From: an uncultured Verrucomicrobiae bacterium
Lineage (GTDB): Bacteria > Verrucomicrobiota > Verrucomicrobiia > Limisphaerales > Palsa-1400
Direction: 5' to 3'
NCBI GenBank assembly: GCA_963702845.1
Contig: OY969763.1
Coordinates: 5,728,001-5,792,000, forward strand
Length of the DNA stretch: 64,000 nucleotides
The notes under the pieces are model-generated. The model searched no databases and was not told where the DNA came from. It saw only the letters and a program-made list of their open reading frames with translations. A program made the position numbers and the translations under genes. Below, piece by piece: positions 1 through 64,000 of the stretch (its first letter is position 1; each line of letters opens with the position of its first letter).

Positions 1-1
1 C

Positions 2-661
2 GATCAACTCATCCGTCTTCGCGAAAAACGCCGGAGTGTAAATGAGCGATGAGCCGACGCCGAGCGCGCCTTCTTCCATCGCCTGGCGCACCAAACCACG
101 CATGCGGTTCATCTCGCCAGGAGTCGGCGGACGATTTGCGTAGCCAACTTCGTGAATGCGCACAGTCGTGGCGCCCACGAATGACGCGACATTCGGCGAA
201 ATGCCGCGTTGCGTCAGGTAATCGAGGAACTGGCCGAGCGTCGTCCACTCGATTTTGTAGTGGATGTCTTTTTGCCCGAGCATTTCATCCCGCTTCATTG
301 CCTCGTTCAACGGGCCGGGTGAATCGCCTTCGCCAAAAACTTCCAAGGTGACGCCCTGGCGGATGTCGCTTTGGGAACGTCCGTCGTAAAGCAATGTATT
401 CTCGGCCCAACTCAGCATGTTGATGAAGCCGGGGGCGACAGCCAATCCGGTCGCATCGATTTCCTTGAAGCCCTTGCCCGAAACTTTGCCGATGAGCGCG
501 ATCGAATCGTTCTTGATCGCCACATCGCCGACGAAGCGCTTACTGCCGGTGCCGTCGTAAATCGCCCCGTTGCGAATGACGACATCGTATTTTGGCTCTT
601 CAGCGGCGATGCCATGCGTTGCGAGCGCAAACACCGCAATTGCTAAGATGAACCGTGACAT
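2..661 (-). CDS. N-acyl-D-amino-acid deacylase (D-aminoacylase) family amidohydrolase, 5' part; runs off the window
   Basis: Not in the ORF track; translated by hand from ATG at 661: MSRFILAIAVF..YDVVIRNGAIYDGTG..EIDATGLAVAPGFINMLSWA..QGVTLEVFGEG..AMEEGALGVGSSLIYTPAFFAKTDELI. Signal peptide plus typical D-aminoacylase motifs. Confidence 0.85.
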   Translation of the reverse strand, partial: MSRFILAIAVFALATHGIAAEEPKYDVVIRNGAIYDGTGSKRFVGDVAIKNDSIALIGKVSGKGFKEIDATGLAVAPGFINMLSWAENTLLYDGRSQSDIRQGVTLEVFGEGDSPGPLNEAMKRDEMLGQKDIHYKIEWTTLGQFLDYLTQRGISPNVASFVGATTVRIHEVGYANRPPTPGEMNRMRGLVRQAMEEGALGVGSSLIYTPAFFAKTDELI

Positions 662-711
662 AAGTTTATAGTCCCGGCTTCAGCCGGTCAGCGCAATGCG
701 GCGGCGGATGT

Positions 712-1347
712 TTAGGGAGCCGGTGCCGGGATGACGATTTTTTGGCCGACTTGCAATCGGTTCCAATTAACCGAGGGATTCGCATCCTGAACCTTTTTCA
801 TACTGATTTTCTTCATCCCTTCTGATTGGAATTTTCTATTAAAGGCCTGAACGATCGCCGAAAGCGTTTCACCGTCTTGGACAGTGTGCGGAAAACCATC
901 CGTAGTGGCCGGAGCATCGGCGGTGGTAGTCGGCTTATCCTTGATCACCGGCGCGGGACGGGACGACCCCGCCTTTAACACCGCCTTTTCGATGTCCGCA
1001 ATCGACTTCTTGATCTCATCGGAAATCATCTGCTTGTCCGACTCGCGCTTTTTGTCGACCTCCTGGATTTTATCGCGCAACAGTTTCATATCATCGTGGA
1101 CCGACGAATTACTATTTGCCTTCGCCTGATCCTCGCTGATTTTGCTGAGGCGTTCCTCGAGCGCGTTGATCTTGTGCTGCAACGAAGCGTTGGCGGCCTG
1201 CAGCGCTTCCACATCGGCGCTCATGCGTTTATAGCGCTCCTCGGCGTCCTGTCTATCGGCCGCGGCGGCAGCCGTGCTGGCATTCTGGGCAAAAATGGGC
1301 AATTGCAGCGCGAGCAAAATTGAGGTGAGGCACAACATCCTTTTCAT
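712..1347 (-). CDS. Secreted coiled-coil protein with C-terminal LysM peptidoglycan-binding domain
   Basis: Signal peptide MKRMLCLTSILLALQLPIFA (ATG 1347), heptad-rich middle, C-terminal HTVQDGETLSAI..ANPSVNWNRLQVGQKIVIP (LysM). Confidence 0.85.
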   Translation of the reverse strand: MKRMLCLTSILLALQLPIFAQNASTAAAAADRQDAEERYKRMSADVEALQAANASLQHKINALEERLSKISEDQAKANSNSSVHDDMKLLRDKIQEVDKKRESDKQMISDEIKKSIADIEKAVLKAGSSRPAPVIKDKPTTTADAPATTDGFPHTVQDGETLSAIVQAFNRKFQSEGMKKISMKKVQDANPSVNWNRLQVGQKIVIPAPAP

Positions 1348-1424
1348 GGATGCGACATTAAAACTCCCGCGAAATGAATTCAAGCTCGCGCTGGTTTCGA
1401 GAGGCCAAACTTTCGATCTTTTCC

Positions 1425-1497
1425 GAAGGAGACGAGGTGACGATGCTCACTTCTGGAAATCCGAAAGAAGTCAGAGCCTCCTGACGTCGGCTGCTAC
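1425..1497. repeat. REP-like imperfect inverted repeat (GTAG-type arms)
   Basis: Arm 1425-1448 GAAGGAGACGAGGTGACGATGCTC versus reverse complement of 1474-1497 GTAGCAGCCGACGTCAGGAGGCTC (17/24). Inner ACTTCT/AGAAGT pair. Arm 1 matches 41231-41254 at 20/24. Confidence 0.7.
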
Positions 1498-1514
1498 AAT
1501 GGGCAGAAAAAAGT

Positions 1515-1705
1515 GGTAAAAAACTACTTTGACCTGGTTTGACTGGCCTTGACTAGGTTTGACAAATCCAGAACCAGTCAAACCCCGGTCACAGTAGCAG
1601 TCGCGGTGATTGGCAGTCGCAAAAAAGGGTAAAAAACTACTGCTAAATGGTGCTAAGTAGTGCGAAATGGTGCTAACTAGTGCTAAAAATCGGGAACTTT
1701 TAGCA
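1515..1705 (+). repeat. Two leader plus 10-bp-phased hexamer arrays
   Basis: GGTAAAAAACTAC at 1515 and 1628. The first is followed by (T/C)TTGAC at 1528/1538/1548/1558, the second by TGC(T/G)AA at 1641/1651/1661/1671/1681. Each array ends with one inverted copy after 13 bp. Confidence 0.85.
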
Positions 1706-1870
1706 CTCGTTTGGCAGTTACATTCGCAGTAGGCATTGCACTGTATTGAACTTCGGTCAGGCGGCAGGTTTAGTTTTCTAACGTTCTGGTGTTTAGTCAT
1801 ACACAAGAGGTTAATCTCTCGGTTGGTTGGAAGCTTCTTAGCAGTTCTGGTGTCCTAATAAGAATGAAAG

Positions 1871-2341
1871 ATGCGCGATAAAAATTTTATAGCCGAACAT
1901 CGCGGTGGGTTGCTGAAGATGCGTGATCACCGATTGCTCGCGAAGTGGGCCGCCGATTGTGCGGAGCATATCTTGAACGCGGTCTGGATGAATAAAGAAG
2001 ACCTGCGGCCATTCCGAGCGGTGGAGCAGGGGCGGGCGTGGTCGCGTGGTGAGAACAGAGTTGGTGATTGCCAAAAAGCTGCGGTTGCGGCCCATGCCGC
2101 CGCTCGGGCCTGCAAAGATCCGGCTGCGATTGCTGCGGCTCGTTGCGCGGGCCACGCCGTCGCGACGGCGCATATGGCGGATCATTGTTTTGGTGTTGGC
2201 TATGCTTTGAAAGCTGCAACGCTCGCTGGTCTCGATGTCGAACAGGAGCGGGCTTGGCAAAAAAGGCATCTGCCAAGACAAGTTCGTAAACTGGTTATCA
2301 CCGGACAAGCCCGCCGACGAGCATTGGGCAGGAGTATGTAG
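1871..2341 (+). CDS. Imm5-like putative immunity protein
   Basis: DHRLLAKWAADCAEHIL..RP..AVEQGRAWSRGE..AAVAAHAAAR..AARCAGHAVATAHMADH pattern recalled for the Imm-5-like family. Confidence 0.65.
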   Translation: MRDKNFIAEHRGGLLKMRDHRLLAKWAADCAEHILNAVWMNKEDLRPFRAVEQGRAWSRGENRVGDCQKAAVAAHAAARACKDPAAIAAARCAGHAVATAHMADHCFGVGYALKAATLAGLDVEQERAWQKRHLPRQVRKLVITGQARRRALGRSM

Positions 2342-2363
2342 GTGCGGTGAGTCGGTGAGTTGG

Positions 2364-2453
2364 TTCAATCGTCGCTACGCGACGAGTCGACGATCGACCG
2401 TTCTGATCCGTGGAATGAATTCCACGGCTACCTTCAAGAACCGCTACGCGGTT
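2364..2453. repeat. REP-like element with three hairpins
   Basis: CGTCGC-TAC-GCGACG (2370-2384), CCGTGGAA-TGAA-TTCCACGG followed by CTACC (2408-2432), AACCGC-TAC-GCGGTT (2439-2453). Confidence 0.7.
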
Positions 2454-2502
2454 CAACAATCATCCCGGCGGACGAAGAATTTGGTTTGAGCTCACAAAAA
2501 AG

Positions 2503-2541
2503 TTGACACGCCGTCCTAACTGTCATACTGTCCTATGACGG
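2503..2541 (+). promoter_or_regulatory. Sigma70-type promoter overlapped by a putative GntR/YtrA operator
   Basis: TTGACA 2503-2508, 17-bp spacer, TACTGT 2526-2531. Palindrome GTCATA-N6-TATGAC (2522-2539) directly upstream of the GntR ATG. Confidence 0.6.
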
Positions 2542-2946
2542 ATGATCTTTAAGGTCGATTTCAAATCTGGTAAGCCGGTTTATTTGCAACTGGTCGACCA
2601 GGTTCGTTATGCGGCGGCTTCTGGAGCTTTGCGCGCGGGGGAGCCGCTGCCGTCTGTGCGGCAGCTTGCGGAAGAAATGCGGGTCAATCGCAACACTGTC
2701 GCCAAGGCTTATAGCGAACTTGAAAACCAGGGCGTCATCGAAACCATTGCCGGCAAAGGCTGCTTTTTGAAGGAGAACAATTCTCCTTTTACCAAACACG
2801 CCAAGGAGGAACTGCTGGAGAAGGCGATCGATGGCGCTGTGGTCACGGCGCATCACCTGCAAATCGACCACGCAAGCTTTCTCGCGCTCGTTCGCGAACG
2901 CCTCGCGTGGTTTGAACGCAAAATCAAAGGAGGAAAAGATGAGTAA
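2542..2946 (+). CDS. GntR-family transcriptional regulator (YtrA subfamily)
   Basis: PVYLQLVDQVR..GEPLPSVRQLAEEMRVNRNTVAKAYSELENQGVI wHTH; short C-terminus; heads an ABC operon. Confidence 0.92.
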   Translation: MIFKVDFKSGKPVYLQLVDQVRYAAASGALRAGEPLPSVRQLAEEMRVNRNTVAKAYSELENQGVIETIAGKGCFLKENNSPFTKHAKEELLEKAIDGAVVTAHHLQIDHASFLALVRERLAWFERKIKGGKDE

Positions 2947-3841
2947 CGAAGCGCCCGCGATTGAAATCCGAAACCTGATCCGTCGCTACGGCAAGCTCGA
3001 CGCCGTCAACGGACTGAACCTGACGGTGCAACCCGGCAGATGTTACGGGTTCTTTGGCCGCAATGGCGCGGGCAAAACCACAACGATCAAATGCCTCCTC
3101 AACCTGCTGCGACCGACGTCCGGCGGTGTTCGGGTTTTCGGCCTGGACCCGCAGAAGGATGAGGTCGCGGTGAAATCGCGTCTGGCATATGTCCCGGATG
3201 CGGTCGCGTTTTACCCGTGGATGACGGTGCGCGACACGCTGAACTATCTCGCGTCCTTTCGCAAAAACTGGAACGACCAAATCGAGTCCGACTTGTTGAA
3301 GCGCTTTGAGCTGAATGAAAGCCAAAAGACCAGCCACCTTTCTAAAGGGCAGAAGACCCAACTCGCGCTGATCGGCGCAATTGCCGCCGAGCCCGAGCTT
3401 CTGGTTCTCGACGAACCTACGTCCGGCCTCGACCCGATTGTCCGTCGCGAATTCATCGAGACGGTCATCGGCGCGTATCAGAGCAGTGGTGCTGAGCGCC
3501 GCACGGTATTCGTTTCCACTCATCTTATTTCGGAGTTCGAAGGTCTTATCGACGATTTCACCATCATTGAGCAGGGGAAAGAACTCCTGACCATGAACGC
3601 CGACGCCGCCCGCGATCGTTTCAAAAAAATCCGTGCTCGCTTCGCTCAACCGATGCGCGACCTGCAACTCCCCGGCGCACTCAGTCAGCGGAGTGCCGGT
3701 CGCGACGTGGAGGTTCTCGCCAACGGCAACAGCGAACAGGTCATTGCGGCGTTGAAATCAAAATCCCCCGAAGACCTCACTTGCGAATCGCTCACGTTGG
3801 AAGAAATCTTCGTCGCCTCAAAAACCCTGAGCCGCGCCTGA
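2939..3841 (+). CDS. ABC transporter ATP-binding protein
   Basis: Walker A GRNGAGKTT, signature LSKGQ, Walker B LLVLDEPT. Start MSNEAPA at 2939 after an AGGAGG RBS. Confidence 0.93.
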   Translation: MSNEAPAIEIRNLIRRYGKLDAVNGLNLTVQPGRCYGFFGRNGAGKTTTIKCLLNLLRPTSGGVRVFGLDPQKDEVAVKSRLAYVPDAVAFYPWMTVRDTLNYLASFRKNWNDQIESDLLKRFELNESQKTSHLSKGQKTQLALIGAIAAEPELLVLDEPTSGLDPIVRREFIETVIGAYQSSGAERRTVFVSTHLISEFEGLIDDFTIIEQGKELLTMNADAARDRFKKIRARFAQPMRDLQLPGALSQRSAGRDVEVLANGNSEQVIAALKSKSPEDLTCESLTLEEIFVASKTLSRA

Positions 3842-3842
3842 C

Positions 3843-6443
3843 ATGAACGCACTCATCCGCAAAGAAATTCGAGCAGTCCTGCCCGCGTGGGTGGCAACGT
3901 TGCTACTGGCGATCTTGCCGATGTGGCTTTACGCCGTCAACGCCGCGGGTTTTTTGTTAGGGGCAAAAACGGCACGACCAGAAATAGGTGCAGTTTCGGG
4001 CTATTGCTTTGGCCTCAGTGCCGTCGCTTTGGCCCTGCTGCCCTTTGGTCACGAATTCACGGCTAGAACGTTCAGTATGCTGCTTTCACAGCCGGTACCA
4101 CGCCAACGCATGTGGCTCGTCAAGGCGCTGTCGCTTGGTGTCGCGATAATTCTTAACTTAGCGATCTATTTACTTTCATTGTATATTGTTCTTCGCTGGT
4201 TTTACGGTGCGGATTTCTCGATTAAAGGTTGGTCAGAGTTGCGAGACATGTTGCAAGCAGCTCCGATGATCGCGCTTATCGCCTATTCAGGCGGCCTTTG
4301 GACAACCGTTCTCTTTCGCACGGTTCTGGGCGCGTTGGGAATAACCATTGTGGCGCCTTTGGCAGTCCTGATGCTGGAAGGTTGGATAGGTGGGAAAATC
4401 GGGCCACACTACGACGATGTCCTCCTGCCTTGGAGTATGATCGCATATGGCATCGCTGGTATAATTTTTGCCCGATGGTATTTCTTGCGCGCTCAAGACG
4501 TCCCCTGGGGAAGCCGAACCGTTTCACTGCCGAGCGGACAGACCAGCGTCTGGCGCGTTCTCTCCACCTTTCGGCGCAGTCACAAGTATGTCGCCCTGTT
4601 GCAAAAGGAACTGCAACTTCAGCAGGTCAGTTTTTTTATCGCGCTACTACTCCTGCTGGCACACCTCGGAAGCTTGCTGATCCGAGAATTTATTCCGCAT
4701 CAAACCAGGAGTGCGCTCTGGATGGTGATTGATAATGCGTGGATCCTTTGGCTCGCCTTACCGCTTTTTGTTGGAAGCATGGCTGTCGCCGAGGAGCGTC
4801 GGTTGGGCACGCTGGACGATTTGCTTACGCAGCCGGTTTCTCGTTGCGGCAAATTCGCAGTCAAACTCATCGTCACTTTTGCTTTGGCTCTTTTCTTTGG
4901 TGCGGTCATGCCATGGGCAATTGAAAAAATATTCCACATCCCACGCGTTTTGGCGTTCGACCTAATGCACGATGCAACGCTGGCCGATTTAGCGAAAATG
5001 ACACTGTGGATTGTTTCGTGTGCGTTTTTTGCCTCTGCCGCGATGCGCGGCAGTATCGAAGCCATTTGTCTGGGTGCTGTCGCAGTTCCCTTAGTCGTCG
5101 TGCTGATGAACGCCCTTGCAGGTTATTACAGCGCCTATGTAGCGGAAATCGCTGGCATCCTCGTTCTGCTATCGGCCCTTTGGCTGGCTTGGAGAAATTT
5201 CAGCTGCTCGCAAATTCGCTTGCCCGATATCGCGATCACATTGGCGACCGTTGTGACAACCGTCGTAACAGGGTGGGGCGTCGCGAGCTTCACTTGGAAT
5301 CGCGGTTGGGAATACTTCCTGCGCCTTGAACCCGAACATGGCGCACCGGTTCTTCATGCGACCGACCGTGTCAAAATTGCCTCCAGTGCTTTCGGTCCGA
5401 TCGCATTGTTACCCGATGGCCGAATTTGGATGGCCACATACAATTACCACTGGCGCGCTGTTTCCAAAAAACCGAAATCAGATGAAGTTTTGTCCGCTGT
5501 GACGGTGAGCAACGCGCGATTCCTTCCCGGCACCTGGAAGGATTTTTCCGTTGGGCCAGTTCTCTACGCCATTAAGGCCGATGGAACTCTCTGGCAATTG
5601 ACTTACGTTAAATTTCTTAACCGAACCAGGTTTCACGCTAACGAACTCAACCCGCCAAAACAAATTGGTTCCGATACCGACTGGGCCTCGTTAAGTGGCG
5701 GACGCAATTACATCCTCGCTTTAAAACGCGACGGATCACTTTGGGGCTGCGGCGCGAACGACTTTGGCCAACTGGGCCCCGGTCCCAAAAAGGGCACCCA
5801 AATTCTAAAACCAATTTGGCCCGGGTCGTCATGGTCGAGGGTCCTTACCGCAGACTATCAATGCCTGGGTTTTAAAAAAGATGGCACCTCATGGGAATGG
5901 GGCGGTCTCAATAGGAATGAAACGTCCTTAAAGGCCGATTTCCCGCCTTTCGAACCTCAACCCTCGGTGTTTGAAGGCACCAACTGGACGTCTTATTTCG
6001 CGAGCTTTCCCATTCATTTCGCAACGCGCGATGATGGCACGCTTTGGAGTTCAATTCCTGACAAATCTCTGAACGTCATCAAGGCGCCATGGACCATCTT
6101 CGGCCAACCGGTCACAATTGAGCAAGGACTTCATCGTTTGGGAACGGCATCCGACTGGCGCCTGCTCACGGCCCGGCATCCGATGTCTGCTTTAAAGACG
6201 GACGGCACATGGTTGGTGCATGATGGCAGTTGCGTCGGGCGACCGAGGAGCGAAGGGGTAAAAGTCAGTCGATATACCGATTGGATCACCGTTTCGTCTG
6301 ACTTCGATATATCAAAATCTGAGATAATCGGCATAGCCGCCGATGGAACGATTTCCAGTTGGATGGCTTTAGATTGGTATCCGTATGACATCGGCCCGTC
6401 GCACCGCCCAACCTGGTCCACCAACATCTTCGCCGCCCGATGA
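3843..6443 (+). CDS. ABC-2-type permease (two membrane modules) with C-terminal RCC1-like repeat domain
   Basis: Two permease modules (LIRKEIR..FGHEF..LLSQPVPR and LLQKELQ..AEERRLGTLDDLLTQPVSR), then repeats such as YAIKADGTLW and ILALKRDGSLWGCGANDFGQLG. Confidence 0.8.
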   Translation: MNALIRKEIRAVLPAWVATLLLAILPMWLYAVNAAGFLLGAKTARPEIGAVSGYCFGLSAVALALLPFGHEFTARTFSMLLSQPVPRQRMWLVKALSLGVAIILNLAIYLLSLYIVLRWFYGADFSIKGWSELRDMLQAAPMIALIAYSGGLWTTVLFRTVLGALGITIVAPLAVLMLEGWIGGKIGPHYDDVLLPWSMIAYGIAGIIFARWYFLRAQDVPWGSRTVSLPSGQTSVWRVLSTFRRSHKYVALLQKELQLQQVSFFIALLLLLAHLGSLLIREFIPHQTRSALWMVIDNAWILWLALPLFVGSMAVAEERRLGTLDDLLTQPVSRCGKFAVKLIVTFALALFFGAVMPWAIEKIFHIPRVLAFDLMHDATLADLAKMTLWIVSCAFFASAAMRGSIEAICLGAVAVPLVVVLMNALAGYYSAYVAEIAGILVLLSALWLAWRNFSCSQIRLPDIAITLATVVTTVVTGWGVASFTWNRGWEYFLRLEPEHGAPVLHATDRVKIASSAFGPIALLPDGRIWMATYNYHWRAVSKKPKSDEVLSAVTVSNARFLPGTWKDFSVGPVLYAIKADGTLWQLTYVKFLNRTRFHANELNPPKQIGSDTDWASLSGGRNYILALKRDGSLWGCGANDFGQLGPGPKKGTQILKPIWPGSSWSRVLTADYQCLGFKKDGTSWEWGGLNRNETSLKADFPPFEPQPSVFEGTNWTSYFASFPIHFATRDDGTLWSSIPDKSLNVIKAPWTIFGQPVTIEQGLHRLGTASDWRLLTARHPMSALKTDGTWLVHDGSCVGRPRSEGVKVSRYTDWITVSSDFDISKSEIIGIAADGTISSWMALDWYPYDIGPSHRPTWSTNIFAAR

Positions 6444-6465
6444 CACAGCAGCCGTCGTTATGCGA

Positions 6466-6678
6466 TCAGACCGCCACCACTTCATCCGGGCAAAAGAAAT
6501 CAAATGGCGGCAACCCTTCTTCCCTTGCGATCGCCTTGCTGATCTGCACGGCTTGCGCCGCCATGGTCGCGCTTTTGGCGTAGTCTCCGACCTTGGAAGC
6601 CATGATCGAGCCCTTTTGCAGGGCGCTGAGTTCACGTTTGAGATCCAAAATTACCGAGTCTTCCGTTTGTTTAGTCAT
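6466..6678 (-). CDS. Small hypothetical helical protein (70 aa)
   Basis: ATG preceded by a GGAGGGA RBS-like sequence; fills the gap convergent with the permease; protein-like composition. Confidence 0.5.
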   Translation of the reverse strand: MTKQTEDSVILDLKRELSALQKGSIMASKVGDYAKSATMAAQAVQISKAIAREEGLPPFDFFCPDEVVAV

Positions 6679-7011
6679 AAAATTCCCTCCCGTTCAAAAA
6701 GTTGATGTGACGGTCGCATGTCCGAGGGCTAGTGGCTATACGGGGTTTGCTGAAACCGGATTGCACGTTTTTGAGAGCAGTTTTTGCGATTTTGTGGTGA
6801 GCAAACTCACATGGGTATTGCTGAGGAACCACTATGCTAAACTGCGACACTGTTTGTGTAAGCGCCACAATGACAGCGCTATCCGCCGCTACTCAACCCT
6901 TCGTAAACCATTCCTCATCCAGAGGATTAGCTATTTATCAGGCTTGCCTGATGAAAAAACATATTGGCAATTCGAAGGGCTCGTGGCATTTAATCCGGCC
7001 CTACATCTTAT

Positions 7012-9558
7012 ATGACAAAAAAGAACTTATGCTTCTTGGCCAGTTTGTTCGTGGCCGTATTTGGTCTCGTTCCCGGCGCGCTCGCCAGTGAGGCGGACAT
7101 CCATATTCCAGACCTGACGCAAGTGAGATTTGCTGGCTTGGGCGGCGTGAGCGGCGAGACGTTGATGTACGCTGGCATCGTTATCTGTTTTATTGGAGCC
7201 GTCTTCGGCTTGATCCAATACGTGCAGACGAAGGCTCTGCCGGTTCATTCGAGCATGGCCAACGTCTCCAACACCATTTGGGAGACTTGCAAAACGTATT
7301 TGTTCACCCAAGGCCGGTTCCTCGCGATCCTGTGGGTGCTGATTGCGGCGTGCATGGTGTATTACTTCATGGGCCTGCAACATGAAGCGCTCGGCAAGGT
7401 CATCGTTATTCTTCTGGCATCCATCCTCGGTATGTTGGGTTCGTACGGCGTGGCATGGTTCGGCATCCGCATTAACACCGTTGCCAACTCGCGCGCGGCG
7501 TTCTCTGCGCTTAAGGGCAACCCGCTGGCCACCCTCGGCATTCCGCTGCGTTCTGGAATGAGCGTCGGCTTGCTCCTCGTGGCGGTCGAACTCTTCTTCA
7601 TGATTTGCATTCTGATTTTCCTGCCTCGCGATCTCGTCGGACCTTGTTTCATCGGCTTCGCCATCGGCGAGTCTTTGGGCGCGAGCGTTTTGCGTATTTG
7701 CGGCGGTATTTTTACGAAGATCGCAGACATCGGTTCGGACTTGATGAAGATCGTCTTCAAATTGCCGGAAGATGATCCGAAGAATCCTGGTGTGATCGCG
7801 GATTGCACCGGTGACAACGCTGGCGACAGTGTCGGACCGACGGCGGATGGTTTCGAAACCTACGGTGTGACTGGTGTGGCGCTGATCGCATTCCTCGCGC
7901 TTGCCTTGGCCGCAACCCCTCAAATCACTGCCACGCTCATCATCTGGTTGTTCGTGATGCGCTCGTTGATGATTGTCACGTCCCTCATTTCTTATTTTGC
8001 AAACGAAGTCCTGAGCAAGAGTCTCTATGGAAGCAAAAAGGATTTCGATTTCGAAGCTCCCCTGACGCACCTGGTCTGGCTGACTTCGGCAGTTTCAATC
8101 GCAATTACGTTTATCGCCAGCAAAGTGTTGCTGGGCGATTTCAAAGATGGCGCGGGCGTTGCCCAACCAGACCTCTGGTGGGTTTTGTCGGTGATCATCA
8201 GTTGCGGAACGATCGCCGGCGCGCTCATTCCTGAGTTCACCAAAGTGTTCGTCAGCACGAACTCGCGACATGTCCGCGAAGTCACCAATTGCTCCAAACA
8301 TGGTGGCGCGTCGCTGAACATTCTGTCCGGTTTCGTCGCGGGTAACTTTTCCGCGTTCTGGATGGGCCTTTGCATCATGGTGCTGATGGCCGCGTCTTAT
8401 TACTTCTCGCAAAACCCGGCGCTGATGGGCTTGATGCCTGCGAAGTTCGCATTTGCCGCGCCGATTTTTGCGTTCGGTCTCGTCGCATTCGGATTCCTTG
8501 GCATGGGTCCGGTGACCATCGCCGTCGACAGCTACGGCCCCGTTACTGACAACGCTCAATCGGTCTATGAACTGAGCCAAATCGAAGGCCGTCCTGGCAT
8601 CGCCGCTGAAATCAAGAGCCAGTTTGGTTTCAATCCTGATTTCGAAAATGCGAAGCATCAGTTGGAAAAAGGTGACGGCGCAGGCAACACCTTTAAAGCG
8701 ACGGCCAAACCGGTGCTTATCGGCACGGCAGTCGTCGGCGCGACCACGATGGTGTTCGGCATCATCATGCTCTTGCAGAGGATGTATGAAATCCAATTGG
8801 CTTCCGGCCAAACCGGCATTTTTAAACCGGTGGTTGATGCGTTGAGCATCGTGCAGCCGGAAATCATCCTCGGCCTGATCATGGGCGGTTCAGTGATTTA
8901 CTGGTTCACCGGCGCTTCAACGCAAGCGGTCGTGACCGGCGCCTATCGCGCGGTGGTTTACATCAAAGAGAACATGAACCTCTCGGCGACGACGGCGTCG
9001 GAAAAGGACAGCAAAGAAGTCGTCCGCATCTGCACGGTTTACGCCCAGAAAGGCATGTGGAACATCTTCATCGTGGTGTTCTGCTTCGCGCTCGCGTTGC
9101 CGTTCTTCAATCCGTATTTCTTCATTGGTTACCTGATTGGTATCGCGTTCTTCGGACTGTTCCAGGCCATATTCATGGCGAACGCCGGTGGCGCATGGGA
9201 TAACGCAAAGAAAATCGTTGAAGTCGATCTCCGCCAAAAAGGTACCGAACTCCATGCGGCAACTGTCGTTGGTGATACTGTCGGTGATCCATTCAAAGAC
9301 ACTTCGTCGGTCGCTTTGAACCCGGTGATTAAGTTCACCACCTTGTTCGGTTTGCTCGCTGTTGAAATCGCAGTCACCATGAAGGACCAAGCGGTGAAGA
9401 CTGGCATCGGCGTAGTCTTCTTCGTCATCGCGCTCATCTTCGTTTATCGCTCGTTCTATTGCATGCGTATTCCCGAAGACACCGCCGCCGATGGCAACCT
9501 CGTTCTCCCGCACGACGTGCACGGGAAGAAAGAAGGCTTGGAAAAGTCGATGACCTAA
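7012..9558 (+). CDS. hppA: Membrane-bound ion-translocating pyrophosphatase (divergent clade, K+-independent signature)
   Basis: GGIFTKIADIGSDLMK..EDDPKNPGVIADCTGDNAGD, DSYGPVTDNA, GNTFKA, GGAWDNAKK, GDTVGDPFKDTS; many TM helices. Confidence 0.95.
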   Translation: MTKKNLCFLASLFVAVFGLVPGALASEADIHIPDLTQVRFAGLGGVSGETLMYAGIVICFIGAVFGLIQYVQTKALPVHSSMANVSNTIWETCKTYLFTQGRFLAILWVLIAACMVYYFMGLQHEALGKVIVILLASILGMLGSYGVAWFGIRINTVANSRAAFSALKGNPLATLGIPLRSGMSVGLLLVAVELFFMICILIFLPRDLVGPCFIGFAIGESLGASVLRICGGIFTKIADIGSDLMKIVFKLPEDDPKNPGVIADCTGDNAGDSVGPTADGFETYGVTGVALIAFLALALAATPQITATLIIWLFVMRSLMIVTSLISYFANEVLSKSLYGSKKDFDFEAPLTHLVWLTSAVSIAITFIASKVLLGDFKDGAGVAQPDLWWVLSVIISCGTIAGALIPEFTKVFVSTNSRHVREVTNCSKHGGASLNILSGFVAGNFSAFWMGLCIMVLMAASYYFSQNPALMGLMPAKFAFAAPIFAFGLVAFGFLGMGPVTIAVDSYGPVTDNAQSVYELSQIEGRPGIAAEIKSQFGFNPDFENAKHQLEKGDGAGNTFKATAKPVLIGTAVVGATTMVFGIIMLLQRMYEIQLASGQTGIFKPVVDALSIVQPEIILGLIMGGSVIYWFTGASTQAVVTGAYRAVVYIKENMNLSATTASEKDSKEVVRICTVYAQKGMWNIFIVVFCFALALPFFNPYFFIGYLIGIAFFGLFQAIFMANAGGAWDNAKKIVEVDLRQKGTELHAATVVGDTVGDPFKDTSSVALNPVIKFTTLFGLLAVEIAVTMKDQAVKTGIGVVFFVIALIFVYRSFYCMRIPEDTAADGNLVLPHDVHGKKEGLEKSMT

Positions 9559-9581
9559 TTCGGCAAACAATCTAAAACCAG

Positions 9582-9619
9582 AAACGGCCCCGATCGAAAG
9601 TCGGGGCCGTTTTGATTTT
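9582..9619 (+). terminator. Rho-independent terminator after hppA
   Basis: AAACGGCCCCGA-TCGAAAG-TCGGGGCCGTTT followed by a T-rich tail. Confidence 0.85.
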
Positions 9620-9630
9620 GAGAATCACCG

Positions 9631-12600
9631 TTGCGGTTCTGCTGCATTTGTCGTTGTCTTATGGCTTCGTCGATGAACTCAACACTGATGCGCTGGATCT
9701 ACGGATTGATTTACTTCATTGCAACAACTGTGCTGGTTGTTGGAGCTGAACCTGCGACCAGTAACCTTCTTACAGCGATCCCGGCCGGTTATCACCTCCA
9801 GGCTTATGATGATTGCGGCACAGAGGGGCGCCAACCGCATGTGTTGATGAAGGACTGCTACTTTTTCACCTTCAGCACTGGTGACACTGATGCCGGCCCC
9901 AAAGAACGCTCAGCCGTTTTCAGCTATAAAGGAATCCAAGCCGTCTATACCAACCTCGACCCAAAACTCTCCTATGTGCTCGCCCTGACGTATGCAAGCG
10001 ACCACGTTTACAAACGCGTTCAAAGCCTCGAAGCCAATGGCGTCGTTCTTCATGGGCCTTATGCTTTGCCAAAAGCCAAGGCGACTCGCGTCATTGTCAA
10101 AGTGCCCGCCGAAGCCATTCGTGATGGCAAAATGACTCTGTCATGGAAAATCCACGGTGAAGTCAACGCGACAGTTTCCATCATCGAGCTTTGGGCCAAT
10201 GCGCCAGCCAAAGGCAGTCTCGACTTCACCGCCCTCGCTGGATTGGCGTCGTGGTTCGATGGCCAGGTGATTGATCTCACCTACGACGGTGTGGCCGGAG
10301 CCAGAGTCACCCTGTCTGGCTCAAACCGAAAGACAATCGCCACGACTAATACCGGTCCAGATGGACTTTTTAGTTTTAGCCGCAAAGCGGTGGAATCGCT
10401 CGGCTCTAACGGCGAAATCATTTTGACCGCAGAACACGATGACCAAAACGGCCAAACAAAACTGAGCGCGAAAAATTTATTTTTCGAACCGGTGCATTAT
10501 CGCCCCCTTCCCAGCAAGACTGCAGGCGTCAGCAAAAACAGCCTGCTCTTAAATGGCGCATGGGTAATCAGAACGAACTCAGCGGTAGATTCGACATGGA
10601 AACCATTTCAAGTGCCCGGCCAATTCTTGCAGCAAGGATTCGACATTCCGCAGGACAAACCTGTGGCGTTAGCCAGGGAATTTGTTGTTCCAAAAGATTG
10701 GAACGGCAAAAAGATCATTCTGCGCTTCGACGCGGTTCATGGCGGTACGCGCTATTGGCTCAACGGCCACGAGCTCGGTTACAGCGAAAACCTTTTCACG
10801 CCTGTCGAATGGGACATCACCGGCGACGTAAAGTGCGGCCAGAAAAACCGGCTTGACCTCGAAATTAAAGTCGCGACTGTTTCGGAAGCGCTCTCTTATT
10901 CATCTGCCTACGCGTTCCACAATCTCGGCGGCATCGATCGTTCGGTGCGTGTCTTCGCTTTGCCACCAATTCACGTCCGTCAGATGCACGTAAACGCCGA
11001 TCTTGATGGACATTACTGCGACGGAACGTTGCATTTGAGTCTTGGTGTGGAAAGCACCAGCGAGCGCGCTGAAAACATTTTGGTCTCCATTAAACTGACC
11101 GACCCGGCCGGAAAAACAATTCACCATTCCCACCCCGTCACAAACGTCGAATCATTCCAAGGTTCCGGGACAGTCGAGGTTTCAAGTCGTGTGACCAATC
11201 CACTGCAATGGAGCGCCGAGAAACCAAACCTTTATCACCTCACGCTCGAGCTGCAACAACGCGGCAAACTCCTCGAACGAATCGAGCGCGAGATTGGTTT
11301 CCGCAAAATTGAAATTCGCGACCGCCAATTACTTGTGAACGGCAAGAAAGTAAAACTGGCTGGAGCCTGTCATCACGAATTCGACCCGCTCACGGGCCGC
11401 GCGAATACTGCCATCCACGCCGAAGAGGATGTCCGTCTGCTCAAGGAGGCAAACCTCAATCTGATCCGCACATCGCATTACCCGCCCACCGCCGAACTCC
11501 TCGATGCTGCCGATCGCATTGGCATGTACGTCGAAAGCGAAGCCCCGTTTTGCTGGGTCGGTGGCGGGCTGGACACCCCGACAAATCTTGATGCGACGCT
11601 TATTCCTACCTCGGCGATGATCGATTACAACCACAGTCATCCCAGCGTTCTCTTCTGGTCCCTGGCGAACGAGTCGCATTTCAATTTGCAATTTTTCCGC
11701 TCCGCTAAAATGTGCAAGGAGTTGGACCCAACGCGGCCCACGACATTTAATTTCGATTTTGCCAACAACCCGCTATGCGCCATCACCGACATCGCCAACT
11801 GGCATTATCCGCCGCCTTCTTTCGAGGATGTTTATCGCAACGACCCGCGCCCGGTTTATTTCGGCGAATACCTTTTTCCGATCTGCCACGAACAAACCGA
11901 TGTCCGCATCGATCCGGGACTGCGCGAGTTGTGGGGACAAGGTCAGACCGAGACGAACTCGGCCTTCGCTAAAGCATTGTTTGAGGATTCCAAAAAGCCA
12001 CCGATCAAACCCGGCCTCGTTCCCGGCGGCTGGACTTCGATTCAACATTCCGACCACTTGATCGGCGGCTCAATTTGGGCATCGCACGATGAAGATTTTT
12101 ATATCTCTGAAACAAATCATGTCGGCTACGCGTTTCATCACGGCTACTGGGGATTGATCGACGTGTGGCGCAGACCCAAACCCGAATGGTGGTTGGCACG
12201 GCATATCTTCAGCCCGATCTGGCTTGAGACCCGGCACCTCAATTTCGTTCCTGGTCAAAAGACGATCCGAGTGCCTGTGGAAAACCGTTATTCGTTTACA
12301 GATTTCAACGAACTGAATTTCGCCTGGCAAATCGGCGATCACAAAGGACGCCTCCATCCAAATCTTGCTCCGGGCGCTGACGGCGAATTAGAAATACCCG
12401 TTCCTCACGGTACCAAAAACGGTGATCAACTCCTGCTCCACGTCACCGCCCGCGACGGGCAAATTGTTGAAGAGTGCGCCGTCCGACTTGGAAACGAAAA
12501 TTCAGTACCACTGCTCAAGGCAACTTCTGGCGCACCGCGTTTTGTCGATGAGGGTAATAAAATCGTCGTGCAAGGCAATGGCTTCGGCCTCGTCTTTAGC

Positions 12601-13347
12601 AAGACAAAGGGAGATTTCGACGCGAGTGATTCGCGCCACACGGCAGCCGTCATTTCATTCCCGGCGCCTCATGTCACTCGCTACGATTTTGGCGACCTCA
12701 ACGGTCCCAACTCGCCACCTTACGCGGTTTTTCCTGAACTCGATACCCATCGATTCGAACGGATCGAAGTAAAAGAAGAACCCGTCGGACTCCGCTTAAT
12801 CGTGCACGACCGTTACAAAAACTTTAGCGGATCGACATCGTGGCTGATTGATAATGACGGCCGCGGCGTTGTGTCCTGCGACTACAAATATTCCGGCCCG
12901 ACGATGGACACCCGCGAAGCCGGGATTCGACTTTTGCTGAACGCAGCGTGCGATGAAGTCAAATGGCGGCGCTGGTCCGAGTGGGGCGTTTTTCCAAAAG
13001 AAGATATCAGCCGCACCGAAGGTTCGGCAAAAGCCCACCGTGACCCAAAACTCCGCCTGGCGCGGTGGAACCAACGGCCGGTGTGGCCATGGGCTTTGGA
13101 CGAAACGGAACTTGGGACCGCCGATTTTCGCTCCGTTAAATTTAATATTTATGAAGCTGGCCTAAGGTCGCCTAACGGCAACGGTCTGGTTTTGCACGCG
13201 AACGCCGATGCCCATTTCCGCGCGGCACTGACGCCCGGTGGTGTTGAAGGATTCTTACTGTCGCGCTGTAGCCTCGGACAAGTTCCGCTGACCGCCAACG
13301 ATCATGTGAAAGGGGAGTTTGTCGTGCAACTCCTGCCGCGGCGCTAA
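9631..13347 (+). CDS. Glycoside hydrolase family 2 (beta-galactosidase-like) with extra N-terminal domains; true start probably 9661-9688
   Basis: ILRFDAV..YWLNG, WSAEKPNLY, IGFRKIEI, LAGACHHE, NLIRTSHYPP, NHPS-like HSHPSVLFWSLANES (acid/base), YFGEY (nucleophile). Confidence 0.9.
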   Translation: MRFCCICRCLMASSMNSTLMRWIYGLIYFIATTVLVVGAEPATSNLLTAIPAGYHLQAYDDCGTEGRQPHVLMKDCYFFTFSTGDTDAGPKERSAVFSYKGIQAVYTNLDPKLSYVLALTYASDHVYKRVQSLEANGVVLHGPYALPKAKATRVIVKVPAEAIRDGKMTLSWKIHGEVNATVSIIELWANAPAKGSLDFTALAGLASWFDGQVIDLTYDGVAGARVTLSGSNRKTIATTNTGPDGLFSFSRKAVESLGSNGEIILTAEHDDQNGQTKLSAKNLFFEPVHYRPLPSKTAGVSKNSLLLNGAWVIRTNSAVDSTWKPFQVPGQFLQQGFDIPQDKPVALAREFVVPKDWNGKKIILRFDAVHGGTRYWLNGHELGYSENLFTPVEWDITGDVKCGQKNRLDLEIKVATVSEALSYSSAYAFHNLGGIDRSVRVFALPPIHVRQMHVNADLDGHYCDGTLHLSLGVESTSERAENILVSIKLTDPAGKTIHHSHPVTNVESFQGSGTVEVSSRVTNPLQWSAEKPNLYHLTLELQQRGKLLERIEREIGFRKIEIRDRQLLVNGKKVKLAGACHHEFDPLTGRANTAIHAEEDVRLLKEANLNLIRTSHYPPTAELLDAADRIGMYVESEAPFCWVGGGLDTPTNLDATLIPTSAMIDYNHSHPSVLFWSLANESHFNLQFFRSAKMCKELDPTRPTTFNFDFANNPLCAITDIANWHYPPPSFEDVYRNDPRPVYFGEYLFPICHEQTDVRIDPGLRELWGQGQTETNSAFAKALFEDSKKPPIKPGLVPGGWTSIQHSDHLIGGSIWASHDEDFYISETNHVGYAFHHGYWGLIDVWRRPKPEWWLARHIFSPIWLETRHLNFVPGQKTIRVPVENRYSFTDFNELNFAWQIGDHKGRLHPNLAPGADGELEIPVPHGTKNGDQLLLHVTARDGQIVEECAVRLGNENSVPLLKATSGAPRFVDEGNKIVVQGNGFGLVFSKTKGDFDASDSRHTAAVISFPAPHVTRYDFGDLNGPNSPPYAVFPELDTHRFERIEVKEEPVGLRLIVHDRYKNFSGSTSWLIDNDGRGVVSCDYKYSGPTMDTREAGIRLLLNAACDEVKWRRWSEWGVFPKEDISRTEGSAKAHRDPKLRLARWNQRPVWPWALDETELGTADFRSVKFNIYEAGLRSPNGNGLVLHANADAHFRAALTPGGVEGFLLSRCSLGQVPLTANDHVKGEFVVQLLPRR

Positions 13348-13372
13348 ATTTGAAAAGTCCGCGGCAGAATTA

Positions 13373-13828
13373 CTACCGGTCTTTTGACCGATGCATTGTG
13401 GCGCGTTTTAGTTCGCGGTCTGATTCCCGCTGCTTGATGTCATCGCGCTTGTCGTGTTGCAACTTGCCTTTGCCGACGCCAATCAAAATCTTCACGCGTC
13501 CATTCTTCCAATACATCGTGAGCGCGACGAGCGTGTTGCCTTTGACCGAAGCGAGCCCGAACAGTTTGCGGATTTCAGATTTGTGAAGGAGCAGCTTGCG
13601 CGGTGCCTTCGGGACGTGGCCAAAGATATTGGCCTGCGAGTATTCGCCGATGTGGGCGTTGTAGAGCCAGACTTCGTCCTTGTCGACGCGCGCGAACGCA
13701 TCGCTGATTTGCGCCCTGCCGGCGCGAAGTGATTTGACCTCCGAGCCCTTGAGCACAATGCCGGCCTCGAATGTCTCAGAAATGAAATAATCGTGCCGCG
13801 CCTTGGGATTGTTGAGGATTTCCGCCAC
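13373..13828 (-). CDS. smpB: SsrA-binding protein SmpB
   Basis: NPKARHDYFISETFEAGIVLKGSEVKSLR..RKLLLHKSEI..GKGKLQHDKR. Confidence 0.97.
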   Translation of the reverse strand: MAEILNNPKARHDYFISETFEAGIVLKGSEVKSLRAGRAQISDAFARVDKDEVWLYNAHIGEYSQANIFGHVPKAPRKLLLHKSEIRKLFGLASVKGNTLVALTMYWKNGRVKILIGVGKGKLQHDKRDDIKQRESDRELKRATMHRSKDR

Positions 13829-13851
13829 GGCGCGCGATCCTTCGCTAGCTC

Positions 13852-14112
13852 TTACTTCTTGCCGCCGCGCTTTTTGGGCGTGGCTTCAATTTCCTCTTCA
13901 GCTTGAGGATCGGCGACCCAATCCATCTTGCCTTCAATGATTTCCAAAAGCGCGGTGTCGGCAGCACCGGTTCCGGGCGCTACTTCCAGCAGGGGACGGC
14001 TGCTGGCGCCGCCTACCGAGGTAAGTTGTCGCACCCGGCGAGACACGAGGTTAATCAGCACGTTTGTGTTGCCTACCTTCGCCAAAGCCTGTTTCATCAA
14101 TTCACTATTCAC
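13852..14112 (-). CDS. rpoZ: RNA polymerase omega subunit
   Basis: ALAKVGNTNVLINLVSRRVRQL..ALLEIIEGK matches the omega motif; 86 aa; upstream of smpB. Confidence 0.8.
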   Translation of the reverse strand: MNSELMKQALAKVGNTNVLINLVSRRVRQLTSVGGASSRPLLEVAPGTGAADTALLEIIEGKMDWVADPQAEEEIEATPKKRGGKK

Positions 14113-14298
14113 GAGCCCGGTAAGTTACTCGGTAAGGCTTTCTACGCAACCTAAAAAACTAGTGACAATTTGTAGCCGTTGACCTGAAGAGGTGGTCGTG
14201 ACCACTAGCCGGCTCCCCCGTTGTTGCCTCGACACCTACGAAAAGTGAGTTTTCGCTTGTTAAGTCCGCGCGTGACCGCGTACAAACCTACGTCGCAA

Positions 14299-15204
14299 AT
14301 GGCATCTAAAACCAATCGCACATTTGATTTATCCGCTTACCTCGACCGGGTTACCAAAACCGTCGATGGCGGCCTCGACAGACTGCTGCCGTCCGCCACA
14401 ACGAAGCCCGCCACCATCCACAAAGCGATGCGCTACTCGCTCTTTGCGGGTGGCAAGCGCATGCGCCCGGCGCTAACCCTCGCTGCCGCGGACGCGTGTG
14501 GCGGCAAATGGAGCGACACACTGCCATTAGCCTGCGCCGTCGAGTGCATTCACACTTACTCGCTGATTCACGACGACTTGCCTGCAATGGATAACGACGA
14601 TTTTCGTCGCGGCAAACCGACCAATCATAAAGTTTTCGGCGAAGGAATTGCGGTTCTCGCTGGTGACGCTTTGCTTACCGAAGCATTCGCGCTCGCTGCA
14701 AAAGCCAGAGGCTGGCCACGCTACTCCCACCAACAAATCGTGGCCGAACTGGCTTATGCGGCCGGTTCCCTGCAACTGATCGCCGGTCAGGTCGCCGATT
14801 TGGAAGGGGAGGGGAAGAAGACCTCGGCTGAACAACTTCGTTACATTCACGAGCGCAAAACGTCGGCGCTGCTTTGCGCTTCCGCGCGCCTCGGCGGCAT
14901 GAGCGCCAACTGCACTGCGGCGGAACTCAAAGCACTCACGGATTTCGGCTATCACGTCGGACTCGCGTTCCAGGTCATCGATGACATCCTCGACGTGACG
15001 AAGACCACGGAAGAACTTGGCAAAACCGCCGGCAAAGATGTCGCTGCCCAAAAAGCGACCTACCCCTCGATCGTCGGTTTAGAGAAGTCTCGGAAGATCG
15101 CCGCCGACCTCACCGACAAAGCCTTCGCCAGCCTTAAGCCATTTAAAGGTAAAGCCCGCGCGCTCGAAGCACTCGCGCAGTATCTTTTAAAGCGCCAGAG
15201 CTGA
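14299..15204 (+). CDS. ispA: Farnesyl/geranylgeranyl diphosphate synthase (polyprenyl synthetase)
   Basis: GGKRMRP, FARM LIHDDLPAMDNDDFRRGKPT, SARM FQVIDDILD, GKTAGKD..KATYP. Confidence 0.92.
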   Translation: MASKTNRTFDLSAYLDRVTKTVDGGLDRLLPSATTKPATIHKAMRYSLFAGGKRMRPALTLAAADACGGKWSDTLPLACAVECIHTYSLIHDDLPAMDNDDFRRGKPTNHKVFGEGIAVLAGDALLTEAFALAAKARGWPRYSHQQIVAELAYAAGSLQLIAGQVADLEGEGKKTSAEQLRYIHERKTSALLCASARLGGMSANCTAAELKALTDFGYHVGLAFQVIDDILDVTKTTEELGKTAGKDVAAQKATYPSIVGLEKSRKIAADLTDKAFASLKPFKGKARALEALAQYLLKRQS

Positions 15205-15294
15205 CCACGGTTCTGTCGATGGGTGGTTGAAGTTCCAAACCCCCCTCGTTTTTGTAATGGCGCAAACTCCGCCGTGGAGTAACCATTCGCTCAT

Positions 15295-15867
15295 ATGGTA
15301 CCGATATTACTCATCATTCTATTGGCGATTATTGCTGTTGTCATAATCGTGGCGCTGTTTGGTGTCGGTATCTACAACCGTCTGATTCAGCTCCGGCAGA
15401 TGGTGAAAAATGCGTGGTCGCAGATCGACGTGCAGCTCAAACGTCGTCACGACCTCATCCCCAATCTCGTTAACACTGTCAAAGGCTACGCCGCGCACGA
15501 AAAAGGCACGCTAGACGCGGTGATTTCTGCCCGCGCCAAAGCCACCAGTGCGACGATCCCGGCCGACCGGATCAAAGCGGAAGGCGAACTGAGTGGCGCG
15601 CTAGGCCGTTTGCTCGCCGTTTCCGAAGCGTATCCGAACCTGAAGGCCAATGAAAATTTCCTCGGTCTGCAAAACGAATTGCGCGGGACGGAAGATCGCA
15701 TTGCCTTCTCGCGCCAGGCCTACAACGATTCCGTGCAACAATTCAACACTTCGATTCAAACGTTTCCCGCGGTGTTGTTCGCTGCGTTTTTGGGTTTCAA
15801 AGAAGAGCCGTTTTTCGAAACGCCTGCTGAAGAAAAAGAAGCGCCGAAGGTCGACTTCGGCGCTTAA
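15295..15867 (+). CDS. lemA: LemA family protein
   Basis: N-terminal TM; YNRL..NAWSQIDVQLKRRHDLIPNLVNTVKGYAAHE..EAYPNLKANENF..TEDRIAFSRQAYN. Confidence 0.93.
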   Translation: MVPILLIILLAIIAVVIIVALFGVGIYNRLIQLRQMVKNAWSQIDVQLKRRHDLIPNLVNTVKGYAAHEKGTLDAVISARAKATSATIPADRIKAEGELSGALGRLLAVSEAYPNLKANENFLGLQNELRGTEDRIAFSRQAYNDSVQQFNTSIQTFPAVLFAAFLGFKEEPFFETPAEEKEAPKVDFGA

Positions 15868-15883
15868 TCAAAAGCGAACTTTC

Positions 15884-15910
15884 AACGCTCCGCTATGGCG
15901 GAGCGTTTTT
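15884..15910. terminator. Terminator hairpin between the convergent lemA and protease genes
   Basis: AACGCTCCGC-TATG-GCGGAGCGTT followed by TTT. Confidence 0.75.
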
Positions 15911-15912
15911 GT

Positions 15913-18900
15913 TTACGGAGCAAGACTGGCTCGCAAGCGGAAGAATCCGTTCAGTGACGAATTGATGGTGAACTGGCCGTTGCCATTTGCATCAACTGTC
16001 GCGGTGTTTGCCAAATCAGTCCACGGCGCGTTGAACGTGGCGCGATATTGCAATTGATAAACCCGTCCGCCTTGGTACGGGCCGAACACGATTTTCACAC
16101 CGTTTGTCGTCGATTGGGAGGAGAACGACAGGTGCGAAGTCGGGTCGTTCGGCATCGTGCCCAAAACATACTCTGTGAAGTTCGAGTAGCCGTCGCCGTC
16201 GGCATCGGCTGAACCGGAAACAGAGTTGGTTCCCAGATAATACTGCGACCACCATGCCGGCACGCTGCCATTGGCAGGTTTATCCTGGCCAAGGCCGTAC
16301 GAGAACTTCACCGCGTTGACTACGATTACCTTGTTTTGTTCGCCGGTATTATTTTGCAATTGGATGGTGGCGGTTGCATCAGGGAAGTTGAGGTTCGATC
16401 CGAGGGACACCCAATGTCCGCCGACGGTTTGATCAACGCTCGTGAAAATTGTGAATGCCGAGCTCAAAACAAACACCTGGCAATTGGTGCTGTGATTCGA
16501 ACCGCTTGGCGACCAGGTTGCGACATCATACCGCCCCGCCGCCGGCAGCGCGGCATTGAATATCGCCGTCGCATCTGGAGAGAACGGATCGGTTGTGGTG
16601 TTTGCATATTGGAAGGAGTTGCCGTATTTATCGCCGGTCGCCGAACTGAACGTCCAGGCACCAAAAAGCAACGAGTCCGGTTCCTGCAGAATCAGAGTCG
16701 CAGTCGTTGTAAACGTGCCCGTAGCGGTCATAACCGCACCGTCAATCACACTGGTCACTTGAAAATAGTACAACGTGTCAGGAACCAAACCGGTCAACAT
16801 CACCGAGTGGTTCGTGCGCAGCGTCCCATCAAAACTCGAAACAGAACCGTAGCTCGGCGTCACACCGTATGCGACCTGCGTCGTCCCATTCGACAGCGAG
16901 TTCCAGTTAATAATCGCAGCGGTCGGATACCCAATCGCATTGACGTTATAGATCGGCGGCGGCAATGGAATCACCTGTGTCGTTGCTATCGCGGTATTGT
17001 TTGTTAAAAACGCGTCGGGTTCATTCGCCGTTACGGTCGCCGTATTGATGATTGTTTGTGGATCGGTCGGCGTTGTGACAGTGATCGTCATCGTCGCGAC
17101 GTAATTCACGTCGAGATAACCGACGTTGAAGGTGACAGTTCCCGCATCGGTATCAGCAATGAAATCCCCTTGAGAAGTTGTCGCGGTCACAAACCCTACG
17201 CTGTCTGGCAATGTATCAGCTACCGTCACGCCAGTGGCTGGTAGTGGCCCAAAGTTGGTCACCGAAATCGTATAGGTCATCGGGTAGCCCACAAACACCG
17301 TCGCAGGCGCAAAATTACCAATTCCCAGTTCAGCCGGATTCACCGGAACAACCGACGTAACCACGTTATTGGTTTGCCGCGGATCGGGAACTTCTGACGA
17401 GATGGTCGCCCTGTTCGTGAGGAATCCGATCGTTGCGGGCGCAATCGTCACGGTCACACGCGCCGTGCCATTGCTCGCAATCGTGCCAAGCAGGCACGTC
17501 ACATTCGTCGAATTGCTGCTAAATCCGCCTTGGCTGACGTTCACAGAACTGACGCCAACAGGCGACGAGAAGTCCGCCGTAAAAACTACGTTCGTCGTTC
17601 CAAGCGGCCCTTTGTTGGTGATGACATAATCGAAAACGTATGGCGTGTTAATCGATGCTGGTACCGGTCCGTTCGTTCCTGTCATCGTCAGATCCGCGAC
17701 GGTGAAGCTCGCCTGGTAGAATAGATTCAAAAGGTTCGAGCCGGGCGATCCCCAGCCAGTGCAAAGATCGTATCCAGCCACTGCCGGCCACAGCCCGTCA
17801 CTGAAATCATTGGTATTATTGCCGGAGGTCACGTCGTGAAACGCTCCCGTTGTTTTCGCTTTGCCGAGCGAATAGACAAACGGATTGATAAAGCCCGCTG
17901 GGGGTTGGCTCTTGGCGATATTGGTTTGGTTCACCAACGCCATAAATCCGGCCCACAACGGCGCCGCGCAACTGGTGCCGCCGAACGCACCGGAGGTGTG
18001 AGTATTGCCATTGGGATCATAATAAGTGACATAAACATTGTCCGCCGTCAGCGATACGTCCGGAATATTGCGAAAGTCCGTCGAACCCTTGTTCTTGGTC
18101 ATGCTGATGCCCTGTTGATACTTCGGGATATCGTAATAGTCGCCGATGCCGCCGCTGCTGCCCAGGTAACCATTAGGCGTTTGGTCAAAAGAAAATCCGC
18201 CGCCCCAATTCCAAACGACTTCCGATACCCAACCTTGTGAACCGGACGTCGAAAGCGTCGTGCCGCCCACTTGGGTGATGCTCGGGCTCTCCGAAGGAAA
18301 TTCAACCGGATTTACATCAGCATCGAAGGCATCAAAGTCACCAGAAGCATTGAAGAACGATTGTCCTTGCGCCGCCATCTGTTGGAAAGTCACTTCGATC
18401 GAATCATCCGGATCACCACCACCCCACGAGCAACTAATTGGCGCGACAAGATTGTCGTCCGCCATACGTCCGATCAGGTCCATCCACGGACTCGGGTTTG
18501 GCGCTTCATAGACGTAAATACGACTCAGTCCCGGCGCCATCGACATGCACATTTCGATGTCCAAACAAACTTCGGCATTGCCGAAGTCAGGCACATCTAC
18601 GCCGCCATCGATTGGCACAACAGTTAAAGGAACATTCGCGAGACCCGCCTTGGCGCGATACGCCGCGATGTCCGCGGCGTAAAATCCGTCGAACTGCAAC
18701 AGGCCAATCGTCTCGCCGTGACCGTTCAATGTTGTGTTGGGGACATAAGCTTTGCGGAAATCGCTGCCCATATAAGCGCTGCTCGGACCGGTGCCGCCTT
18801 TCGGAGCCGCATTCGAGGCCTTACGGCTTTTTGCATGCGGTTTCCAATAACTGCTCAAACCTTCAATCGACGAAATCGTTACTGGCGCATCGATGGCCGG

Positions 18901-19383
18901 CTCGCGGTCAGCGGAGAAAAACGTGCGCGCTTCCTTCGGATGCTGGTAAACGTTCATCGAAACGTTGAACGCCTTCTCGACGTCGTCGACCGACCCATCA
19001 ACGCTCAGCAATAAACGGTTTTTGTATGTCTTCGCTACGGTCAGCCCCTTCGACTTCGCCCAATCCTGCAGCGCGGCGTAATCCTGTTCGGTCGCACCGA
19101 AGCGCGTGCCGAATTCTTCCGGCGTGATGAACTGGCGAAAGTTCGGGCTAGTCGGGTCGGAGAGCGAGTCAACGAAATCCTTGATTGCCTGGCGGTCCTT
19201 GGGCGGCAGCGCAATCGCGAGCCGAACGCGTTCTTTCGCGGCCATGTGTTCTACAGCTTTTGCGTGTGCGACCGCTGCCGGAATGTGCGTGTTTGGTTTC
19301 GCCTGTGCGATTGACGAGCAAAGCAGCGACAACGCCGCGCAGCCGGCAATGACACGTGAGGATAAGTTGGTATGGAACTTCAT
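15913..19383 (-). CDS. Secreted S53 (sedolisin/kumamolisin) serine-carboxyl protease with pro-domain, DUF11-like and Fn3-like domains and a C-terminal domain
   Basis: Pro-domain DPTSPNFRQFITPEEF; EVCLD (E-x3-D), ASGD, RNIPDVS, GGTSCAAP, HDVTSGNN, GYDLCTGWGSP; YTISVTNFGP-type repeats; DADGDGYSNFTEYVLGT. Confidence 0.92.
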   Translation of the reverse strand: MKFHTNLSSRVIAGCAALSLLCSSIAQAKPNTHIPAAVAHAKAVEHMAAKERVRLAIALPPKDRQAIKDFVDSLSDPTSPNFRQFITPEEFGTRFGATEQDYAALQDWAKSKGLTVAKTYKNRLLLSVDGSVDDVEKAFNVSMNVYQHPKEARTFFSADREPAIDAPVTISSIEGLSSYWKPHAKSRKASNAAPKGGTGPSSAYMGSDFRKAYVPNTTLNGHGETIGLLQFDGFYAADIAAYRAKAGLANVPLTVVPIDGGVDVPDFGNAEVCLDIEMCMSMAPGLSRIYVYEAPNPSPWMDLIGRMADDNLVAPISCSWGGGDPDDSIEVTFQQMAAQGQSFFNASGDFDAFDADVNPVEFPSESPSITQVGGTTLSTSGSQGWVSEVVWNWGGGFSFDQTPNGYLGSSGGIGDYYDIPKYQQGISMTKNKGSTDFRNIPDVSLTADNVYVTYYDPNGNTHTSGAFGGTSCAAPLWAGFMALVNQTNIAKSQPPAGFINPFVYSLGKAKTTGAFHDVTSGNNTNDFSDGLWPAVAGYDLCTGWGSPGSNLLNLFYQASFTVADLTMTGTNGPVPASINTPYVFDYVITNKGPLGTTNVVFTADFSSPVGVSSVNVSQGGFSSNSTNVTCLLGTIASNGTARVTVTIAPATIGFLTNRATISSEVPDPRQTNNVVTSVVPVNPAELGIGNFAPATVFVGYPMTYTISVTNFGPLPATGVTVADTLPDSVGFVTATTSQGDFIADTDAGTVTFNVGYLDVNYVATMTITVTTPTDPQTIINTATVTANEPDAFLTNNTAIATTQVIPLPPPIYNVNAIGYPTAAIINWNSLSNGTTQVAYGVTPSYGSVSSFDGTLRTNHSVMLTGLVPDTLYYFQVTSVIDGAVMTATGTFTTTATLILQEPDSLLFGAWTFSSATGDKYGNSFQYANTTTDPFSPDATAIFNAALPAAGRYDVATWSPSGSNHSTNCQVFVLSSAFTIFTSVDQTVGGHWVSLGSNLNFPDATATIQLQNNTGEQNKVIVVNAVKFSYGLGQDKPANGSVPAWWSQYYLGTNSVSGSADADGDGYSNFTEYVLGTMPNDPTSHLSFSSQSTTNGVKIVFGPYQGGRVYQLQYRATFNAPWTDLANTATVDANGNGQFTINSSLNGFFRLRASLAP

Positions 19384-19587
19384 AGACTAAAGAACGGGTC
19401 GGAGATGGGCAACTGGGACGCGACTGGCAGCAGGTTGACCGTTGGTTTGAATTAGCAGTCTCCGGTTTATTGTTTGGACCCTTCCCGGCCAGCATTCAGC
19501 GCGCGGCTTTGAGAAAGAGACGTTGCGTAAGCTGATAACGGAAACCAGCCCGTAAGGTCAAGAAATTACGGGCTCCTAAAGCGAGTG

Positions 19588-19706
19588 TTTAGCCACAGAC
19601 TGAACACGGATGTAACACAGATTCAATCAACTACAGGTTTCAATTTGTAAACCAATCAGTCCTCATCCCCAATCCGTGTTTGATCGGTGTTCAATCCGTG
19701 GCTAAA
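19588..19706. mobile_element. Miniature inverted-repeat (MITE/REP-like) element with ~11-bp-periodic arms
   Basis: 36-bp arms 19588-19623 and 19671-19706 are inverted repeats (30/36 identical) around a 47-bp non-coding spacer. Confidence 0.7.
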
Positions 19707-19737
19707 AACCGCCTCGAACTACCGCGTCAGGGGCTAG

Positions 19738-20878
19738 TCACTTATCACTGACAAAGACCACGCTATCTCGCGCCCCCGCCGGAATATGCAAATTCACCCG
19801 CCGCGTATATTGCGGTAACAGACGCCCGCTCGCATCTTCGAATTCAACCTTCACCTCATGATCGCCAGGCGGAAGTTTGAACGACGTGAAACTCAAAAAC
19901 TGCGGCAGATTATCCCAACACCGCGTGTCGGCCTCCGGCGTTGTGAAAGCCGAAATTCCTTTGCTCAACGCCCCGGCCAACGCGAGTCCAATGCCGGCAT
20001 TGCGCGCATCCCCACTGCCTTCCGTGGCAAGGACGAGCCCACTAATGAGGCCGACATTCCCCGCAACATCCGTGCCCGTCTTGAACACAGCCTTGTTTGC
20101 CAAGACATGGTCCATCACCCGACCGCCACGCGTCCGCGCCTGGAAAGCCAAATCATCATAAGCCGGTGCTGGGAATTCATCGCGATCCACTTTCACCACC
20201 GCGCTGCGCACAACGGAATGTCCGTCGCGGAAGCGCAGCTCCTCCTGATATTCACCCGACGCATACTTCTCCGGTCCATTCCCAAACTCCACAAACACCA
20301 GCACATTCGCTTGCGCATCATAGGGCGGCAGCTTCAGCCCGCGTGCCAGGCCACACGCCCGCTTGTATGCATCGGCCCCATCCTGGTTCAATTTCACTGA
20401 GGCGAATCCATCGAGGTAATCCAGCAAAACATAATCGCTCGCAAACGTGTGCTCCTCCGCATCGCTGTCCTCCAGTTGCGCACTGCGGAAACACGCCCGC
20501 GCATTATCCGGTTCGCCATCCATCCAATAAAGAATGCCGCGATAGAAATACGCCATCACGCGTTCGTAGGGTTCGCCTAGAAAAGTTTTTTTCGATTCCC
20601 GGTGAAAATATCCGCGCGCCTGCTTTTGCGGTTTTATCATTCGCACGAATCCCGCTGATCGTCGTGATCGCCTCATCCAACAAATGCTTCGCCTCTGCAA
20701 ACTCGCCCTTCCTCAAATGCGTCACCCCATCCCGATACTCCCAAAGCACCAAATCTTTCGCCGGCACTGAAGTTGCGAACCCACCCGCCGTCGCATGCGG
20801 CGCCGTTGGCTCAGTCGTGGCGCAGCCCACGAGCAATGCGGAGGCGCAAACAACAACTGAGGAAAGGGGGAATCTCAT
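19738..20878 (-). CDS. Helical-repeat lipoprotein (COG3014-like), split by a 1-nt frameshift near 20625
   Basis: Lipobox LLVGC; ORF 20504..20878 continues into 19738..20700 (..ANDKTA/KQARGYF..FLGEPYERVMAYFYRG..ADTRCWDNLP) across a homopolymer run. Confidence 0.65.
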
Positions 20879-20933
20879 TGGCTCGAATTCGTTCTTTCAC
20901 GAATCCGTGTTTCGTTATCTGTGCCCAAAAAGA

Positions 20934-21566
20934 TCACCGATACGCCGCATCCGTCTGCCCCTGCTTCTTGATCCGATGCGAGCCATTCCAAATAACTTCA
21001 CTCGTATTCGGATCAATCAGCTCAAACGAATACAACACATAATCACTCGTGCCGGCGCTGGTTTTCGTCGTTTGTCCGACGAGCTTGCCCGTCAGCATAT
21101 AATCCGCGCCCTTGAACTGCTGAATATTCGGATCAGTCGCGCTCGTCACTTGACCGGTGCGTTTCAAATCACGTTCCTTTTCCAGTTCGCTAATGCGATC
21201 ACGCGCCAAAAACCGGACCTTACCCGACGCGCGTTCATTCAATAGCGCCATGATTTCATCCATGAAAATATCTTTGTTAAACGGAAACCGTGTATCGTTC
21301 TTGACTGGCAACAACACAATGCGCGGCGCCTTTTGCGCATTGGCAATCTCCGGCACACCCATGATCCCGTGCGCCATTTTTTCCGTGACGGCTATGATAT
21401 CCTGCGACTCAATCCCGGTCCCTACGACGAACCCTTTATCATCCGGTCGCATTTCGACCACGCCGACGCCACATGGTTTATCGATGCCGTTCGAGGCACA
21501 CCCAGCGATCACCGCCGCAGTCAAACCAATGGAAAGTGACGAAATAAATTTAGAACGGGCACACAT
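20934..21566 (-). CDS. LpoB/CsgG-like outer-membrane lipoprotein
   Basis: Lipobox IAGC; GTGIESQD..VKNDT..GADYMLTGKL..YVLYSFELIDPNTSEVIW..IKK. Confidence 0.75.
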   Translation of the reverse strand: MCARSKFISSLSIGLTAAVIAGCASNGIDKPCGVGVVEMRPDDKGFVVGTGIESQDIIAVTEKMAHGIMGVPEIANAQKAPRIVLLPVKNDTRFPFNKDIFMDEIMALLNERASGKVRFLARDRISELEKERDLKRTGQVTSATDPNIQQFKGADYMLTGKLVGQTTKTSAGTSDYVLYSFELIDPNTSEVIWNGSHRIKKQGQTDAAYR

Positions 21567-21745
21567 AATATGACTAGATAGACGGGACCTCGCCGCGCCT
21601 GTTCAAATTATTGCGACCACACCGGACCGAAGTCAATTTTACACCGAACCCCGTTGGCATGCGATCCGCGTAGCTGTTCCTGACCGTAGCCCGAAAACAG
21701 TTGGTGCAAAGAATTGAGCCCGTGGTAAAACCAATAACACACTTT

Positions 21746-23044
21746 ATGAGACACAGAATTCTATCTGCCTTGTTTGCTGTCGCATTTGTAGCGACCACCT
21801 TTGCGGCGACTGAAAATAAACCGGACGATCCATATTTTCAAAAGTTCAACCCAACCAAAGCGCCGAAGACGTCTCACTTGTTGCTCAAGCGCGACGATCG
21901 CCTCGCCATTTGCGGCGACTCCATCACCGAACAGAAAATGTATTCGCGTATCATGGAGACCTATCTCACCGTCGCGTTGCCGGAGCTAAACATCGCTACG
22001 CGCCAATACGGTTGGAGCGGCGAACAAGCCTCTGGATTTTTGAAGCGATTGACCAATGACGTGCTGCGCTTTCAGCCCAACGTCGTCACGACGTGCTACG
22101 GCATGAACGATCACCGCTATCAACCTTACAACGACGAAATCGGCGGCACCTACAAGACCAACCAGGAAGGCATTGTGCGCGGCAGCAAAGCGGCGCATGT
22201 GCGCACCATCATCGTCGGTTCATCCGGTTGCATGGGGCAAAAGACCCCATGGGGTTTCGTCAAAGGCAGCTCTGAAGAACGCAATCTGAGCCTGTGCACA
22301 TTGCGAAACATCGACGTCAACATCGCCAAAAGCGAACACGTTGGTTTCGCCGATGTCTTTTGGCCGATGTTCACCGGTGATTACTTCGCGCGCGAAAAGT
22401 TCGGTGAAACTTATGCCCTCGCCGGCGGTGATTCAGTCCATCCCGATTGGGCCGGCCACACCGTCATGGCCTATGCATTCCTGAAAGCCCTCGGCGTCCA
22501 AGGCGACATCGGCACCATCACCGTTGACCTCCGCAGTGGCAAAGCGAAGTCCACCCAAGGACATGAAGTTGTTTCGACCGGCGATGGCACAGTGACCATC
22601 AAGAGCTCGCGTTATCCCTTCTGCGCCGCTGGTGCGACAAACGTGCACACCACCATTCGCTCCGGTATGGTAATCGTGCCGTTCAATCAAGACCTGAACC
22701 GTTTCATTCTGATTGGTAAAAATGCGAAGGCACAAACATACAAAGTCACCTGGGGTGAAGAATCTAAAACCTACACCGCTGACCAATTGAAAAAAGGCGT
22801 GAACCTCGCCGACGACTTCCAGGTAAATCCCTTCTCTGCGCCATTCAAAGCGGTGGATGAAGCCGTCGCCAAAAAACAGAACTTCGAAACCAAACAAATC
22901 AAAGAACAATTCCACGGCGCCGCCGGCCAGAAGGACATCGAAGAAACCGTCGCCAAAACCGAAGCCGAACGCGCTCCGCTTGTGGCCGCCATCCACGCTG
23001 CCTTCAAGCCCGTGACCCACACGATCACGATCACTGCCGAGTAA
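21746..23044 (+). CDS. Secreted SGNH/GDSL hydrolase
   Basis: Signal peptide; CGDSIT, GWSG, YGMND, DSVHP..GH. Confidence 0.88.
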   Translation: MRHRILSALFAVAFVATTFAATENKPDDPYFQKFNPTKAPKTSHLLLKRDDRLAICGDSITEQKMYSRIMETYLTVALPELNIATRQYGWSGEQASGFLKRLTNDVLRFQPNVVTTCYGMNDHRYQPYNDEIGGTYKTNQEGIVRGSKAAHVRTIIVGSSGCMGQKTPWGFVKGSSEERNLSLCTLRNIDVNIAKSEHVGFADVFWPMFTGDYFAREKFGETYALAGGDSVHPDWAGHTVMAYAFLKALGVQGDIGTITVDLRSGKAKSTQGHEVVSTGDGTVTIKSSRYPFCAAGATNVHTTIRSGMVIVPFNQDLNRFILIGKNAKAQTYKVTWGEESKTYTADQLKKGVNLADDFQVNPFSAPFKAVDEAVAKKQNFETKQIKEQFHGAAGQKDIEETVAKTEAERAPLVAAIHAAFKPVTHTITITAE

Positions 23045-23216
23045 ATACTCCCAATGGCGCGGCGAGCCGAAAAACTCTCACTCAACCCTGAACGGGTTGA
23101 AGCGACCCGTATTGTTGCCGCCCTGACCGTGCGTTGACCTCGATTCGTGGCGACGTCGATCGATCGTCGACGCAGTTATCGATCGGTTCCACACGAGGAA
23201 CGGGAACCCCTCGGTC

Positions 23217-23603
23217 TTGTATTTGACTCGCAAGCCCATCTACGCAATAGTTGCCGTTGTCGGACTCGTTATGACTGCTATTGCCATTGTTACACTCTTA
23301 ACCGGCGTCCTGGTTTTCGTTCTCTGTTTACCATTGATCAGTCGCAAGATCCCTATGAACGGAGCCTACGGCATCCGTGTCCCTGCAGCCTTCGAATCAG
23401 AACAACGCTGGTATGACATTAACGCCTTCTGCGGCCGTCGCTTAGCTGCATGGTCCTTCCTCATCATGGCTACGGGAATAGCCGGCTTCTTCATTTCGCC
23501 AGAACATAAAGATAATTACCTTCTCGTGAGCGTCGCAGTAACCCTCATGGCCGTGGCAATCCCCGTCTTTCAGGTTCAAGCATGGAGTCGTAAAAAGGCG
23601 TAG
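23217..23603 (+). CDS. SdpI-family membrane (immunity-like) protein
   Basis: TM helices flanking KIPMNGAYGIRVPAAFESEQRWYDINAFCGR. Confidence 0.75.
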   Translation: MYLTRKPIYAIVAVVGLVMTAIAIVTLLTGVLVFVLCLPLISRKIPMNGAYGIRVPAAFESEQRWYDINAFCGRRLAAWSFLIMATGIAGFFISPEHKDNYLLVSVAVTLMAVAIPVFQVQAWSRKKA

Positions 23604-23671
23604 GCACCCTTCACCTCTTCACCAGCTTCGCCAACCTCGCCATTTCATTTACCCGCGCCCACTTCGCCTGC

Positions 23672-25438
23672 TCACTCATCCACCTCTGCGCTCAACTCCT
23701 TTGCCTCCTCCTCCATTTCGACCTGCTCTGGACTCTTTCCTTCGAACCTCGCCCTCGTATCATCCACCTCCGACCGCGGGATATACCGTTGGAACACCGG
23801 CGTAAAATCATCCATCGAATACCCTTTCGCCACCGCTTCACCGATCCGCATCGTCCTTGGCCGCACGCCATAAGGCCGCAACACCCTCGCCAACCACACA
23901 TCCGTCACCCCTTGCGGCGCCTCCTTTGTTTTGCGCTGCGTCATCTCATTCCACGGCCGTCCCGACATCCAATTCAACCTTTGCACCAACGTCCGGCTGA
24001 ACACCCGCTCCGACTTCTCCGCCGCAAAACAACACAAGAGATCCATCAACAACGACGCAATCGGATTATTCTCCTGCGAAATCCCCGTCAACCCCACCGC
24101 CGCCTCCCTCGCCTTCACTGCCCAACGCCGGTCCGTCCCATCCGCCTCTTCGTTCCGAGCATTCACGTTTGCTGTCGTTTCCAAAATTCCGTCATTCGAA
24201 TTTTGAATTTGTTTCGTGTGGCCACCGGAGCTTCCGGTTCGGATTTCGAATTTCGAATTTAAACCTTCTCCGTTTCCTCCGTTCCCTCCTGTAAAACTCT
24301 CCATCTTCACCCCCGCCAAATCCGCCAGCACAAGCAGCGGCTCCCAAATATCCGCCGCCCGATCATTCAACCCCTCCGGAATCTGCGGTCTTGCCATCGC
24401 AATCACATCCCGATGATCCAACACAAACCGCGCACACTTCCGCCGCAACGCCTCAGCATCCAACAACCGCAACCGCTCACACGATTCCCCATTCGACTTG
24501 CGCTGCATCCGAATCACAATGCACCGATCCGCCAGCGTATCGGGCAACCGACCAATCGCCGCCATCACCTTCGGACACCAACAAGAATAACTCGCCAACC
24601 TCGACCCAGGTAGGGCGCGTCGCTCCGCGCGCGCCAACGTCTGACTGTTTCCCGTTCCTTCGTTCGCTTCGTTCCCCTCTGTCAATAATCCGTGTTCATT
24701 TGTGCGCGAGCCGGACGTTCCGGTCAGTGGTTGAAACCCTTCTTCCTCTCCGTGCTCTCTGTGGTTAAAAACTTCATTCGCAACACGAACCACAAACGCC
24801 GTCGACCGCGCATACCCCGAATTCAAAATCCCTCGAAGCTCATCATTCCCCTGCAAAAACGTATCCGCCTCATCAATCAAAAGCGTCGGCCTCAACTCCT
24901 CGATCACGCGAAAAAAAGCCGGCGACGAAATATTCGCCGCCACCACCGGCCTGCACACCAATTCCGAGAGCACCGCGAGCAAAGTAGTCTTCCCGCACCG
25001 TTTCTCTGGCGACTCGATCCCGATGTAAGTTGAAATATCCCTCAACTCGAACGCATAAGTATGCAAAACCCAAAGCGCGAGCGTCTCCGCCGCCCACCTT
25101 GGCAACACCACAAACCGCGTCAACACCGAAGCCAACTCATCCAACAACGCCTTCCCATCCACCGCCTCCTGCCAAGGCTCCACCTCCCGAATCCCGAGAG
25201 CATTGACCCGTGTTCGCATCCCGTTTGAAATCTGACCTCGTATCGTGAAGCGATCGTTGTTCGTCGGGCAACTAGCTGGAGGCGGGCTTGGGAAGCCAAA
25301 TTTGAAATTTGAAATATTTTGTTCATTCATATCCCCCAAATGTAGCAACCCCACTTGGACAAAGGCTGTCCAAGTGAAATTTTTCCGCCTTCGATGGTAG
25401 TCGCTCAGGCTCAGCATGTTTTCCGCTGTCGCATGCAC
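23672..25438 (-). CDS. DUF3631-domain protein (phage/plasmid replication-associated NTPase-like) with in-frame repeat insertions; true start possibly 25330
   Basis: EPWQEAVDGKALLDEL, LALWVLHT, SPEKRCGKTTLL (Walker A-like), PTLLIDEADTF, LRGILNSGY, LPDTLADR, LNDRAADIWEPL, LARVLRPYGVRP..KGY..F..YIP. Confidence 0.8.
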   Translation of the reverse strand: MHATAENMLSLSDYHRRRKNFTWTAFVQVGLLHLGDMNEQNISNFKFGFPSPPPASCPTNNDRFTIRGQISNGMRTRVNALGIREVEPWQEAVDGKALLDELASVLTRFVVLPRWAAETLALWVLHTYAFELRDISTYIGIESPEKRCGKTTLLAVLSELVCRPVVAANISSPAFFRVIEELRPTLLIDEADTFLQGNDELRGILNSGYARSTAFVVRVANEVFNHREHGEEEGFQPLTGTSGSRTNEHGLLTEGNEANEGTGNSQTLARAERRALPGSRLASYSCWCPKVMAAIGRLPDTLADRCIVIRMQRKSNGESCERLRLLDAEALRRKCARFVLDHRDVIAMARPQIPEGLNDRAADIWEPLLVLADLAGVKMESFTGGNGGNGEGLNSKFEIRTGSSGGHTKQIQNSNDGILETTANVNARNEEADGTDRRWAVKAREAAVGLTGISQENNPIASLLMDLLCCFAAEKSERVFSRTLVQRLNWMSGRPWNEMTQRKTKEAPQGVTDVWLARVLRPYGVRPRTMRIGEAVAKGYSMDDFTPVFQRYIPRSEVDDTRARFEGKSPEQVEMEEEAKELSAEVDE

Positions 25439-25582
25439 TTACTCCGAATCTAAAAGCGGGTGTTTCGAACTTGATTACGACGGAGGTTACTTCAAACTCA
25501 GGCAACTATTACTGCGGGGCAATCAAGCGACCAACAAGTTTCAGCCCGACATCTAATTTAGGGTGCCGAAGAGTAGTTCATA

Positions 25583-27968
25583 ATGCATATCAACCAATTG
25601 ACGGTCTCGCAGCCTATGTTCCGTCGGCTGCTTCTGCTGGCGATTATCTGCGTTTCTCTCAGCGCCTACTCTTTCGAAGAGCTTTTTAGTTTCCCGCTCC
25701 CTCCTGGGGCTCCGCGAGCCCGACTGTTGCTTGGTAAGGACGGGCTGTTTTACGGAACAACTCAGCAAGGCGGCGCTGGAAATCTAGGTGCAATTTATTC
25801 GATCTCCACAAATGGGATGCTCACCACATTATTCTCGTTCAATGGATCGAATGGCAGCTCCCCATATGGTGGACTAATCCAAGCAAGCGATGGATTGTTG
25901 TACGGAATGACCTCCAGTGGCGGGGTGAGTAACAAGGGAACCGTATTCAAAGCGACTTCAAGCGGTTTGTTTTCATTACTATTGTCGTTTAACGGTACAA
26001 ACGGCGCATCGCCAATGGGTGAGTTAACCCAAGGCGCCGACGGCGCGTTATATGGTACGACTGTAGGTGGCGGCATCGGCGGTTACGGCACGATATTCAA
26101 GATTACGACCGCTGGAGCATTAACTACACTGGCGGCATTTGACGCCACTTCGGGCCACTCGCCTCAAGCCGGATTAGTCCTCGCGTCCGACGGCAACTTC
26201 TACGGCACCACTGAAAGCGGTGGAGCGATGAATTACGGTACCGTATTTCGTGTAACACCGGCAGGCACGCTGAGCACTTTGGTGTCATTCGGGGGGACAA
26301 ACGGAGGTTGGCCATACGGCGCATTAATCCAGGCGTCCGACGGAAACTTGTATGGCATGACGGAAACCGGAGGGTCCTACGACTATGGCAACATCTTCAA
26401 AGTGAGCCTGTCAGGAACGTTGACTGTCGTATGGTCTTTTGATCAAACGAACGGGAGCAACCCGTTTTCCACTCTCCTCCAAACGTCCGACGGCTCGATT
26501 TACGGAACCACTGAATCGGGAGGTGCCGGATTAGGAACAGTTTTCCGACTGGATTCGAACGGAACATTTACATCTCTGTATCATTTTCTCGGATTTGATG
26601 ATGGAATAAACCCCTTTTCAGGACTTGTCCAAGGCGGCGATGGGAATCTTTACGGTACAATGTACGCAGGTAGCAATGAAGGTGTCGGAGCGGTTTACCA
26701 AATCACCCCGGCAGGAAAGCTAAAATCACTTACAACATTCAAAGCCCTCGCCGGAGCCGGCTCGGCCCCCGCACTAGTACCAGGTGGCGGATGGGACTAT
26801 ATACGGCATGACAACAGGGGGAGGACGTTATAGCGACGGCACGATATATAAAGTCACTAACTCCGCAGTTGTGACAAACGTTGTATCGCTCGGTGGGGCA
26901 CGCAGTCCAAATCCTGATTTGATTCAAGCTAAAGACGGTAACTTTTACGGAACGACCGCCAGTGGGGGATCAGGTAATTACGGGACTGTTTTTAAAGTGA
27001 CGCCGACAGGCAACTTAACTACGGCGCTTGTCTTGGATTACTACCAGACCGGCGGAGCTCCCACTGCTGGATTAGTCGAAGCCAGCGATGGCGGCCTGTA
27101 CGGCGTGACATATGCCGGTGGGATCAACGGGGCGGGGACTATTTTCAAACTGACGAACGGAGCGTTGGAGTCCGTCGTTATGTTGCAAGCTTTCAACAAG
27201 CAGCCCGTAGCTGGTCTTATCCAAGCGACCGACGGCTACCTTTACTGCACTTCATCTTCTGGCGGAGCCAATGGCAATGGAACTGTCTTTCGGGCATCGA
27301 CCAATGGCACAGTGACAACCGTCGCCTCCTTCACTGGACCGAACGGCAAGACACCTTATGCCAAACTCCTTCAGGCTATCGACGGCAACTTTTATGGTAC
27401 AACCACTTCAGGAGGCATTTCAAATCGTGGGACTGTTTTTAAAGTAACGCCGACAGGAACGTTGACGACCCTGATTTCGTTTACGGGCCCGAATGGCCGG
27501 TATCCCGTCGGATCATTAATCCAAAGCCCTGAAGGAAACTTTTTTGGAACTACGGAATGGGGCGGTGTAAACGATTACGGCACGGTTTTTAAACTAACCG
27601 GAGCGGGAGTGCTAACCACGTTAGTTTCATTCGATGGAAAGAACGGCCAACATCCCGTCTCCGCATTGCTTCTCGCCAATGACGGCAATTTTTATGGGAC
27701 GACCCGAGATGGGGGCTCCGGTGGCGCCGGCAATGTTTTTAGGCTTAATTCACTTCAACTGAACCCGATCCTTGCACCAATCATTAGTGCCAACAATGTC
27801 GTTGTTGTCTGGGAGGAGAGTTACCCGACGTTTACTTTGCAATCAAAAGCTGATCTATCTGCGTCAGTTGCTTGGATGGACGTTAACAGTCCTGCAGTGG
27901 TCACTAACGGAACCTTCGTTTTCAGTGAAGTGCGCTCGGGCAAAAAGTTCTTCCGTTTGAGGAAGTAA
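25583..27968 (+). CDS. Choice-of-anchor tandem-repeat (GloVer-type) secreted protein, split by one frameshift near 26785
   Basis: About 14 repeats of P.(A)GLIQA.DGNFYGTT..GG...GTVFK.T..G.LTTL.SF.G.NG across ORFs 25583..26833 and 26784..27968; signal peptide; ends KKFFRLRK. Confidence 0.85.
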
Positions 27969-28046
27969 ACCGACCTGCACATTCGTCCGTTTGCCATTTA
28001 CCGTCCAATACTTCAGCTACCAAGGCATTTGTTACCTTCGATACAA

Positions 28047-28113
28047 GGTCTATAACGCCCTTTGTGCCGCTGCTAAAACCGCAAAATCACCAAAGTTTAC
28101 AAGGGTTGTCACG
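28047..28113 (+). repeat. Degenerate copy of the TGTAACG cassette at 30594-30659
   Basis: GGTCTATAACGCCCTTTG..CGCAAAATCACCAAAGTTTACAAGGGTTGTCACG aligns by eye at roughly 80% with 30594-30659. Confidence 0.8.
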
Positions 28114-28125
28114 CTTGTTTCCTTG

Positions 28126-28166
28126 TTGATATTGCTATCAATCTACGCTAATATGTCTTGCCATAT
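28126..28166 (+). promoter_or_regulatory. Putative TA-operon promoter with palindromic operators
   Basis: TTGATA (28126), 17-bp spacer, TAATAT (28149). Inverted repeats TTGATA-TTGC-TATCAA and ATATG-N6-CATAT. Confidence 0.55.
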
Positions 28167-28167
28167 C

Positions 28168-28416
28168 ATGAAGACCACCATTGAAATAGCCGACGACCTA
28201 TTCAAAAAGGTCCAGCGCCTTGCGCAAAAGGAAAACACCTCCTTCCGCGCTTTGACCGAAGCCGGCTTGCGCATGGTTGTTGCGACCAAACACACCAAAA
28301 AGCTAGCCCAACTTCCGCCGTTGGTCACTTTCAATGGCGGCGGCACAACCGACGAATTCAAAGACTGGAATTGGGACAAAATTCGTGACGAAATTTACCA
28401 CAAACACGGCGCATGA
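28168..28416 (+). CDS. vapB: VapB-like antitoxin (RHH-type)
   Basis: MKTTIEIADDLFKKVQRLAQKENTSFRALTEAGLR; 82 aa; ATGA overlap with the PIN gene. Confidence 0.85.
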   Translation: MKTTIEIADDLFKKVQRLAQKENTSFRALTEAGLRMVVATKHTKKLAQLPPLVTFNGGGTTDEFKDWNWDKIRDEIYHKHGA

Positions 28417-28850
28417 TCGCAGTTGATACGAACATCCTCGTTTACTCCCACCGCGAGGAAAGCACCTTTCACGCAAACGCGAAACAGCTTATCGAAAAAC
28501 TCCGGGAAAGTTCTGCGGAATGGGCGATCCCATGGCCATGCATCCATGAATTCATCGCCATCGTTACAAATCCGAAAATCTTCAAAGTTCCAACACCACT
28601 GGACGCCGCATTTGCCTGTATCGACGCATGGCTTGCCGGAGACAATCTCCAGATCATAGCCGAAAGCGACGGATACCTGACGAGGCTCCGCGACCTTTCC
28701 GCGAAAGCCAAACTGCAAGGGGCCCGCATTCACGACGCCCGCATCGCTTCCCTTTGCCTGCACCACGGGATCAACGAACTCTGGACCGCCGACCGCGATT
28801 TCTCGGCTTTCCCACAGCTCCCGACGCGCAATCCGCTGATAACCGGTTAA
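28413..28850 (+). CDS. vapC: VapC-family PIN-domain ribonuclease toxin
   Basis: MIAVDTNILVY..HEF..HDARIA..LWTADRDFSAFP: conserved PIN acidic residues. Confidence 0.92.
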   Translation: MIAVDTNILVYSHREESTFHANAKQLIEKLRESSAEWAIPWPCIHEFIAIVTNPKIFKVPTPLDAAFACIDAWLAGDNLQIIAESDGYLTRLRDLSAKAKLQGARIHDARIASLCLHHGINELWTADRDFSAFPQLPTRNPLITG

Positions 28851-29077
28851 TTCTTCGAGAATATCTTCCACTTCATGCTCCAGACGTGGTCCGCCACGCG
28901 CGCGGATTGTTGCATTTGTTGACAGAACTATACCGTCAGATATACATAAGTAAGTTGCGCGTCATGCTAATCATTAAGCGGGCGATTAACTGGAATCAGT
29001 CTATCCCTGATTTCCGCGAGACGAGCCCAGCGCGCATCTTTACTGCATCGCATAGCTGATCGGGAACTAACGAATTC

Positions 29078-30559
29078 ATGAAGCAACGGAAACACTTTTG
29101 CATTGTTACGGTCCTCTTTGCTCTTTATGCGCCGCTGCCCATGCGCGCTGACGACTCTAGCGCTCAAATCATCCAGGAACTCAAGCAGCGCATCGAACAA
29201 CTCGAGAAAAAAGTCCAGTCGCTCGAACGCGGATCGGTTGTCACGAACACGCCGCCCGCAATTGCAGAACACACCTCTGCCCGCGCCGCCACCGTAGAAA
29301 CAGCATCGAAACCAATTCCCACCATAAGACTCGACGACCGCGGGTTTTCATTCGCGTCGGCGAACAGCAATTATGTGCTCCGTCTTGGCGCGGTGTTGCA
29401 GTTGGACACGCGCACTTTTTTCAACGACCCGGGCAATCCGGGTAACAATGGATTTCTGTTGCGGCGCGCTCGACCAATCCTCGCCGCCACAGTGCTGCAT
29501 GATTTTGATTTTTATTTCGTGCCGGACTTTGGAACGTCGGGCAATGGCGGCAACAATGGCACAACCTCAACCCCGCAAATCTTCGACGCCGCCCTGACCT
29601 ATCGCTACAACCCAGCCCTGCAGATTACCGCCGGAAAATTCAAATCGCCGGTTGGCCTTGAACAACTCCAGTCCGACCGCGATATCACCTTCAACGAACG
29701 CGCGCTGCCGACGGACCTGGTGCCCAATCGTGATCTCGGCTTTGAACTGCACGGCGATCTGTTCGACGGAACCGTCGGTTATGCGGCTGGCATCTTCAAC
29801 GGCGTCGGTGATGCGCGCCTGTCCAGTAATTCAAATGTGAACAACGACAAGGCATTCGCGGGCCGTCTGTTTTTCCATCCGTTCAAACCATGGGCGCTGG
29901 CGGGGCTCAAAGGATTCGGCTTCGGACTTGGCGGCAGCTTCGAAGATATTCAAGGAACGAACACCGCGAGTTTGCCCAACACTACCGGAGGCTCAAATCC
30001 CGGCTACGCGACCGTCGGCCAACAACAATTTTTCGCTTACACCAACGGCGTCGTGGCCACAGGCCAGCATTGGCGGCTTTCGCCACAAGGTTCCTATTAC
30101 TATGGCCCGTTCGGTCTGCTCGGTGAATACGGTATCTCCAATCAAAAGGTGCGTCTTCGCAGCGGCGCTCCGGCATACCTAAACAACACGGCCTGGCAGA
30201 TCACAGGATCGTGGGTCTTGACTGGTGAAGACGCGAGTTTCGATGGCGTAGTTCCTCGGTTCGACTTCAATCCATCGGAAGGCTCATGGGGCGCATGGCA
30301 GTTGGCCGCGCGCTATTCGCAACTCGACATCGACCACGCCGCTTTCCCGAGCTTCGCCGACCCGCGCGCATCCGCACGCTCCGCTCGAGAATTCGCGATC
30401 GGCCTTAACTGGTATCTCAGCCGCAACGTCCGCGCCGACGCGAGTTTTTCCCACACACAATTCGAAGGCGGCGGTCAAAGCGCCGGCAGTTCTGCTCCTG
30501 CAACAGTGACGCGCCACGACGAAAACGTCTTGTTCACCCGCTTGCAATTGGCGTTCTGA
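29078..30559 (+). CDS. OprO/OprP-family anion (phosphate/sulfate)-selective porin
   Basis: Signal peptide, coiled coil, FLLRRARP, GKFKSPVGLEQLQ..FNERAL..PNRDLG, WQLAARYS, GLNWY, terminal Phe (RLQLAF). Confidence 0.85.
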   Translation: MKQRKHFCIVTVLFALYAPLPMRADDSSAQIIQELKQRIEQLEKKVQSLERGSVVTNTPPAIAEHTSARAATVETASKPIPTIRLDDRGFSFASANSNYVLRLGAVLQLDTRTFFNDPGNPGNNGFLLRRARPILAATVLHDFDFYFVPDFGTSGNGGNNGTTSTPQIFDAALTYRYNPALQITAGKFKSPVGLEQLQSDRDITFNERALPTDLVPNRDLGFELHGDLFDGTVGYAAGIFNGVGDARLSSNSNVNNDKAFAGRLFFHPFKPWALAGLKGFGFGLGGSFEDIQGTNTASLPNTTGGSNPGYATVGQQQFFAYTNGVVATGQHWRLSPQGSYYYGPFGLLGEYGISNQKVRLRSGAPAYLNNTAWQITGSWVLTGEDASFDGVVPRFDFNPSEGSWGAWQLAARYSQLDIDHAAFPSFADPRASARSAREFAIGLNWYLSRNVRADASFSHTQFEGGGQSAGSSAPATVTRHDENVLFTRLQLAF

Positions 30560-30575
30560 TCGGCCGGTTCGATTT

Positions 30576-30667
30576 TGTAACGCCTCCGCAGAGGGTCTGT
30601 AACGCCCTTTGTAACGGGTAAAAACGCAAAAATCACCAATGTTTACAAGGGTTGTAACGATGTAACG
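30576..30667 (+). repeat. Iteron-like cassette with five TGTAACG direct repeats
   Basis: TGTAACG at 30576, 30598, 30610, 30653 and 30661, with an A-rich spacer between copies 3 and 4. Confidence 0.85.
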
Positions 30668-30734
30668 GGTCAAACCCCCTGGAAGGGTGGGGGTAGGGTT
30701 GTTGGCCCGACGCCGTTCGCTTTCGTGTCGCATC

Positions 30735-30803
30735 TACAGCTATCCGCAGTTAACCGCAGTCGCAGTAGATATCACTAAATCGCACCAGATCGCAGTAGTT
30801 TTT
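30735..30803 (-). repeat. Leader plus decamer array (same family as 1628-1690), on the minus strand
   Basis: Minus strand reads AAAAACTAC TGCGATCTGG TGCGATTTAG TGATATCTAC TGCGAC, followed by further 10-bp-phased CTGCGG units. Confidence 0.75.
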
Positions 30804-30840
30804 GATCACTTCCATCTGCACCAAAATCCCCGCATATATT

Positions 30841-30893
30841 GGTGTTCAATCTGTTGCGAGGCGGACGTTCCGCTTCAATCAGTGGCTAAAAAC
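30841..30893. repeat. Half-element of the 19.6-kb family interrupted by a small hairpin
   Basis: GGTGTTCAATCTGT[TGCGAGGCGGACGTTCCGCT]TCAATCAGTGGCTAAAAAC versus 19686-19709 GGTGTTCAATCCGTGGCTAAAAAC. Confidence 0.7.
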
Positions 30894-30940
30894 ACCGCAA
30901 ACTTGTAATCAGCCCGATTTCATGCTGAATTGTTCCTTCG

Positions 30941-32669
30941 ATGAAAAAGAATCAGCCGAATAACCCCCGCAAATATTCCAGCCTCGTTCTCGACGGTCCT
31001 GAACGCGCACCCAGCCGCGCCATGCTTTATGCCGTCGGGTTCAAACAGGAAGATTTCAAGAAGCCGCTCATCGGCATCGCCTCGAGCTGGAGCATGGTCA
31101 CGCCGTGCAACGCGCATTTGGACAAGCTGGCCATCGAAGCTGAGCTCGGCGCAAACGCGGCCGGCGGCAAAGCGATCATCTTTAATACCATCACGGTTTC
31201 CGACGGTATTTCGATGGGCACCGAAGGAATGAAATATTCCCTCGTCTCGCGCGAAGTGATCGCCGATTCGATTGAGACGGTCGTCGGCAACGAAGGCATG
31301 GACGGTTATGTCGCCATCGGTGGATGTGACAAAAATATGCCCGGCGCGATGATGGCCATCGCCCGCATGAATCGTCCGGCCGTGTTCGTTTATGGCGGCA
31401 CCATTTTGCCCGGCTGCATCACTGGCGATCCGCGCAAGCTCGACATCGTTTCCGTTTTCGAAGCCGTCGGCGCGCATGCGAACAAAAAGATCGACGACGC
31501 GCAGCTTCAAAAAATCGAATCGTGCGCTATCCCCGGACCTGGTTCCTGCGGCGGCATGTACACCGCGAACACCATGGCCAGTGCGATCGAAGCGATGGGA
31601 ATGAGCCTGCCCAACAGCTCGGCGCAAAATGCGATTTCTAAAGCGAAGAAAGAAGACTGCCAGCGCGCGGGCGCCGCGGTCGTCGACTTACTCAAACGCA
31701 ATATCCGGCCTTTGGATATCATGACGCGTAAGGCTTTTGAAAACGCGATCACTGTCGTTATCGCTCTCGGTGGTTCCACCAACGCTGTGTTGCATCTGTT
31801 GGCCATTGCCAATGCTGCAGGCGTGAAGCTTTCTATCGACGATTTCACGAAGATCGGCAAGCACGTTCCAGTGCTCGCTGACTTGAAGCCAAGTGGTCGA
31901 TACCTCATGTCCGAGCTCGTCGCCATCGGCGGCATTCAGCCGTTGATGAAGACGTTGCTCGATGCTGGTTTGCTGCACGGCGATTGCATGACGGTCACTG
32001 GCAAAACGATGGCGCAGAATCTCGCCGGCGGTTCATCCATATCCCGCGGGTCAACAAATCATCCACCGCTCTTGATAATCCGATCAAAAAGGACAGCCAT
32101 CTCGTGATTCTTTACGGCAACCTCGCCCCCAAGGCGCCGTGGCGAAGATCACCGGCAAGGAAGGTCTGCGCTTCGAAGGCGCTGCGCGCGTGTTCAATTC
32201 TGAAGAACAAGCGATGGAAAAAATCATGGACGGCTCCATCAAGAAAGGTGACGTCGTGGTGATTCGTTTCGAGGGACCGAAAGGCGGTCCCGGCATGCGC
32301 GAAATGCTTTCGCCCACCAGCGCGATCATGGGCAAAGGTCTCGGCAAAGACGTCGCGCTCATTACCGACGGACGTTTCTCCGGCGGAACGCACGGTTTCG
32401 TTGTCGGCCACATTACGCCTGAAGCTTACGTCGGCGGCCCGCTCGCAATCGTGAAAAATGGCGACAAAATTGTCATCGACGCGGAAAAGCGCGAACTGAC
32501 CATGGGCGTTTCGGCGTCGGAAATGAAAGCCCGCAAGAAAGCGTGGAAACCGATGAAGCCACGTTATACCCGTGGCGTCTTGGCCAAATACGCGCATCTC
32601 GTGACTTCTGCGTCCCTGGGTGCGGTGACCGACCAGAATCTGAAGTTAGAAATTGTAAGCGAAATATAA
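30941..32669 (+). CDS. ilvD: Dihydroxy-acid dehydratase; frameshifts near 32030-32135 (probably sequence errors)
   Basis: [59 protein letters not shown], spread over three frames. Confidence 0.93.
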
Positions 32670-32746
32670 ATCGACGAATACAAAGTCCGAGAACGTCTAT
32701 TGTTCTCGCTTGGCGTATTTGTTTTTATAATGATTCAATTAACTCT

Positions 32747-35700
32747 ATGAATTTCAAAGGGGCACTACTCGCCCTCGCAACGTTTGTCGCGGCGCAGCCT
32801 GCGATAGCCCAGCAGGATAATTTCGCCGACGAACATCCGCAAAACCGGAACCGCTCACACCCGAGCAGGAAGTCAAAACGTTTCATTTGCCGCCCGGGGT
32901 TCGAAGCGCAACTGGTCGCCAGCGAACCTGACATCGGCAAGCCGATGAACATGGCGTTCGATTCGAAGGGCCGTCTTGTGGGTCACCCATATCGCGCGAG
33001 TATCCGTTTCCTGTGTTGCCGGTGGAGAAACCAGGCCGCGATCGAAGTCGTGGTCATTGAAAATTTCGATGCCAACGGACGCGCGCACAAATTCACCACG
33101 TTCAAGACGGGGCTGAATATCCCGATCGGTTTGTATCCCTACAAGGACGGCGTGCTCGCCTTTCAGTATTCCGAAGATTCATTTTTTTGAAGACACCGAC
33201 GGCGACCTGAATGCGGACAAGGACACGGTTTTGTTGAGTGGATTCGGTTATCAAAAAGACACGCATGGGCTGACGAGCAATTTTCGCCGCGGATTTCGAT
33301 GGTTGGGTTTATGCCGATCACGGATTCAACAACGACTCGACCATCGTGGTGTCGATGGCAGTTCGATCACGATGAATTCGGGCAACTGCTACCGCTTTCA
33401 TCCCGATGGCACACACGTTGAGCAACACAGCCATGGGCAGGTGAATCCATTCGGATTGATGTTCGATCCGCTGGGAGATTTGTGGTCGGCCGATTGCCAT
33501 AGCGCGCCGACGTATATTTGTTGCACGGCGCGTTATTATCCGAGCTTCGGCAAACCGAGCGACGGATTGGGTTTCGCGCCGGAAGTGTGCACGCACAGCC
33601 ATGGTTCAACAGCGATTTGCGGCATGCTGTTTCTACGATGACGATCAATGGCCGGCGGAATATCGCTGGAACACGTTCATCGGAAACGTGATGACCTGCA
33701 AAATCAATCGCGACTCGTACATCGAGCACGGTTCGACACGCATAGCAAAAGAGGAGCCGGATTTTCTGTCGAGCGATGATCCGTGGTTTCGTCCAGTGAA
33801 CATCGAGTTCGGGCCGGATGGCGCGATGTATGTCGCGGATTTTTATAATCGCATCATCGGCCATTACGAAGTGGCGTTGGATCATCCCGGGTCGTGATCG
33901 CGAACGCGGCCGCATCTGGCGCATTGTTTACACAGGTCCAGATGGCGAAAAACGAACGCCTCAATGCTCTCGTCTCAACAAACAAGACATCGATTCGATT
34001 TGTCAAAGACTTTCGTCTCGCAACTCATTCGAGAATTCGCGACCCGAACATTCGCCGTCGCATGATGGCGACGGATGAGTTGGTTGATCGCATCGGCCAG
34101 CCTGCGATCAAGCCAGTTGCGAAAATGATGGACGAGCAAAAAGTCAGATGCACATCAGCGCGCTCACGGCTTGTGGGTGCTCCATCGGTTGAACGGATTG
34201 AATGAAAAATTTTGACGCCGCGTGCTAATGATTCTGATCGTCTGGTGCGCGTTCATGCGATGCGCGTGTTGGCAGACATGCAGTATTGGAACAACGGCCA
34301 GGTGGCGCTCGCGCAGCAAGGGATGTTTGATACAGATGGTTATGTTCAACGCGCGGCGGTGGATGCGGTGAGTCGTCATGAGATGAGCCAGAACGTGCCC
34401 GCTTCTTAAATTGCGCGCGAACAATCGCCGGAGGACCAAGCGTTGGTTTACATGACGCGCATTTCGTTGCGAAATCAGTTGAATTCAGACTCAACATTCA
34501 CGGCATGGCGAGCAGCAATTTGAGCGAACAGGAACAACGCGCCATCGCTGATGTTTGCATCGGTCTGAAAACAAAAGCGTCCGGTGCATTTTTTGGCCTC
34601 TTACCTCGAACATGCGAACGAGAGCCGCCGAAAAGATGGAGGGTCTATTTGAAACATATCGCGCGTTATGCTCCCGACAGTGCGATGGATAAATTGGCTG
34701 CGTTCGCACGCAAGCGTTTCGCCGACGACATCGACTTCCAATTGACCTTGTTTAGGTCTGTCGAAGAAGGCATGCAACAACGTGGCGGCGCCTTGGGCCA
34801 GGCTTTGCAGGATTGGGGCACGGAACTGGCGCAGCGTTTGATGGTTTCGGTCGATACGAAGAAACTCGATTGGCGCAACTCCACAATCAAAGGAGATGAC
34901 GCGACCAATCCATGGGTGTTGCAGAAACGGGACTCGGCGGATGGAAATAAAGACGCGACTTTCATCTCGAGCCTTGCTCCTGGCGGAGAGTCGCTAACCG
35001 GCATTTTGCGTTCGCGCGATTTTGTCATTCCCAAGATAATCTGACTTTCTGGCTCGCCGGACACGATGGTGTCGCCAGAGAAACCGATCGGCAAAAGAAA
35101 CTACGTGCGTTTGTGCGAAGAGGGACCGGCAAAGTCATCAAGAGCGTGAGACCGCCGCGCAACGACCTCGCGCAACGTGTGCATATGGGACATACAAACT
35201 ATGCAGGCAAAAAGGGCTATATCGAAGTGGTGGACGGCAATCGCGGACACTCTTACGCGTGGCTCGCAGCCGGACGATTCAACCCAGCAGTTGTACCGAT
35301 GCCGGTCGTGATTCCTAACCAAGTCGATCTGCGCCAGCGCTCGGCCGCTGAATTGGCAACGGCATTGAAGATCTCCGAGCTGGAAAAACCGCTCGACGAA
35401 TTGTTCCTCGACGATTCAGCGAACGAAGTTTCACGCGCGGCCGCTGCCAAGGCGTTGATGATTTTGAATCCAGCGAAGCATGCGAGTGAACTTGGAGTGG
35501 TGCTAGGCAATGCTGCCGAGTCGCAGAAGTTGCGCGAGGATTGCGCGAAGTTCTTCGCCGAAAGCAAATCGTCGTCCGCTGATACATTCATCGTCAGGAC
35601 GCATCTGGCTACCGCGCCGCAAAGTTTGCAAACGCAATTGCCCTCGACGCTGGCGAGCAAGACGGAAGGCGCAGAAGTGTTGCTGGCGGCGGTCGAAAAC

Positions 35701-36299
35701 GGAAAAGCGTCGCGACAACTGTTGCAGGACAAAACCATCAAGGATCGTTTGATTTCATCCAAGCCGAACAATTGGAAAAGCGGCTCGAAGAGCTGACAAA
35801 AGGTTTGCCGACTGTGGACGCGGAACGGCAGAAGTTGATCGATGAACGCGCGACGGCGTTTAGCTCCAAAGAAGCATCTCCAGGCATGGGAATGCAAGTG
35901 TTCAAGAAAAATTGCATCGTCTGTCATCAGCTTGACGGCGTAGGCGCGACGGTTGGGCCCCAACTTGACGGCGTCGGCAATCGCGGCGCCGATCGAATTA
36001 TCGAAGACATTCTTGACCCAAGCCGAAACGTTGATCCGGCGTTTCGTGTGACGCTGTTCACGATGAAAGATGGCGATGTGGAGAGCGGATTGTTCCGTCG
36101 CGAAGAAGGCGCGATGATTGTGTACGCCGACACCACCGGAAAAGAGCATTCAATTCTCAAAGCGGATGTGGCGGAGAAGCGTCAATCGCAGTTGTCACTG
36201 ATGCCGGATAACTTCGGCCAGGCGATTTCGAGTGATGATTTCAATAACCTCATCGCTTACTTGATGTCAAAAGGCATGAAAGCTCAGGCGCACAAGTAG
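32747..36299 (+). CDS. PVC-type heme-binding CxxCH protein (dehydrogenase-like beta-propeller, HEAT repeats, cytochrome c); many frameshifts
   Basis: PGFEAQLVASEPDIGKPMNMAFD, GQVNPFG, DPWFRPVNIEFGPDGAMYVADFYNRIIGHYE, NCIVCHQ..VGPQLDG..ILDPS, SLMPDNF, in successive ORF fragments. Confidence 0.8.
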
Positions 36300-36324
36300 A
36301 GGCGTGCCGTTGATGACTTGCCGC

Positions 36325-37619
36325 TTAAGCGGCGGCTTGTCCGGCACGACGGCGAAGCAAGGGCTGGGTCTGGCCGAGAACGACTGGTCGAGTGATGGTC
36401 ACACCGATGACGTCTTCTGAGGTTGGCACGTCGTACATCACATCGAGCATCAGTTTTTCGAGCAGGCTGCGCAGCGCGCGCGCGCCGGTGCCTTTGCGAA
36501 TGGCCTGGCTGGCGAGTTCGCGCAGCGCGTCGGGCGAAAATTCAAGTTCCACGCCTTCCATCGCCAGCAGCTTTGCTGAACTGTTTCGTAAGCGCGTTTT
36601 TGGTGTCAGTCAAAATCGAAACCAATTGATCTTCGGTCAGTTCTGCCAAAACCGTGACCATCGGCAGACGGCCGATAAATTCCGGGATGAAACCGAACGC
36701 GAGCAAATCTTCAGGTTCGACATGTTGCAGGACTTTGTCGCGGTGAACGATTGGCAATTTTCGCGCCCTGTTCGGCGGCTCCGAAGCCCATGACGTGCTT
36801 GCCGAGACGCCGTTGGACGATTCTCTCCAAACCAACAAACGCGCCGCCGCAAATGAACAGAATGTCGCTGGTATCGACGCGGATATATTCCTGCTGCGGA
36901 TGTTTGCGACCGCCCTGCGGCGGAACATTGCAAACGGTGCCTTCCAGAATTTTCAGCAGCGCCTGTTGCACGCCTTCGCCGGAAACGTCGCGCGTGATGG
37001 AAACGTTTTCCGTCTTGCGCGCGATCTTGTCGATTTCGTCGATGTAAACGATGCCGCGTCTGCGCGCGTTTCACATCGTAATCGGCATTCTGCAGCAGGC
37101 GCAAAATGATATTCTCAACGTCTTCGCCGACATAACCGGCTTCGGTCAGAGTCGTGGCATCGGCAATGGCGAAAGGCACATCCAGAATCTGCGCCAGTGT
37201 GCGGGCAAGCAGGGTTTTGCCGGAGCCAGTCGGCCCGATCATGCAGGATATTGCTCTTCTCGATCTCGACTTCGGCATGCGGTCGCCGGAGCCGATGCCG
37301 GCTTCGGCTTCGCGAGCCGCTGCGTTCCTGCAAGATGCGTTTGTAATGATTGTGAACCGCGACCGCCAAGGTTTTCTTGGCGTGGTCCTGGCCGATGCAA
37401 TGCAGATCGAGCTGGCGCTTGATTTCGGCCGGTTTGGGAACGTTGAACTTGGGCGTGTCTTCTTGCGAGTCTGCCGAAGCAGTTCTTTGTCCAGGACCTT
37501 TTGCACAGGACGACGCAGTTGTCGCAGATGTAAACGCCCGGCCCGGCGATCAGCTTTTTGACTTCCGCGTGGGATTTCCCGCAGAAACTGCACAGCGTGA
37601 TGTTGGTCGGCCGCGCCAT
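36325..37619 (-). CDS. clpX: ATP-dependent Clp protease ATP-binding subunit ClpX (frameshifted in this sequence)
   Basis: [87 protein letters not shown]. Confidence 0.93.
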
Positions 37620-37624
37620 TAAGC

Positions 37625-38272
37625 TTATTCTTTTTCGTCAGGCGACTGTGCTGTCCGTCAAGCCCGGGAATTTCTTTGCGCGACTGGACCACCTCGTCCA
37701 CCAGACCGTAGGTTTTGGCTTCTTCCGAAGTCATGAAATTATCGCGGTCGCAATCCTTCTCGACCTGTTCGATCGGATTGCCGGTGTGCTTGGAAATGAT
37801 GGCGTTGAGGCGCTGCTTGAGCTTGCAGCATGTATTGGACGCGGATTTCGACGTCGCTGGCCGGGCCTTCGGCGCCGCCGAGGACCTGATGAATCATGAT
37901 GTTGGCATTCGGCAGGGCATAGCGTTTGCCCTTGGTCCCGCCGCAGAGCAGGACCGCGCCCATGCTGGCCGCCTGGCCGATGCAATAGGTGTTCACGTCG
38001 CACGTCAGGAACTGCATCGTATCATAAATCGCCAGACCCGCCGTGACGCTGCCGCCGGGCGAATTGATATAAAGATGAATGTCCTTCTTCGGGTCGGTCA
38101 TTTGCAGAAAGAGCAATTGCGCGATGATCAGGTTGGCGACCATGTCATCCACCGGCGTGCCCAGAAAGACAATGCGATCCACCAGCAGGCGCGAATAGAT
38201 GTCATAACCGCGCTCGCCGCGCCCGGTCTGCTCGACCACCATTGGGACTAAAAAATTATCCATATGAGTCAA
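37625..38272 (-). CDS. clpP: ATP-dependent Clp protease proteolytic subunit ClpP (frameshifted near the 3' end; end coordinate approximate)
   Basis: [65 protein letters not shown]. Confidence 0.93.
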
Positions 38273-38347
38273 TGAAACTGTTGGAGCAAACTAGTCTCCG
38301 TAGGGGAACGCGTCAAGTAGCTGGGTAGGAGAATGGATGAGAAACTT

Positions 38348-39781
38348 TCACCGCTTCACCCAAGAGCTGACAAACTCACTAGCGTCCATTTTCTCCAGCG
38401 CCGTTCGGTCGTTAAACATTGCCACCAACGCTTCGCTTCGCTTCACATCAAACTGCGTCGCCAAATTATCTTTCGCTTTCTTGATCAGCAGCGGAAGGCC
38501 TTCTTTACGGCGACGGCGATGTCCAACGGGATATTCGACTTCGCCACGATCAGTCCCTGTGCCGTCTTTGAAAAACACTTGAAGTGCATTGGCGATCGAG
38601 CGCTTGTCCGGTTCGAGATACTCGCGGCTGTAACGCTTGTCTTCGGTGACGATCATTTTTTCGCGCAAGGCGTCGATGCGCGGGTCGGCAGCGATTTTGT
38701 TTTCGTAATGATCGGCGGTGAGTTCGCCAAAGATGAGACCGATGGCGGCCATATATTGCAGGCAGTGATCACGGTCGGCTGGATTATTGAGCGGTCCGCG
38801 TTTGTCGATGATGCGGATGGCGGATTCGTGGGTGGTCATCTCGACGCGCTCAATGTCATTCAGGCGGTCCTTCACTTTCGGATGGAGCGTGATTGCGGCT
38901 TCGACGGCGGTCTGGGCGTGGAACTCGGCTGGGAAACGAATCTTGAAAAGGACATGCTCCATGACGTAGCAGGCAAAAGGACGCGCTACTTTGAGCGGCT
39001 GTGATTTGAACAGCACGTCGCAGAACCCCCACGTCTTCGCGGTGAGGACCGATGGGTAGCCCATTTCACCTTTGATCGCCATAAGCGCGTGCGTGACGGC
39101 GCGCGAGGTGGCGTCGCCGGCAGCCCAGGATTTTCGCGAGCCGGTGTTCGGTGCGTGGCGATATGTACGCAAAGCGCCGCCATCGGCGAACGCGTTGGAA
39201 ACAGCGTTGATGATTTGATCGCGCGTGCCGCCAAGAAGTTTTGTCGTAACGGCCGTTGATGCGATGCGCACCAACAACACGTGGTCCAGGCCGACGCGGT
39301 TAAAACTATTTTCAATCGCAAGCACGCCTTGAATTTCGTGCGCCTGAATCATCGCCGTCAGGATATCGCGCACGGTGAACTTTTTTTTCCCTGAGCGCGT
39401 GAGATAATCAGAGACTGCGAGAATAGCCCCGAGATTGTCCGATGGATGACCCCATTCCGCCGCGAGCCAGGTATCGTTGAAATCCAGCCAGCGAATGATC
39501 GTGCCGATGTTGAACGCAGCGGTGACAGGATCGAGTTCGTAATTTGTGCCGGGAACACGCGCGCCGTTCGGCACAACCGTGCCGGGAACGACCGGCCCGA
39601 GCAGCTTCGTGCAAGCGTCGTAATTGAGCGCCAGGATGCCGCAGCCGAGCGTGTCGAGAAGGCAGTAGCGGGCGGTCTCGTAAGCTTCGTCGCTGAACTT
39701 CGGCTCGGCACAGACGTAATCTGCTATTTGTGCCAGGAGGGTGTCGGCTGGCGGTCGGACGTTGCTGATGTGTGAACTCAT
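38348..39781 (-). CDS. prpD: 2-methylcitrate dehydratase
   Basis: [78 protein letters not shown]. Confidence 0.95.
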
Positions 39782-39868
39782 ATTGTTATGTGTGGGTAGA
39801 ATTAAGAACCGCCGGCAAAGTGGGAAGGAAAAACCAACTCAGGCGAACGACTCGTGATTGACCGTGGT

Positions 39869-41173
39869 TTATGCGTCGAGAACCAGGTTGGTCCGCGGCT
39901 TGCAGATGCAGGTGAGGCACGAACCGGATTCGGCGTCCGCGCCATGCTCGGTGACATAGTCCACCGCGCCCGATTTGATTGCGACAAGGCAAGTGCCACA
40001 GTTTCCCGCGCGGCAACCGGATTCAATTTTTATGCCGTGCTCATCTGCTAAATCAAGCAACGAGCCAAGCGTTGGTTTCCACGCGCAAGTCTTGCCCGAA
40101 CGGCTGAATGTAATCTGCACAGCCGTTGCCGTTGCAACTTCGCTGGCAAGCGGCGTAGCGGCTGCTTTCTTCACCGTCGCCGGACCGAACGCTTCGAAAA
40201 ACACAGTCGAATCCGGCACGCCCCACTCGGCGAGGCCGTCCGTGATGCTCTTCATGAACGCGCCCGGGCCGCAGATGTAATACTCGAAATTATTCGAAGG
40301 CAGCACCTTCTTCATCAGTTCGACGCTGACGCGACCGGCGTGTCGATAATCGCGGCCCTCTTTATCTTCGGCGGCTGGTTTGCTGTAGCAGACTTGCAGA
40401 TGAAAATTGTCGTACTCAGCCGCAAGGCGTTCCAAAGTTTCCTTTTGGATGTGATCAGCGCGATTGCGTGCGCCAAAGAAAAACCAGACATCGCGCTTAT
40501 CGCCGCTTTCCAAAATCGCGTGCGCCATGCTCAACATCGGCGTGATGCCGACCCCGCCGGAAATCAAAACGACGGGCGCGGCCTTCGTGGCGAGATCAAT
40601 GCAAAAATTGCCGCCAGGCGCTTTGACATCGAGAATGTCGCCTTCCCGAACGTTGCCGCAGAAGTAAGACGAAGCACAACCATGCGGCGCGTCGGGAACC
40701 TCGCTCGGTGCGCACGCGCGTTTGATGGTGACGCGGTAGTAATCCGTACGATGACAATCCGACAGCGAATAGCAACGGATCACCGGCTTGTCGCGCCCGG
40801 GAATGTCGAGTTGGAACGTGGCGTATTGCCCCGGTTTAAATGCCGGCAACGGTTTGCCGTCGTGCGGCGCGAGGTAAAACGAGTAAACGTCGTGGCATTC
40901 GAAGACTTTGCGTGCGACGCGGAATTTGCGGTAGCCGTTCCAAAGCAATTTGACCTGCTCGGCGTCCCTGGCTTTGAGCGCCGCGGCTCTGACGAGGAGT
41001 TGCAGTCGTTGACGCGAAAGATTCTGCTGCTCGCGTTCGTAGAACACCCGCCGCACCGACGTGAAGAAAATCAGCAGGATCTGGGCAGCTAAAGCCGCCA
41101 CGATCAGAAACCCAACACTGACGCCCACATTGCCGGCAAAAGCGGCTTGCAACTTTGCGATAAGGGATTGCAT
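39869..41173 (-). CDS. FAD/NAD(P)-binding oxidoreductase with N-terminal TM anchor and C-terminal [2Fe-2S] ferredoxin
   Basis: FKPGQY, RCYSLS, ISGGVGITPM, YICGP, EAFG, GCRAGNCGTC..CLTC. Confidence 0.9.
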   Translation of the reverse strand: MQSLIAKLQAAFAGNVGVSVGFLIVAALAAQILLIFFTSVRRVFYEREQQNLSRQRLQLLVRAAALKARDAEQVKLLWNGYRKFRVARKVFECHDVYSFYLAPHDGKPLPAFKPGQYATFQLDIPGRDKPVIRCYSLSDCHRTDYYRVTIKRACAPSEVPDAPHGCASSYFCGNVREGDILDVKAPGGNFCIDLATKAAPVVLISGGVGITPMLSMAHAILESGDKRDVWFFFGARNRADHIQKETLERLAAEYDNFHLQVCYSKPAAEDKEGRDYRHAGRVSVELMKKVLPSNNFEYYICGPGAFMKSITDGLAEWGVPDSTVFFEAFGPATVKKAAATPLASEVATATAVQITFSRSGKTCAWKPTLGSLLDLADEHGIKIESGCRAGNCGTCLVAIKSGAVDYVTEHGADAESGSCLTCICKPRTNLVLDA

Positions 41174-41202
41174 TAGCCTATGCGAATGTTAAACAAACGG
41201 GC

Positions 41203-42435
41203 GTGCTGAGTAAACGCCGTTTCTCTATTTGTAGGAGACGAGGTAACGAGTCTCTAACCTCCTTGCGGCGCTTGGCAGTCATATCGGGTTTGGTTGTTTT
41301 GACCTCCTTCTCGGCATTCGCCTCTGAAACCAACCAATTCCTCGGCGCACAAAGTTGTTCGTCTTCCAGTTGCCACGGCGGCGCGGATGCCAAGAGCAAT
41401 CAAAACCTGATTTGGTCCCAACACGACCCGCACGCCAAATCGTTCGCGACACTCATCAGCGCCCGTTCCGAACGCATCGCCGAATCGCTCAACATTACTA
41501 ATGCCGCGAAGAGCGCTCGTTGCACCGTATGTCATGCTCCATTTGCAACCGTCCCTCCCGAACTTGCCGCCACGGTTCTAGATCCCGCTGAAGGTGTTTC
41601 GTGCGAATCGTGCCATGGCATGGCCAAGACGTGGTTGCGTTCACACACACGCAAAGATCTTTCGCACACGGACAAAGTTGCTAGCGGCATGCGTGAGTTG
41701 CGAAATCTCTACGATCGCGCCAACACCTGCGTCGCTTGCCATCAAAATGTCGACGCCGACATCCTCGCCGCCGGCCATCCTGAACTGATTTTCGAACTCG
41801 ATGGCCAATCGGTTTCCGAACACAAACATTGGCAGGAACAAACCAGTTGGTCGGGCGCGCAGACGTGGTTGGTCGGGCAGGCAGTGGCGCTGCGGGAAGT
41901 CAGTTGGCAAAAGCGGTGCGATGAGACCAAAGGGAAACCGACAGTGATGGGGGATGGCACAATTGTTCAAACCACCGAGCCAACCAACAGTCAATCCGTC
42001 CTCGATCTGGATCGCGAGCGATGGTTCGGGCTCGCGGTGCTTTTCACGAATCTCGAGGACGCTGTCCCAGGATTGAAAGATGCATCAGTTTTTTTCGCCA
42101 CATCTCGATTTGGCCCGGCTGACCATCACATCGCAGACGGGCAGGCGCGAAGCGTGACTGAGCTTACCTGGGCTCCGAAACTGACTGCGGCGTGCCTGGC
42201 CCGATTGGCTGGTGGAAGTTCTTACTTTCGCAAACCCGGGTCACAAATAGATAAAGCGCGTTATGCCGAGCGTCTGGTTTTGGCTTTAGACCGCTTACTC
42301 GCCGCTCAACATCAACACAACAAGAACGCTAACGCCGCACTCGATAAAATTTTCAAACTCGCGCAATCGCGTCCTGATTTTGACCCGGGCCAATTCGCCG
42401 ACGCGCTCGACGATTTTGCGAAAACGTTAAAATAA
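41203..42435 (+). CDS. Periplasmic multiheme c-type cytochrome (c554-like N-terminal domain)
   Basis: Signal peptide; CSSSSCH, CTVCH, GVSCESCHG, CVACH; AAGHPELIFELD. Confidence 0.85.
   Translation: MLSKRRFSICRRRGNESLTSLRRLAVISGLVVLTSFSAFASETNQFLGAQSCSSSSCHGGADAKSNQNLIWSQHDPHAKSFATLISARSERIAESLNITNAAKSARCTVCHAPFATVPPELAATVLDPAEGVSCESCHGMAKTWLRSHTRKDLSHTDKVASGMRELRNLYDRANTCVACHQNVDADILAAGHPELIFELDGQSVSEHKHWQEQTSWSGAQTWLVGQAVALREVSWQKRCDETKGKPTVMGDGTIVQTTEPTNSQSVLDLDRERWFGLAVLFTNLEDAVPGLKDASVFFATSRFGPADHHIADGQARSVTELTWAPKLTAACLARLAGGSSYFRKPGSQIDKARYAERLVLALDRLLAAQHQHNKNANAALDKIFKLAQSRPDFDPGQFADALDDFAKTLK
41231..41254 (+). repeat. GTAG-type REP arm inside the 5' end of the cytochrome ORF
   Basis: GTAGGAGACGAGGTAACGAGTCTC; 20/24 identical to 1425-1448. 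Confidence 0.65.
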
Positions 42436-42436
42436 A

Positions 42437-42468
42437 AAAACGGCCGACGCGGAAGCATCGGCCGTTTT
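42437..42468. terminator. Bidirectional rho-independent terminator
   Basis: AAAACGGCCGA-N10-TCGGCCGTTTT between convergent genes. Confidence 0.8.
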
Positions 42469-42484
42469 GATTGTGAAGATGTTA

Positions 42485-42715
42485 TTAAGCTGAGGGCTTG
42501 GCGGCCTTCTTCTTGGCGCACTTTTCGCAAGTTTTGCCATCTTTGGCTGCGGCCACGCAGCACTTGTGAGTGCATTCTTTGCCGGCTTTTTTGGCTTTTG
42601 CACAGCAGGCTGGGAGTTCGGAATCCTTCTTCGGGGCATCATCTGCCGCCAGGACCGGACCAGCCAACAGCGCGAACGCACACGCGAACACTGTCAATGA
42701 CTTGATAAGCTTCAT
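42485..42715 (-). CDS. Small secreted Cys/Lys-rich protein
   Basis: Signal peptide ending VLA-AD; mature part CCAKAKKAGKECTHKCCVAAAKDGKTCEKC; terminator directly downstream. Confidence 0.75.
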   Translation of the reverse strand: MKLIKSLTVFACAFALLAGPVLAADDAPKKDSELPACCAKAKKAGKECTHKCCVAAAKDGKTCEKCAKKKAAKPSA

Positions 42716-42922
42716 ATGTTTTCGTTCCGGCTAATGCCGGTGCTTTCCAATCCCGCTTGCGCCATCTCCCCACGGCGACTTCGCCAGAGAGCGACTGCAT
42801 AGCAAGACTTTAAGCAGCGGCACCGTAATAAACTCTGCTGATTTTGTCTATTACAAATATGCTGGGCCGCGCCGCGCGCCCTGCCATTGTCCGCGAACGA
42901 CTCCTGCTGTATTAATGCAAAG

Positions 42923-43342
42923 ATGAAATCGCTGACCGATTATCTGTGGATGGAAATTTCGGGACGCCGCGGCTTTGTAAATATCACGCCGGACGTTGCC
43001 GCGCTCGTGCGCAAGAGCGGTGTGCAGGAAGGGCTCTGTCTGGTGAACGCGATGCACATCAGCGCTTCCGTATTCATCAACGACGACGAAGCGGGACTGC
43101 ATCACGATTGGGAAGTGTGGCTGGAAAAACTCGCGCCGCACGCGCCCATCAATCAATACCGGCACAACGACACGGGCGAGGACAATGCCGACGCGCATCT
43201 GAAACGCCAGATTCTCGGCCGTGAAACCGTGGTTGCGATCACCAAGGGCAAGCTGGACTTCGGCCCATGGGAACAGATTTTCTACGGAGAATTCGATGGC
43301 AACCGGCGCAAACGGGTTCTCGTCAAAATAATTGGGGAATAA
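42923..43342 (+). CDS. yjbQ: YjbQ (UPF0047) family protein
   Basis: [53 protein letters not shown]. Confidence 0.92.
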
Positions 43343-43367
43343 TTTGCCGAACTGAGTACACTGACGC

Positions 43368-44039
43368 GTGCCTGCAACAGTCACATTGCGAACACCGAAA
43401 GGCGAACTCGTCGTCGGCGCGGTTCCACGCGTTGTCGGGACGTTGTCTACGTTTCCGGTTCCGCCGGCTGCGCCTGAGGTTTGCGATGTTGTTGAGGTTC
43501 GTTTGGATTTGCTCGGAGCCGCAGTGGTTTGGCCACAAATCGATTTGCCAATTCTGCTCACGATTCGTTCGAGTGCCGAAGGCGGGCAATGGAACGGACC
43601 GGATAAGGAGCGGTTGGAACTGTATCGTAAATGGATTCCGTTGGTGGCGGCCGTTGATGTTGAATTAAGCAGCCTGATTGCGGTTGATGTTTGCAAGCTC
43701 GCCAAAGACGCGGGCGTACCTTCGATCGTTTCCTTCCACGATTTTAGCGCAACTCCGACGCTTGAGACGTTGCAGGCGATTGTCGAACGCGGACAAAAAG
43801 TGGGCTCAATCGTGAAAATCGTGACGCTCGCGAATACGGAGCGTGATGTTGAAATTTTGCGAACCCTGCTCAGCAACCGTTCCTCGCCGCTGTGCGTGAT
43901 GGGCATGGGACAACACGCCGCGATGACACGCGTTGAATTTCCGAAACTTGGCTCATGTCTCACATACGGGTACCTCGACAAACCGTTGGCGCCGGGACAA
44001 ACGTCAGCCGCCGAACTTTCCGCACAATTACGTAAATGA
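43368..44039 (+). CDS. aroD: Type I 3-dehydroquinate dehydratase
   Basis: DVVEVRLD, LLTIRSSAEGG, VDVEL, VSFHDFSATP, IVKI (Schiff-base Lys), MGMG..TR, APGQ. Confidence 0.88.
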   Translation: MPATVTLRTPKGELVVGAVPRVVGTLSTFPVPPAAPEVCDVVEVRLDLLGAAVVWPQIDLPILLTIRSSAEGGQWNGPDKERLELYRKWIPLVAAVDVELSSLIAVDVCKLAKDAGVPSIVSFHDFSATPTLETLQAIVERGQKVGSIVKIVTLANTERDVEILRTLLSNRSSPLCVMGMGQHAAMTRVEFPKLGSCLTYGYLDKPLAPGQTSAAELSAQLRK

Positions 44040-44791
44040 AAGCAGTCATTCTCGCCGCCGGCAAAGGCACGCGCATGGGCGGTCTCACTTCCGACTTGCC
44101 CAAGCCGATGCTTCGCGTGCACGGCAAACCGATTCTCGAACACATTATTACCGGCCTGCAAAGCGCGGGTATTCGTGAGTTCGTTATCGTGACCGGTTGG
44201 CATGCGGAGGTGATCGAGAGTTACTTCGGCGACGGATCGAAGTTCGGGATCAAAGTTCAGTATGGGCGACAAGTTGTTCAGGATGGGACGGGCAAAGCAC
44301 CGGAATTGGCGAAGGCATTTGTTGGTTCGGATGATTTTGTGCTGACCTACGGCGATATTCTTGTGCGACCGGAAACTTACAAACAGATGATCGCTCGTTA
44401 TGGCGAGAAACCGGTTTCTGGTTTGCTCACTTGCACAGGCAGTGAAGATGTGACCAAAGGCGGATTGTTGTTTTTCGATAAGATGTTTTGTCTTTGTAAG
44501 CTGGTGGAGAAACCAAGTGCGGCGGAAATTGATGCATTGCGAGCGGAGGGTTATCTAAAGTCTGGTGATACGGCTTGGTATAATGCGGGTGTTTACATTT
44601 TCAAACCGAGCATTTTTGAGTTCACGGCGAAGTTGCAGAAATCGCCACGAGGTGAGTATGAACTCACCGATGCGATTATTGCGATGCTCGTGGCTGGTCA
44701 TAAGTTTGCTGGGTTGGAGATTCAGGGGCGTTGGGTCGATGTCCGCGATCCGGAAGTTCTCGCCTCGTTGGAAAAAAGCCAACTCGACTAA
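44036..44791 (+). CDS. Sugar-phosphate nucleotidyltransferase
   Basis: AVILAAGKGTRM..PKPML, YGD, LVEKP, NAGVY, SPRGEYELTDAI. Confidence 0.9.
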   Translation: MKAVILAAGKGTRMGGLTSDLPKPMLRVHGKPILEHIITGLQSAGIREFVIVTGWHAEVIESYFGDGSKFGIKVQYGRQVVQDGTGKAPELAKAFVGSDDFVLTYGDILVRPETYKQMIARYGEKPVSGLLTCTGSEDVTKGGLLFFDKMFCLCKLVEKPSAAEIDALRAEGYLKSGDTAWYNAGVYIFKPSIFEFTAKLQKSPRGEYELTDAIIAMLVAGHKFAGLEIQGRWVDVRDPEVLASLEKSQLD

Positions 44792-45930
44792 CGTCGACTG
44801 CGATTCACGACTTTTTCTAAAATCGGAATTGTCTCGCGGACTTCGTCCTTCGTGGAATCGCGGCCTAGCGAAAAACGGACGAGAGAGTTGGCGGATTTTT
44901 TGTCCACGCCCAATGCGGTGATGACGTGTGAGGGTTCCAATGAACCGGCGGAACAGGCGGAACCGCTCGACGCGCAGACGCCTTCTATATCCAAGCCTGC
45001 AAGCAATGTGATGCTGTCAGCGCCGTCGACGGTGAATGCAATGGTGTTGCTGAGGCGTTTTGTTTGAGAGCCGCGGAGATGGACGCCGGGAATTTTCGAA
45101 ACTGAACTCGCGAGTTCATTTGTGAGGTTAAACAAGTTTTCGCGCGGGAAGACCGGAGATTTGACGAAACGTTCCATCGCTTCAGCTAATCCAATCACGG
45201 CGGCTAAATTTTCTGTGCCGGCGCGGCGCTCGTTTTCGTGGCCGCCGCCGAAGATGATTGGGTCGGGATGTAACGGCGATTTGATGTAGAGCGCGCCGAT
45301 GCCTTTTGGCCCATGTAGTTTGTGCGCGCAGAAGGAGACCAGGTCGGCATTGAATTGGTCGATGTTTTCGAACGGTTCTTTGCCGAACCATTGGACGGCG
45401 TCGGTGTGGAAGATGACGCCGCGCTCGCGACAGATCGCGCCGATTTCGGCGACGGGTTGGATCGTGCCGATTTCGTTGTTGGCGGCCATGATCGAGACAA
45501 GGGTGGTGTCGGCGCGGATGGCGTTCTTCACGTCTTCAGGATTGATGAAACCTTCTTTGTTCACCGGGATGTAGGTAACGGTGAAGCCTTCGCGTTTTTC
45601 CAAGTATTGAAAGCAATGCAGGACGGCGTGGTGTTCAATGGTCGATGTGATGATGTGCCGGCCTTTGTCGGACAGCGCGCGTGCGGTGCCGAAGATGGCG
45701 AGGTTATTACTCTCCGTGCCGCCGCTGGTGAAAATGACTTCGCTCGGTTTGCAGTGCCAGACTTTCGCAACGCGGTCGCGGGCGTCATCGAGAATGGAGC
45801 GAGCGCCTTGGCCGATGTGATGGACGGACGACGGGTTGCCCCACACTTCACCAAAATACGGCATCATCGCCTCGCGGACTTGTGGGTCCAGAGGCGTTGT
45901 CGCGTTATAGTCGAAGTAAATAGTTTTCAT
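44788..45930 (-). CDS. iscS: Cysteine desulfurase (IscS/NifS type)
   Basis: IYFDYNATTP, GNPSS, FTSGGTESNN, ANNEIG, HTDAVQ, AHKLHGPKG, RAGTEN, SSGSACSAG. Confidence 0.92.
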   Translation of the reverse strand: MKTIYFDYNATTPLDPQVREAMMPYFGEVWGNPSSVHHIGQGARSILDDARDRVAKVWHCKPSEVIFTSGGTESNNLAIFGTARALSDKGRHIITSTIEHHAVLHCFQYLEKREGFTVTYIPVNKEGFINPEDVKNAIRADTTLVSIMAANNEIGTIQPVAEIGAICRERGVIFHTDAVQWFGKEPFENIDQFNADLVSFCAHKLHGPKGIGALYIKSPLHPDPIIFGGGHENERRAGTENLAAVIGLAEAMERFVKSPVFPRENLFNLTNELASSVSKIPGVHLRGSQTKRLSNTIAFTVDGADSITLLAGLDIEGVCASSGSACSAGSLEPSHVITALGVDKKSANSLVRFSLGRDSTKDEVRETIPILEKVVNRSRR

Positions 45931-46006
45931 GTTTTACAGATCAATCCACGAAATGCGTACGGCTTTCGCATCCCCTTTGAGCACTCGTTTCTTTGTCATG
46001 TCGATC

Positions 46007-48626
46007 TCAACGAAATCCTGATCTCGATTTCACTATAATCCCTCGGTCGCCGAACTGAAGCTGAGAGACATGACTGAGAGCAACGTATTTTAAGCTGTTG
46101 TTTCGATCAGCCCGCACTACGCAGAGCATGCCTTTCATTGAGAAAAACAGATGATCTGCGGACAACGTCCGATCGCTGCGTTGTTGTGGGTCAGCGGCTA
46201 AGACGTAATCGCGATCGCCTGAAATGAGTTCGACGTACAGGCCAACGTCAGCACCAGTTGTCGCGTTGGTAACGCTATGCAACAAAAGGCGAGTGATTCG
46301 CTTGATGGTTGACGTCTTTTCGAACGGTTCAAGCACGCTGACAAAGGTTGAACTCAAAGGTGCGGCACCAGTTTTACGCGTAATCAGACATGGGATCCAA
46401 GCTTCGCCTAAATTGTCGGCGAGGTGGACGGGTGGGGCGATCCAGGCTTCGGCGGTGATGGCGTCGACGCCGGTCGAGAGATCGGTGTAGCGCATTTTTA
46501 GGTTCGTGTTTTTCGGGAGTTGGTGGAAGCGATCTTCGATGTTCCAGTCCAGGCTCCAGCCATTTGGCGGATTAGTCGCGAGGGCGAAGTTGCGGAGTTG
46601 GCCACCGGTGATGAGGTCGGTTTTTGAAGGGGTGAAATGTAGGTTGCTCGTGGTGAGGGTCGAGATGGGGCCGTAGACGAATTTGTAGTGGCCGCTGCCG
46701 GCGATGGTGCGGAAGATGTCGAGGACGTAGAAATTTTTGTCGTCGATGTCGATGAGCGCGGCGGTGCGTTCGTATTGTTTGCCGCCGACCACTGCTGGAG
46801 CATCGGCGCGGATGGCGTGGAACATTTCGCCGTCGGCCCACATGGTTGCTTTGCCGGTGGCAGGACGTTGGGGTTGATCAACAAGCACGGTGTTGTGAGC
46901 GCCGGTTGTTTTGTACCATTCGGCGCGCGGAGTGGTACCAGCCGCCGAATTGGACAGGTGGATAGCCGAAGTCAGGCAAAAGGTCCATGCCGTGGGCGAA
47001 GAGACCTATGGTCATGCCATCGAGATGGCTGTGGTTGCCATAGGAATCGTAATCAAGCCAGAGGGCTCGAGCGTTTTTGCCTTTGCCGCTGCGGAGGATG
47101 GCGATGTGCCAGTCTTCTTTGTTGATGCTGCCGAGTTTTAGGTCTTCGCCGTTCTTTGCGATGACTTGCTTCGTCGATTTTTGGAACCGCGATGGATTAT
47201 CGGCGAACAAATCGTGCGGAAGGTTTTTGACTGAGTGGTTGTTTTCTCGATGGAGAATTTGGATATAAGCCGGGTCGTGCGTTGCTTCGTATAAGCGCCA
47301 GAAGAAGGAATACATCGAGGGGGCAAGAGGATCGGACTGAGTTTTGTCAAAACTAGCGCCGACGTAATGGGGCGTGGGTTGACCGAAAGCGCTGCAGTCA
47401 CCAGAGCGCGGGTAGTATTGGTCCAAACAATATGTGTCGATATGGAAGCGCCAGGTGTTGGTGAGTGACGGATTACGTTGGATCAGGGCGGGCAGAAAGG
47501 TGGCGTCGGCGCGGCTGTATTCTTCGAGAAAACTGGCCAGGCTGGCGATGGTGTAGGAGGTGTAGCCGCTCAGGCCTTTTTCACCAGTGACGCCGTCGAC
47601 CGCGGTGGCGGGTTTTACGAAATGATCGATCATCGCTTCGACCGCTTTGCGGTTTTCGGGCCAGCCGAGGACGGTGGTTAAAACCGTGAGACAGATTTCG
47701 TCGCGTGGAAAATTGCTGTGGACGCGTTCGCGGTGGATGAGCGGGTGGCGCAAGAGGCCGGTTTCAATATTTTGACGCTTTGCGTCGTCGCGGAAGCCTT
47801 CGAAGATTTGATCGTAGGCCAACGCGAGTTCGCGCGTTTCTTCACACGCGTCGTGCCAGACGGAGATGTAGCCGTTATTCCCGCCGGTTTCGTAGGTCAA
47901 GCCTTGGCTGGCGTAGTCAAAGCTGGGATAGAAATCGGCAAGGCGATCGAGGAGGACGCCGCATTGGTTGGCGTAGGTTTCGTCGCCGGTCAGGACGTAG
48001 GCGCGGGCGAGAGCTTTTGCGCCGTTGAGGATTACTTGTTTGAATTGGCCGTAGATTTCGTACGCGCCGATGAATCGCCAGCGATGGCCGTCGTCGACGT
48101 AGCCTTCGCCGTCGTCGACGCCAAACATGTGGAGTGGGTCTGCTGCGTCGGGATGGTCGGTGTTAAAAAGCAGGGCGCGGTTGGCGTGTTTTTGGTTGAA
48201 CCAGCCTTTTTCATCGAGGCCGCTCTTGTAATAGGCGTAGAAATCATTTTTTGGGAAGACTTCGTTGCAGTTGGGGCAGGAGAGTTTCCATGGTTTTTTT
48301 TGAGCGTCGATTTTCCAGTCGTACATGCGGACTGGTTTTTTGCAGGTGGGGCAATAGCCATCGGACCAAACCATCCAGGAACGAGTGGTGCCGGGGCTGA
48401 AGACGAGGTCGCGGAGTTGTTCGTCGGAATTGGTGTGCCACCAGGTGGCGTTGGTGATGACGGTGGTTAGGAAATTTTTGCCGTTGGGGTCGTGTTTTAG
48501 GTTGGTGCGGATTTTTTGAAGGACGTCCTGGGGATAGAAGGCGCTGTGTTGTTTGTTGGTTTCGGTGGCGGAAAGGGAAAGGGAGAGTGAGAGTGAAAGT
48601 GCAAAAATGGCTTTGTACAGGCGCAT
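46007..48626 (-). CDS. Heparinase II/III-family polysaccharide lyase, frameshifted near 46915
   Basis: Signal peptide; helical N-terminal region; ILRSG..NHSHLDGMTIGLFAHGMDLLPDFGYP..HNTVLVD joining ORFs 46878..48689 and 46007..46888. Confidence 0.75.
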
Positions 48627-48666
48627 GGTTTTACCAGAAGCGTGAACGACTGGATGGCGCATGATT

Positions 48667-49118
48667 GGGTTGTTTAGGTTGTTTGTCACAACGATTTTTT
48701 ATTAGGTGCGAATAACCGCGAATAACCGCGAATCGGATAAGGTTGGAATTTTTTTTAATTTGGTTTGAATTGCTTTGAAAAGGCGCCTGAGGAATGGGAC
48801 CTCTCGGAAGAATGGGAGCTATGTGTCGGCGCAGTGGCAGTGGCGGAATTCTTCATGACTGATCTTTCCATGTTTCCGAAGAGCGTTATTGCTCGGCGGG
48901 CACACGTTGTGCGTGCAGGGGGATTGTGCAAGAAGTGGCTACTCTGTCAAAAAATGTAGGAAAAGGAGGGAAGCCAGGGAAAGGAGGGAAAAGAAGTGCA
49001 GTTTTTTGTGATGAAATTGTGCGTTTTTATGGGGTTGGCATGGTTTTTGAGAGGGGGCTTCACCACAGAGGCACAGAGAGGAAGGCGAACGTTCAACTCC
49101 CAACATCCAACGTCGAAC
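48667..49118 (+). repeat. Cluster of short-period repeats
   Basis: GCGAATAACC x2.6 (48708-48733); 9-bp-period GGGAAAGGA-like run (48958-48995); CACCACAGAGGCACAGAGAG (49061-49080); heptamers GAACGTT CAACTCC CAACATC CAACGTC GAAC (49087-49118). Confidence 0.75.
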
Positions 49119-49166
49119 GATATGCGGACTTGATCATCCGTGCTCAACGCGCCTGCGTGATGCGCG

Positions 49167-50258
49167 CTATCTGACCGCTTCTTCGATGGCGCTTACGATG
49201 AGGTCTTGGTCCTTCTCGCTCAAGAATGGGTGCATTGGCAAACTCAGGACTTCGTTGGCGGCTTTTTCGGAGACGGGGAATTGGCCGGGTTTGTAGCCGT
49301 ACGGGGCGAAGACGGGTTGTTCGTGGATGGACTTTGGGTAGTAGACGGCGGTTGGGATGCCTTTGGCTTTTAGCTTTGTTGCCACTTCGTCGCGGTTGGG
49401 GACGCGGATGGTGTATTGAGCGTAGACGTGGGTGTTGCCTGTTTCGATCTTTGGGACGATGCAGCAGTTTTTTAGTTTTTCGGAATATCTCGCGCCGATA
49501 GCGATGCGGGCTTCGACTTCTTTTTCGAAATGGGGCCATTTGGCCATAAGCACTGCGGCCTGGATGGTATCGAAACGGCCGTTCATGCCGACGAGCGGGT
49601 GGTGGTGGCGTTTGATGCCGCCATGGGTGCGGATGGCGCGCATTTTATCGGCGAGTTCGTCGTCGCTGGTGAACAACGCGCCGCCTTCGCCGTAGCAACC
49701 CAAGGGTTTCGCGGGGAAGAAGCTGGTGCTGGAAATCTTGGTGACGCCGCAGCTGCGCTTGCCGTTTTGGGTCGCGCCGAAGCTTTGGGCGGCGTCTTCG
49801 ATGACGGTGATGTTGTGTTTTGCGGCGATTTTGTTGATTGCGTCGCAGCCGGGCATTTGGCCGAACAAGCTGACTGGGATGATGGCTTTGGTGCGAGGGG
49901 TTATGGCGGGTTCGATTTGGCTGATGTCGATGTTGTAGGTGTCGGGTTCGATGTCGATGAAGACGGGTTTTGCGCCAACTAACAGAATGACTTCAGCGGT
50001 GCTGATCCAGGTGAAAGGGACGGTGATGACTTCGTCGCCGGGGCCGATGTCGAGGGCGCGCAAGGCGATTTCGAGGCTGTCGGTGCCGCTGGCGACGGTG
50101 AGGCAATGGCGGGTGTTGGTGTAAGTCGCGAGGGTTTGTTCGAGTTCGGTGTTTTCGGGGCCGAGAATGTATTGGCCGTGTTCGAGAACTTTTTTGATGC
50201 GAGCGTCGATCTCCGCCTGGTAGAGGCGGTATTGGGTCTTCAGGTCTATGAAATCCAT
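49167..50258 (-). CDS. DegT/DnrJ/EryC1/StrS aminotransferase (WbpE-like nucleotide-sugar aminotransferase)
   Basis: MDFIDLKTQY, SGTDSL, IEDAAQSFGA, TSFFPAKPLGCYGEGGA, GMNGRFDTIQAA, LSLPMHP. Confidence 0.93.
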   Translation of the reverse strand: MDFIDLKTQYRLYQAEIDARIKKVLEHGQYILGPENTELEQTLATYTNTRHCLTVASGTDSLEIALRALDIGPGDEVITVPFTWISTAEVILLVGAKPVFIDIEPDTYNIDISQIEPAITPRTKAIIPVSLFGQMPGCDAINKIAAKHNITVIEDAAQSFGATQNGKRSCGVTKISSTSFFPAKPLGCYGEGGALFTSDDELADKMRAIRTHGGIKRHHHPLVGMNGRFDTIQAAVLMAKWPHFEKEVEARIAIGARYSEKLKNCCIVPKIETGNTHVYAQYTIRVPNRDEVATKLKAKGIPTAVYYPKSIHEQPVFAPYGYKPGQFPVSEKAANEVLSLPMHPFLSEKDQDLIVSAIEEAVR

Positions 50259-50267
50259 GCGAAGAGA

Positions 50268-50422
50268 AGGATGAGGGATGGGAAGAGAATTTCAAATTTC
50301 AAATTTCAGATTTCAAAGGAAGAAAAAAGAAATTTCAAATTCGCATTTCAAATTTTCGGTGGGTCGGTGGGTGGGAAAAAGCGGTCCCGACGGGTCGAGA
50401 CCGCAGTTCAAGACGCGTCGCG
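50268..50422 (+). repeat. Heptamer repeats plus REP-like hairpin
   Basis: ATTTCA(A/G) x4 (50289-50316) with further copies at 50331-50356; hairpin GCGGTC(C)CGAC-GG-GTCG(A)GACCGC followed by AGTTCAAGACGCG (50378-50422). Confidence 0.75.
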
Positions 50423-50498
50423 TTGTACTACGCATTTGGTCAGTTGTAATAACGATTGGGCTTTGTCGGGTGGAATGAGTTGTGTTACATCAAAGGCG

Positions 50499-51263
50499 AT
50501 GCCAGATCGTTTGCCGACTTGTTTCGATAGTGTAGGACCGTTTAAGGAGTTTTTTCAGACGGGGACGCCGGTTTTGATGTACCACAAAATCGGGAAAAGA
50601 CCACGAGGGGTTCGACTCAAGGGGCTTTATGTCAACCCGGAGCAGTTCGAGCGGCATGTGCAGGAGTTGAAGGATAACGGTTTTGCCAGCGCGACTCTCT
50701 CGGAGTTGGCGACGATGACCGCCTCTGCGCCTTTATCGAACAAGGTCGTGTTTACGTTCGATGATGGCTTTCGCAATGTTTTGGAGAATGCGGTGGCGCC
50801 ATTGGGCAAGGCTGGGTTTAAGGCGATTCAGTTTTTAGTGCCGAATTATTTGGGCAAGGTCAATGAATGGGATTTGCGCGACGGTGAAGTGCCGGAAACG
50901 TTGATGGATAAAATTCAGGTGCAGGATTGGCTGGCCGCCGGGCACGAAATCGGGTCGCACTCGATGACGCATGCCAGCTTGACGCGGCTTTCGGTGCGGG
51001 ATGCGCGCGAGGAAATTATCAGCAGCAAGAAGAAGCTGGAGGATATGTTCGCTTGTCCGATCGTTCATTTTTGTTATCCGTATGGAAACTGGAATGATGC
51101 AATTCGCGATGTGGTGATTGAAGCTGGCTACCAGACGGCATGCACGACGAAGTTCGGCGTGAACACGCCTGAGACGGCCAAGCATGCCATGAATCGCATT
51201 ACGGCCCGGCATCCGACGCGCAGTTTGAAGGCGCTGAAGGAACGGTTGTTTAAAAGTTCGTAG
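50499..51263 (+). CDS. Polysaccharide deacetylase (CE4/NodB)
   Basis: PVLMYHKI, FTFDDG, HEIGSHSMTH, FCYPYG. Confidence 0.9.
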   Translation: MPDRLPTCFDSVGPFKEFFQTGTPVLMYHKIGKRPRGVRLKGLYVNPEQFERHVQELKDNGFASATLSELATMTASAPLSNKVVFTFDDGFRNVLENAVAPLGKAGFKAIQFLVPNYLGKVNEWDLRDGEVPETLMDKIQVQDWLAAGHEIGSHSMTHASLTRLSVRDAREEIISSKKKLEDMFACPIVHFCYPYGNWNDAIRDVVIEAGYQTACTTKFGVNTPETAKHAMNRITARHPTRSLKALKERLFKSS

Positions 51264-51484
51264 GTGCAACATTCTGGCGGGAACCCAAGGGGCAACTTAC
51301 CGATCGTTCTCGCAAATCGGGGCATTCAGGGATTTTCCTTATGCAGCAACCATGCGTTTCCTTACACGCGAATACTTGATTTTCTTTGGCCGCAAGCGGA
51401 CGTTAAACCTTAGGCAAAAACTTTGGCTGATTGAGCTCTGCTGGGTTAAAGTAAGAGCCTTTAAACAAAGTGTTTGCGCAAGAT

Positions 51485-52660
51485 ATGCCCGATTCGAAGG
51501 AGGAAAGAAGTTCATGGTTAGCAGCGTCGCGTTTGGCCGCCATCGTCGATTCTTGTGACGACGCGATTGTCAGCAAGAATCTCGATGGCTATATCACAAG
51601 CTGGAATAAAAGTGCCGAACGAATTTTCGGGTATACGACAAAGGAAGCGATCGGCGAACACATCACATTGATTATTCCGCCGGAACGCCGCGAGGAAGAA
51701 CCAAAGATCCTGGAGCGATTGCGACGGGGCGAGCGCGTGGATCATTATGAGACGGTTCGTTTAACGAAGGACGGACGGCGCATCAGTATTTCTTTGACGA
51801 TTTCACCGATTCGCGACGACGAAGGGCACATCGTGGGCGCGTCGAAGATTGCGCGCGACATTACAGCGCAGAAAACGGCGGATGAAGCAGTGACACACGC
51901 GCAGACGCAATTGCGGGAATACGCGGCGACTTTGGAGCAACGTGTGGCCGAGCGCACGTCGCGATTGGAAGACTTGAACAAGTCACTGGAAGGTTTGTCC
52001 TACAGCATCGCGCACGACTTGCGCGCGCCGTTGCGGGCGATTCAAGGCATGACGGAGATTTTGGTGGAGGACAATCCGTCGCACTTTGACGAGAGCAGCA
52101 AACGGGTCGCCCAGGAAATTATCAAGTCGGTGCGACGGATGGACAATTTGATCACGGACCTGATGAGTTACGGACGCTTGTCGCATGATGAGCTTCCGGT
52201 AGGTGCCGTCCATCTCGATGAAGTTGTTAAACAGGTAACGCGCAATATGCAGGTTGAGATTGAAGCTGTGCGCGCATCGCTCGACGTTGCGCCCGACTTG
52301 CCGGTGGTGAAGGCACATCGGACAACGCTTGAGCAGGTCATGACGAATCTACTGGGCAACGCAATGAAATTTGTTGATCCGGCCAGACCAGTGCGAGTGC
52401 AGGTGTATGCAACGGAGGCGGTAGCGGGCGATGGTTACGTTCGCCTGGTGGTGGAGGATAATGGAATTGGCTTACAGCCGGAGTTTCGTGATCGGATTTA
52501 TCGAATTTTCGAGCGGCTGCATTCCGGCAATAAATATCCGGGCACGGGCATTGGTTTGGCGATTGTGCAAAAAGGGATTGAGCGGATGGGAGGGCGGACC
52601 GGAGTGGATTCGAAGCCCGGGACGGGAAGTAAGTTTTGGTTCGAGTTGCCGAGGGCGTGA
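51485..52660 (+). CDS. Cytoplasmic PAS/PAC sensor histidine kinase (HisKA plus HATPase)
   Basis: LAAIVDSCDDAIVSKNLDG..WNKSAERIFGY..GASKIARDIT; H-box SYSIAHDLRAPLR; NLLGNAMKF, DNGIG, GTGIGL. Confidence 0.93.
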   Translation: MPDSKEERSSWLAASRLAAIVDSCDDAIVSKNLDGYITSWNKSAERIFGYTTKEAIGEHITLIIPPERREEEPKILERLRRGERVDHYETVRLTKDGRRISISLTISPIRDDEGHIVGASKIARDITAQKTADEAVTHAQTQLREYAATLEQRVAERTSRLEDLNKSLEGLSYSIAHDLRAPLRAIQGMTEILVEDNPSHFDESSKRVAQEIIKSVRRMDNLITDLMSYGRLSHDELPVGAVHLDEVVKQVTRNMQVEIEAVRASLDVAPDLPVVKAHRTTLEQVMTNLLGNAMKFVDPARPVRVQVYATEAVAGDGYVRLVVEDNGIGLQPEFRDRIYRIFERLHSGNKYPGTGIGLAIVQKGIERMGGRTGVDSKPGTGSKFWFELPRA

Positions 52661-52697
52661 GCGCGATATGTAACCGGCGTCAGCACCTTGCGTGCTT

Positions 52698-53327
52698 TTA
52701 TTCCACGAGGCCGTTTTTGATCGCGTAGTAGGTCAGTTCAGCGTTGCTGCGCAAATTTAATTTTTCCAATAGCCGCGTGCGATAGGTGCTGACCGTTTTA
52801 ACGCTTAAGGAAAGCATTTTGGCGACTTCAGTTGGAGTGTTGCCTTTGGCGAGTAGGCGCATGACTTCGTATTCGCGATCGGACAATGATTCGTGCGGGG
52901 GAGCGTCGGTGTCTTGCCCGAGTTTGGTGGCGAGTTTTTCGGCGAGCGATTGGCTGATGTATTTTCCGCCGGCGACCACTTTCTTGATTGCATTAATCAG
53001 TTCGGTCGGAGCCATTTCTTTACGGACGAACCCGGCCGCGCCTGCTTTGAGAACGCGCACGGCGAATTCATCCTCGGAACAAGCGGTCAAAATGAGCACG
53101 GGCAATGTTGGCCGGAGCATTTTGATGTCGCGCAAAATATCGATGCCGCTGCGGCCGGGCATGGTGATGTCGAGCACGACCACGTCCCATTCTTTTTTGC
53201 TGATTTGCTCAAGCGCCTCGCCGGCATTGGAGGCTTCACCAATGGCTGCGTTGCCGAACCCAGCCTGGATGAGCTGCTTCAAGCCCATGCGAATGAGCGC
53301 GTGGTCGTCAGTGATGAGGATGCGCAT
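52698..53327 (-). CDS. NarL/FixJ-family response regulator (REC plus LuxR HTH)
   Basis: ILITDDH, VVLDITMPG, LSDREYEV..LSLSVKTVSTYRTRLLEKL. Confidence 0.95.
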   Translation of the reverse strand: MRILITDDHALIRMGLKQLIQAGFGNAAIGEASNAGEALEQISKKEWDVVVLDITMPGRSGIDILRDIKMLRPTLPVLILTACSEDEFAVRVLKAGAAGFVRKEMAPTELINAIKKVVAGGKYISQSLAEKLATKLGQDTDAPPHESLSDREYEVMRLLAKGNTPTEVAKMLSLSVKTVSTYRTRLLEKLNLRSNAELTYYAIKNGLVE

Positions 53328-53329
53328 AG

Positions 53330-53572
53330 TTATTTCGATTTGGCGGAAACTTGTTCGATGACTTCGCGCACCGAGATGGCGATCTCGGTGGTGAGTTGTG
53401 AGAGTTGCTGAATTTTTGGCGCGAGTGAGTTGGTTTTCGGCAGTGTGGCCTGTAGAACGGCAAGTTCGAGGCCGAGGACGGTGAGCTTCTGGCTGATGTC
53501 GTCGTGGATTTTGCGCGCGAGCAGGTGGTTGCTCGCGGCGTCTGGACTTTGTTGTTTAGCCGAACGACTCAC
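53330..53572 (-). CDS. Stand-alone HisKA_3-like dimerisation/phosphoacceptor (DHp) protein
   Basis: LLARKIHDDISQKLTVLGLEL matches the HisKA_3 H-box pattern; two amphipathic helices; stop lies 2 bp before the regulator ATG. Confidence 0.7.
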   Translation of the reverse strand: MSRSAKQQSPDAASNHLLARKIHDDISQKLTVLGLELAVLQATLPKTNSLAPKIQQLSQLTTEIAISVREVIEQVSAKSK

Positions 53573-53701
53573 GGTATTGGTTGAAAACCTTACTTTGGCG
53601 CGAGTAGTAATACCGCAGCGTGGGCAATGGTTGCCAGATTTTGTTTTTCTGGCATCTGAGACTACATTCAGGCGGGCAGCCGGTCACCCACGGCGCCTGA
53701 G

Positions 53702-54706
53702 GTGATGTATCGAATTCTGTTGCTCATCCGTAATAAACGAAATCGCCAGGCACTGGAAACGGGCCTGGAGGAGGATTTTCAACTCGTTTCGAGCGACACA
53801 GAAACGGCCTCACAATCCGAAAACCCGACCGAACGTCTGCATCGTCTACTCGAAGAACATTTTGACCTCGCCATCATCGATGGGCCGATGTTGAAGCAAC
53901 TGAAATCGAAAGTGCGTAAATGCCGCGAGGCGCGAGCTCCGGTGTTTTTGCCATTCCTGCTGCTGACGGTGCGGCACAAAGGGAACATTCCAACGCGGGC
54001 CCTGGGCAAGCTGGTGGATGACGTGATCGTAAAGCCGGTGCATCGGAATGAATTGCGGGCGCGCGTGGAGAATTTATTGCGCCGCCGCGAGCTGTCACTT
54101 GTTTACAAAAAGGAGCATGACACGGTGACGCGGTTGGTGGTGACGGATGACGTGACCGGTTATCACAACACGCGTTATTTGCGCCGCTACATGGACAAAT
54201 TTTTCGGCGCACAGAAGTTGCGCGGCAAACGGCTGTCGTTGGTTTTCTTTGATATCGATGATTTCAAAAATGTCGTGGACACCTACGGGCATCAGATGGG
54301 AAGCAAGGTTTTGCGGGAGATTGCGCAGGCGGTGAATAAGGTGCTGGATCCGGAAGATCGCATTGTGCGTTATGGCGGCGATGAGTTTGTCGTGGTTTTG
54401 CCTGGACAAGACAGGGCGGCTGCGGCGCTGAAGGTGGAGGCAATGCGCGAGGCGATCAGCGAAACGGAGTTTTTGGACAGGGAAGAATTTTACGTGCGTG
54501 TGACGGCGTCGTTCGGAATGGCGACGTTTCCGCACGATGCGAAGGATGAGGAAGGGTTGCTGGCGTCGGCGGACGAATGTTTATTCGCAAGCAAGCGCGA
54601 AGGTAAAAACCGCATCACGCTCCCGCGCAGTCGACGAAATATGTATGCGTTCAGTCTGCGGCAGGGGCCACCAACTGTTCGCGAGAAACCTCGCCCTGAG
54701 GAGTGA
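53702..54706 (+). CDS. Diguanylate cyclase with atypical receiver domain
   Basis: REC-like N-terminus (FDLAIIDG..DDVIVKP..ELRARV); TDDVTG.HN, FDIDDFK.VVDTYGH..G, RYGGDEF. Confidence 0.9.
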   Translation: MMYRILLLIRNKRNRQALETGLEEDFQLVSSDTETASQSENPTERLHRLLEEHFDLAIIDGPMLKQLKSKVRKCREARAPVFLPFLLLTVRHKGNIPTRALGKLVDDVIVKPVHRNELRARVENLLRRRELSLVYKKEHDTVTRLVVTDDVTGYHNTRYLRRYMDKFFGAQKLRGKRLSLVFFDIDDFKNVVDTYGHQMGSKVLREIAQAVNKVLDPEDRIVRYGGDEFVVVLPGQDRAAAALKVEAMREAISETEFLDREEFYVRVTASFGMATFPHDAKDEEGLLASADECLFASKREGKNRITLPRSRRNMYAFSLRQGPPTVREKPRPEE

Positions 54707-55574
54707 CGCGGAAAGTAAAGGGCACGCCGCGGGGCATGAGGGCGCTGCGGAATTCCAAACCGTAAACGATGGCGGCCTGGTGGTCGGAAGATTCGCGCCA
54801 GACTGGCGTTAAAAAAAATGCGTCGAAACGAGCGGCAGCTTCAGTTTTGCGGGCGGCTTCGACGATCGGCGTTTTTTCTTCTGGAATGATTTTAGCCAAC
54901 AACTCGATTTTGCGATGGAACGGGTAGGCGAGGTAGTGCTCGTAAATTTCGGGCTGCTGCACGACGGCGCGAAAGCGTTGCGGACCGAATGGCTCGGGAT
55001 AGATGTAGATTGGCGCGGTGCTGTTGGATTGTGCGCGGGCGAGGGTAATTGAAGTGTTGCTGCACCACTCACAGATGCCGACGTAAACTGCGATGAGGCA
55101 AAGGCCGGTTTGCCAAATACGCGTCGTTCGTTCTGGCCGAACGCGACTCAAAGCCCAGGAGGCGATCAAAAGTGCCCAGATCATCAGGTCGATGATGTAA
55201 ATCCAATTGAGGCTGACGCGACGCCAATCGAACGGCCAGAAGAGCACGACGCCGTATGCGTTCCATAAATCGGCGAACAGATGGCCCGCGACGCCGAGAG
55301 TTGTTAAACCAAATACCACCGGCCAGGAGAGGTTTGGGTAATAGCGACGAAAGACGAACGTCGCGAGCACGATCAGAATCGCCGCGCCTAGAAAAGAATG
55401 AGTTGGAGTGCGACGCCACAAGAATGCGATTGGTCCGCCGAACAGGCACACGACGTCGAGATCGGGCAGATTTGACGCGACTGCGAGGATGACGGTCGTG
55501 CCGCGGCCGAATTTTTGCGAAAGGCCAGCGCGAGCCATTCCGATACCGATCAGAGTGTGAGTGAGGTTGTCCAA
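54651..55574 (-). CDS. Membrane metal-dependent hydrolase (YdjM-like)
   Basis: MDNLTHTLIG, SNLPDLD, RRTPTHS, GHLFADLWNAYG..WPF. Confidence 0.82.
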   Translation of the reverse strand: MDNLTHTLIGIGMARAGLSQKFGRGTTVILAVASNLPDLDVVCLFGGPIAFLWRRTPTHSFLGAAILIVLATFVFRRYYPNLSWPVVFGLTTLGVAGHLFADLWNAYGVVLFWPFDWRRVSLNWIYIIDLMIWALLIASWALSRVRPERTTRIWQTGLCLIAVYVGICEWCSNTSITLARAQSNSTAPIYIYPEPFGPQRFRAVVQQPEIYEHYLAYPFHRKIELLAKIIPEEKTPIVEAARKTEAAARFDAFFLTPVWRESSDHQAAIVYGLEFRSALMPRGVPFTFRVTPQGEVSREQLVAPAAD

Positions 55575-55658
55575 TTGTCAGAATTTAAAGCAAAAAATTT
55601 TAACGTGCGCAACGTTCGTATATTTAGTTTACTAGCGGAAACCAATTCAGACCGCATT

Positions 55659-56366
55659 ATGATCCCGCAAGAGTCCGCGCAATATAAGATTTGGGGTGTC
55701 GACCAGGCCGTTTACGGACCCGTTGAAATATCGACGTTGATTTCGTGGATTCAGGACGACCGCGTCACGGCGGAAACATGGCTTTTCGATGTGCGCAAGG
55801 AAGCGTGGCACAAAGCGTCGGCGTTGCCGGAATTGAAATCCGTCTTGAAGGCTAGCTCCGGCGCGTTAGACACCTCTGCCCCGACTGGCGTTAGTGGACA
55901 GTTCAAGCCGGGAATGTTGCGACGGGTCAAAGTGCTGGCGGATTTGCGCGACGAGCAGCTTGAGCGCTTTGCCAGTTTCATGGTGCTGGAACCGATCCGG
56001 CAATGGACGGAGTTGGTGAGGCAAGGGATGGCTGGTGACACGATGTATTTAATTTTAGACGGTGAATTTCGCGTTCGCCTCATGATCGGCGGCAAGGAAA
56101 CGATTCTGGCGCAGCTTGGCGCGGGGGATTGTTTCGGCGAAATCGCGTTGTTCGACGACGGCACGCGTTCGGCGGATGTGGTGGCGAACAAGGATTGCAC
56201 GGTCCTGAAAATTTCCAAAGAAAGACTGACGCGACTGATCGAGGAAGCGCCGGATTTGGCGGCTCCGTTTTTGTTCGCGATCGGAAAGACGCTGGCGGCG
56301 CGGATTCGCGTCGACAACAAGAAGATCAAGGATTCGGTGACCTTGGCTCGTGGCGGCGCTTACTGA
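55659..56366 (+). CDS. GYF_2 (DUF4339)-like domain fused to a cyclic-nucleotide-binding domain
   Basis: YGPVEISTLISWIQDDRVTAETW..W..AS.LPEL, then QGMAGDTMYLILDG..LGAGDCFGEIALFDDGTRSADV. Confidence 0.8.
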   Translation: MIPQESAQYKIWGVDQAVYGPVEISTLISWIQDDRVTAETWLFDVRKEAWHKASALPELKSVLKASSGALDTSAPTGVSGQFKPGMLRRVKVLADLRDEQLERFASFMVLEPIRQWTELVRQGMAGDTMYLILDGEFRVRLMIGGKETILAQLGAGDCFGEIALFDDGTRSADVVANKDCTVLKISKERLTRLIEEAPDLAAPFLFAIGKTLAARIRVDNKKIKDSVTLARGGAY

Positions 56367-56369
56367 GCC

Positions 56370-59300
56370 TTACCACGTCGGCGAATTTATCCAGGTTGCA
56401 CCTGCGCTGTTGGTGGCTTTTCTAATCACGATTCCTGCGCCCGCTGTGAACACCTGGTCTGCACCAACGTCTGTTGAGCCAGCGCCAACACGTCGCCAGG
56501 CGCTGCTCCAGTAGTAATAGATCGCGGACGAGGATTTGTTTTTCTGCGCGACCGAATTGTCGAAGATTTGCAACTCATCGGTCCGATTGCCGGGAAGGGG
56601 ACTGGCCAAGAACGCGCCGCTGGTAATCAAACCAGAATCGTTGAGCGAGACCGCGACCGGACGAGGCAATGCGACGTAGTTATCCTGTTGCGTAGAGGGC
56701 GAGGCCTGGAGTTGCACTGCGATTTTGGCGGATACGACTGAGCCTAAGACTGTCAGGATTGAGTTGGTGGGAACGTTATGGCGGACAATGAAGAAGGAGT
56801 TTGGAGACAAAATATCGTCGCTGTGACTCGTGCTGCCCTGGCCGACTTGTTTCCAAACGCCCGCATTGAAATAGAGAACTGTCGTCGCGCTCAAGTTGAT
56901 GCCGGTTGTTGTCGTGTCGGGTAAGAGCGCTTCGGTGTAGCGATTTCCGGGCGTGGGCGAAGCAAAAATTCCGGCGCCATTCGGGAAGAGCGTTGCTGGC
57001 GTCCAGTAGGCTTCGATAGTCAGGTTGTCGCCAGTGATAACCGAGCCAAGCGAATCTGTGCCGAGACTCAACGTGAGCGCGTTCGCGCTATTGGTAGTAA
57101 TCGGATAGAATTTTCCGGCGACTGCGCCGGAGGTGAATCGGGCGAAATAAGAATTCGTTTGAACACCCGCGGAATAGACGAATTGGTTCGGAATCCAGTT
57201 GGGCGAGCCGTTGACGGTGACAACATTTCCCGCTACGGAACCGACAGTTTCAGCTATGACACCTGCGCGTGTGTAAGGAACCGAAACAAACGTGTCGGAG
57301 TTGCCTAGGAGTGCCAATTCATTGAAGCCCGCGAACTCGCTGCTTTGTTGCGCGGCGAACAGGCGATAGACGCGTTGTGTACTAATCAGCGCACTGTCCA
57401 ACGTCTTGATGGTTGTGCCGGCCGCTATGCAGTTCGAGAGTGTTGTCCACTGGGCATCGAGCAAAGAGTTTTTGTATTGGAACGCGTAAGTGTTGCCGGG
57501 ATCAGTGGTCCATTGCATCGATATAGTTTGATCGGCATTCGATGTCATGCTGAGCAGGCGCATGGGCGAAATATTAACCGTCAGCACTGCGTCCGCGCTT
57601 GTGGTCGAACCTACGCTATTGCCAACGATTACAGAATAACTGCCGGCATCCGCCGCGGTGACGTTGCTGCGGGTGTAGGTCGAAGCGTTCGCGCCGGAAA
57701 TCGATGTGCCATCGAACCGCCATTGGTAATTGAAAGGTGACGTGCCGATTACAGCTACGGCAAACGCTGCGCTCGATCCGAGGCCGGTTGTCTGGCTCTG
57801 CGGTTGTTGGGTGATTGCAGGATCGCGCACGGTCAGGACGGCATCGCTGCTGGTGACGTAATTGAAATCGTTCATCACAAGGACATGATATGAACCAGCG
57901 TCATTGATTGTAACGCTGCTCAGCGGGAGCGATGAATTGGTTGCATTGGCAACGCTTGTTCCGTTTTTCTGCCATTGATAACGCAGCGTGCTGCTGCTGG
58001 ATGCGTTGACGGTGAAGGTTGCGTTCGCGCCGAAATTGACAGTCGTGCTTTGTGGCTGCGAGCTGATGGAAGGCGCGGTTGCGCCGGATTCAGCACCGGC
58101 GGGTTCAACGCGGAGATTGGCGAACAAGCCGAATTGGTAATTTGTCGCGGCTACGGTCGCAAAAGGATCCATGTAACCGATGAAGACATTATTTCCGGAG
58201 ATTACCGGATTCGTAACTGTTGCAATTCTCACGCCGTCGATCGACCAGATGACGAGGTTGTTTGTTTTCTTCACGATGACTTCATGCCATGCGAATCCAA
58301 GCGAGCCGTTGTTGGCCGTTCCGGTTTGAGTTGATGGGGCAAGCGCTGTTTGCGCGGCTGGAACGGTGTTGCCCGGGAACGCAGTGGTGTAATAGGTGTT
58401 GCCGTGAAAAGTGGCTGGGTTGGCGTTGTTCGGCGCTGCGTAGACGCCGGTGTTCGTTTTAACCAGAGTTGCAGCCGCGCCCGACGTTATGTTCGTAAAC
58501 ATCGCGTAATCGGGATAGACGGAGGTCGCCGCCGCGCCACCGTCCGTGTCGGCCAGCACCCAAACGCCATTAGCGGTATTGCCTGCTTGCGCCCATTCGA
58601 TCCGATCACCGGTTGTACCGATGCCGGCGATAAAGGCTTCGGTCGAACCAGTTCCGCCCGCCGGTTCAGGGCCGTTGCAATTCAGCCAAACGTTGAAACG
58701 TAATTGATAATCGCCAGTGAAGCTCTGGTTTTTCGGTGAAAAACTGATCGAGGCGACCTGTGCCGCGGATAGATTCGCTTCAAGTTTCAAAGCCTTGGTA
58801 CCGCTTGATCCGGCCAATTGCGGGACGCCGACGGTCGAATAATCAAATGCAAATGTGTAACGATTGTCGGTCGCGCTCGAGGAGTTAGTGTTGTAGTTGG
58901 CGAGCGTATTCGCATTAAGCGGGTCGAAGAACCAACCCCCGATTGTGAAATTTGCATTTGCACTCGTGACAGACCCATAGGCGTTCGTCACGACGACCGA
59001 GTAGTAGCCAATGTTCGTGCTTTGCGCATTCGAAATCGTAAACGTCGAACTGGTCGCGCCGGCAATGTCAACGCTATCAAAACGCCATTGATAAGAGAGC
59101 GGCGACGTGCCGAGTGCATTCACATTGAATGTCGCCGTTCCGTCTATCGCAGCGGTTTGCGCTTGCGGTTGGGTCTGGATGGAAGGCGGCGCGTTGACAG
59201 TGAGGATGGCATTGCCGCTGGTGGCGGAACCAACGTTGTTGGTGACAACGACCGAATAGGAAGCAATGTCAGACGAGCTTGCGTTGTTGATTGTGTAACT

Positions 59301-61445
59301 GGTGCCGATCGCGCCACCGATTGGACTGTTGTTCTTGCGCCATTGATAAGCCAGTGGTGCGTCGCCCGATGCACCTATTGTAAATGTTGCGCTGTTGCCG
59401 GCGGAAACCGTTTGCGATTGAGGTTGTGTTGCGATCGACGGCGGCGTGAGCACAACCAGGATGGCGTTTAAACTCGTCGTTGAACCCGACGTGTTGCTGA
59501 TGACAACTGCATAGCTGCCGGCATCTGCTGATTGGACATTGCTGCGGGTGTAAGTGCTGCTGGTCGCGCCGCCGATATTCACGTTGTTCAATCGCCATTG
59601 GTAACTTAATGGCGAAGTCCCACCGGCGTTCACGGTGAAGGGAGCATTGTTACCTGCGAGCAAAGTTTGGCTGGCAGGTTGCGAGGTGACAACTGGAGCG
59701 GTCGCGGCGACGTAGACGCGCACGTTGTCAAAAATGCCATAGTTATCCTGTGGAACTGAGGAAATGGACGCGAACGGATCCATGTAACCGATCATCGCCG
59801 CGCCGCTGGTGTAGGTGGTTGTGTTAGTGCGTTGAGCGACGAGTTGGCCGTTGATTTGGAAATAAATATTCTTGTTGATGTGAGCGAGTTCGCACTTGAT
59901 CCAATGTTTTCCGCTCGCACCTTGCGTTTCGAAGGCGGGCGAGTGGAAAAGAGATTGGAAGAACGGATCCGAATAATGATCACGTGTTGCGCCACTTGCT
60001 GACATGCCACTGTTGGCGAAGCTCAGCAACGTTGGCGCCGCAGCTCCGGCGCCTTGATACGCGCGATAGTCGTCGCCCCCGGTCGCACCATCTCCGGCCC
60101 ACGTGAAGAACAAGCCATCACTAGCGCTGCCACCGGCCCAGTCAACGCGCGTGCCGGTATGGTTCAGGCCGCAACTCGCAAATTCCGTCGAACCGTTGGT
60201 GCCGCCTGGTCCACCCGCGTAATTGACCCAGGCGTCAAACCGCAGGATGTAATCGCCACTAAACGTCAGTCCCTTTGGATATAAACTCAAAGCTGAAGTT
60301 GCGGCGGTTCCGTCGTTTTTATTGCAGGTGACTTTCAGGCCATGCGTGCCGGTTCCGCTCGGGGCAGTCGGTATGAAACTGGTCACGCCATTAGTGACAT
60401 AGGTTTGAGTGCTGTAATCGATCGCCCAGTTGGTTGTGTAATCCGTGGAACTCGTAAACAGGTTCCACCGCGACGCGCTGTTCGTTTCAAAAGTGTCCGA
60501 AAACGATAGCACCCAGGCCGGGCTGACCGTAAGCGTCGCGACACGGCTGGTAATGGAACCCAGCGAATTACTCGCAATCAGGGAGTAACTGCCGACGCTT
60601 GCGGCTTGTGCATTCGTAATCGTGTAAGAGCTGCTCGTTGCGCCGGAAATTGGAGAACCGTTTTTCGTCCATTGCAGGAACATCGTGTTTGATCCTTGAA
60701 CCGTCGCCGTGAATGTCGCGTTGGTTCCGGCATCAACTAGCTGACTGTAAGGCTGCGTCGAAATCGCGGGCGCGCCTGTAAGCAACGCCATGAAATGCGT
60801 CCAATCCCAAAACACGCCGGGGTCGGTGTGATCGTTGCAGGTCGTGTCGATGGTCGGAAAGTTGATCGCCATCCAGTTTGTCCAGGTTGGGTTCTGCCAT
60901 TCATTGTGGCCGATGATGTGATTGCGGTCTTTGGCAATGTTATATTTATTGCAGAGGTAGCGTTGTAGTTTCGACGACGCCAAATACATTTCTTCGGTAT
61001 ACCAGCATGGATTGCTGACGAACCCTTCGTGCTCAGTCCCAAACATCCACGTGTTCCAACAGACGACGTGCCAGGCGTATTTCGATTCGAGCACTGATTG
61101 TGTGATGTCACCTTGTGCGGCGTCGTTCGTCACTTCGGTAGATTCGACATTTCCCTTTGTATCGATTCCGTTTTGCAAGCCGTTCACCAAATAGTAAACG
61201 CTGGCGCTGACGTTGAAAGAGCCGTTGGTGTTCAGGTCGCAGCGGTTGAGATACGAAACTGAAGACTCGTAGTAACCTTCCATGTCGTGAATAACACAGA
61301 ACTTATGACCGTTGCCGCTATTGTAATATTTCGTACAAGCCGCCGGCACCCAATGCGCGAGCGGATAATCCGGCTGCGCAAATGCTCTGGAGGCGAGAGC
61401 GAGAAAAAGTAAACCGAAAACGAAAGTTATGAAACGAGCACGCAC
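56370..61445 (-). CDS. Secreted N-acetylmuramoyl-L-alanine amidase (Amidase_2) with Ig-like repeats, two beta-sandwich repeats and a C-terminal TIGR02597-like domain
   Basis: VIHDMEG, AWHV..GTEHEG, HIIGH..HTDPG; six P.I..QP....YQW..G..I.GA...Y...DAGSY Ig repeats; C-terminal LLGNSDTFVSVPYTR..QDNYVALPRP. Confidence 0.82.
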   Translation of the reverse strand: MRARFITFVFGLLFLALASRAFAQPDYPLAHWVPAACTKYYNSGNGHKFCVIHDMEGYYESSVSYLNRCDLNTNGSFNVSASVYYLVNGLQNGIDTKGNVESTEVTNDAAQGDITQSVLESKYAWHVVCWNTWMFGTEHEGFVSNPCWYTEEMYLASSKLQRYLCNKYNIAKDRNHIIGHNEWQNPTWTNWMAINFPTIDTTCNDHTDPGVFWDWTHFMALLTGAPAISTQPYSQLVDAGTNATFTATVQGSNTMFLQWTKNGSPISGATSSSYTITNAQAASVGSYSLIASNSLGSITSRVATLTVSPAWVLSFSDTFETNSASRWNLFTSSTDYTTNWAIDYSTQTYVTNGVTSFIPTAPSGTGTHGLKVTCNKNDGTAATSALSLYPKGLTFSGDYILRFDAWVNYAGGPGGTNGSTEFASCGLNHTGTRVDWAGGSASDGLFFTWAGDGATGGDDYRAYQGAGAAAPTLLSFANSGMSASGATRDHYSDPFFQSLFHSPAFETQGASGKHWIKCELAHINKNIYFQINGQLVAQRTNTTTYTSGAAMIGYMDPFASISSVPQDNYGIFDNVRVYVAATAPVVTSQPASQTLLAGNNAPFTVNAGGTSPLSYQWRLNNVNIGGATSSTYTRSNVQSADAGSYAVVISNTSGSTTSLNAILVVLTPPSIATQPQSQTVSAGNSATFTIGASGDAPLAYQWRKNNSPIGGAIGTSYTINNASSSDIASYSVVVTNNVGSATSGNAILTVNAPPSIQTQPQAQTAAIDGTATFNVNALGTSPLSYQWRFDSVDIAGATSSTFTISNAQSTNIGYYSVVVTNAYGSVTSANANFTIGGWFFDPLNANTLANYNTNSSSATDNRYTFAFDYSTVGVPQLAGSSGTKALKLEANLSAAQVASISFSPKNQSFTGDYQLRFNVWLNCNGPEPAGGTGSTEAFIAGIGTTGDRIEWAQAGNTANGVWVLADTDGGAAATSVYPDYAMFTNITSGAAATLVKTNTGVYAAPNNANPATFHGNTYYTTAFPGNTVPAAQTALAPSTQTGTANNGSLGFAWHEVIVKKTNNLVIWSIDGVRIATVTNPVISGNNVFIGYMDPFATVAATNYQFGLFANLRVEPAGAESGATAPSISSQPQSTTVNFGANATFTVNASSSSTLRYQWQKNGTSVANATNSSLPLSSVTINDAGSYHVLVMNDFNYVTSSDAVLTVRDPAITQQPQSQTTGLGSSAAFAVAVIGTSPFNYQWRFDGTSISGANASTYTRSNVTAADAGSYSVIVGNSVGSTTSADAVLTVNISPMRLLSMTSNADQTISMQWTTDPGNTYAFQYKNSLLDAQWTTLSNCIAAGTTIKTLDSALISTQRVYRLFAAQQSSEFAGFNELALLGNSDTFVSVPYTRAGVIAETVGSVAGNVVTVNGSPNWIPNQFVYSAGVQTNSYFARFTSGAVAGKFYPITTNSANALTLSLGTDSLGSVITGDNLTIEAYWTPATLFPNGAGIFASPTPGNRYTEALLPDTTTTGINLSATTVLYFNAGVWKQVGQGSTSHSDDILSPNSFFIVRHNVPTNSILTVLGSVVSAKIAVQLQASPSTQQDNYVALPRPVAVSLNDSGLITSGAFLASPLPGNRTDELQIFDNSVAQKNKSSSAIYYYWSSAWRRVGAGSTDVGADQVFTAGAGIVIRKATNSAGATWINSPTW

Positions 61446-61549
61446 GGGATTGGAAAAGATGGTGTTATTGTATCAATAACACACCTTTAACCCAATCAAA
61501 AAAGCGCTGAACGTGATTAGGGAAGTTGCTGATGCGCAACCACCAGCGA

Positions 61550-62338
61550 TTACCTCATAACGCGTCTCAAAGCCGCTACGCGTGCCGGATCGACTAGATT
61601 GTCCAACTTGCCATCGCGTTTGAGTGAGCTGCCCACAATCGCTCCGTTGATGAACGGCAGAAGAGTGTCGGCGTTGTCTTTGTTGAATCCACTGCCAATG
61701 AGAATGGGGGCATCATGAACAGCGCGGCGCACCGTTTGCACGTCATCGAGCGAAGCGGGATGGCCGGTGCCGACGCCTGACACGATCAGGGCGCTGACCG
61801 CGCCGCGTTCCCAGGTGTCGCGCGCGGCGTCTTCGAGTGTCCAATCGCCGAACGGAACGGCGTGTTTAACGTGGACGTCGGTGAGAATCTGCACGCCCGG
61901 ACAAAGTTGTTGGCGCGCGCGGACGGTGTCGTAAGCCTGGCCTTCAATCAATCCCTGGTCGGTGATCATCGCGCCGCTGTGGATGTTGACGCGAATAAAC
62001 GAACCATCACAGGACGCGGCCAAACCGACGGCTGCACGAGCGTCGTTGCGCAAAACATTGTAGCCGATGGGCAACTTCGTCGTGGCGCGCACCGCGGTGC
62101 CAGCTCGAGCCATGGCCGCAATTGTTTCAGGAGCGACCGATTTGCTGGTGAAGGGCGCGTCACCGAAATTCTCGATGACCAACGCGTCGGCCCCGCCTTT
62201 TTCGTAAGCTTTCGTGTCGGCGACCGCGCGGTCGATGATCGCGCCAAAATTGCCGCCGTAGTTCGGCGCGCCGGGCAGGGCAGGGAGGTGAATGACGCCA
62301 ATCAACAGCTTTTTCCGCTTAAAATCCAAGGTCTTCAT
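61550..62338 (-). CDS. btpA: BtpA/SgcQ family protein
   Basis: IGVIHLPALPGAP, IENFGDAPF, GYNVLRND, FIRVN, DQGLIEG, DVHVKH, IVSGVGTG, GSG, IVGSSLK. Confidence 0.9.
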   Translation of the reverse strand: MKTLDFKRKKLLIGVIHLPALPGAPNYGGNFGAIIDRAVADTKAYEKGGADALVIENFGDAPFTSKSVAPETIAAMARAGTAVRATTKLPIGYNVLRNDARAAVGLAASCDGSFIRVNIHSGAMITDQGLIEGQAYDTVRARQQLCPGVQILTDVHVKHAVPFGDWTLEDAARDTWERGAVSALIVSGVGTGHPASLDDVQTVRRAVHDAPILIGSGFNKDNADTLLPFINGAIVGSSLKRDGKLDNLVDPARVAALRRVMR

Positions 62339-62471
62339 TTTGGCGAACTCTACTGCTGCGGAAAGATTAGACGAGCCAAAATCATAGGCCGCGCGAGTGA
62401 GCAAGCGGTTTTTTGCGACGGTAGTTGTAAACCCGCTTGCTCACGCGCGCGGCTCTGTTCATCATCTTTGC

Positions 62472-62948
62472 ATGGAATCCCACGAGTTGTTGCAACAGGT
62501 ATTTCAAAAGACGAGCCCGAAGGAAGCGGCGGCGCAATTAGGATTGTCGCTATCGATGATCTATAAATGGGCCGAACCGAGGGACCAAAAGAGCGGAGCG
62601 GCCAATCCGCTCGACCGCATCGACGCGCTGATCAAGTGCAGCAACGATCCGCGCATCGTGCAATGGATTTGCCAGCGGGCGGGTGGATTTTTCATCAAAA
62701 ATCCGAAAGCGGCTAATGCCCATCCAACGTTTCTCGTGCCTGCGATGAATGAGGTCGTCCAGGAGTTCGCCGATTTGTTGGCGGTCATGGCCAATGCTGC
62801 CACTGACAGCAACATTACTGCGCAAGAAGCCAAAAACATCCGGGCGCGCTGGGAAGAATTGAAATGCGTGACCGAGGGTTTCGTGCAGTGTTGCGAGGAG
62901 GGGAATTTTCGCTCGATGAAAAAAGAGCCGGAGAAAAAATCCGATTAG
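62472..62948 (+). CDS. Phage regulatory CII-like (CP76-type) HTH protein
   Basis: KEAAAQLGLSLSMIYKWAEP..NPLDRI..IVQWICQRAGGFF..D..IT..EA..IR..WE. Confidence 0.65.
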   Translation: MESHELLQQVFQKTSPKEAAAQLGLSLSMIYKWAEPRDQKSGAANPLDRIDALIKCSNDPRIVQWICQRAGGFFIKNPKAANAHPTFLVPAMNEVVQEFADLLAVMANAATDSNITAQEAKNIRARWEELKCVTEGFVQCCEEGNFRSMKKEPEKKSD

Positions 62949-63274
62949 TCGCCGGCCGGAGGCAAATCGCGCCCATCAATTAGATCAACGGAATAGGTTT
63001 CGGGAAGCGTGCCAGAAGGCACGTTGCGTAAAGTCGATGGCTTCAACGTGCTGGCTCTAATTGCATGGGGAACGTCCGATTGCGGAATCGCGGTGCGCTG
63101 ATCAACAATGACCATCGTGGGAGCGGTCGATGCGCCGAGAGGGATGTGGGCCCGGAACGTTTGTGCATGGTGCGGTTGGTTGAGCACACCGATTAAAATG
63201 TAGCACAGGACGAAGCCTCCGATGAATCCGCCCAAAGCCCACTTCAGTTCCTTGCCAACGGCTTTCATAAGCAA
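62945..63274 (-). CDS. Hypothetical protein with N-terminal TM helix
   Basis: KWALGGFIGGFVLCYILIGVL hydrophobic segment; sits between the deiminase and CII-like genes. Confidence 0.5.
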   Translation of the reverse strand: MLMKAVGKELKWALGGFIGGFVLCYILIGVLNQPHHAQTFRAHIPLGASTAPTMVIVDQRTAIPQSDVPHAIRASTLKPSTLRNVPSGTLPETYSVDLIDGRDLPPAGD

Positions 63275-63310
63275 ACTTTTATCCGCACCGATTGCAAAAG
63301 CAATCTTTGG

Positions 63311-64000
63311 TTAAGCCGGTTCCTGCTGCGTAATACAATGGAAAGAGCCGAGGCCCCAGATCAACTCAGTTGAATCCACGCCAATTACTCGTCGGTCCGG
63401 AAATTCATCCTGCAAGATCTGCAACGCAACCTTGTCGTTTTTGTCTCGGTATGTCGGCACGAGGACGATTTTGTTGGCGATGTAGAAGTTCGCGTAGCTG
63501 GCAGGCAATCGTTGTCCTTCGTACTCGATGGCGCGCGGCATCGGCAACGTTACGACGCGATATTTTTTCAGCATTTGCAGGCGCTGAAGATTTTCCTGCA
63601 GCGGCGCGAAGTTTTCATCCTTCGGATCACCTTCAATAACGGTGACGATAGTTTTTGCGTTCACGAACCTCGTCAGGTCATCAATGTGCCCGTCGGTATC
63701 GTCGCCGACAATGCCATCGCCGAGCCAAATGATTTCGTTCACGCCGAGGTAATCGCAGAGATATTTTTCGATCTGCGCCTGCGTCAGCGATGGATTGCGA
63801 TTCGGGTTCAACAGACACGAAATAGTTGTTAATAACGCACCGCGCCCGTTGACCTCGAGCGATCCGCCTTCCATCACAATACCCGGCGAGAAAAGCGGCA
63901 GTCCGCGCAATTTCGCCACGTGTTGTGGAACGGCGTCGTCCAAATCGAACGGCGGATATTTACCGCCCCACGCGTTGTAACCCCAATCAACAATCGCGCG
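63311..64000 (-). CDS. aguA: Agmatine deiminase (PAD_porph family), 3' part; start lies outside the window
   Basis: DWGYNAWGGKYPP at the window end; MEGGSLEVNG, LLNPNRNP, DDTDGHIDD, PASYANFY, GSFHCITQQEP. Confidence 0.92.
   Translation of the reverse strand, partial: RAIVDWGYNAWGGKYPPFDLDDAVPQHVAKLRGLPLFSPGIVMEGGSLEVNGRGALLTTISCLLNPNRNPSLTQAQIEKYLCDYLGVNEIIWLGDGIVGDDTDGHIDDLTRFVNAKTIVTVIEGDPKDENFAPLQENLQRLQMLKKYRVVTLPMPRAIEYEGQRLPASYANFYIANKIVLVPTYRDKNDKVALQILQDEFPDRRVIGVDSTELIWGLGSFHCITQQEPA

What the first reader, a model, noticed from the sequence alone, without database searches (positions are those of the whole stretch)
1400..51300. Mini-repeat clusters sit inside local strand-skew domains and share a polarity: candidate undescribed directional DNA-remodelling system
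Seen: base skew is strong and independent of gene direction. The + strand is C/A-rich over about 19.7-25.2 and 28-31.6 kb, and G/T-rich over about 1.8-2.7 and 44-54 kb. Hand counts on chosen 60-nt lines (not an unbiased sample): 24421-24480 C29/G8 (minus gene); 22981-23040 C25/G13 (plus gene); 49861-49920 G25/C9 (minus gene); 44701-44760 G23/C10 (plus gene). The skew looks strongest around the repeat clusters. Motifs shared between clusters always lie on the locally G/T-rich strand: AAAAACTAC-decamer arrays (+ at 1.5 kb, - at 30.8 kb), ATTTCAA heptamers (+ at 50.3 kb, - at 25.3 kb), ACCACAGAG..CAC.GAGAG (+ at 49.06 kb, - at 24.75 kb), and REP arms ending CTAC (+ at 1497 and 2431, - at 24610). 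Inference: these loci may be hotspots of a polar process (local strand-displacement replication, HUH-nuclease nicking with repair synthesis, or templated conversion) that both deposits mini-elements and biases mutation on one strand. No responsible enzyme is evident here apart from the DUF3631-like gene.
Basis: partly seen in the sequence, partly recalled or inferred. Interest (0 to 1): 0.85.

Follow-up and report, generated by a model that had tools for sequence, protein, structure and literature searches.

The report
Genome-wide local G/C strand-skew domains

Summary
The skew is real. All four hand counts are exact, and two of the four tracts (19.7-25.2 kb, 44-54 kb) rank in the top 0.3-0.4% of same-size windows in this genome. 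The other two tracts are ordinary.

It is not special to this window or to its repeat clusters. The 6.03-Mb Verrucomicrobiota chromosome holds 137 segments with |GC skew| >= 0.1. They cover 25% of the bases and have a median length of 8.75 kb. At fourfold-degenerate sites the skew reaches +/-0.8, has the same sign for genes on either strand, and involves G and C only.

Sharp C-rich-to-G-rich switches outnumber the reverse 73 to 26, and each fades over about 5-10 kb. The amplitude is graded within the genus (G000 > G002 > G001) and low in samples from two other genera.

Short tandem arrays are about 2.4-fold denser inside skewed domains, so they are a correlate, not a cause.

Best reading (inferred, about 0.3): a polar DNA transaction that starts at discrete sites, with a context-free fixation bias for G on the outward-running strand. 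Similar sawtooth patterns were noted earlier in this scan in other soil bacteria.

The parts
19751..25250 (.). C-rich (+ strand) skew domain. It strengthens rightwards and ends abruptly at about 25.2 kb.
   Evidence: segments: 19751-23500 at -0.16 and 23501-25250 at -0.365. GC skew -0.228, top 0.3% of same-size windows; orthologous blocks in G002 (-0.16 to -0.36) and G001 (-0.09 to -0.44) share it.
25150..25450 (.). Sharp C-rich-to-G-rich switch, one of 73 in the genome. It lies at the 5' end of the DUF3631 gene, beside a heptamer run (25302-25322) and a 25-nt hairpin repeat (25352-25376).
   Evidence: jump at genome 5753200 (window about 25200), left -0.26, right +0.01, d=0.27. Sequence. Hairpin family.
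44251..60000 (.). G-rich (+ strand) skew domain across about 13 genes of both orientations, peaking at 48-50 kb.
   Evidence: +0.186 over 15.75 kb; per-gene fourfold skew on the + strand runs from +0.12 to +0.80 for genes on either strand; the same amplitude in G002 orthologs (0.26-0.29), but about 0 in G001, G004 and G005.
23672..25330 (-). DUF3631 P-loop protein gene. The start is probably the ATG near 25330 rather than the GTG at 25438.
   Evidence: PF12307, E=7.9e-30; invariant C112-G113-K114-T115-T116 and D153-E154-D156; some relatives are named 'putative DNA primase/helicase' by a source; model pLDDT 61.6; best fold hits are ClpX AAA+ modules at E about 0.12, which is inconclusive; only 2 loci in the genome.
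1508..1711 (+). Two modules, each a 21-nt box (AAAAAGKGGTAAAAAACTACT) followed by a 10-bp-phased array (TTGACnnGnn x3-4; TGCTAAnTnG x4-5).
   Evidence: The local skew here is ordinary.
30575..30815 (.). Conserved repeat of about 115-120 nt (30575-30693, five TGTAACG units plus a G/C hairpin), followed by a locus-specific array (30730-30815).
   Evidence: 6 further copies of 116-128 nt elsewhere in G000 (84-96% identity); copies at 89-96% identity in G001 and G002; alignment; no Rfam family.
48708..50317 (+). Short tandem arrays inside the skew peak: GCGAATAACC x2.6 (48708-48733), AGGGAAAGG x3.8 (48958-48991), AATTTCA x4.3 (50288-50317).
   Evidence: the AGGGAAAGGAGGGA 14-mer lies on the G-rich strand in 26 of 29 occurrences. 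These counts are not independent, because tandem copies are counted.

Best explanation
What it is (shown). The window's two strong tracts are ordinary members of a genome-wide mosaic of local G-versus-C strand-skew domains in a Verrucomicrobiota chromosome.
- The skew sits at neutral (fourfold) sites.
- It has the same sign for genes on either strand.
- It leaves A/T skew untouched.
- It multiplies the G:C odds by about 2.9 in every sequence context.
- It does not raise divergence.
- It typically begins with a sharp C-rich-to-G-rich switch, so the G-rich strands run 5'->3' away from the switch on both sides, and it fades over about 5-10 kb.
- It evolved in place in vertically inherited genes and differs in strength between congeneric genomes.

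How it most likely works (inferred, about 0.3). DNA ends or nicks arise repeatedly at discrete sites. The 3' single-strand tails pair with a homologous partner. Heteroduplex correction then acts asymmetrically. By recall, MutS-type repair sees G-containing mismatches such as G.G well and C.C hardly at all, and it excises the strand that carries the end. Over time this fixes G on the strand running away from the site and C on its complement, a strand-asymmetric form of biased gene conversion.

The mini-repeat clusters are bystanders. They are enriched in the same domains but do not drive them.
For: Genome-wide extent and orientation independence:
- 1-kb skew SD is 0.102 and 5-kb SD is 0.084.
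- For 4330 of 4660 called genes, the fourfold + strand residual has SD 0.28 against a sampling SD of 0.107.
- Neighbour correlation is 0.54 overall, and 0.44 for 1516 oppositely oriented neighbour pairs.
- In |s| >= 0.15 domains, fourfold skew is +0.39/+0.43 and -0.49/-0.44 for + and - strand genes.

G and C only:
- In the most skewed genes the favoured base is 0.57-0.59 and its partner 0.15. A and T both fall, and GC4 rises from 0.65 to 0.72-0.74.
- Across switches, GC skew jumps by about 0.54 while AT skew stays flat.

Context-free:
- The log-odds shift is 0.82-1.29 in all 14 neighbour contexts with data.

No hypermutation:
- C/G differences between G000 and G002 are 0.142 of fourfold sites in strong regions and 0.143 in neutral regions.
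- My hand arithmetic: tilting G by e^B and C by e^-B, with B about 0.5-0.65, reproduces G 0.55, C 0.15 and GC4 0.71.
- A pure C->G rate change instead predicts an A>T by-product of 0.12-0.16, which is not seen.

Polarity:
- Distinct jumps >= 0.2 are 73 up against 26 down (p=2.5e-6), and up >= down in all ten 600-kb chunks.
- The orientation-corrected fourfold series gives 60 against 24 and 46 against 13.
- The aggregate profile is N-shaped.

Evolved in place and lineage-specific:
-.

Sign (inference from geometry plus recalled MutS preferences):
- The end-plus-heteroduplex model predicts G-rich strands diverging from the site, as observed.
Against: - No recombination, DNA-end or polymorphism data were available, so the mechanism is inference only.
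- No sequence motif marks the switches. The best 8-mer has p=1e-5 before correction for about 32,000 words.
- The model, using recalled A.A > T.T repair, predicts a small purine (A>T) skew that is not seen.
- Intergenic DNA shows under half the fourfold amplitude (+/-0.12 to 0.21 against +/-0.27 to 0.45). A pure composition tilt does not predict this, unless intergenic sites are constrained or my 'intergenic' class hides missed genes.
- Some switches are simply island boundaries, for example 4,490,900, which borders a low-GC tract.
- The jump asymmetry appears only for large jumps: >= 0.1 gives 288 up against 314 down.
- Parsimony counts are small and the sites are near saturation.
Confidence: 0.33

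Rival explanations
1. Local origin-like or strand-displacement DNA synthesis. Synthesis repeatedly starts at the switch points and runs outward. One template strand is left exposed, as at a replication origin, and the exposed strand becomes G-rich.
For: - The sign and shape are those of an origin: sharp up-jumps with G-rich strands diverging, then gradual decline.
- The G-rich strand equals the skew-inferred leading strand in 95 of 137 domains and 79% of their bases.
- The cumulative-skew minimum (4.755 Mb) is itself one of the switches.
- The arm co-oriented with that direction is longer in both halves of the chromosome.
Against: - There is no A/T skew and no rise in T, unlike deamination of exposed DNA.
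- The local amplitude (fourfold skew up to 0.8) is far above the chromosome-scale skew of about 0.02-0.03.
- There is no AT-rich dip at the switches and no cluster of E. coli-type DnaA boxes (0.12 against 0.15 per kb; the consensus was recalled).
- There is no excess divergence.
- The 'leading strand' assignment is partly circular, because it is derived from the skew itself. The gene-orientation curve that agrees with it has a range no larger than a random walk would give (my estimate).
Confidence: 0.17
2. A strand-specific mutational bias from error-prone gap-filling or translesion synthesis next to recurrent DNA ends. One strand would be preferentially resynthesised by a polymerase that over-inserts one nucleotide.
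For: - The net change from G001 to G000 on the G-rich strand is 'anything to G': G-for-C 353 against 104, G/A 207 against 136, G/T 112 against 72.
- Tandem arrays, which are slippage products, are 2.3-2.6-fold denser in domains.
Against: - Divergence is not raised in domains.
- The composition fits a symmetric tilt better than one raised rate (and hand arithmetic).
- Y-family polymerase, UDG and RNase HI gene content is not distinctive against relatives.
Confidence: 0.15
3. Transcription-associated asymmetry. The non-template strand of dominant transcription becomes G-rich, giving a sawtooth anchored at promoters.
For: - Switches lie near gene boundaries: 53% are within 100 bp of intergenic DNA, against 29% of random points.
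- Any junction type would give an up-jump if transcription units ran from G-rich at the 5' end to C-rich at the 3' end.
Against: - Domains span many units of both orientations with a single + strand sign.
- Genes do not point away from switches: 49% on the left and 39% on the right.
- The within-gene gradient is tiny (-0.029 to -0.063), and first/middle/last genes of 506 same-strand runs are alike (-0.046/-0.066/-0.063).
- The 50.2-kb divergent junction in the window shows no switch.
Confidence: 0.08
4. A mosaic of horizontally acquired or inverted segments that carry the skew of another replicon or of a former orientation.
For: - Some domains are mobile DNA. Terminase/portal tracts at 2.30 and 2.76 Mb are strongly skewed.
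- The top switch borders a low-GC island.
Against: - Inversions and insertions predict equal numbers of up-jumps and down-jumps, but 73 against 26 is seen.
- Genes at 44-60 kb are as similar to G001 and G002 as the genome average (73-87% against 77-78.5%). Yet G001, G004 and G005 orthologs have about 0 skew.
- Domain GC content is ordinary.
- The strongest domains hold ordinary genes, for example ribosomal S6/L25, prs and ssb.
Confidence: 0.05
5. Direct selection for G/C skew as a polar signal, for example to orient a DNA translocase or to limit R-loops.
For: A context-free tilt, strongest where sites are free to vary, without extra divergence, is what weak selection on composition would give.
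Against: - No known system reads bulk skew over about 10-kb bipolar tracts (recalled).
- The congener G001 and two other genera lack it at the same genes.
- No motif was found.
Confidence: 0.07

Closest known systems
Replication-associated strand compositional asymmetry of bacteria (Lobry-type GC skew, leading against lagging strand)
   Same: G exceeds C on one strand at neutral sites regardless of gene direction. The G-rich strand tends to match the skew-inferred leading strand (79% of domain bases).
   Different: There are about 137 local domains and 73 sharp switches instead of one ori and one ter switch. Local fourfold skew reaches 0.8, against a chromosome-scale 0.02-0.03. There is no accompanying T>A skew.
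Skew 'N-domains' of mammalian genomes (sharp upward skew jumps at replication origins with gradual decline; recalled from Touchon, Huvet, Arneodo and co-workers; no paper read here)
   Same: A sawtooth shape with sharp up-jumps outnumbering down-jumps and gradual decay.
   Different: The scale is about 10 kb rather than about 1 Mb, and the organism is a bacterium. Only the G/C skew contributes. Nothing here shows replication initiation.
GC-biased gene conversion (for example PMC3649680; seen in a search listing and abstract only)
   Same: It behaves like a fixation bias: composition is tilted without raised divergence, and GC at neutral sites is modestly raised.
   Different: The bias is between G and C on one strand, not between GC and AT. 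It is polar around a site. No recombination data exist for this genome.
Irregular GC skew of polyploid cyanobacteria with DnaA-independent, multi-site replication (PMC7198777; search listing and abstract only)
   Same: A weak or irregular chromosome-scale skew in a free-living bacterium.
   Different: There the point is the lack of a clear profile. Here there are strong, discrete, conserved local domains, and dnaA is present.
   Same: Y1_Tnp genes exist in the genome (7 matches). Hairpin repeats exist.
   Different: No repeat is abundant; the top 14-mers have 30 copies or fewer. No Y1_Tnp gene lies in the window.

Membership tests
Replication-associated skew (single ori/ter) | One sign switch at the origin and one at the terminus, with a uniform sign within each half | tested here: not met
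   336 segments, of which 137 have |s| >= 0.1 and carry both signs in both halves. There are 73 up-jumps and 26 down-jumps >= 0.2.
Replication-associated skew (single ori/ter) | Asymmetry at neutral sites independent of gene orientation | tested here: met
Replication-associated skew (single ori/ter) | G and T rise together on the same strand (keto skew from cytosine deamination; recalled) | tested here: not met
   AT skew is flat across switches and in domains, and T falls in skewed genes.
Transcription-associated strand asymmetry | The sign follows the coding (non-template) strand of each gene or operon | tested here: not met
   The + strand sign is the same for both gene orientations. There is no operon gradient. 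Genes do not diverge from switches. A separate coding-strand effect, C-ending codons in ribosomal genes, does exist.
REP/RAYT system | A RAYT (Y1_Tnp) gene is present | tested here: met
   7 matches over the cut-off in the genome, none in the window.
REP/RAYT system | Hundreds of REP palindromes, typically in oriented pairs | tested here: not met
   The most frequent 14-mers have 30 copies or fewer. The hairpin family has 22 copies.
   24 of 47, 753 of 1570 and 25 of 44 on the G-rich strand.
Skew N-domains (origin-anchored sawtooth) | Sharp upward jumps with gradual decline | tested here: met
Skew N-domains (origin-anchored sawtooth) | Jumps coincide with mapped replication origins | not testable with these tools
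   No replication-timing or marker-frequency data. No useful sequencing runs were found. There is no DnaA-box enrichment.
Biased gene conversion | Composition shifts without a raised substitution rate | tested here: met
   C/G differences are 0.142 in strong regions and 0.143 in neutral regions. This is rough, because the sites are partly saturated.
Biased gene conversion | Coincidence with recombination hotspots, and derived favoured alleles at high frequency | not testable with these tools
   No population data.
Genomic island / horizontally acquired DNA | Atypical GC, mobility genes, absence or discordant similarity in relatives | tested here: not met
   For 44-60 kb, GC is 0.51-0.56, the genes are ordinary and orthologs are syntenic at average identity. 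It is met for a minority of domains.

The most novel reading that the evidence does not exclude
This bacterium, and other soil PVC-type bacteria noted elsewhere in the scan, carries on the order of a hundred fixed chromosomal sites where a bidirectional DNA transaction starts. That transaction writes its polarity into neutral sites. Two readings fit. One is recombination hotspots with a strand-asymmetric, mismatch-repair-driven gene-conversion drive (G.G corrected, C.C ignored), which has not been described. The other is eukaryote-like dispersed initiation of DNA synthesis. Under either reading, the skew map would be a sequence-only map of those sites.
Probability: 0.25. Interest if true: 0.9.

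Novelty: new variant of a known kind. Interest (0 to 1): 0.72.

Why it matters
Strand skew in bacteria is normally read as a two-armed record of replication and is used to find origins and to check assemblies. This genome is different. Its skew is strong, local, limited to G and C, and polar around many sites, and it switches on and off between congeneric species.

If the cause is a repair or conversion bias, it would be a new evolutionary force on codon usage. Some genes here use G- or C-ending codons 9:1 purely because of where they sit. It would also offer a way to locate recombination or DNA-end hotspots from sequence alone. If the cause is local DNA synthesis, it would challenge the single-origin view for this clade.

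There are also practical consequences. Skew-based origin finders and codon-adaptation indices will mislead on such genomes.

Tried and rejected
- Keto-skew or deamination reading: rejected.
- Transcription-unit gradient: rejected.
- Divergent-promoter origin of up-jumps: rejected. Down-jumps, by contrast, do sit at divergent genes (about 70% point away).
- Head-on gene enrichment in domains: not significant, 175 against 142, p=0.07.
- Motif at switches: none significant; no AT-rich dip.
- DnaA-box clusters (recalled E. coli consensus): none at switches, at dnaA (3.404 Mb) or at 4.755 Mb.
- Distinctive repair gene content: none. RNase HI is found in 5 of 21 genomes including G000 and G001. UDG is in 21 of 21. 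Y-family polymerase is in 18 of 21. G001 and G002 are only 73% and 67% complete.
- Toy model of GC content: a pure C->G asymmetry does not explain why intergenic skew is weaker (0.33 against 0.38 predicted).
- Parsimony polarisation on two genes: small counts at near-saturated sites, used only as a hint.
- Rfam on the window: 0 families. tRNA scan: 0.
- Sequencing runs: no RNA holder listed, and only two soil runs holding 0.05 of the words.
- DUF3631 protein: no PHROGs or NCBIfam family. PDB sequence hits were chance-level only (E=0.28). Fold search was inconclusive.
- Literature: four searches listed no paper describing local bipolar G/C-only skew domains in bacteria. I read passages of PMC3269016 only. 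It names coding bias, inversions and horizontal transfer as sources of local skew.

Full report
**1. Setting**

The window is G000:C1:5,728,001-5,792,000 of a single-contig 6,027,559-bp genome with 54% GC. Pfam content and the titles of the closest related loci place it in the Verrucomicrobiota.

I made my own gene calls with a codon log-odds model: 4660 genes covering 84% of the bases. These calls miss or mis-strand a few strongly skewed genes. Two examples in the window are 50106-51263 (+) and 1871-2341 (+), so the window's key genes were checked by Pfam.

Yes, in part.
- The four 60-nt hand counts are exact.
- 1-kb GC skew reaches -0.360 at 24-25 kb and +0.339 at 48-49 kb.
- A change-point segmentation calls 19751-23500 (-0.16), 23501-25250 (-0.365) and 44251-60000 (+0.186). 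Everything else in the window is about 0.
- Against all same-size windows of this genome, 19.7-25.2 kb and 44-54 kb lie in the top 0.3% and 0.4%.

Independence from gene direction holds for Pfam-verified genes.
- On the minus strand, 44788-45930 (Aminotran_5), 49167-50258 (DegT), 52698-53327 (response regulator) and 54651-55574 (YdjM) have third-position coding skews of -0.36 to about -0.5.
- On the plus strand, 51470-52660 (histidine kinase), 53702-54706 (GGDEF) and 55515-56366 (cNMP-binding) have +0.18 to +0.30.
- The + strand is therefore G-rich throughout.
- On the + strand, the fourfold skew of the DegT gene is +0.80.

**3. It is a property of the whole genome, not of this window**

- The SD of GC skew is 0.102 in 1-kb windows and still 0.084 in 5-kb windows.
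- For 4330 genes with enough sites, the + strand fourfold skew, corrected for the small coding-strand baseline, has SD 0.28 against a sampling SD of 0.107.
- It correlates between neighbouring genes at 0.54, and at 0.44 for 1516 oppositely oriented pairs. The correlation falls to 0.08 at lag 10.
- 137 of 336 segments have |skew| >= 0.1. They cover 25.5% of the bases and have a median length of 8.75 kb.
- In the 65 segments with |skew| >= 0.15, the fourfold skew on the + strand is +0.39 (plus genes) and +0.43 (minus genes), or -0.49 and -0.44. Codon positions 1 and 2 shift by about 0.06, and 'intergenic' DNA by about 0.19-0.21.
- The ten strongest domains that I annotated (87 proteins) hold ordinary genes of both orientations, including ribosomal S6/L25, prs, ssb, metabolic enzymes and two-component systems. 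Two of the ten hold terminase or portal genes.

**4. What kind of bias is it?**

- It is not keto skew. In the most skewed genes one of G or C rises to 0.57-0.59 and the other falls to 0.15. A and T both fall, GC4 rises from 0.65 to 0.72-0.74, and AT skew hardly moves.
- Across the sharp switches, fourfold GC skew jumps by about 0.54 for genes of either orientation. AT skew stays at -0.15/-0.08, +0.13/+0.15, and 0.01/0.00 in intergenic DNA.
- The G:C log-odds shift in strong domains is 0.82-1.29 in every one of the 14 neighbour contexts with data, on coding and template strands alike. This argues against context-specific mutators.
- Divergence is not raised. C/G differences between G000 and G002 are 0.142 of fourfold sites in strong regions and 0.143 in neutral regions.
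- A toy model shows that raising only the C->G rate would create an A>T by-product of 0.12-0.16, which is not observed.
- By my own hand arithmetic, an 'exponential tilt' (G times e^B, C times e^-B, A and T untouched, B about 0.5-0.65) reproduces the observed G 0.55, C 0.15 and GC4 0.71, and the near-unchanged C/G exchange. The signature therefore looks like a fixation-type bias, or a balanced two-way rate change. It does not look like one lesion class.
- A separate, orientation-dependent effect also exists. The ribosomal-protein cluster (1.401-1.415 Mb, all on the minus strand) prefers C-ending codons, with coding fourfold skew of mostly -0.25 to -0.65.

**5. Polarity**

- Comparing 3 kb to the left and right of every position, distinct upward jumps (C-rich to G-rich on the + strand) outnumber downward ones. 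The counts are 73 against 26 at >= 0.2 (p=2.5e-6), 23 against 6 at >= 0.25, and 159 against 114 at >= 0.15.
- There is no asymmetry at >= 0.1 (288 against 314). Up >= down holds in all ten 600-kb chunks at the 0.2 threshold.
- This statistic is unchanged by reverse-complementing, so it is a real polarity.
- It persists in the orientation-corrected fourfold series: 60 against 24 with three genes a side, and 46 against 13 with four.
- The aggregate profile is N-shaped, -0.12 then +0.13 over all sites. It decays over about 4-6 kb, with tails to about 12 kb.
- Up-jumps are not at divergent genes: 49% of left-side and 39% of right-side coding points away. The 26 down-jumps are at divergent genes (about 70%), as expected from C-ending codon bias.
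- 53% of refined up-jumps lie within 100 bp of intergenic DNA, against 29% of random points.
- There is no AT-rich dip and no significant 8-mer. There is no enrichment of DnaA-box-like words.
- The window contains one such switch, at about 25.2 kb.

**6. Relatives**

- Two fragmentary same-genus genomes align to G000 at about 78.5% (G002) and 77% (G001) nucleotide identity.
- The 2-kb skew SD is 0.095 in G002 (48 windows) and 0.064 in G001 (39 windows), against 0.094 in G000.
- In 600-kb samples of two other genera, the 5-kb SD is 0.041 (G016) and 0.030 (G012), against 0.075-0.087 in every 600-kb chunk of G000. Jumps >= 0.2 number 2 up and 2 down, and 0 and 0.
- The 44-60 kb domain has the same amplitude in G002 orthologs (0.26-0.29 against 0.27). 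It is about 0 in G001 (-0.06 to 0.05) and in G004 and G005 DegT orthologs (-0.05, 0.03).
- Of 24 homologs of the 603-aa gene that I examined, out of 62 loci returned, only one had the extreme third-position skew (-0.66). The rest ranged from -0.21 to +0.10. That one locus is not independent of the G002 rows.
- The 19.7-25.2 kb domain is shared by all three genomes.
- Over all G000-strong regions, the G-rich-strand composition is G 0.58/C 0.17 in G000, 0.52/0.23 in G002 and 0.44/0.30 in G001. This is a graded trait. Note that the regions were chosen on G000, which inflates its value.
- Block skews correlate at r=0.57 with G002 (25 blocks) and r=0.30 with G001 (19 blocks).
- Transitions at fourfold sites are saturated between these genomes. 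Shared skew therefore reflects a process that persists at the same places, not merely shared ancestry of sites.

**7. The repeats**

- No repeat family is abundant; the top 14-mers have 30 copies or fewer.
- Two other families do follow the G-rich strand. The hairpin CACTTGGACAAAGGCTGTCCAAGTG does so in 20 of 22 copies. The window copy is one of the two exceptions.
- The purine array word AGGGAAAGGAGGGA does so in 26 of 29 occurrences, but tandem copies make these counts non-independent.
- Short intergenic tandem arrays are 2.3-2.6-fold denser per intergenic base in strong domains (56 arrays in 63 kb against 182 in 498 kb). Their own G/C excess matches the flanks in 81 of 107 cases where |flank| > 0.1.
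- I read the arrays as correlates shaped by, or arising in, the same regions.

**8. Candidate enzymes**

- DUF3631 occurs at two loci only.
- Both lie within about 5 kb of a top-ranked switch, but one of those switches is simply the edge of a low-GC island.
- The protein has invariant Walker-A-like and DEAD-like motifs. Some relatives are named 'putative DNA primase/helicase' by a source.
- The model is mediocre (pLDDT 61.6). The best fold hits are AAA+ modules at E about 0.12.
- Seven Y1_Tnp matches exist, none in the window, and two are within 1.5 kb of switches.
- None of this can account for 137 domains.

**9. Mechanism**

*Shown.* The bias is a site-anchored, bidirectional, orientation-independent, context-free tilt between G and C. 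It does not raise divergence, it persists in place, and it is lineage-specific.

*Inferred (about 0.3).* Recurrent DNA ends form at the switch points. Their 3' tails form heteroduplex with a homologous partner, and correction is asymmetric.
- To the right of an end, the surviving tail is the minus strand.
- If mismatch repair recognises G.G but not C.C, and removes the ended strand, then alleles with G on the + strand spread on the right and alleles with C spread on the left. (These MutS-type preferences are recalled from E. coli and pneumococcal work and were not tested here.)
- That is the observed sign.
- The recalled hierarchy also favours G over A and T, and disfavours C against A and T, which matches the tilt.
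- It wrongly predicts a small A>T skew.

Earlier notes of this scan report solitary terminase pairs and multiplied integron-type sites in this same genome. Enzymes that make DNA ends are therefore plentiful, but I have no link between them and the switches.

The rivals are origin-like synthesis, error-prone resynthesis, transcription, mosaicism and direct selection. They are weighed in their own sections.

**10. Earlier scan notes**

A planctomycete (e1-7031515) and a Gemmatimonadota genome (e1-7749228) were noted with similar sawtooth skew, the latter read as transcription. An array-linked case (e1-7342235) was also noted. These are unchecked AI notes on other DNA. They suggest that the pattern recurs in soil bacteria.

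**11. Verdict**

The phenomenon is a new variant of strand compositional asymmetry. Four literature searches listed no description of it. Its mechanism remains open.

Noticed in passing
window 30575-30693 (with a partial copy at 28047-28113): A repeat of about 115-120 nt with five TGTAACG units and a terminal G/C hairpin. G000 has 6 further copies of 116-128 nt, and G001 and G002 carry copies at 89-96% identity although those genomes are only about 78% identical overall. Each copy is followed by a different locus-specific array of about 10 nt. On the minus strand the window's array could encode a short Cys-containing peptide, by my reading of the sequence, which I did not test. There is no Rfam match.
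   Followed up: partly
window 25352-25376, and 21 other genome sites: A 25-nt perfect hairpin, CACTTGGACAAAGGCTGTCCAAGTG, sits about 20-30 nt upstream of the start codon of the gene reading away from it. Those genes include the DUF3631 gene and genes next to solitary terminase genes. It is probably the shared 'control sequence' of the terminase pairs noted earlier in this scan.
   Followed up: partly
window 1508-1711: Two tandem modules, each a 21-nt A-rich box followed by a 10-bp-phased direct-repeat array (TTGAC-type, then TGCTAA-type). They lie between a LysM gene and an Imm5-like immunity gene and look like arrays of protein-binding sites.
   Followed up: no
window 25583-27968: Two adjacent genes encode GloVer tandem-repeat proteins (TIGR03803, 7 repeats each, E=9e-123 and 1e-106).
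   Followed up: no
genome 1,401,113-1,414,740; dnaA at 3,403,852: The main ribosomal-protein cluster lies on the minus strand, which would be head-on to the replication direction inferred from cumulative skew (minimum 4.755 Mb, maximum 2.22 Mb). dnaA lies 1.35 Mb from that minimum. The true origin is therefore uncertain.
   Followed up: partly
window 30941-32669: The dihydroxy-acid dehydratase gene appears as a 388-aa ORF that carries only the N-terminal domain, followed by a separate 176-aa ORF (32139-32669) that I did not scan. It may be a split or frameshifted ilvD.
   Followed up: no
genome 4,491,000-4,496,000 (L254 2001-7000): A low-GC tract (0.47-0.49) with a DUF3631 fragment abuts the strongest skew switch of the genome. 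It is probably an inserted island.
   Followed up: partly
relatives: RNase HI (PF00075) was found in only 5 of 21 genomes searched (G000, G001, G003, G023, G025), and in 1 of the 15 that are at least 90% complete.
   Followed up: no
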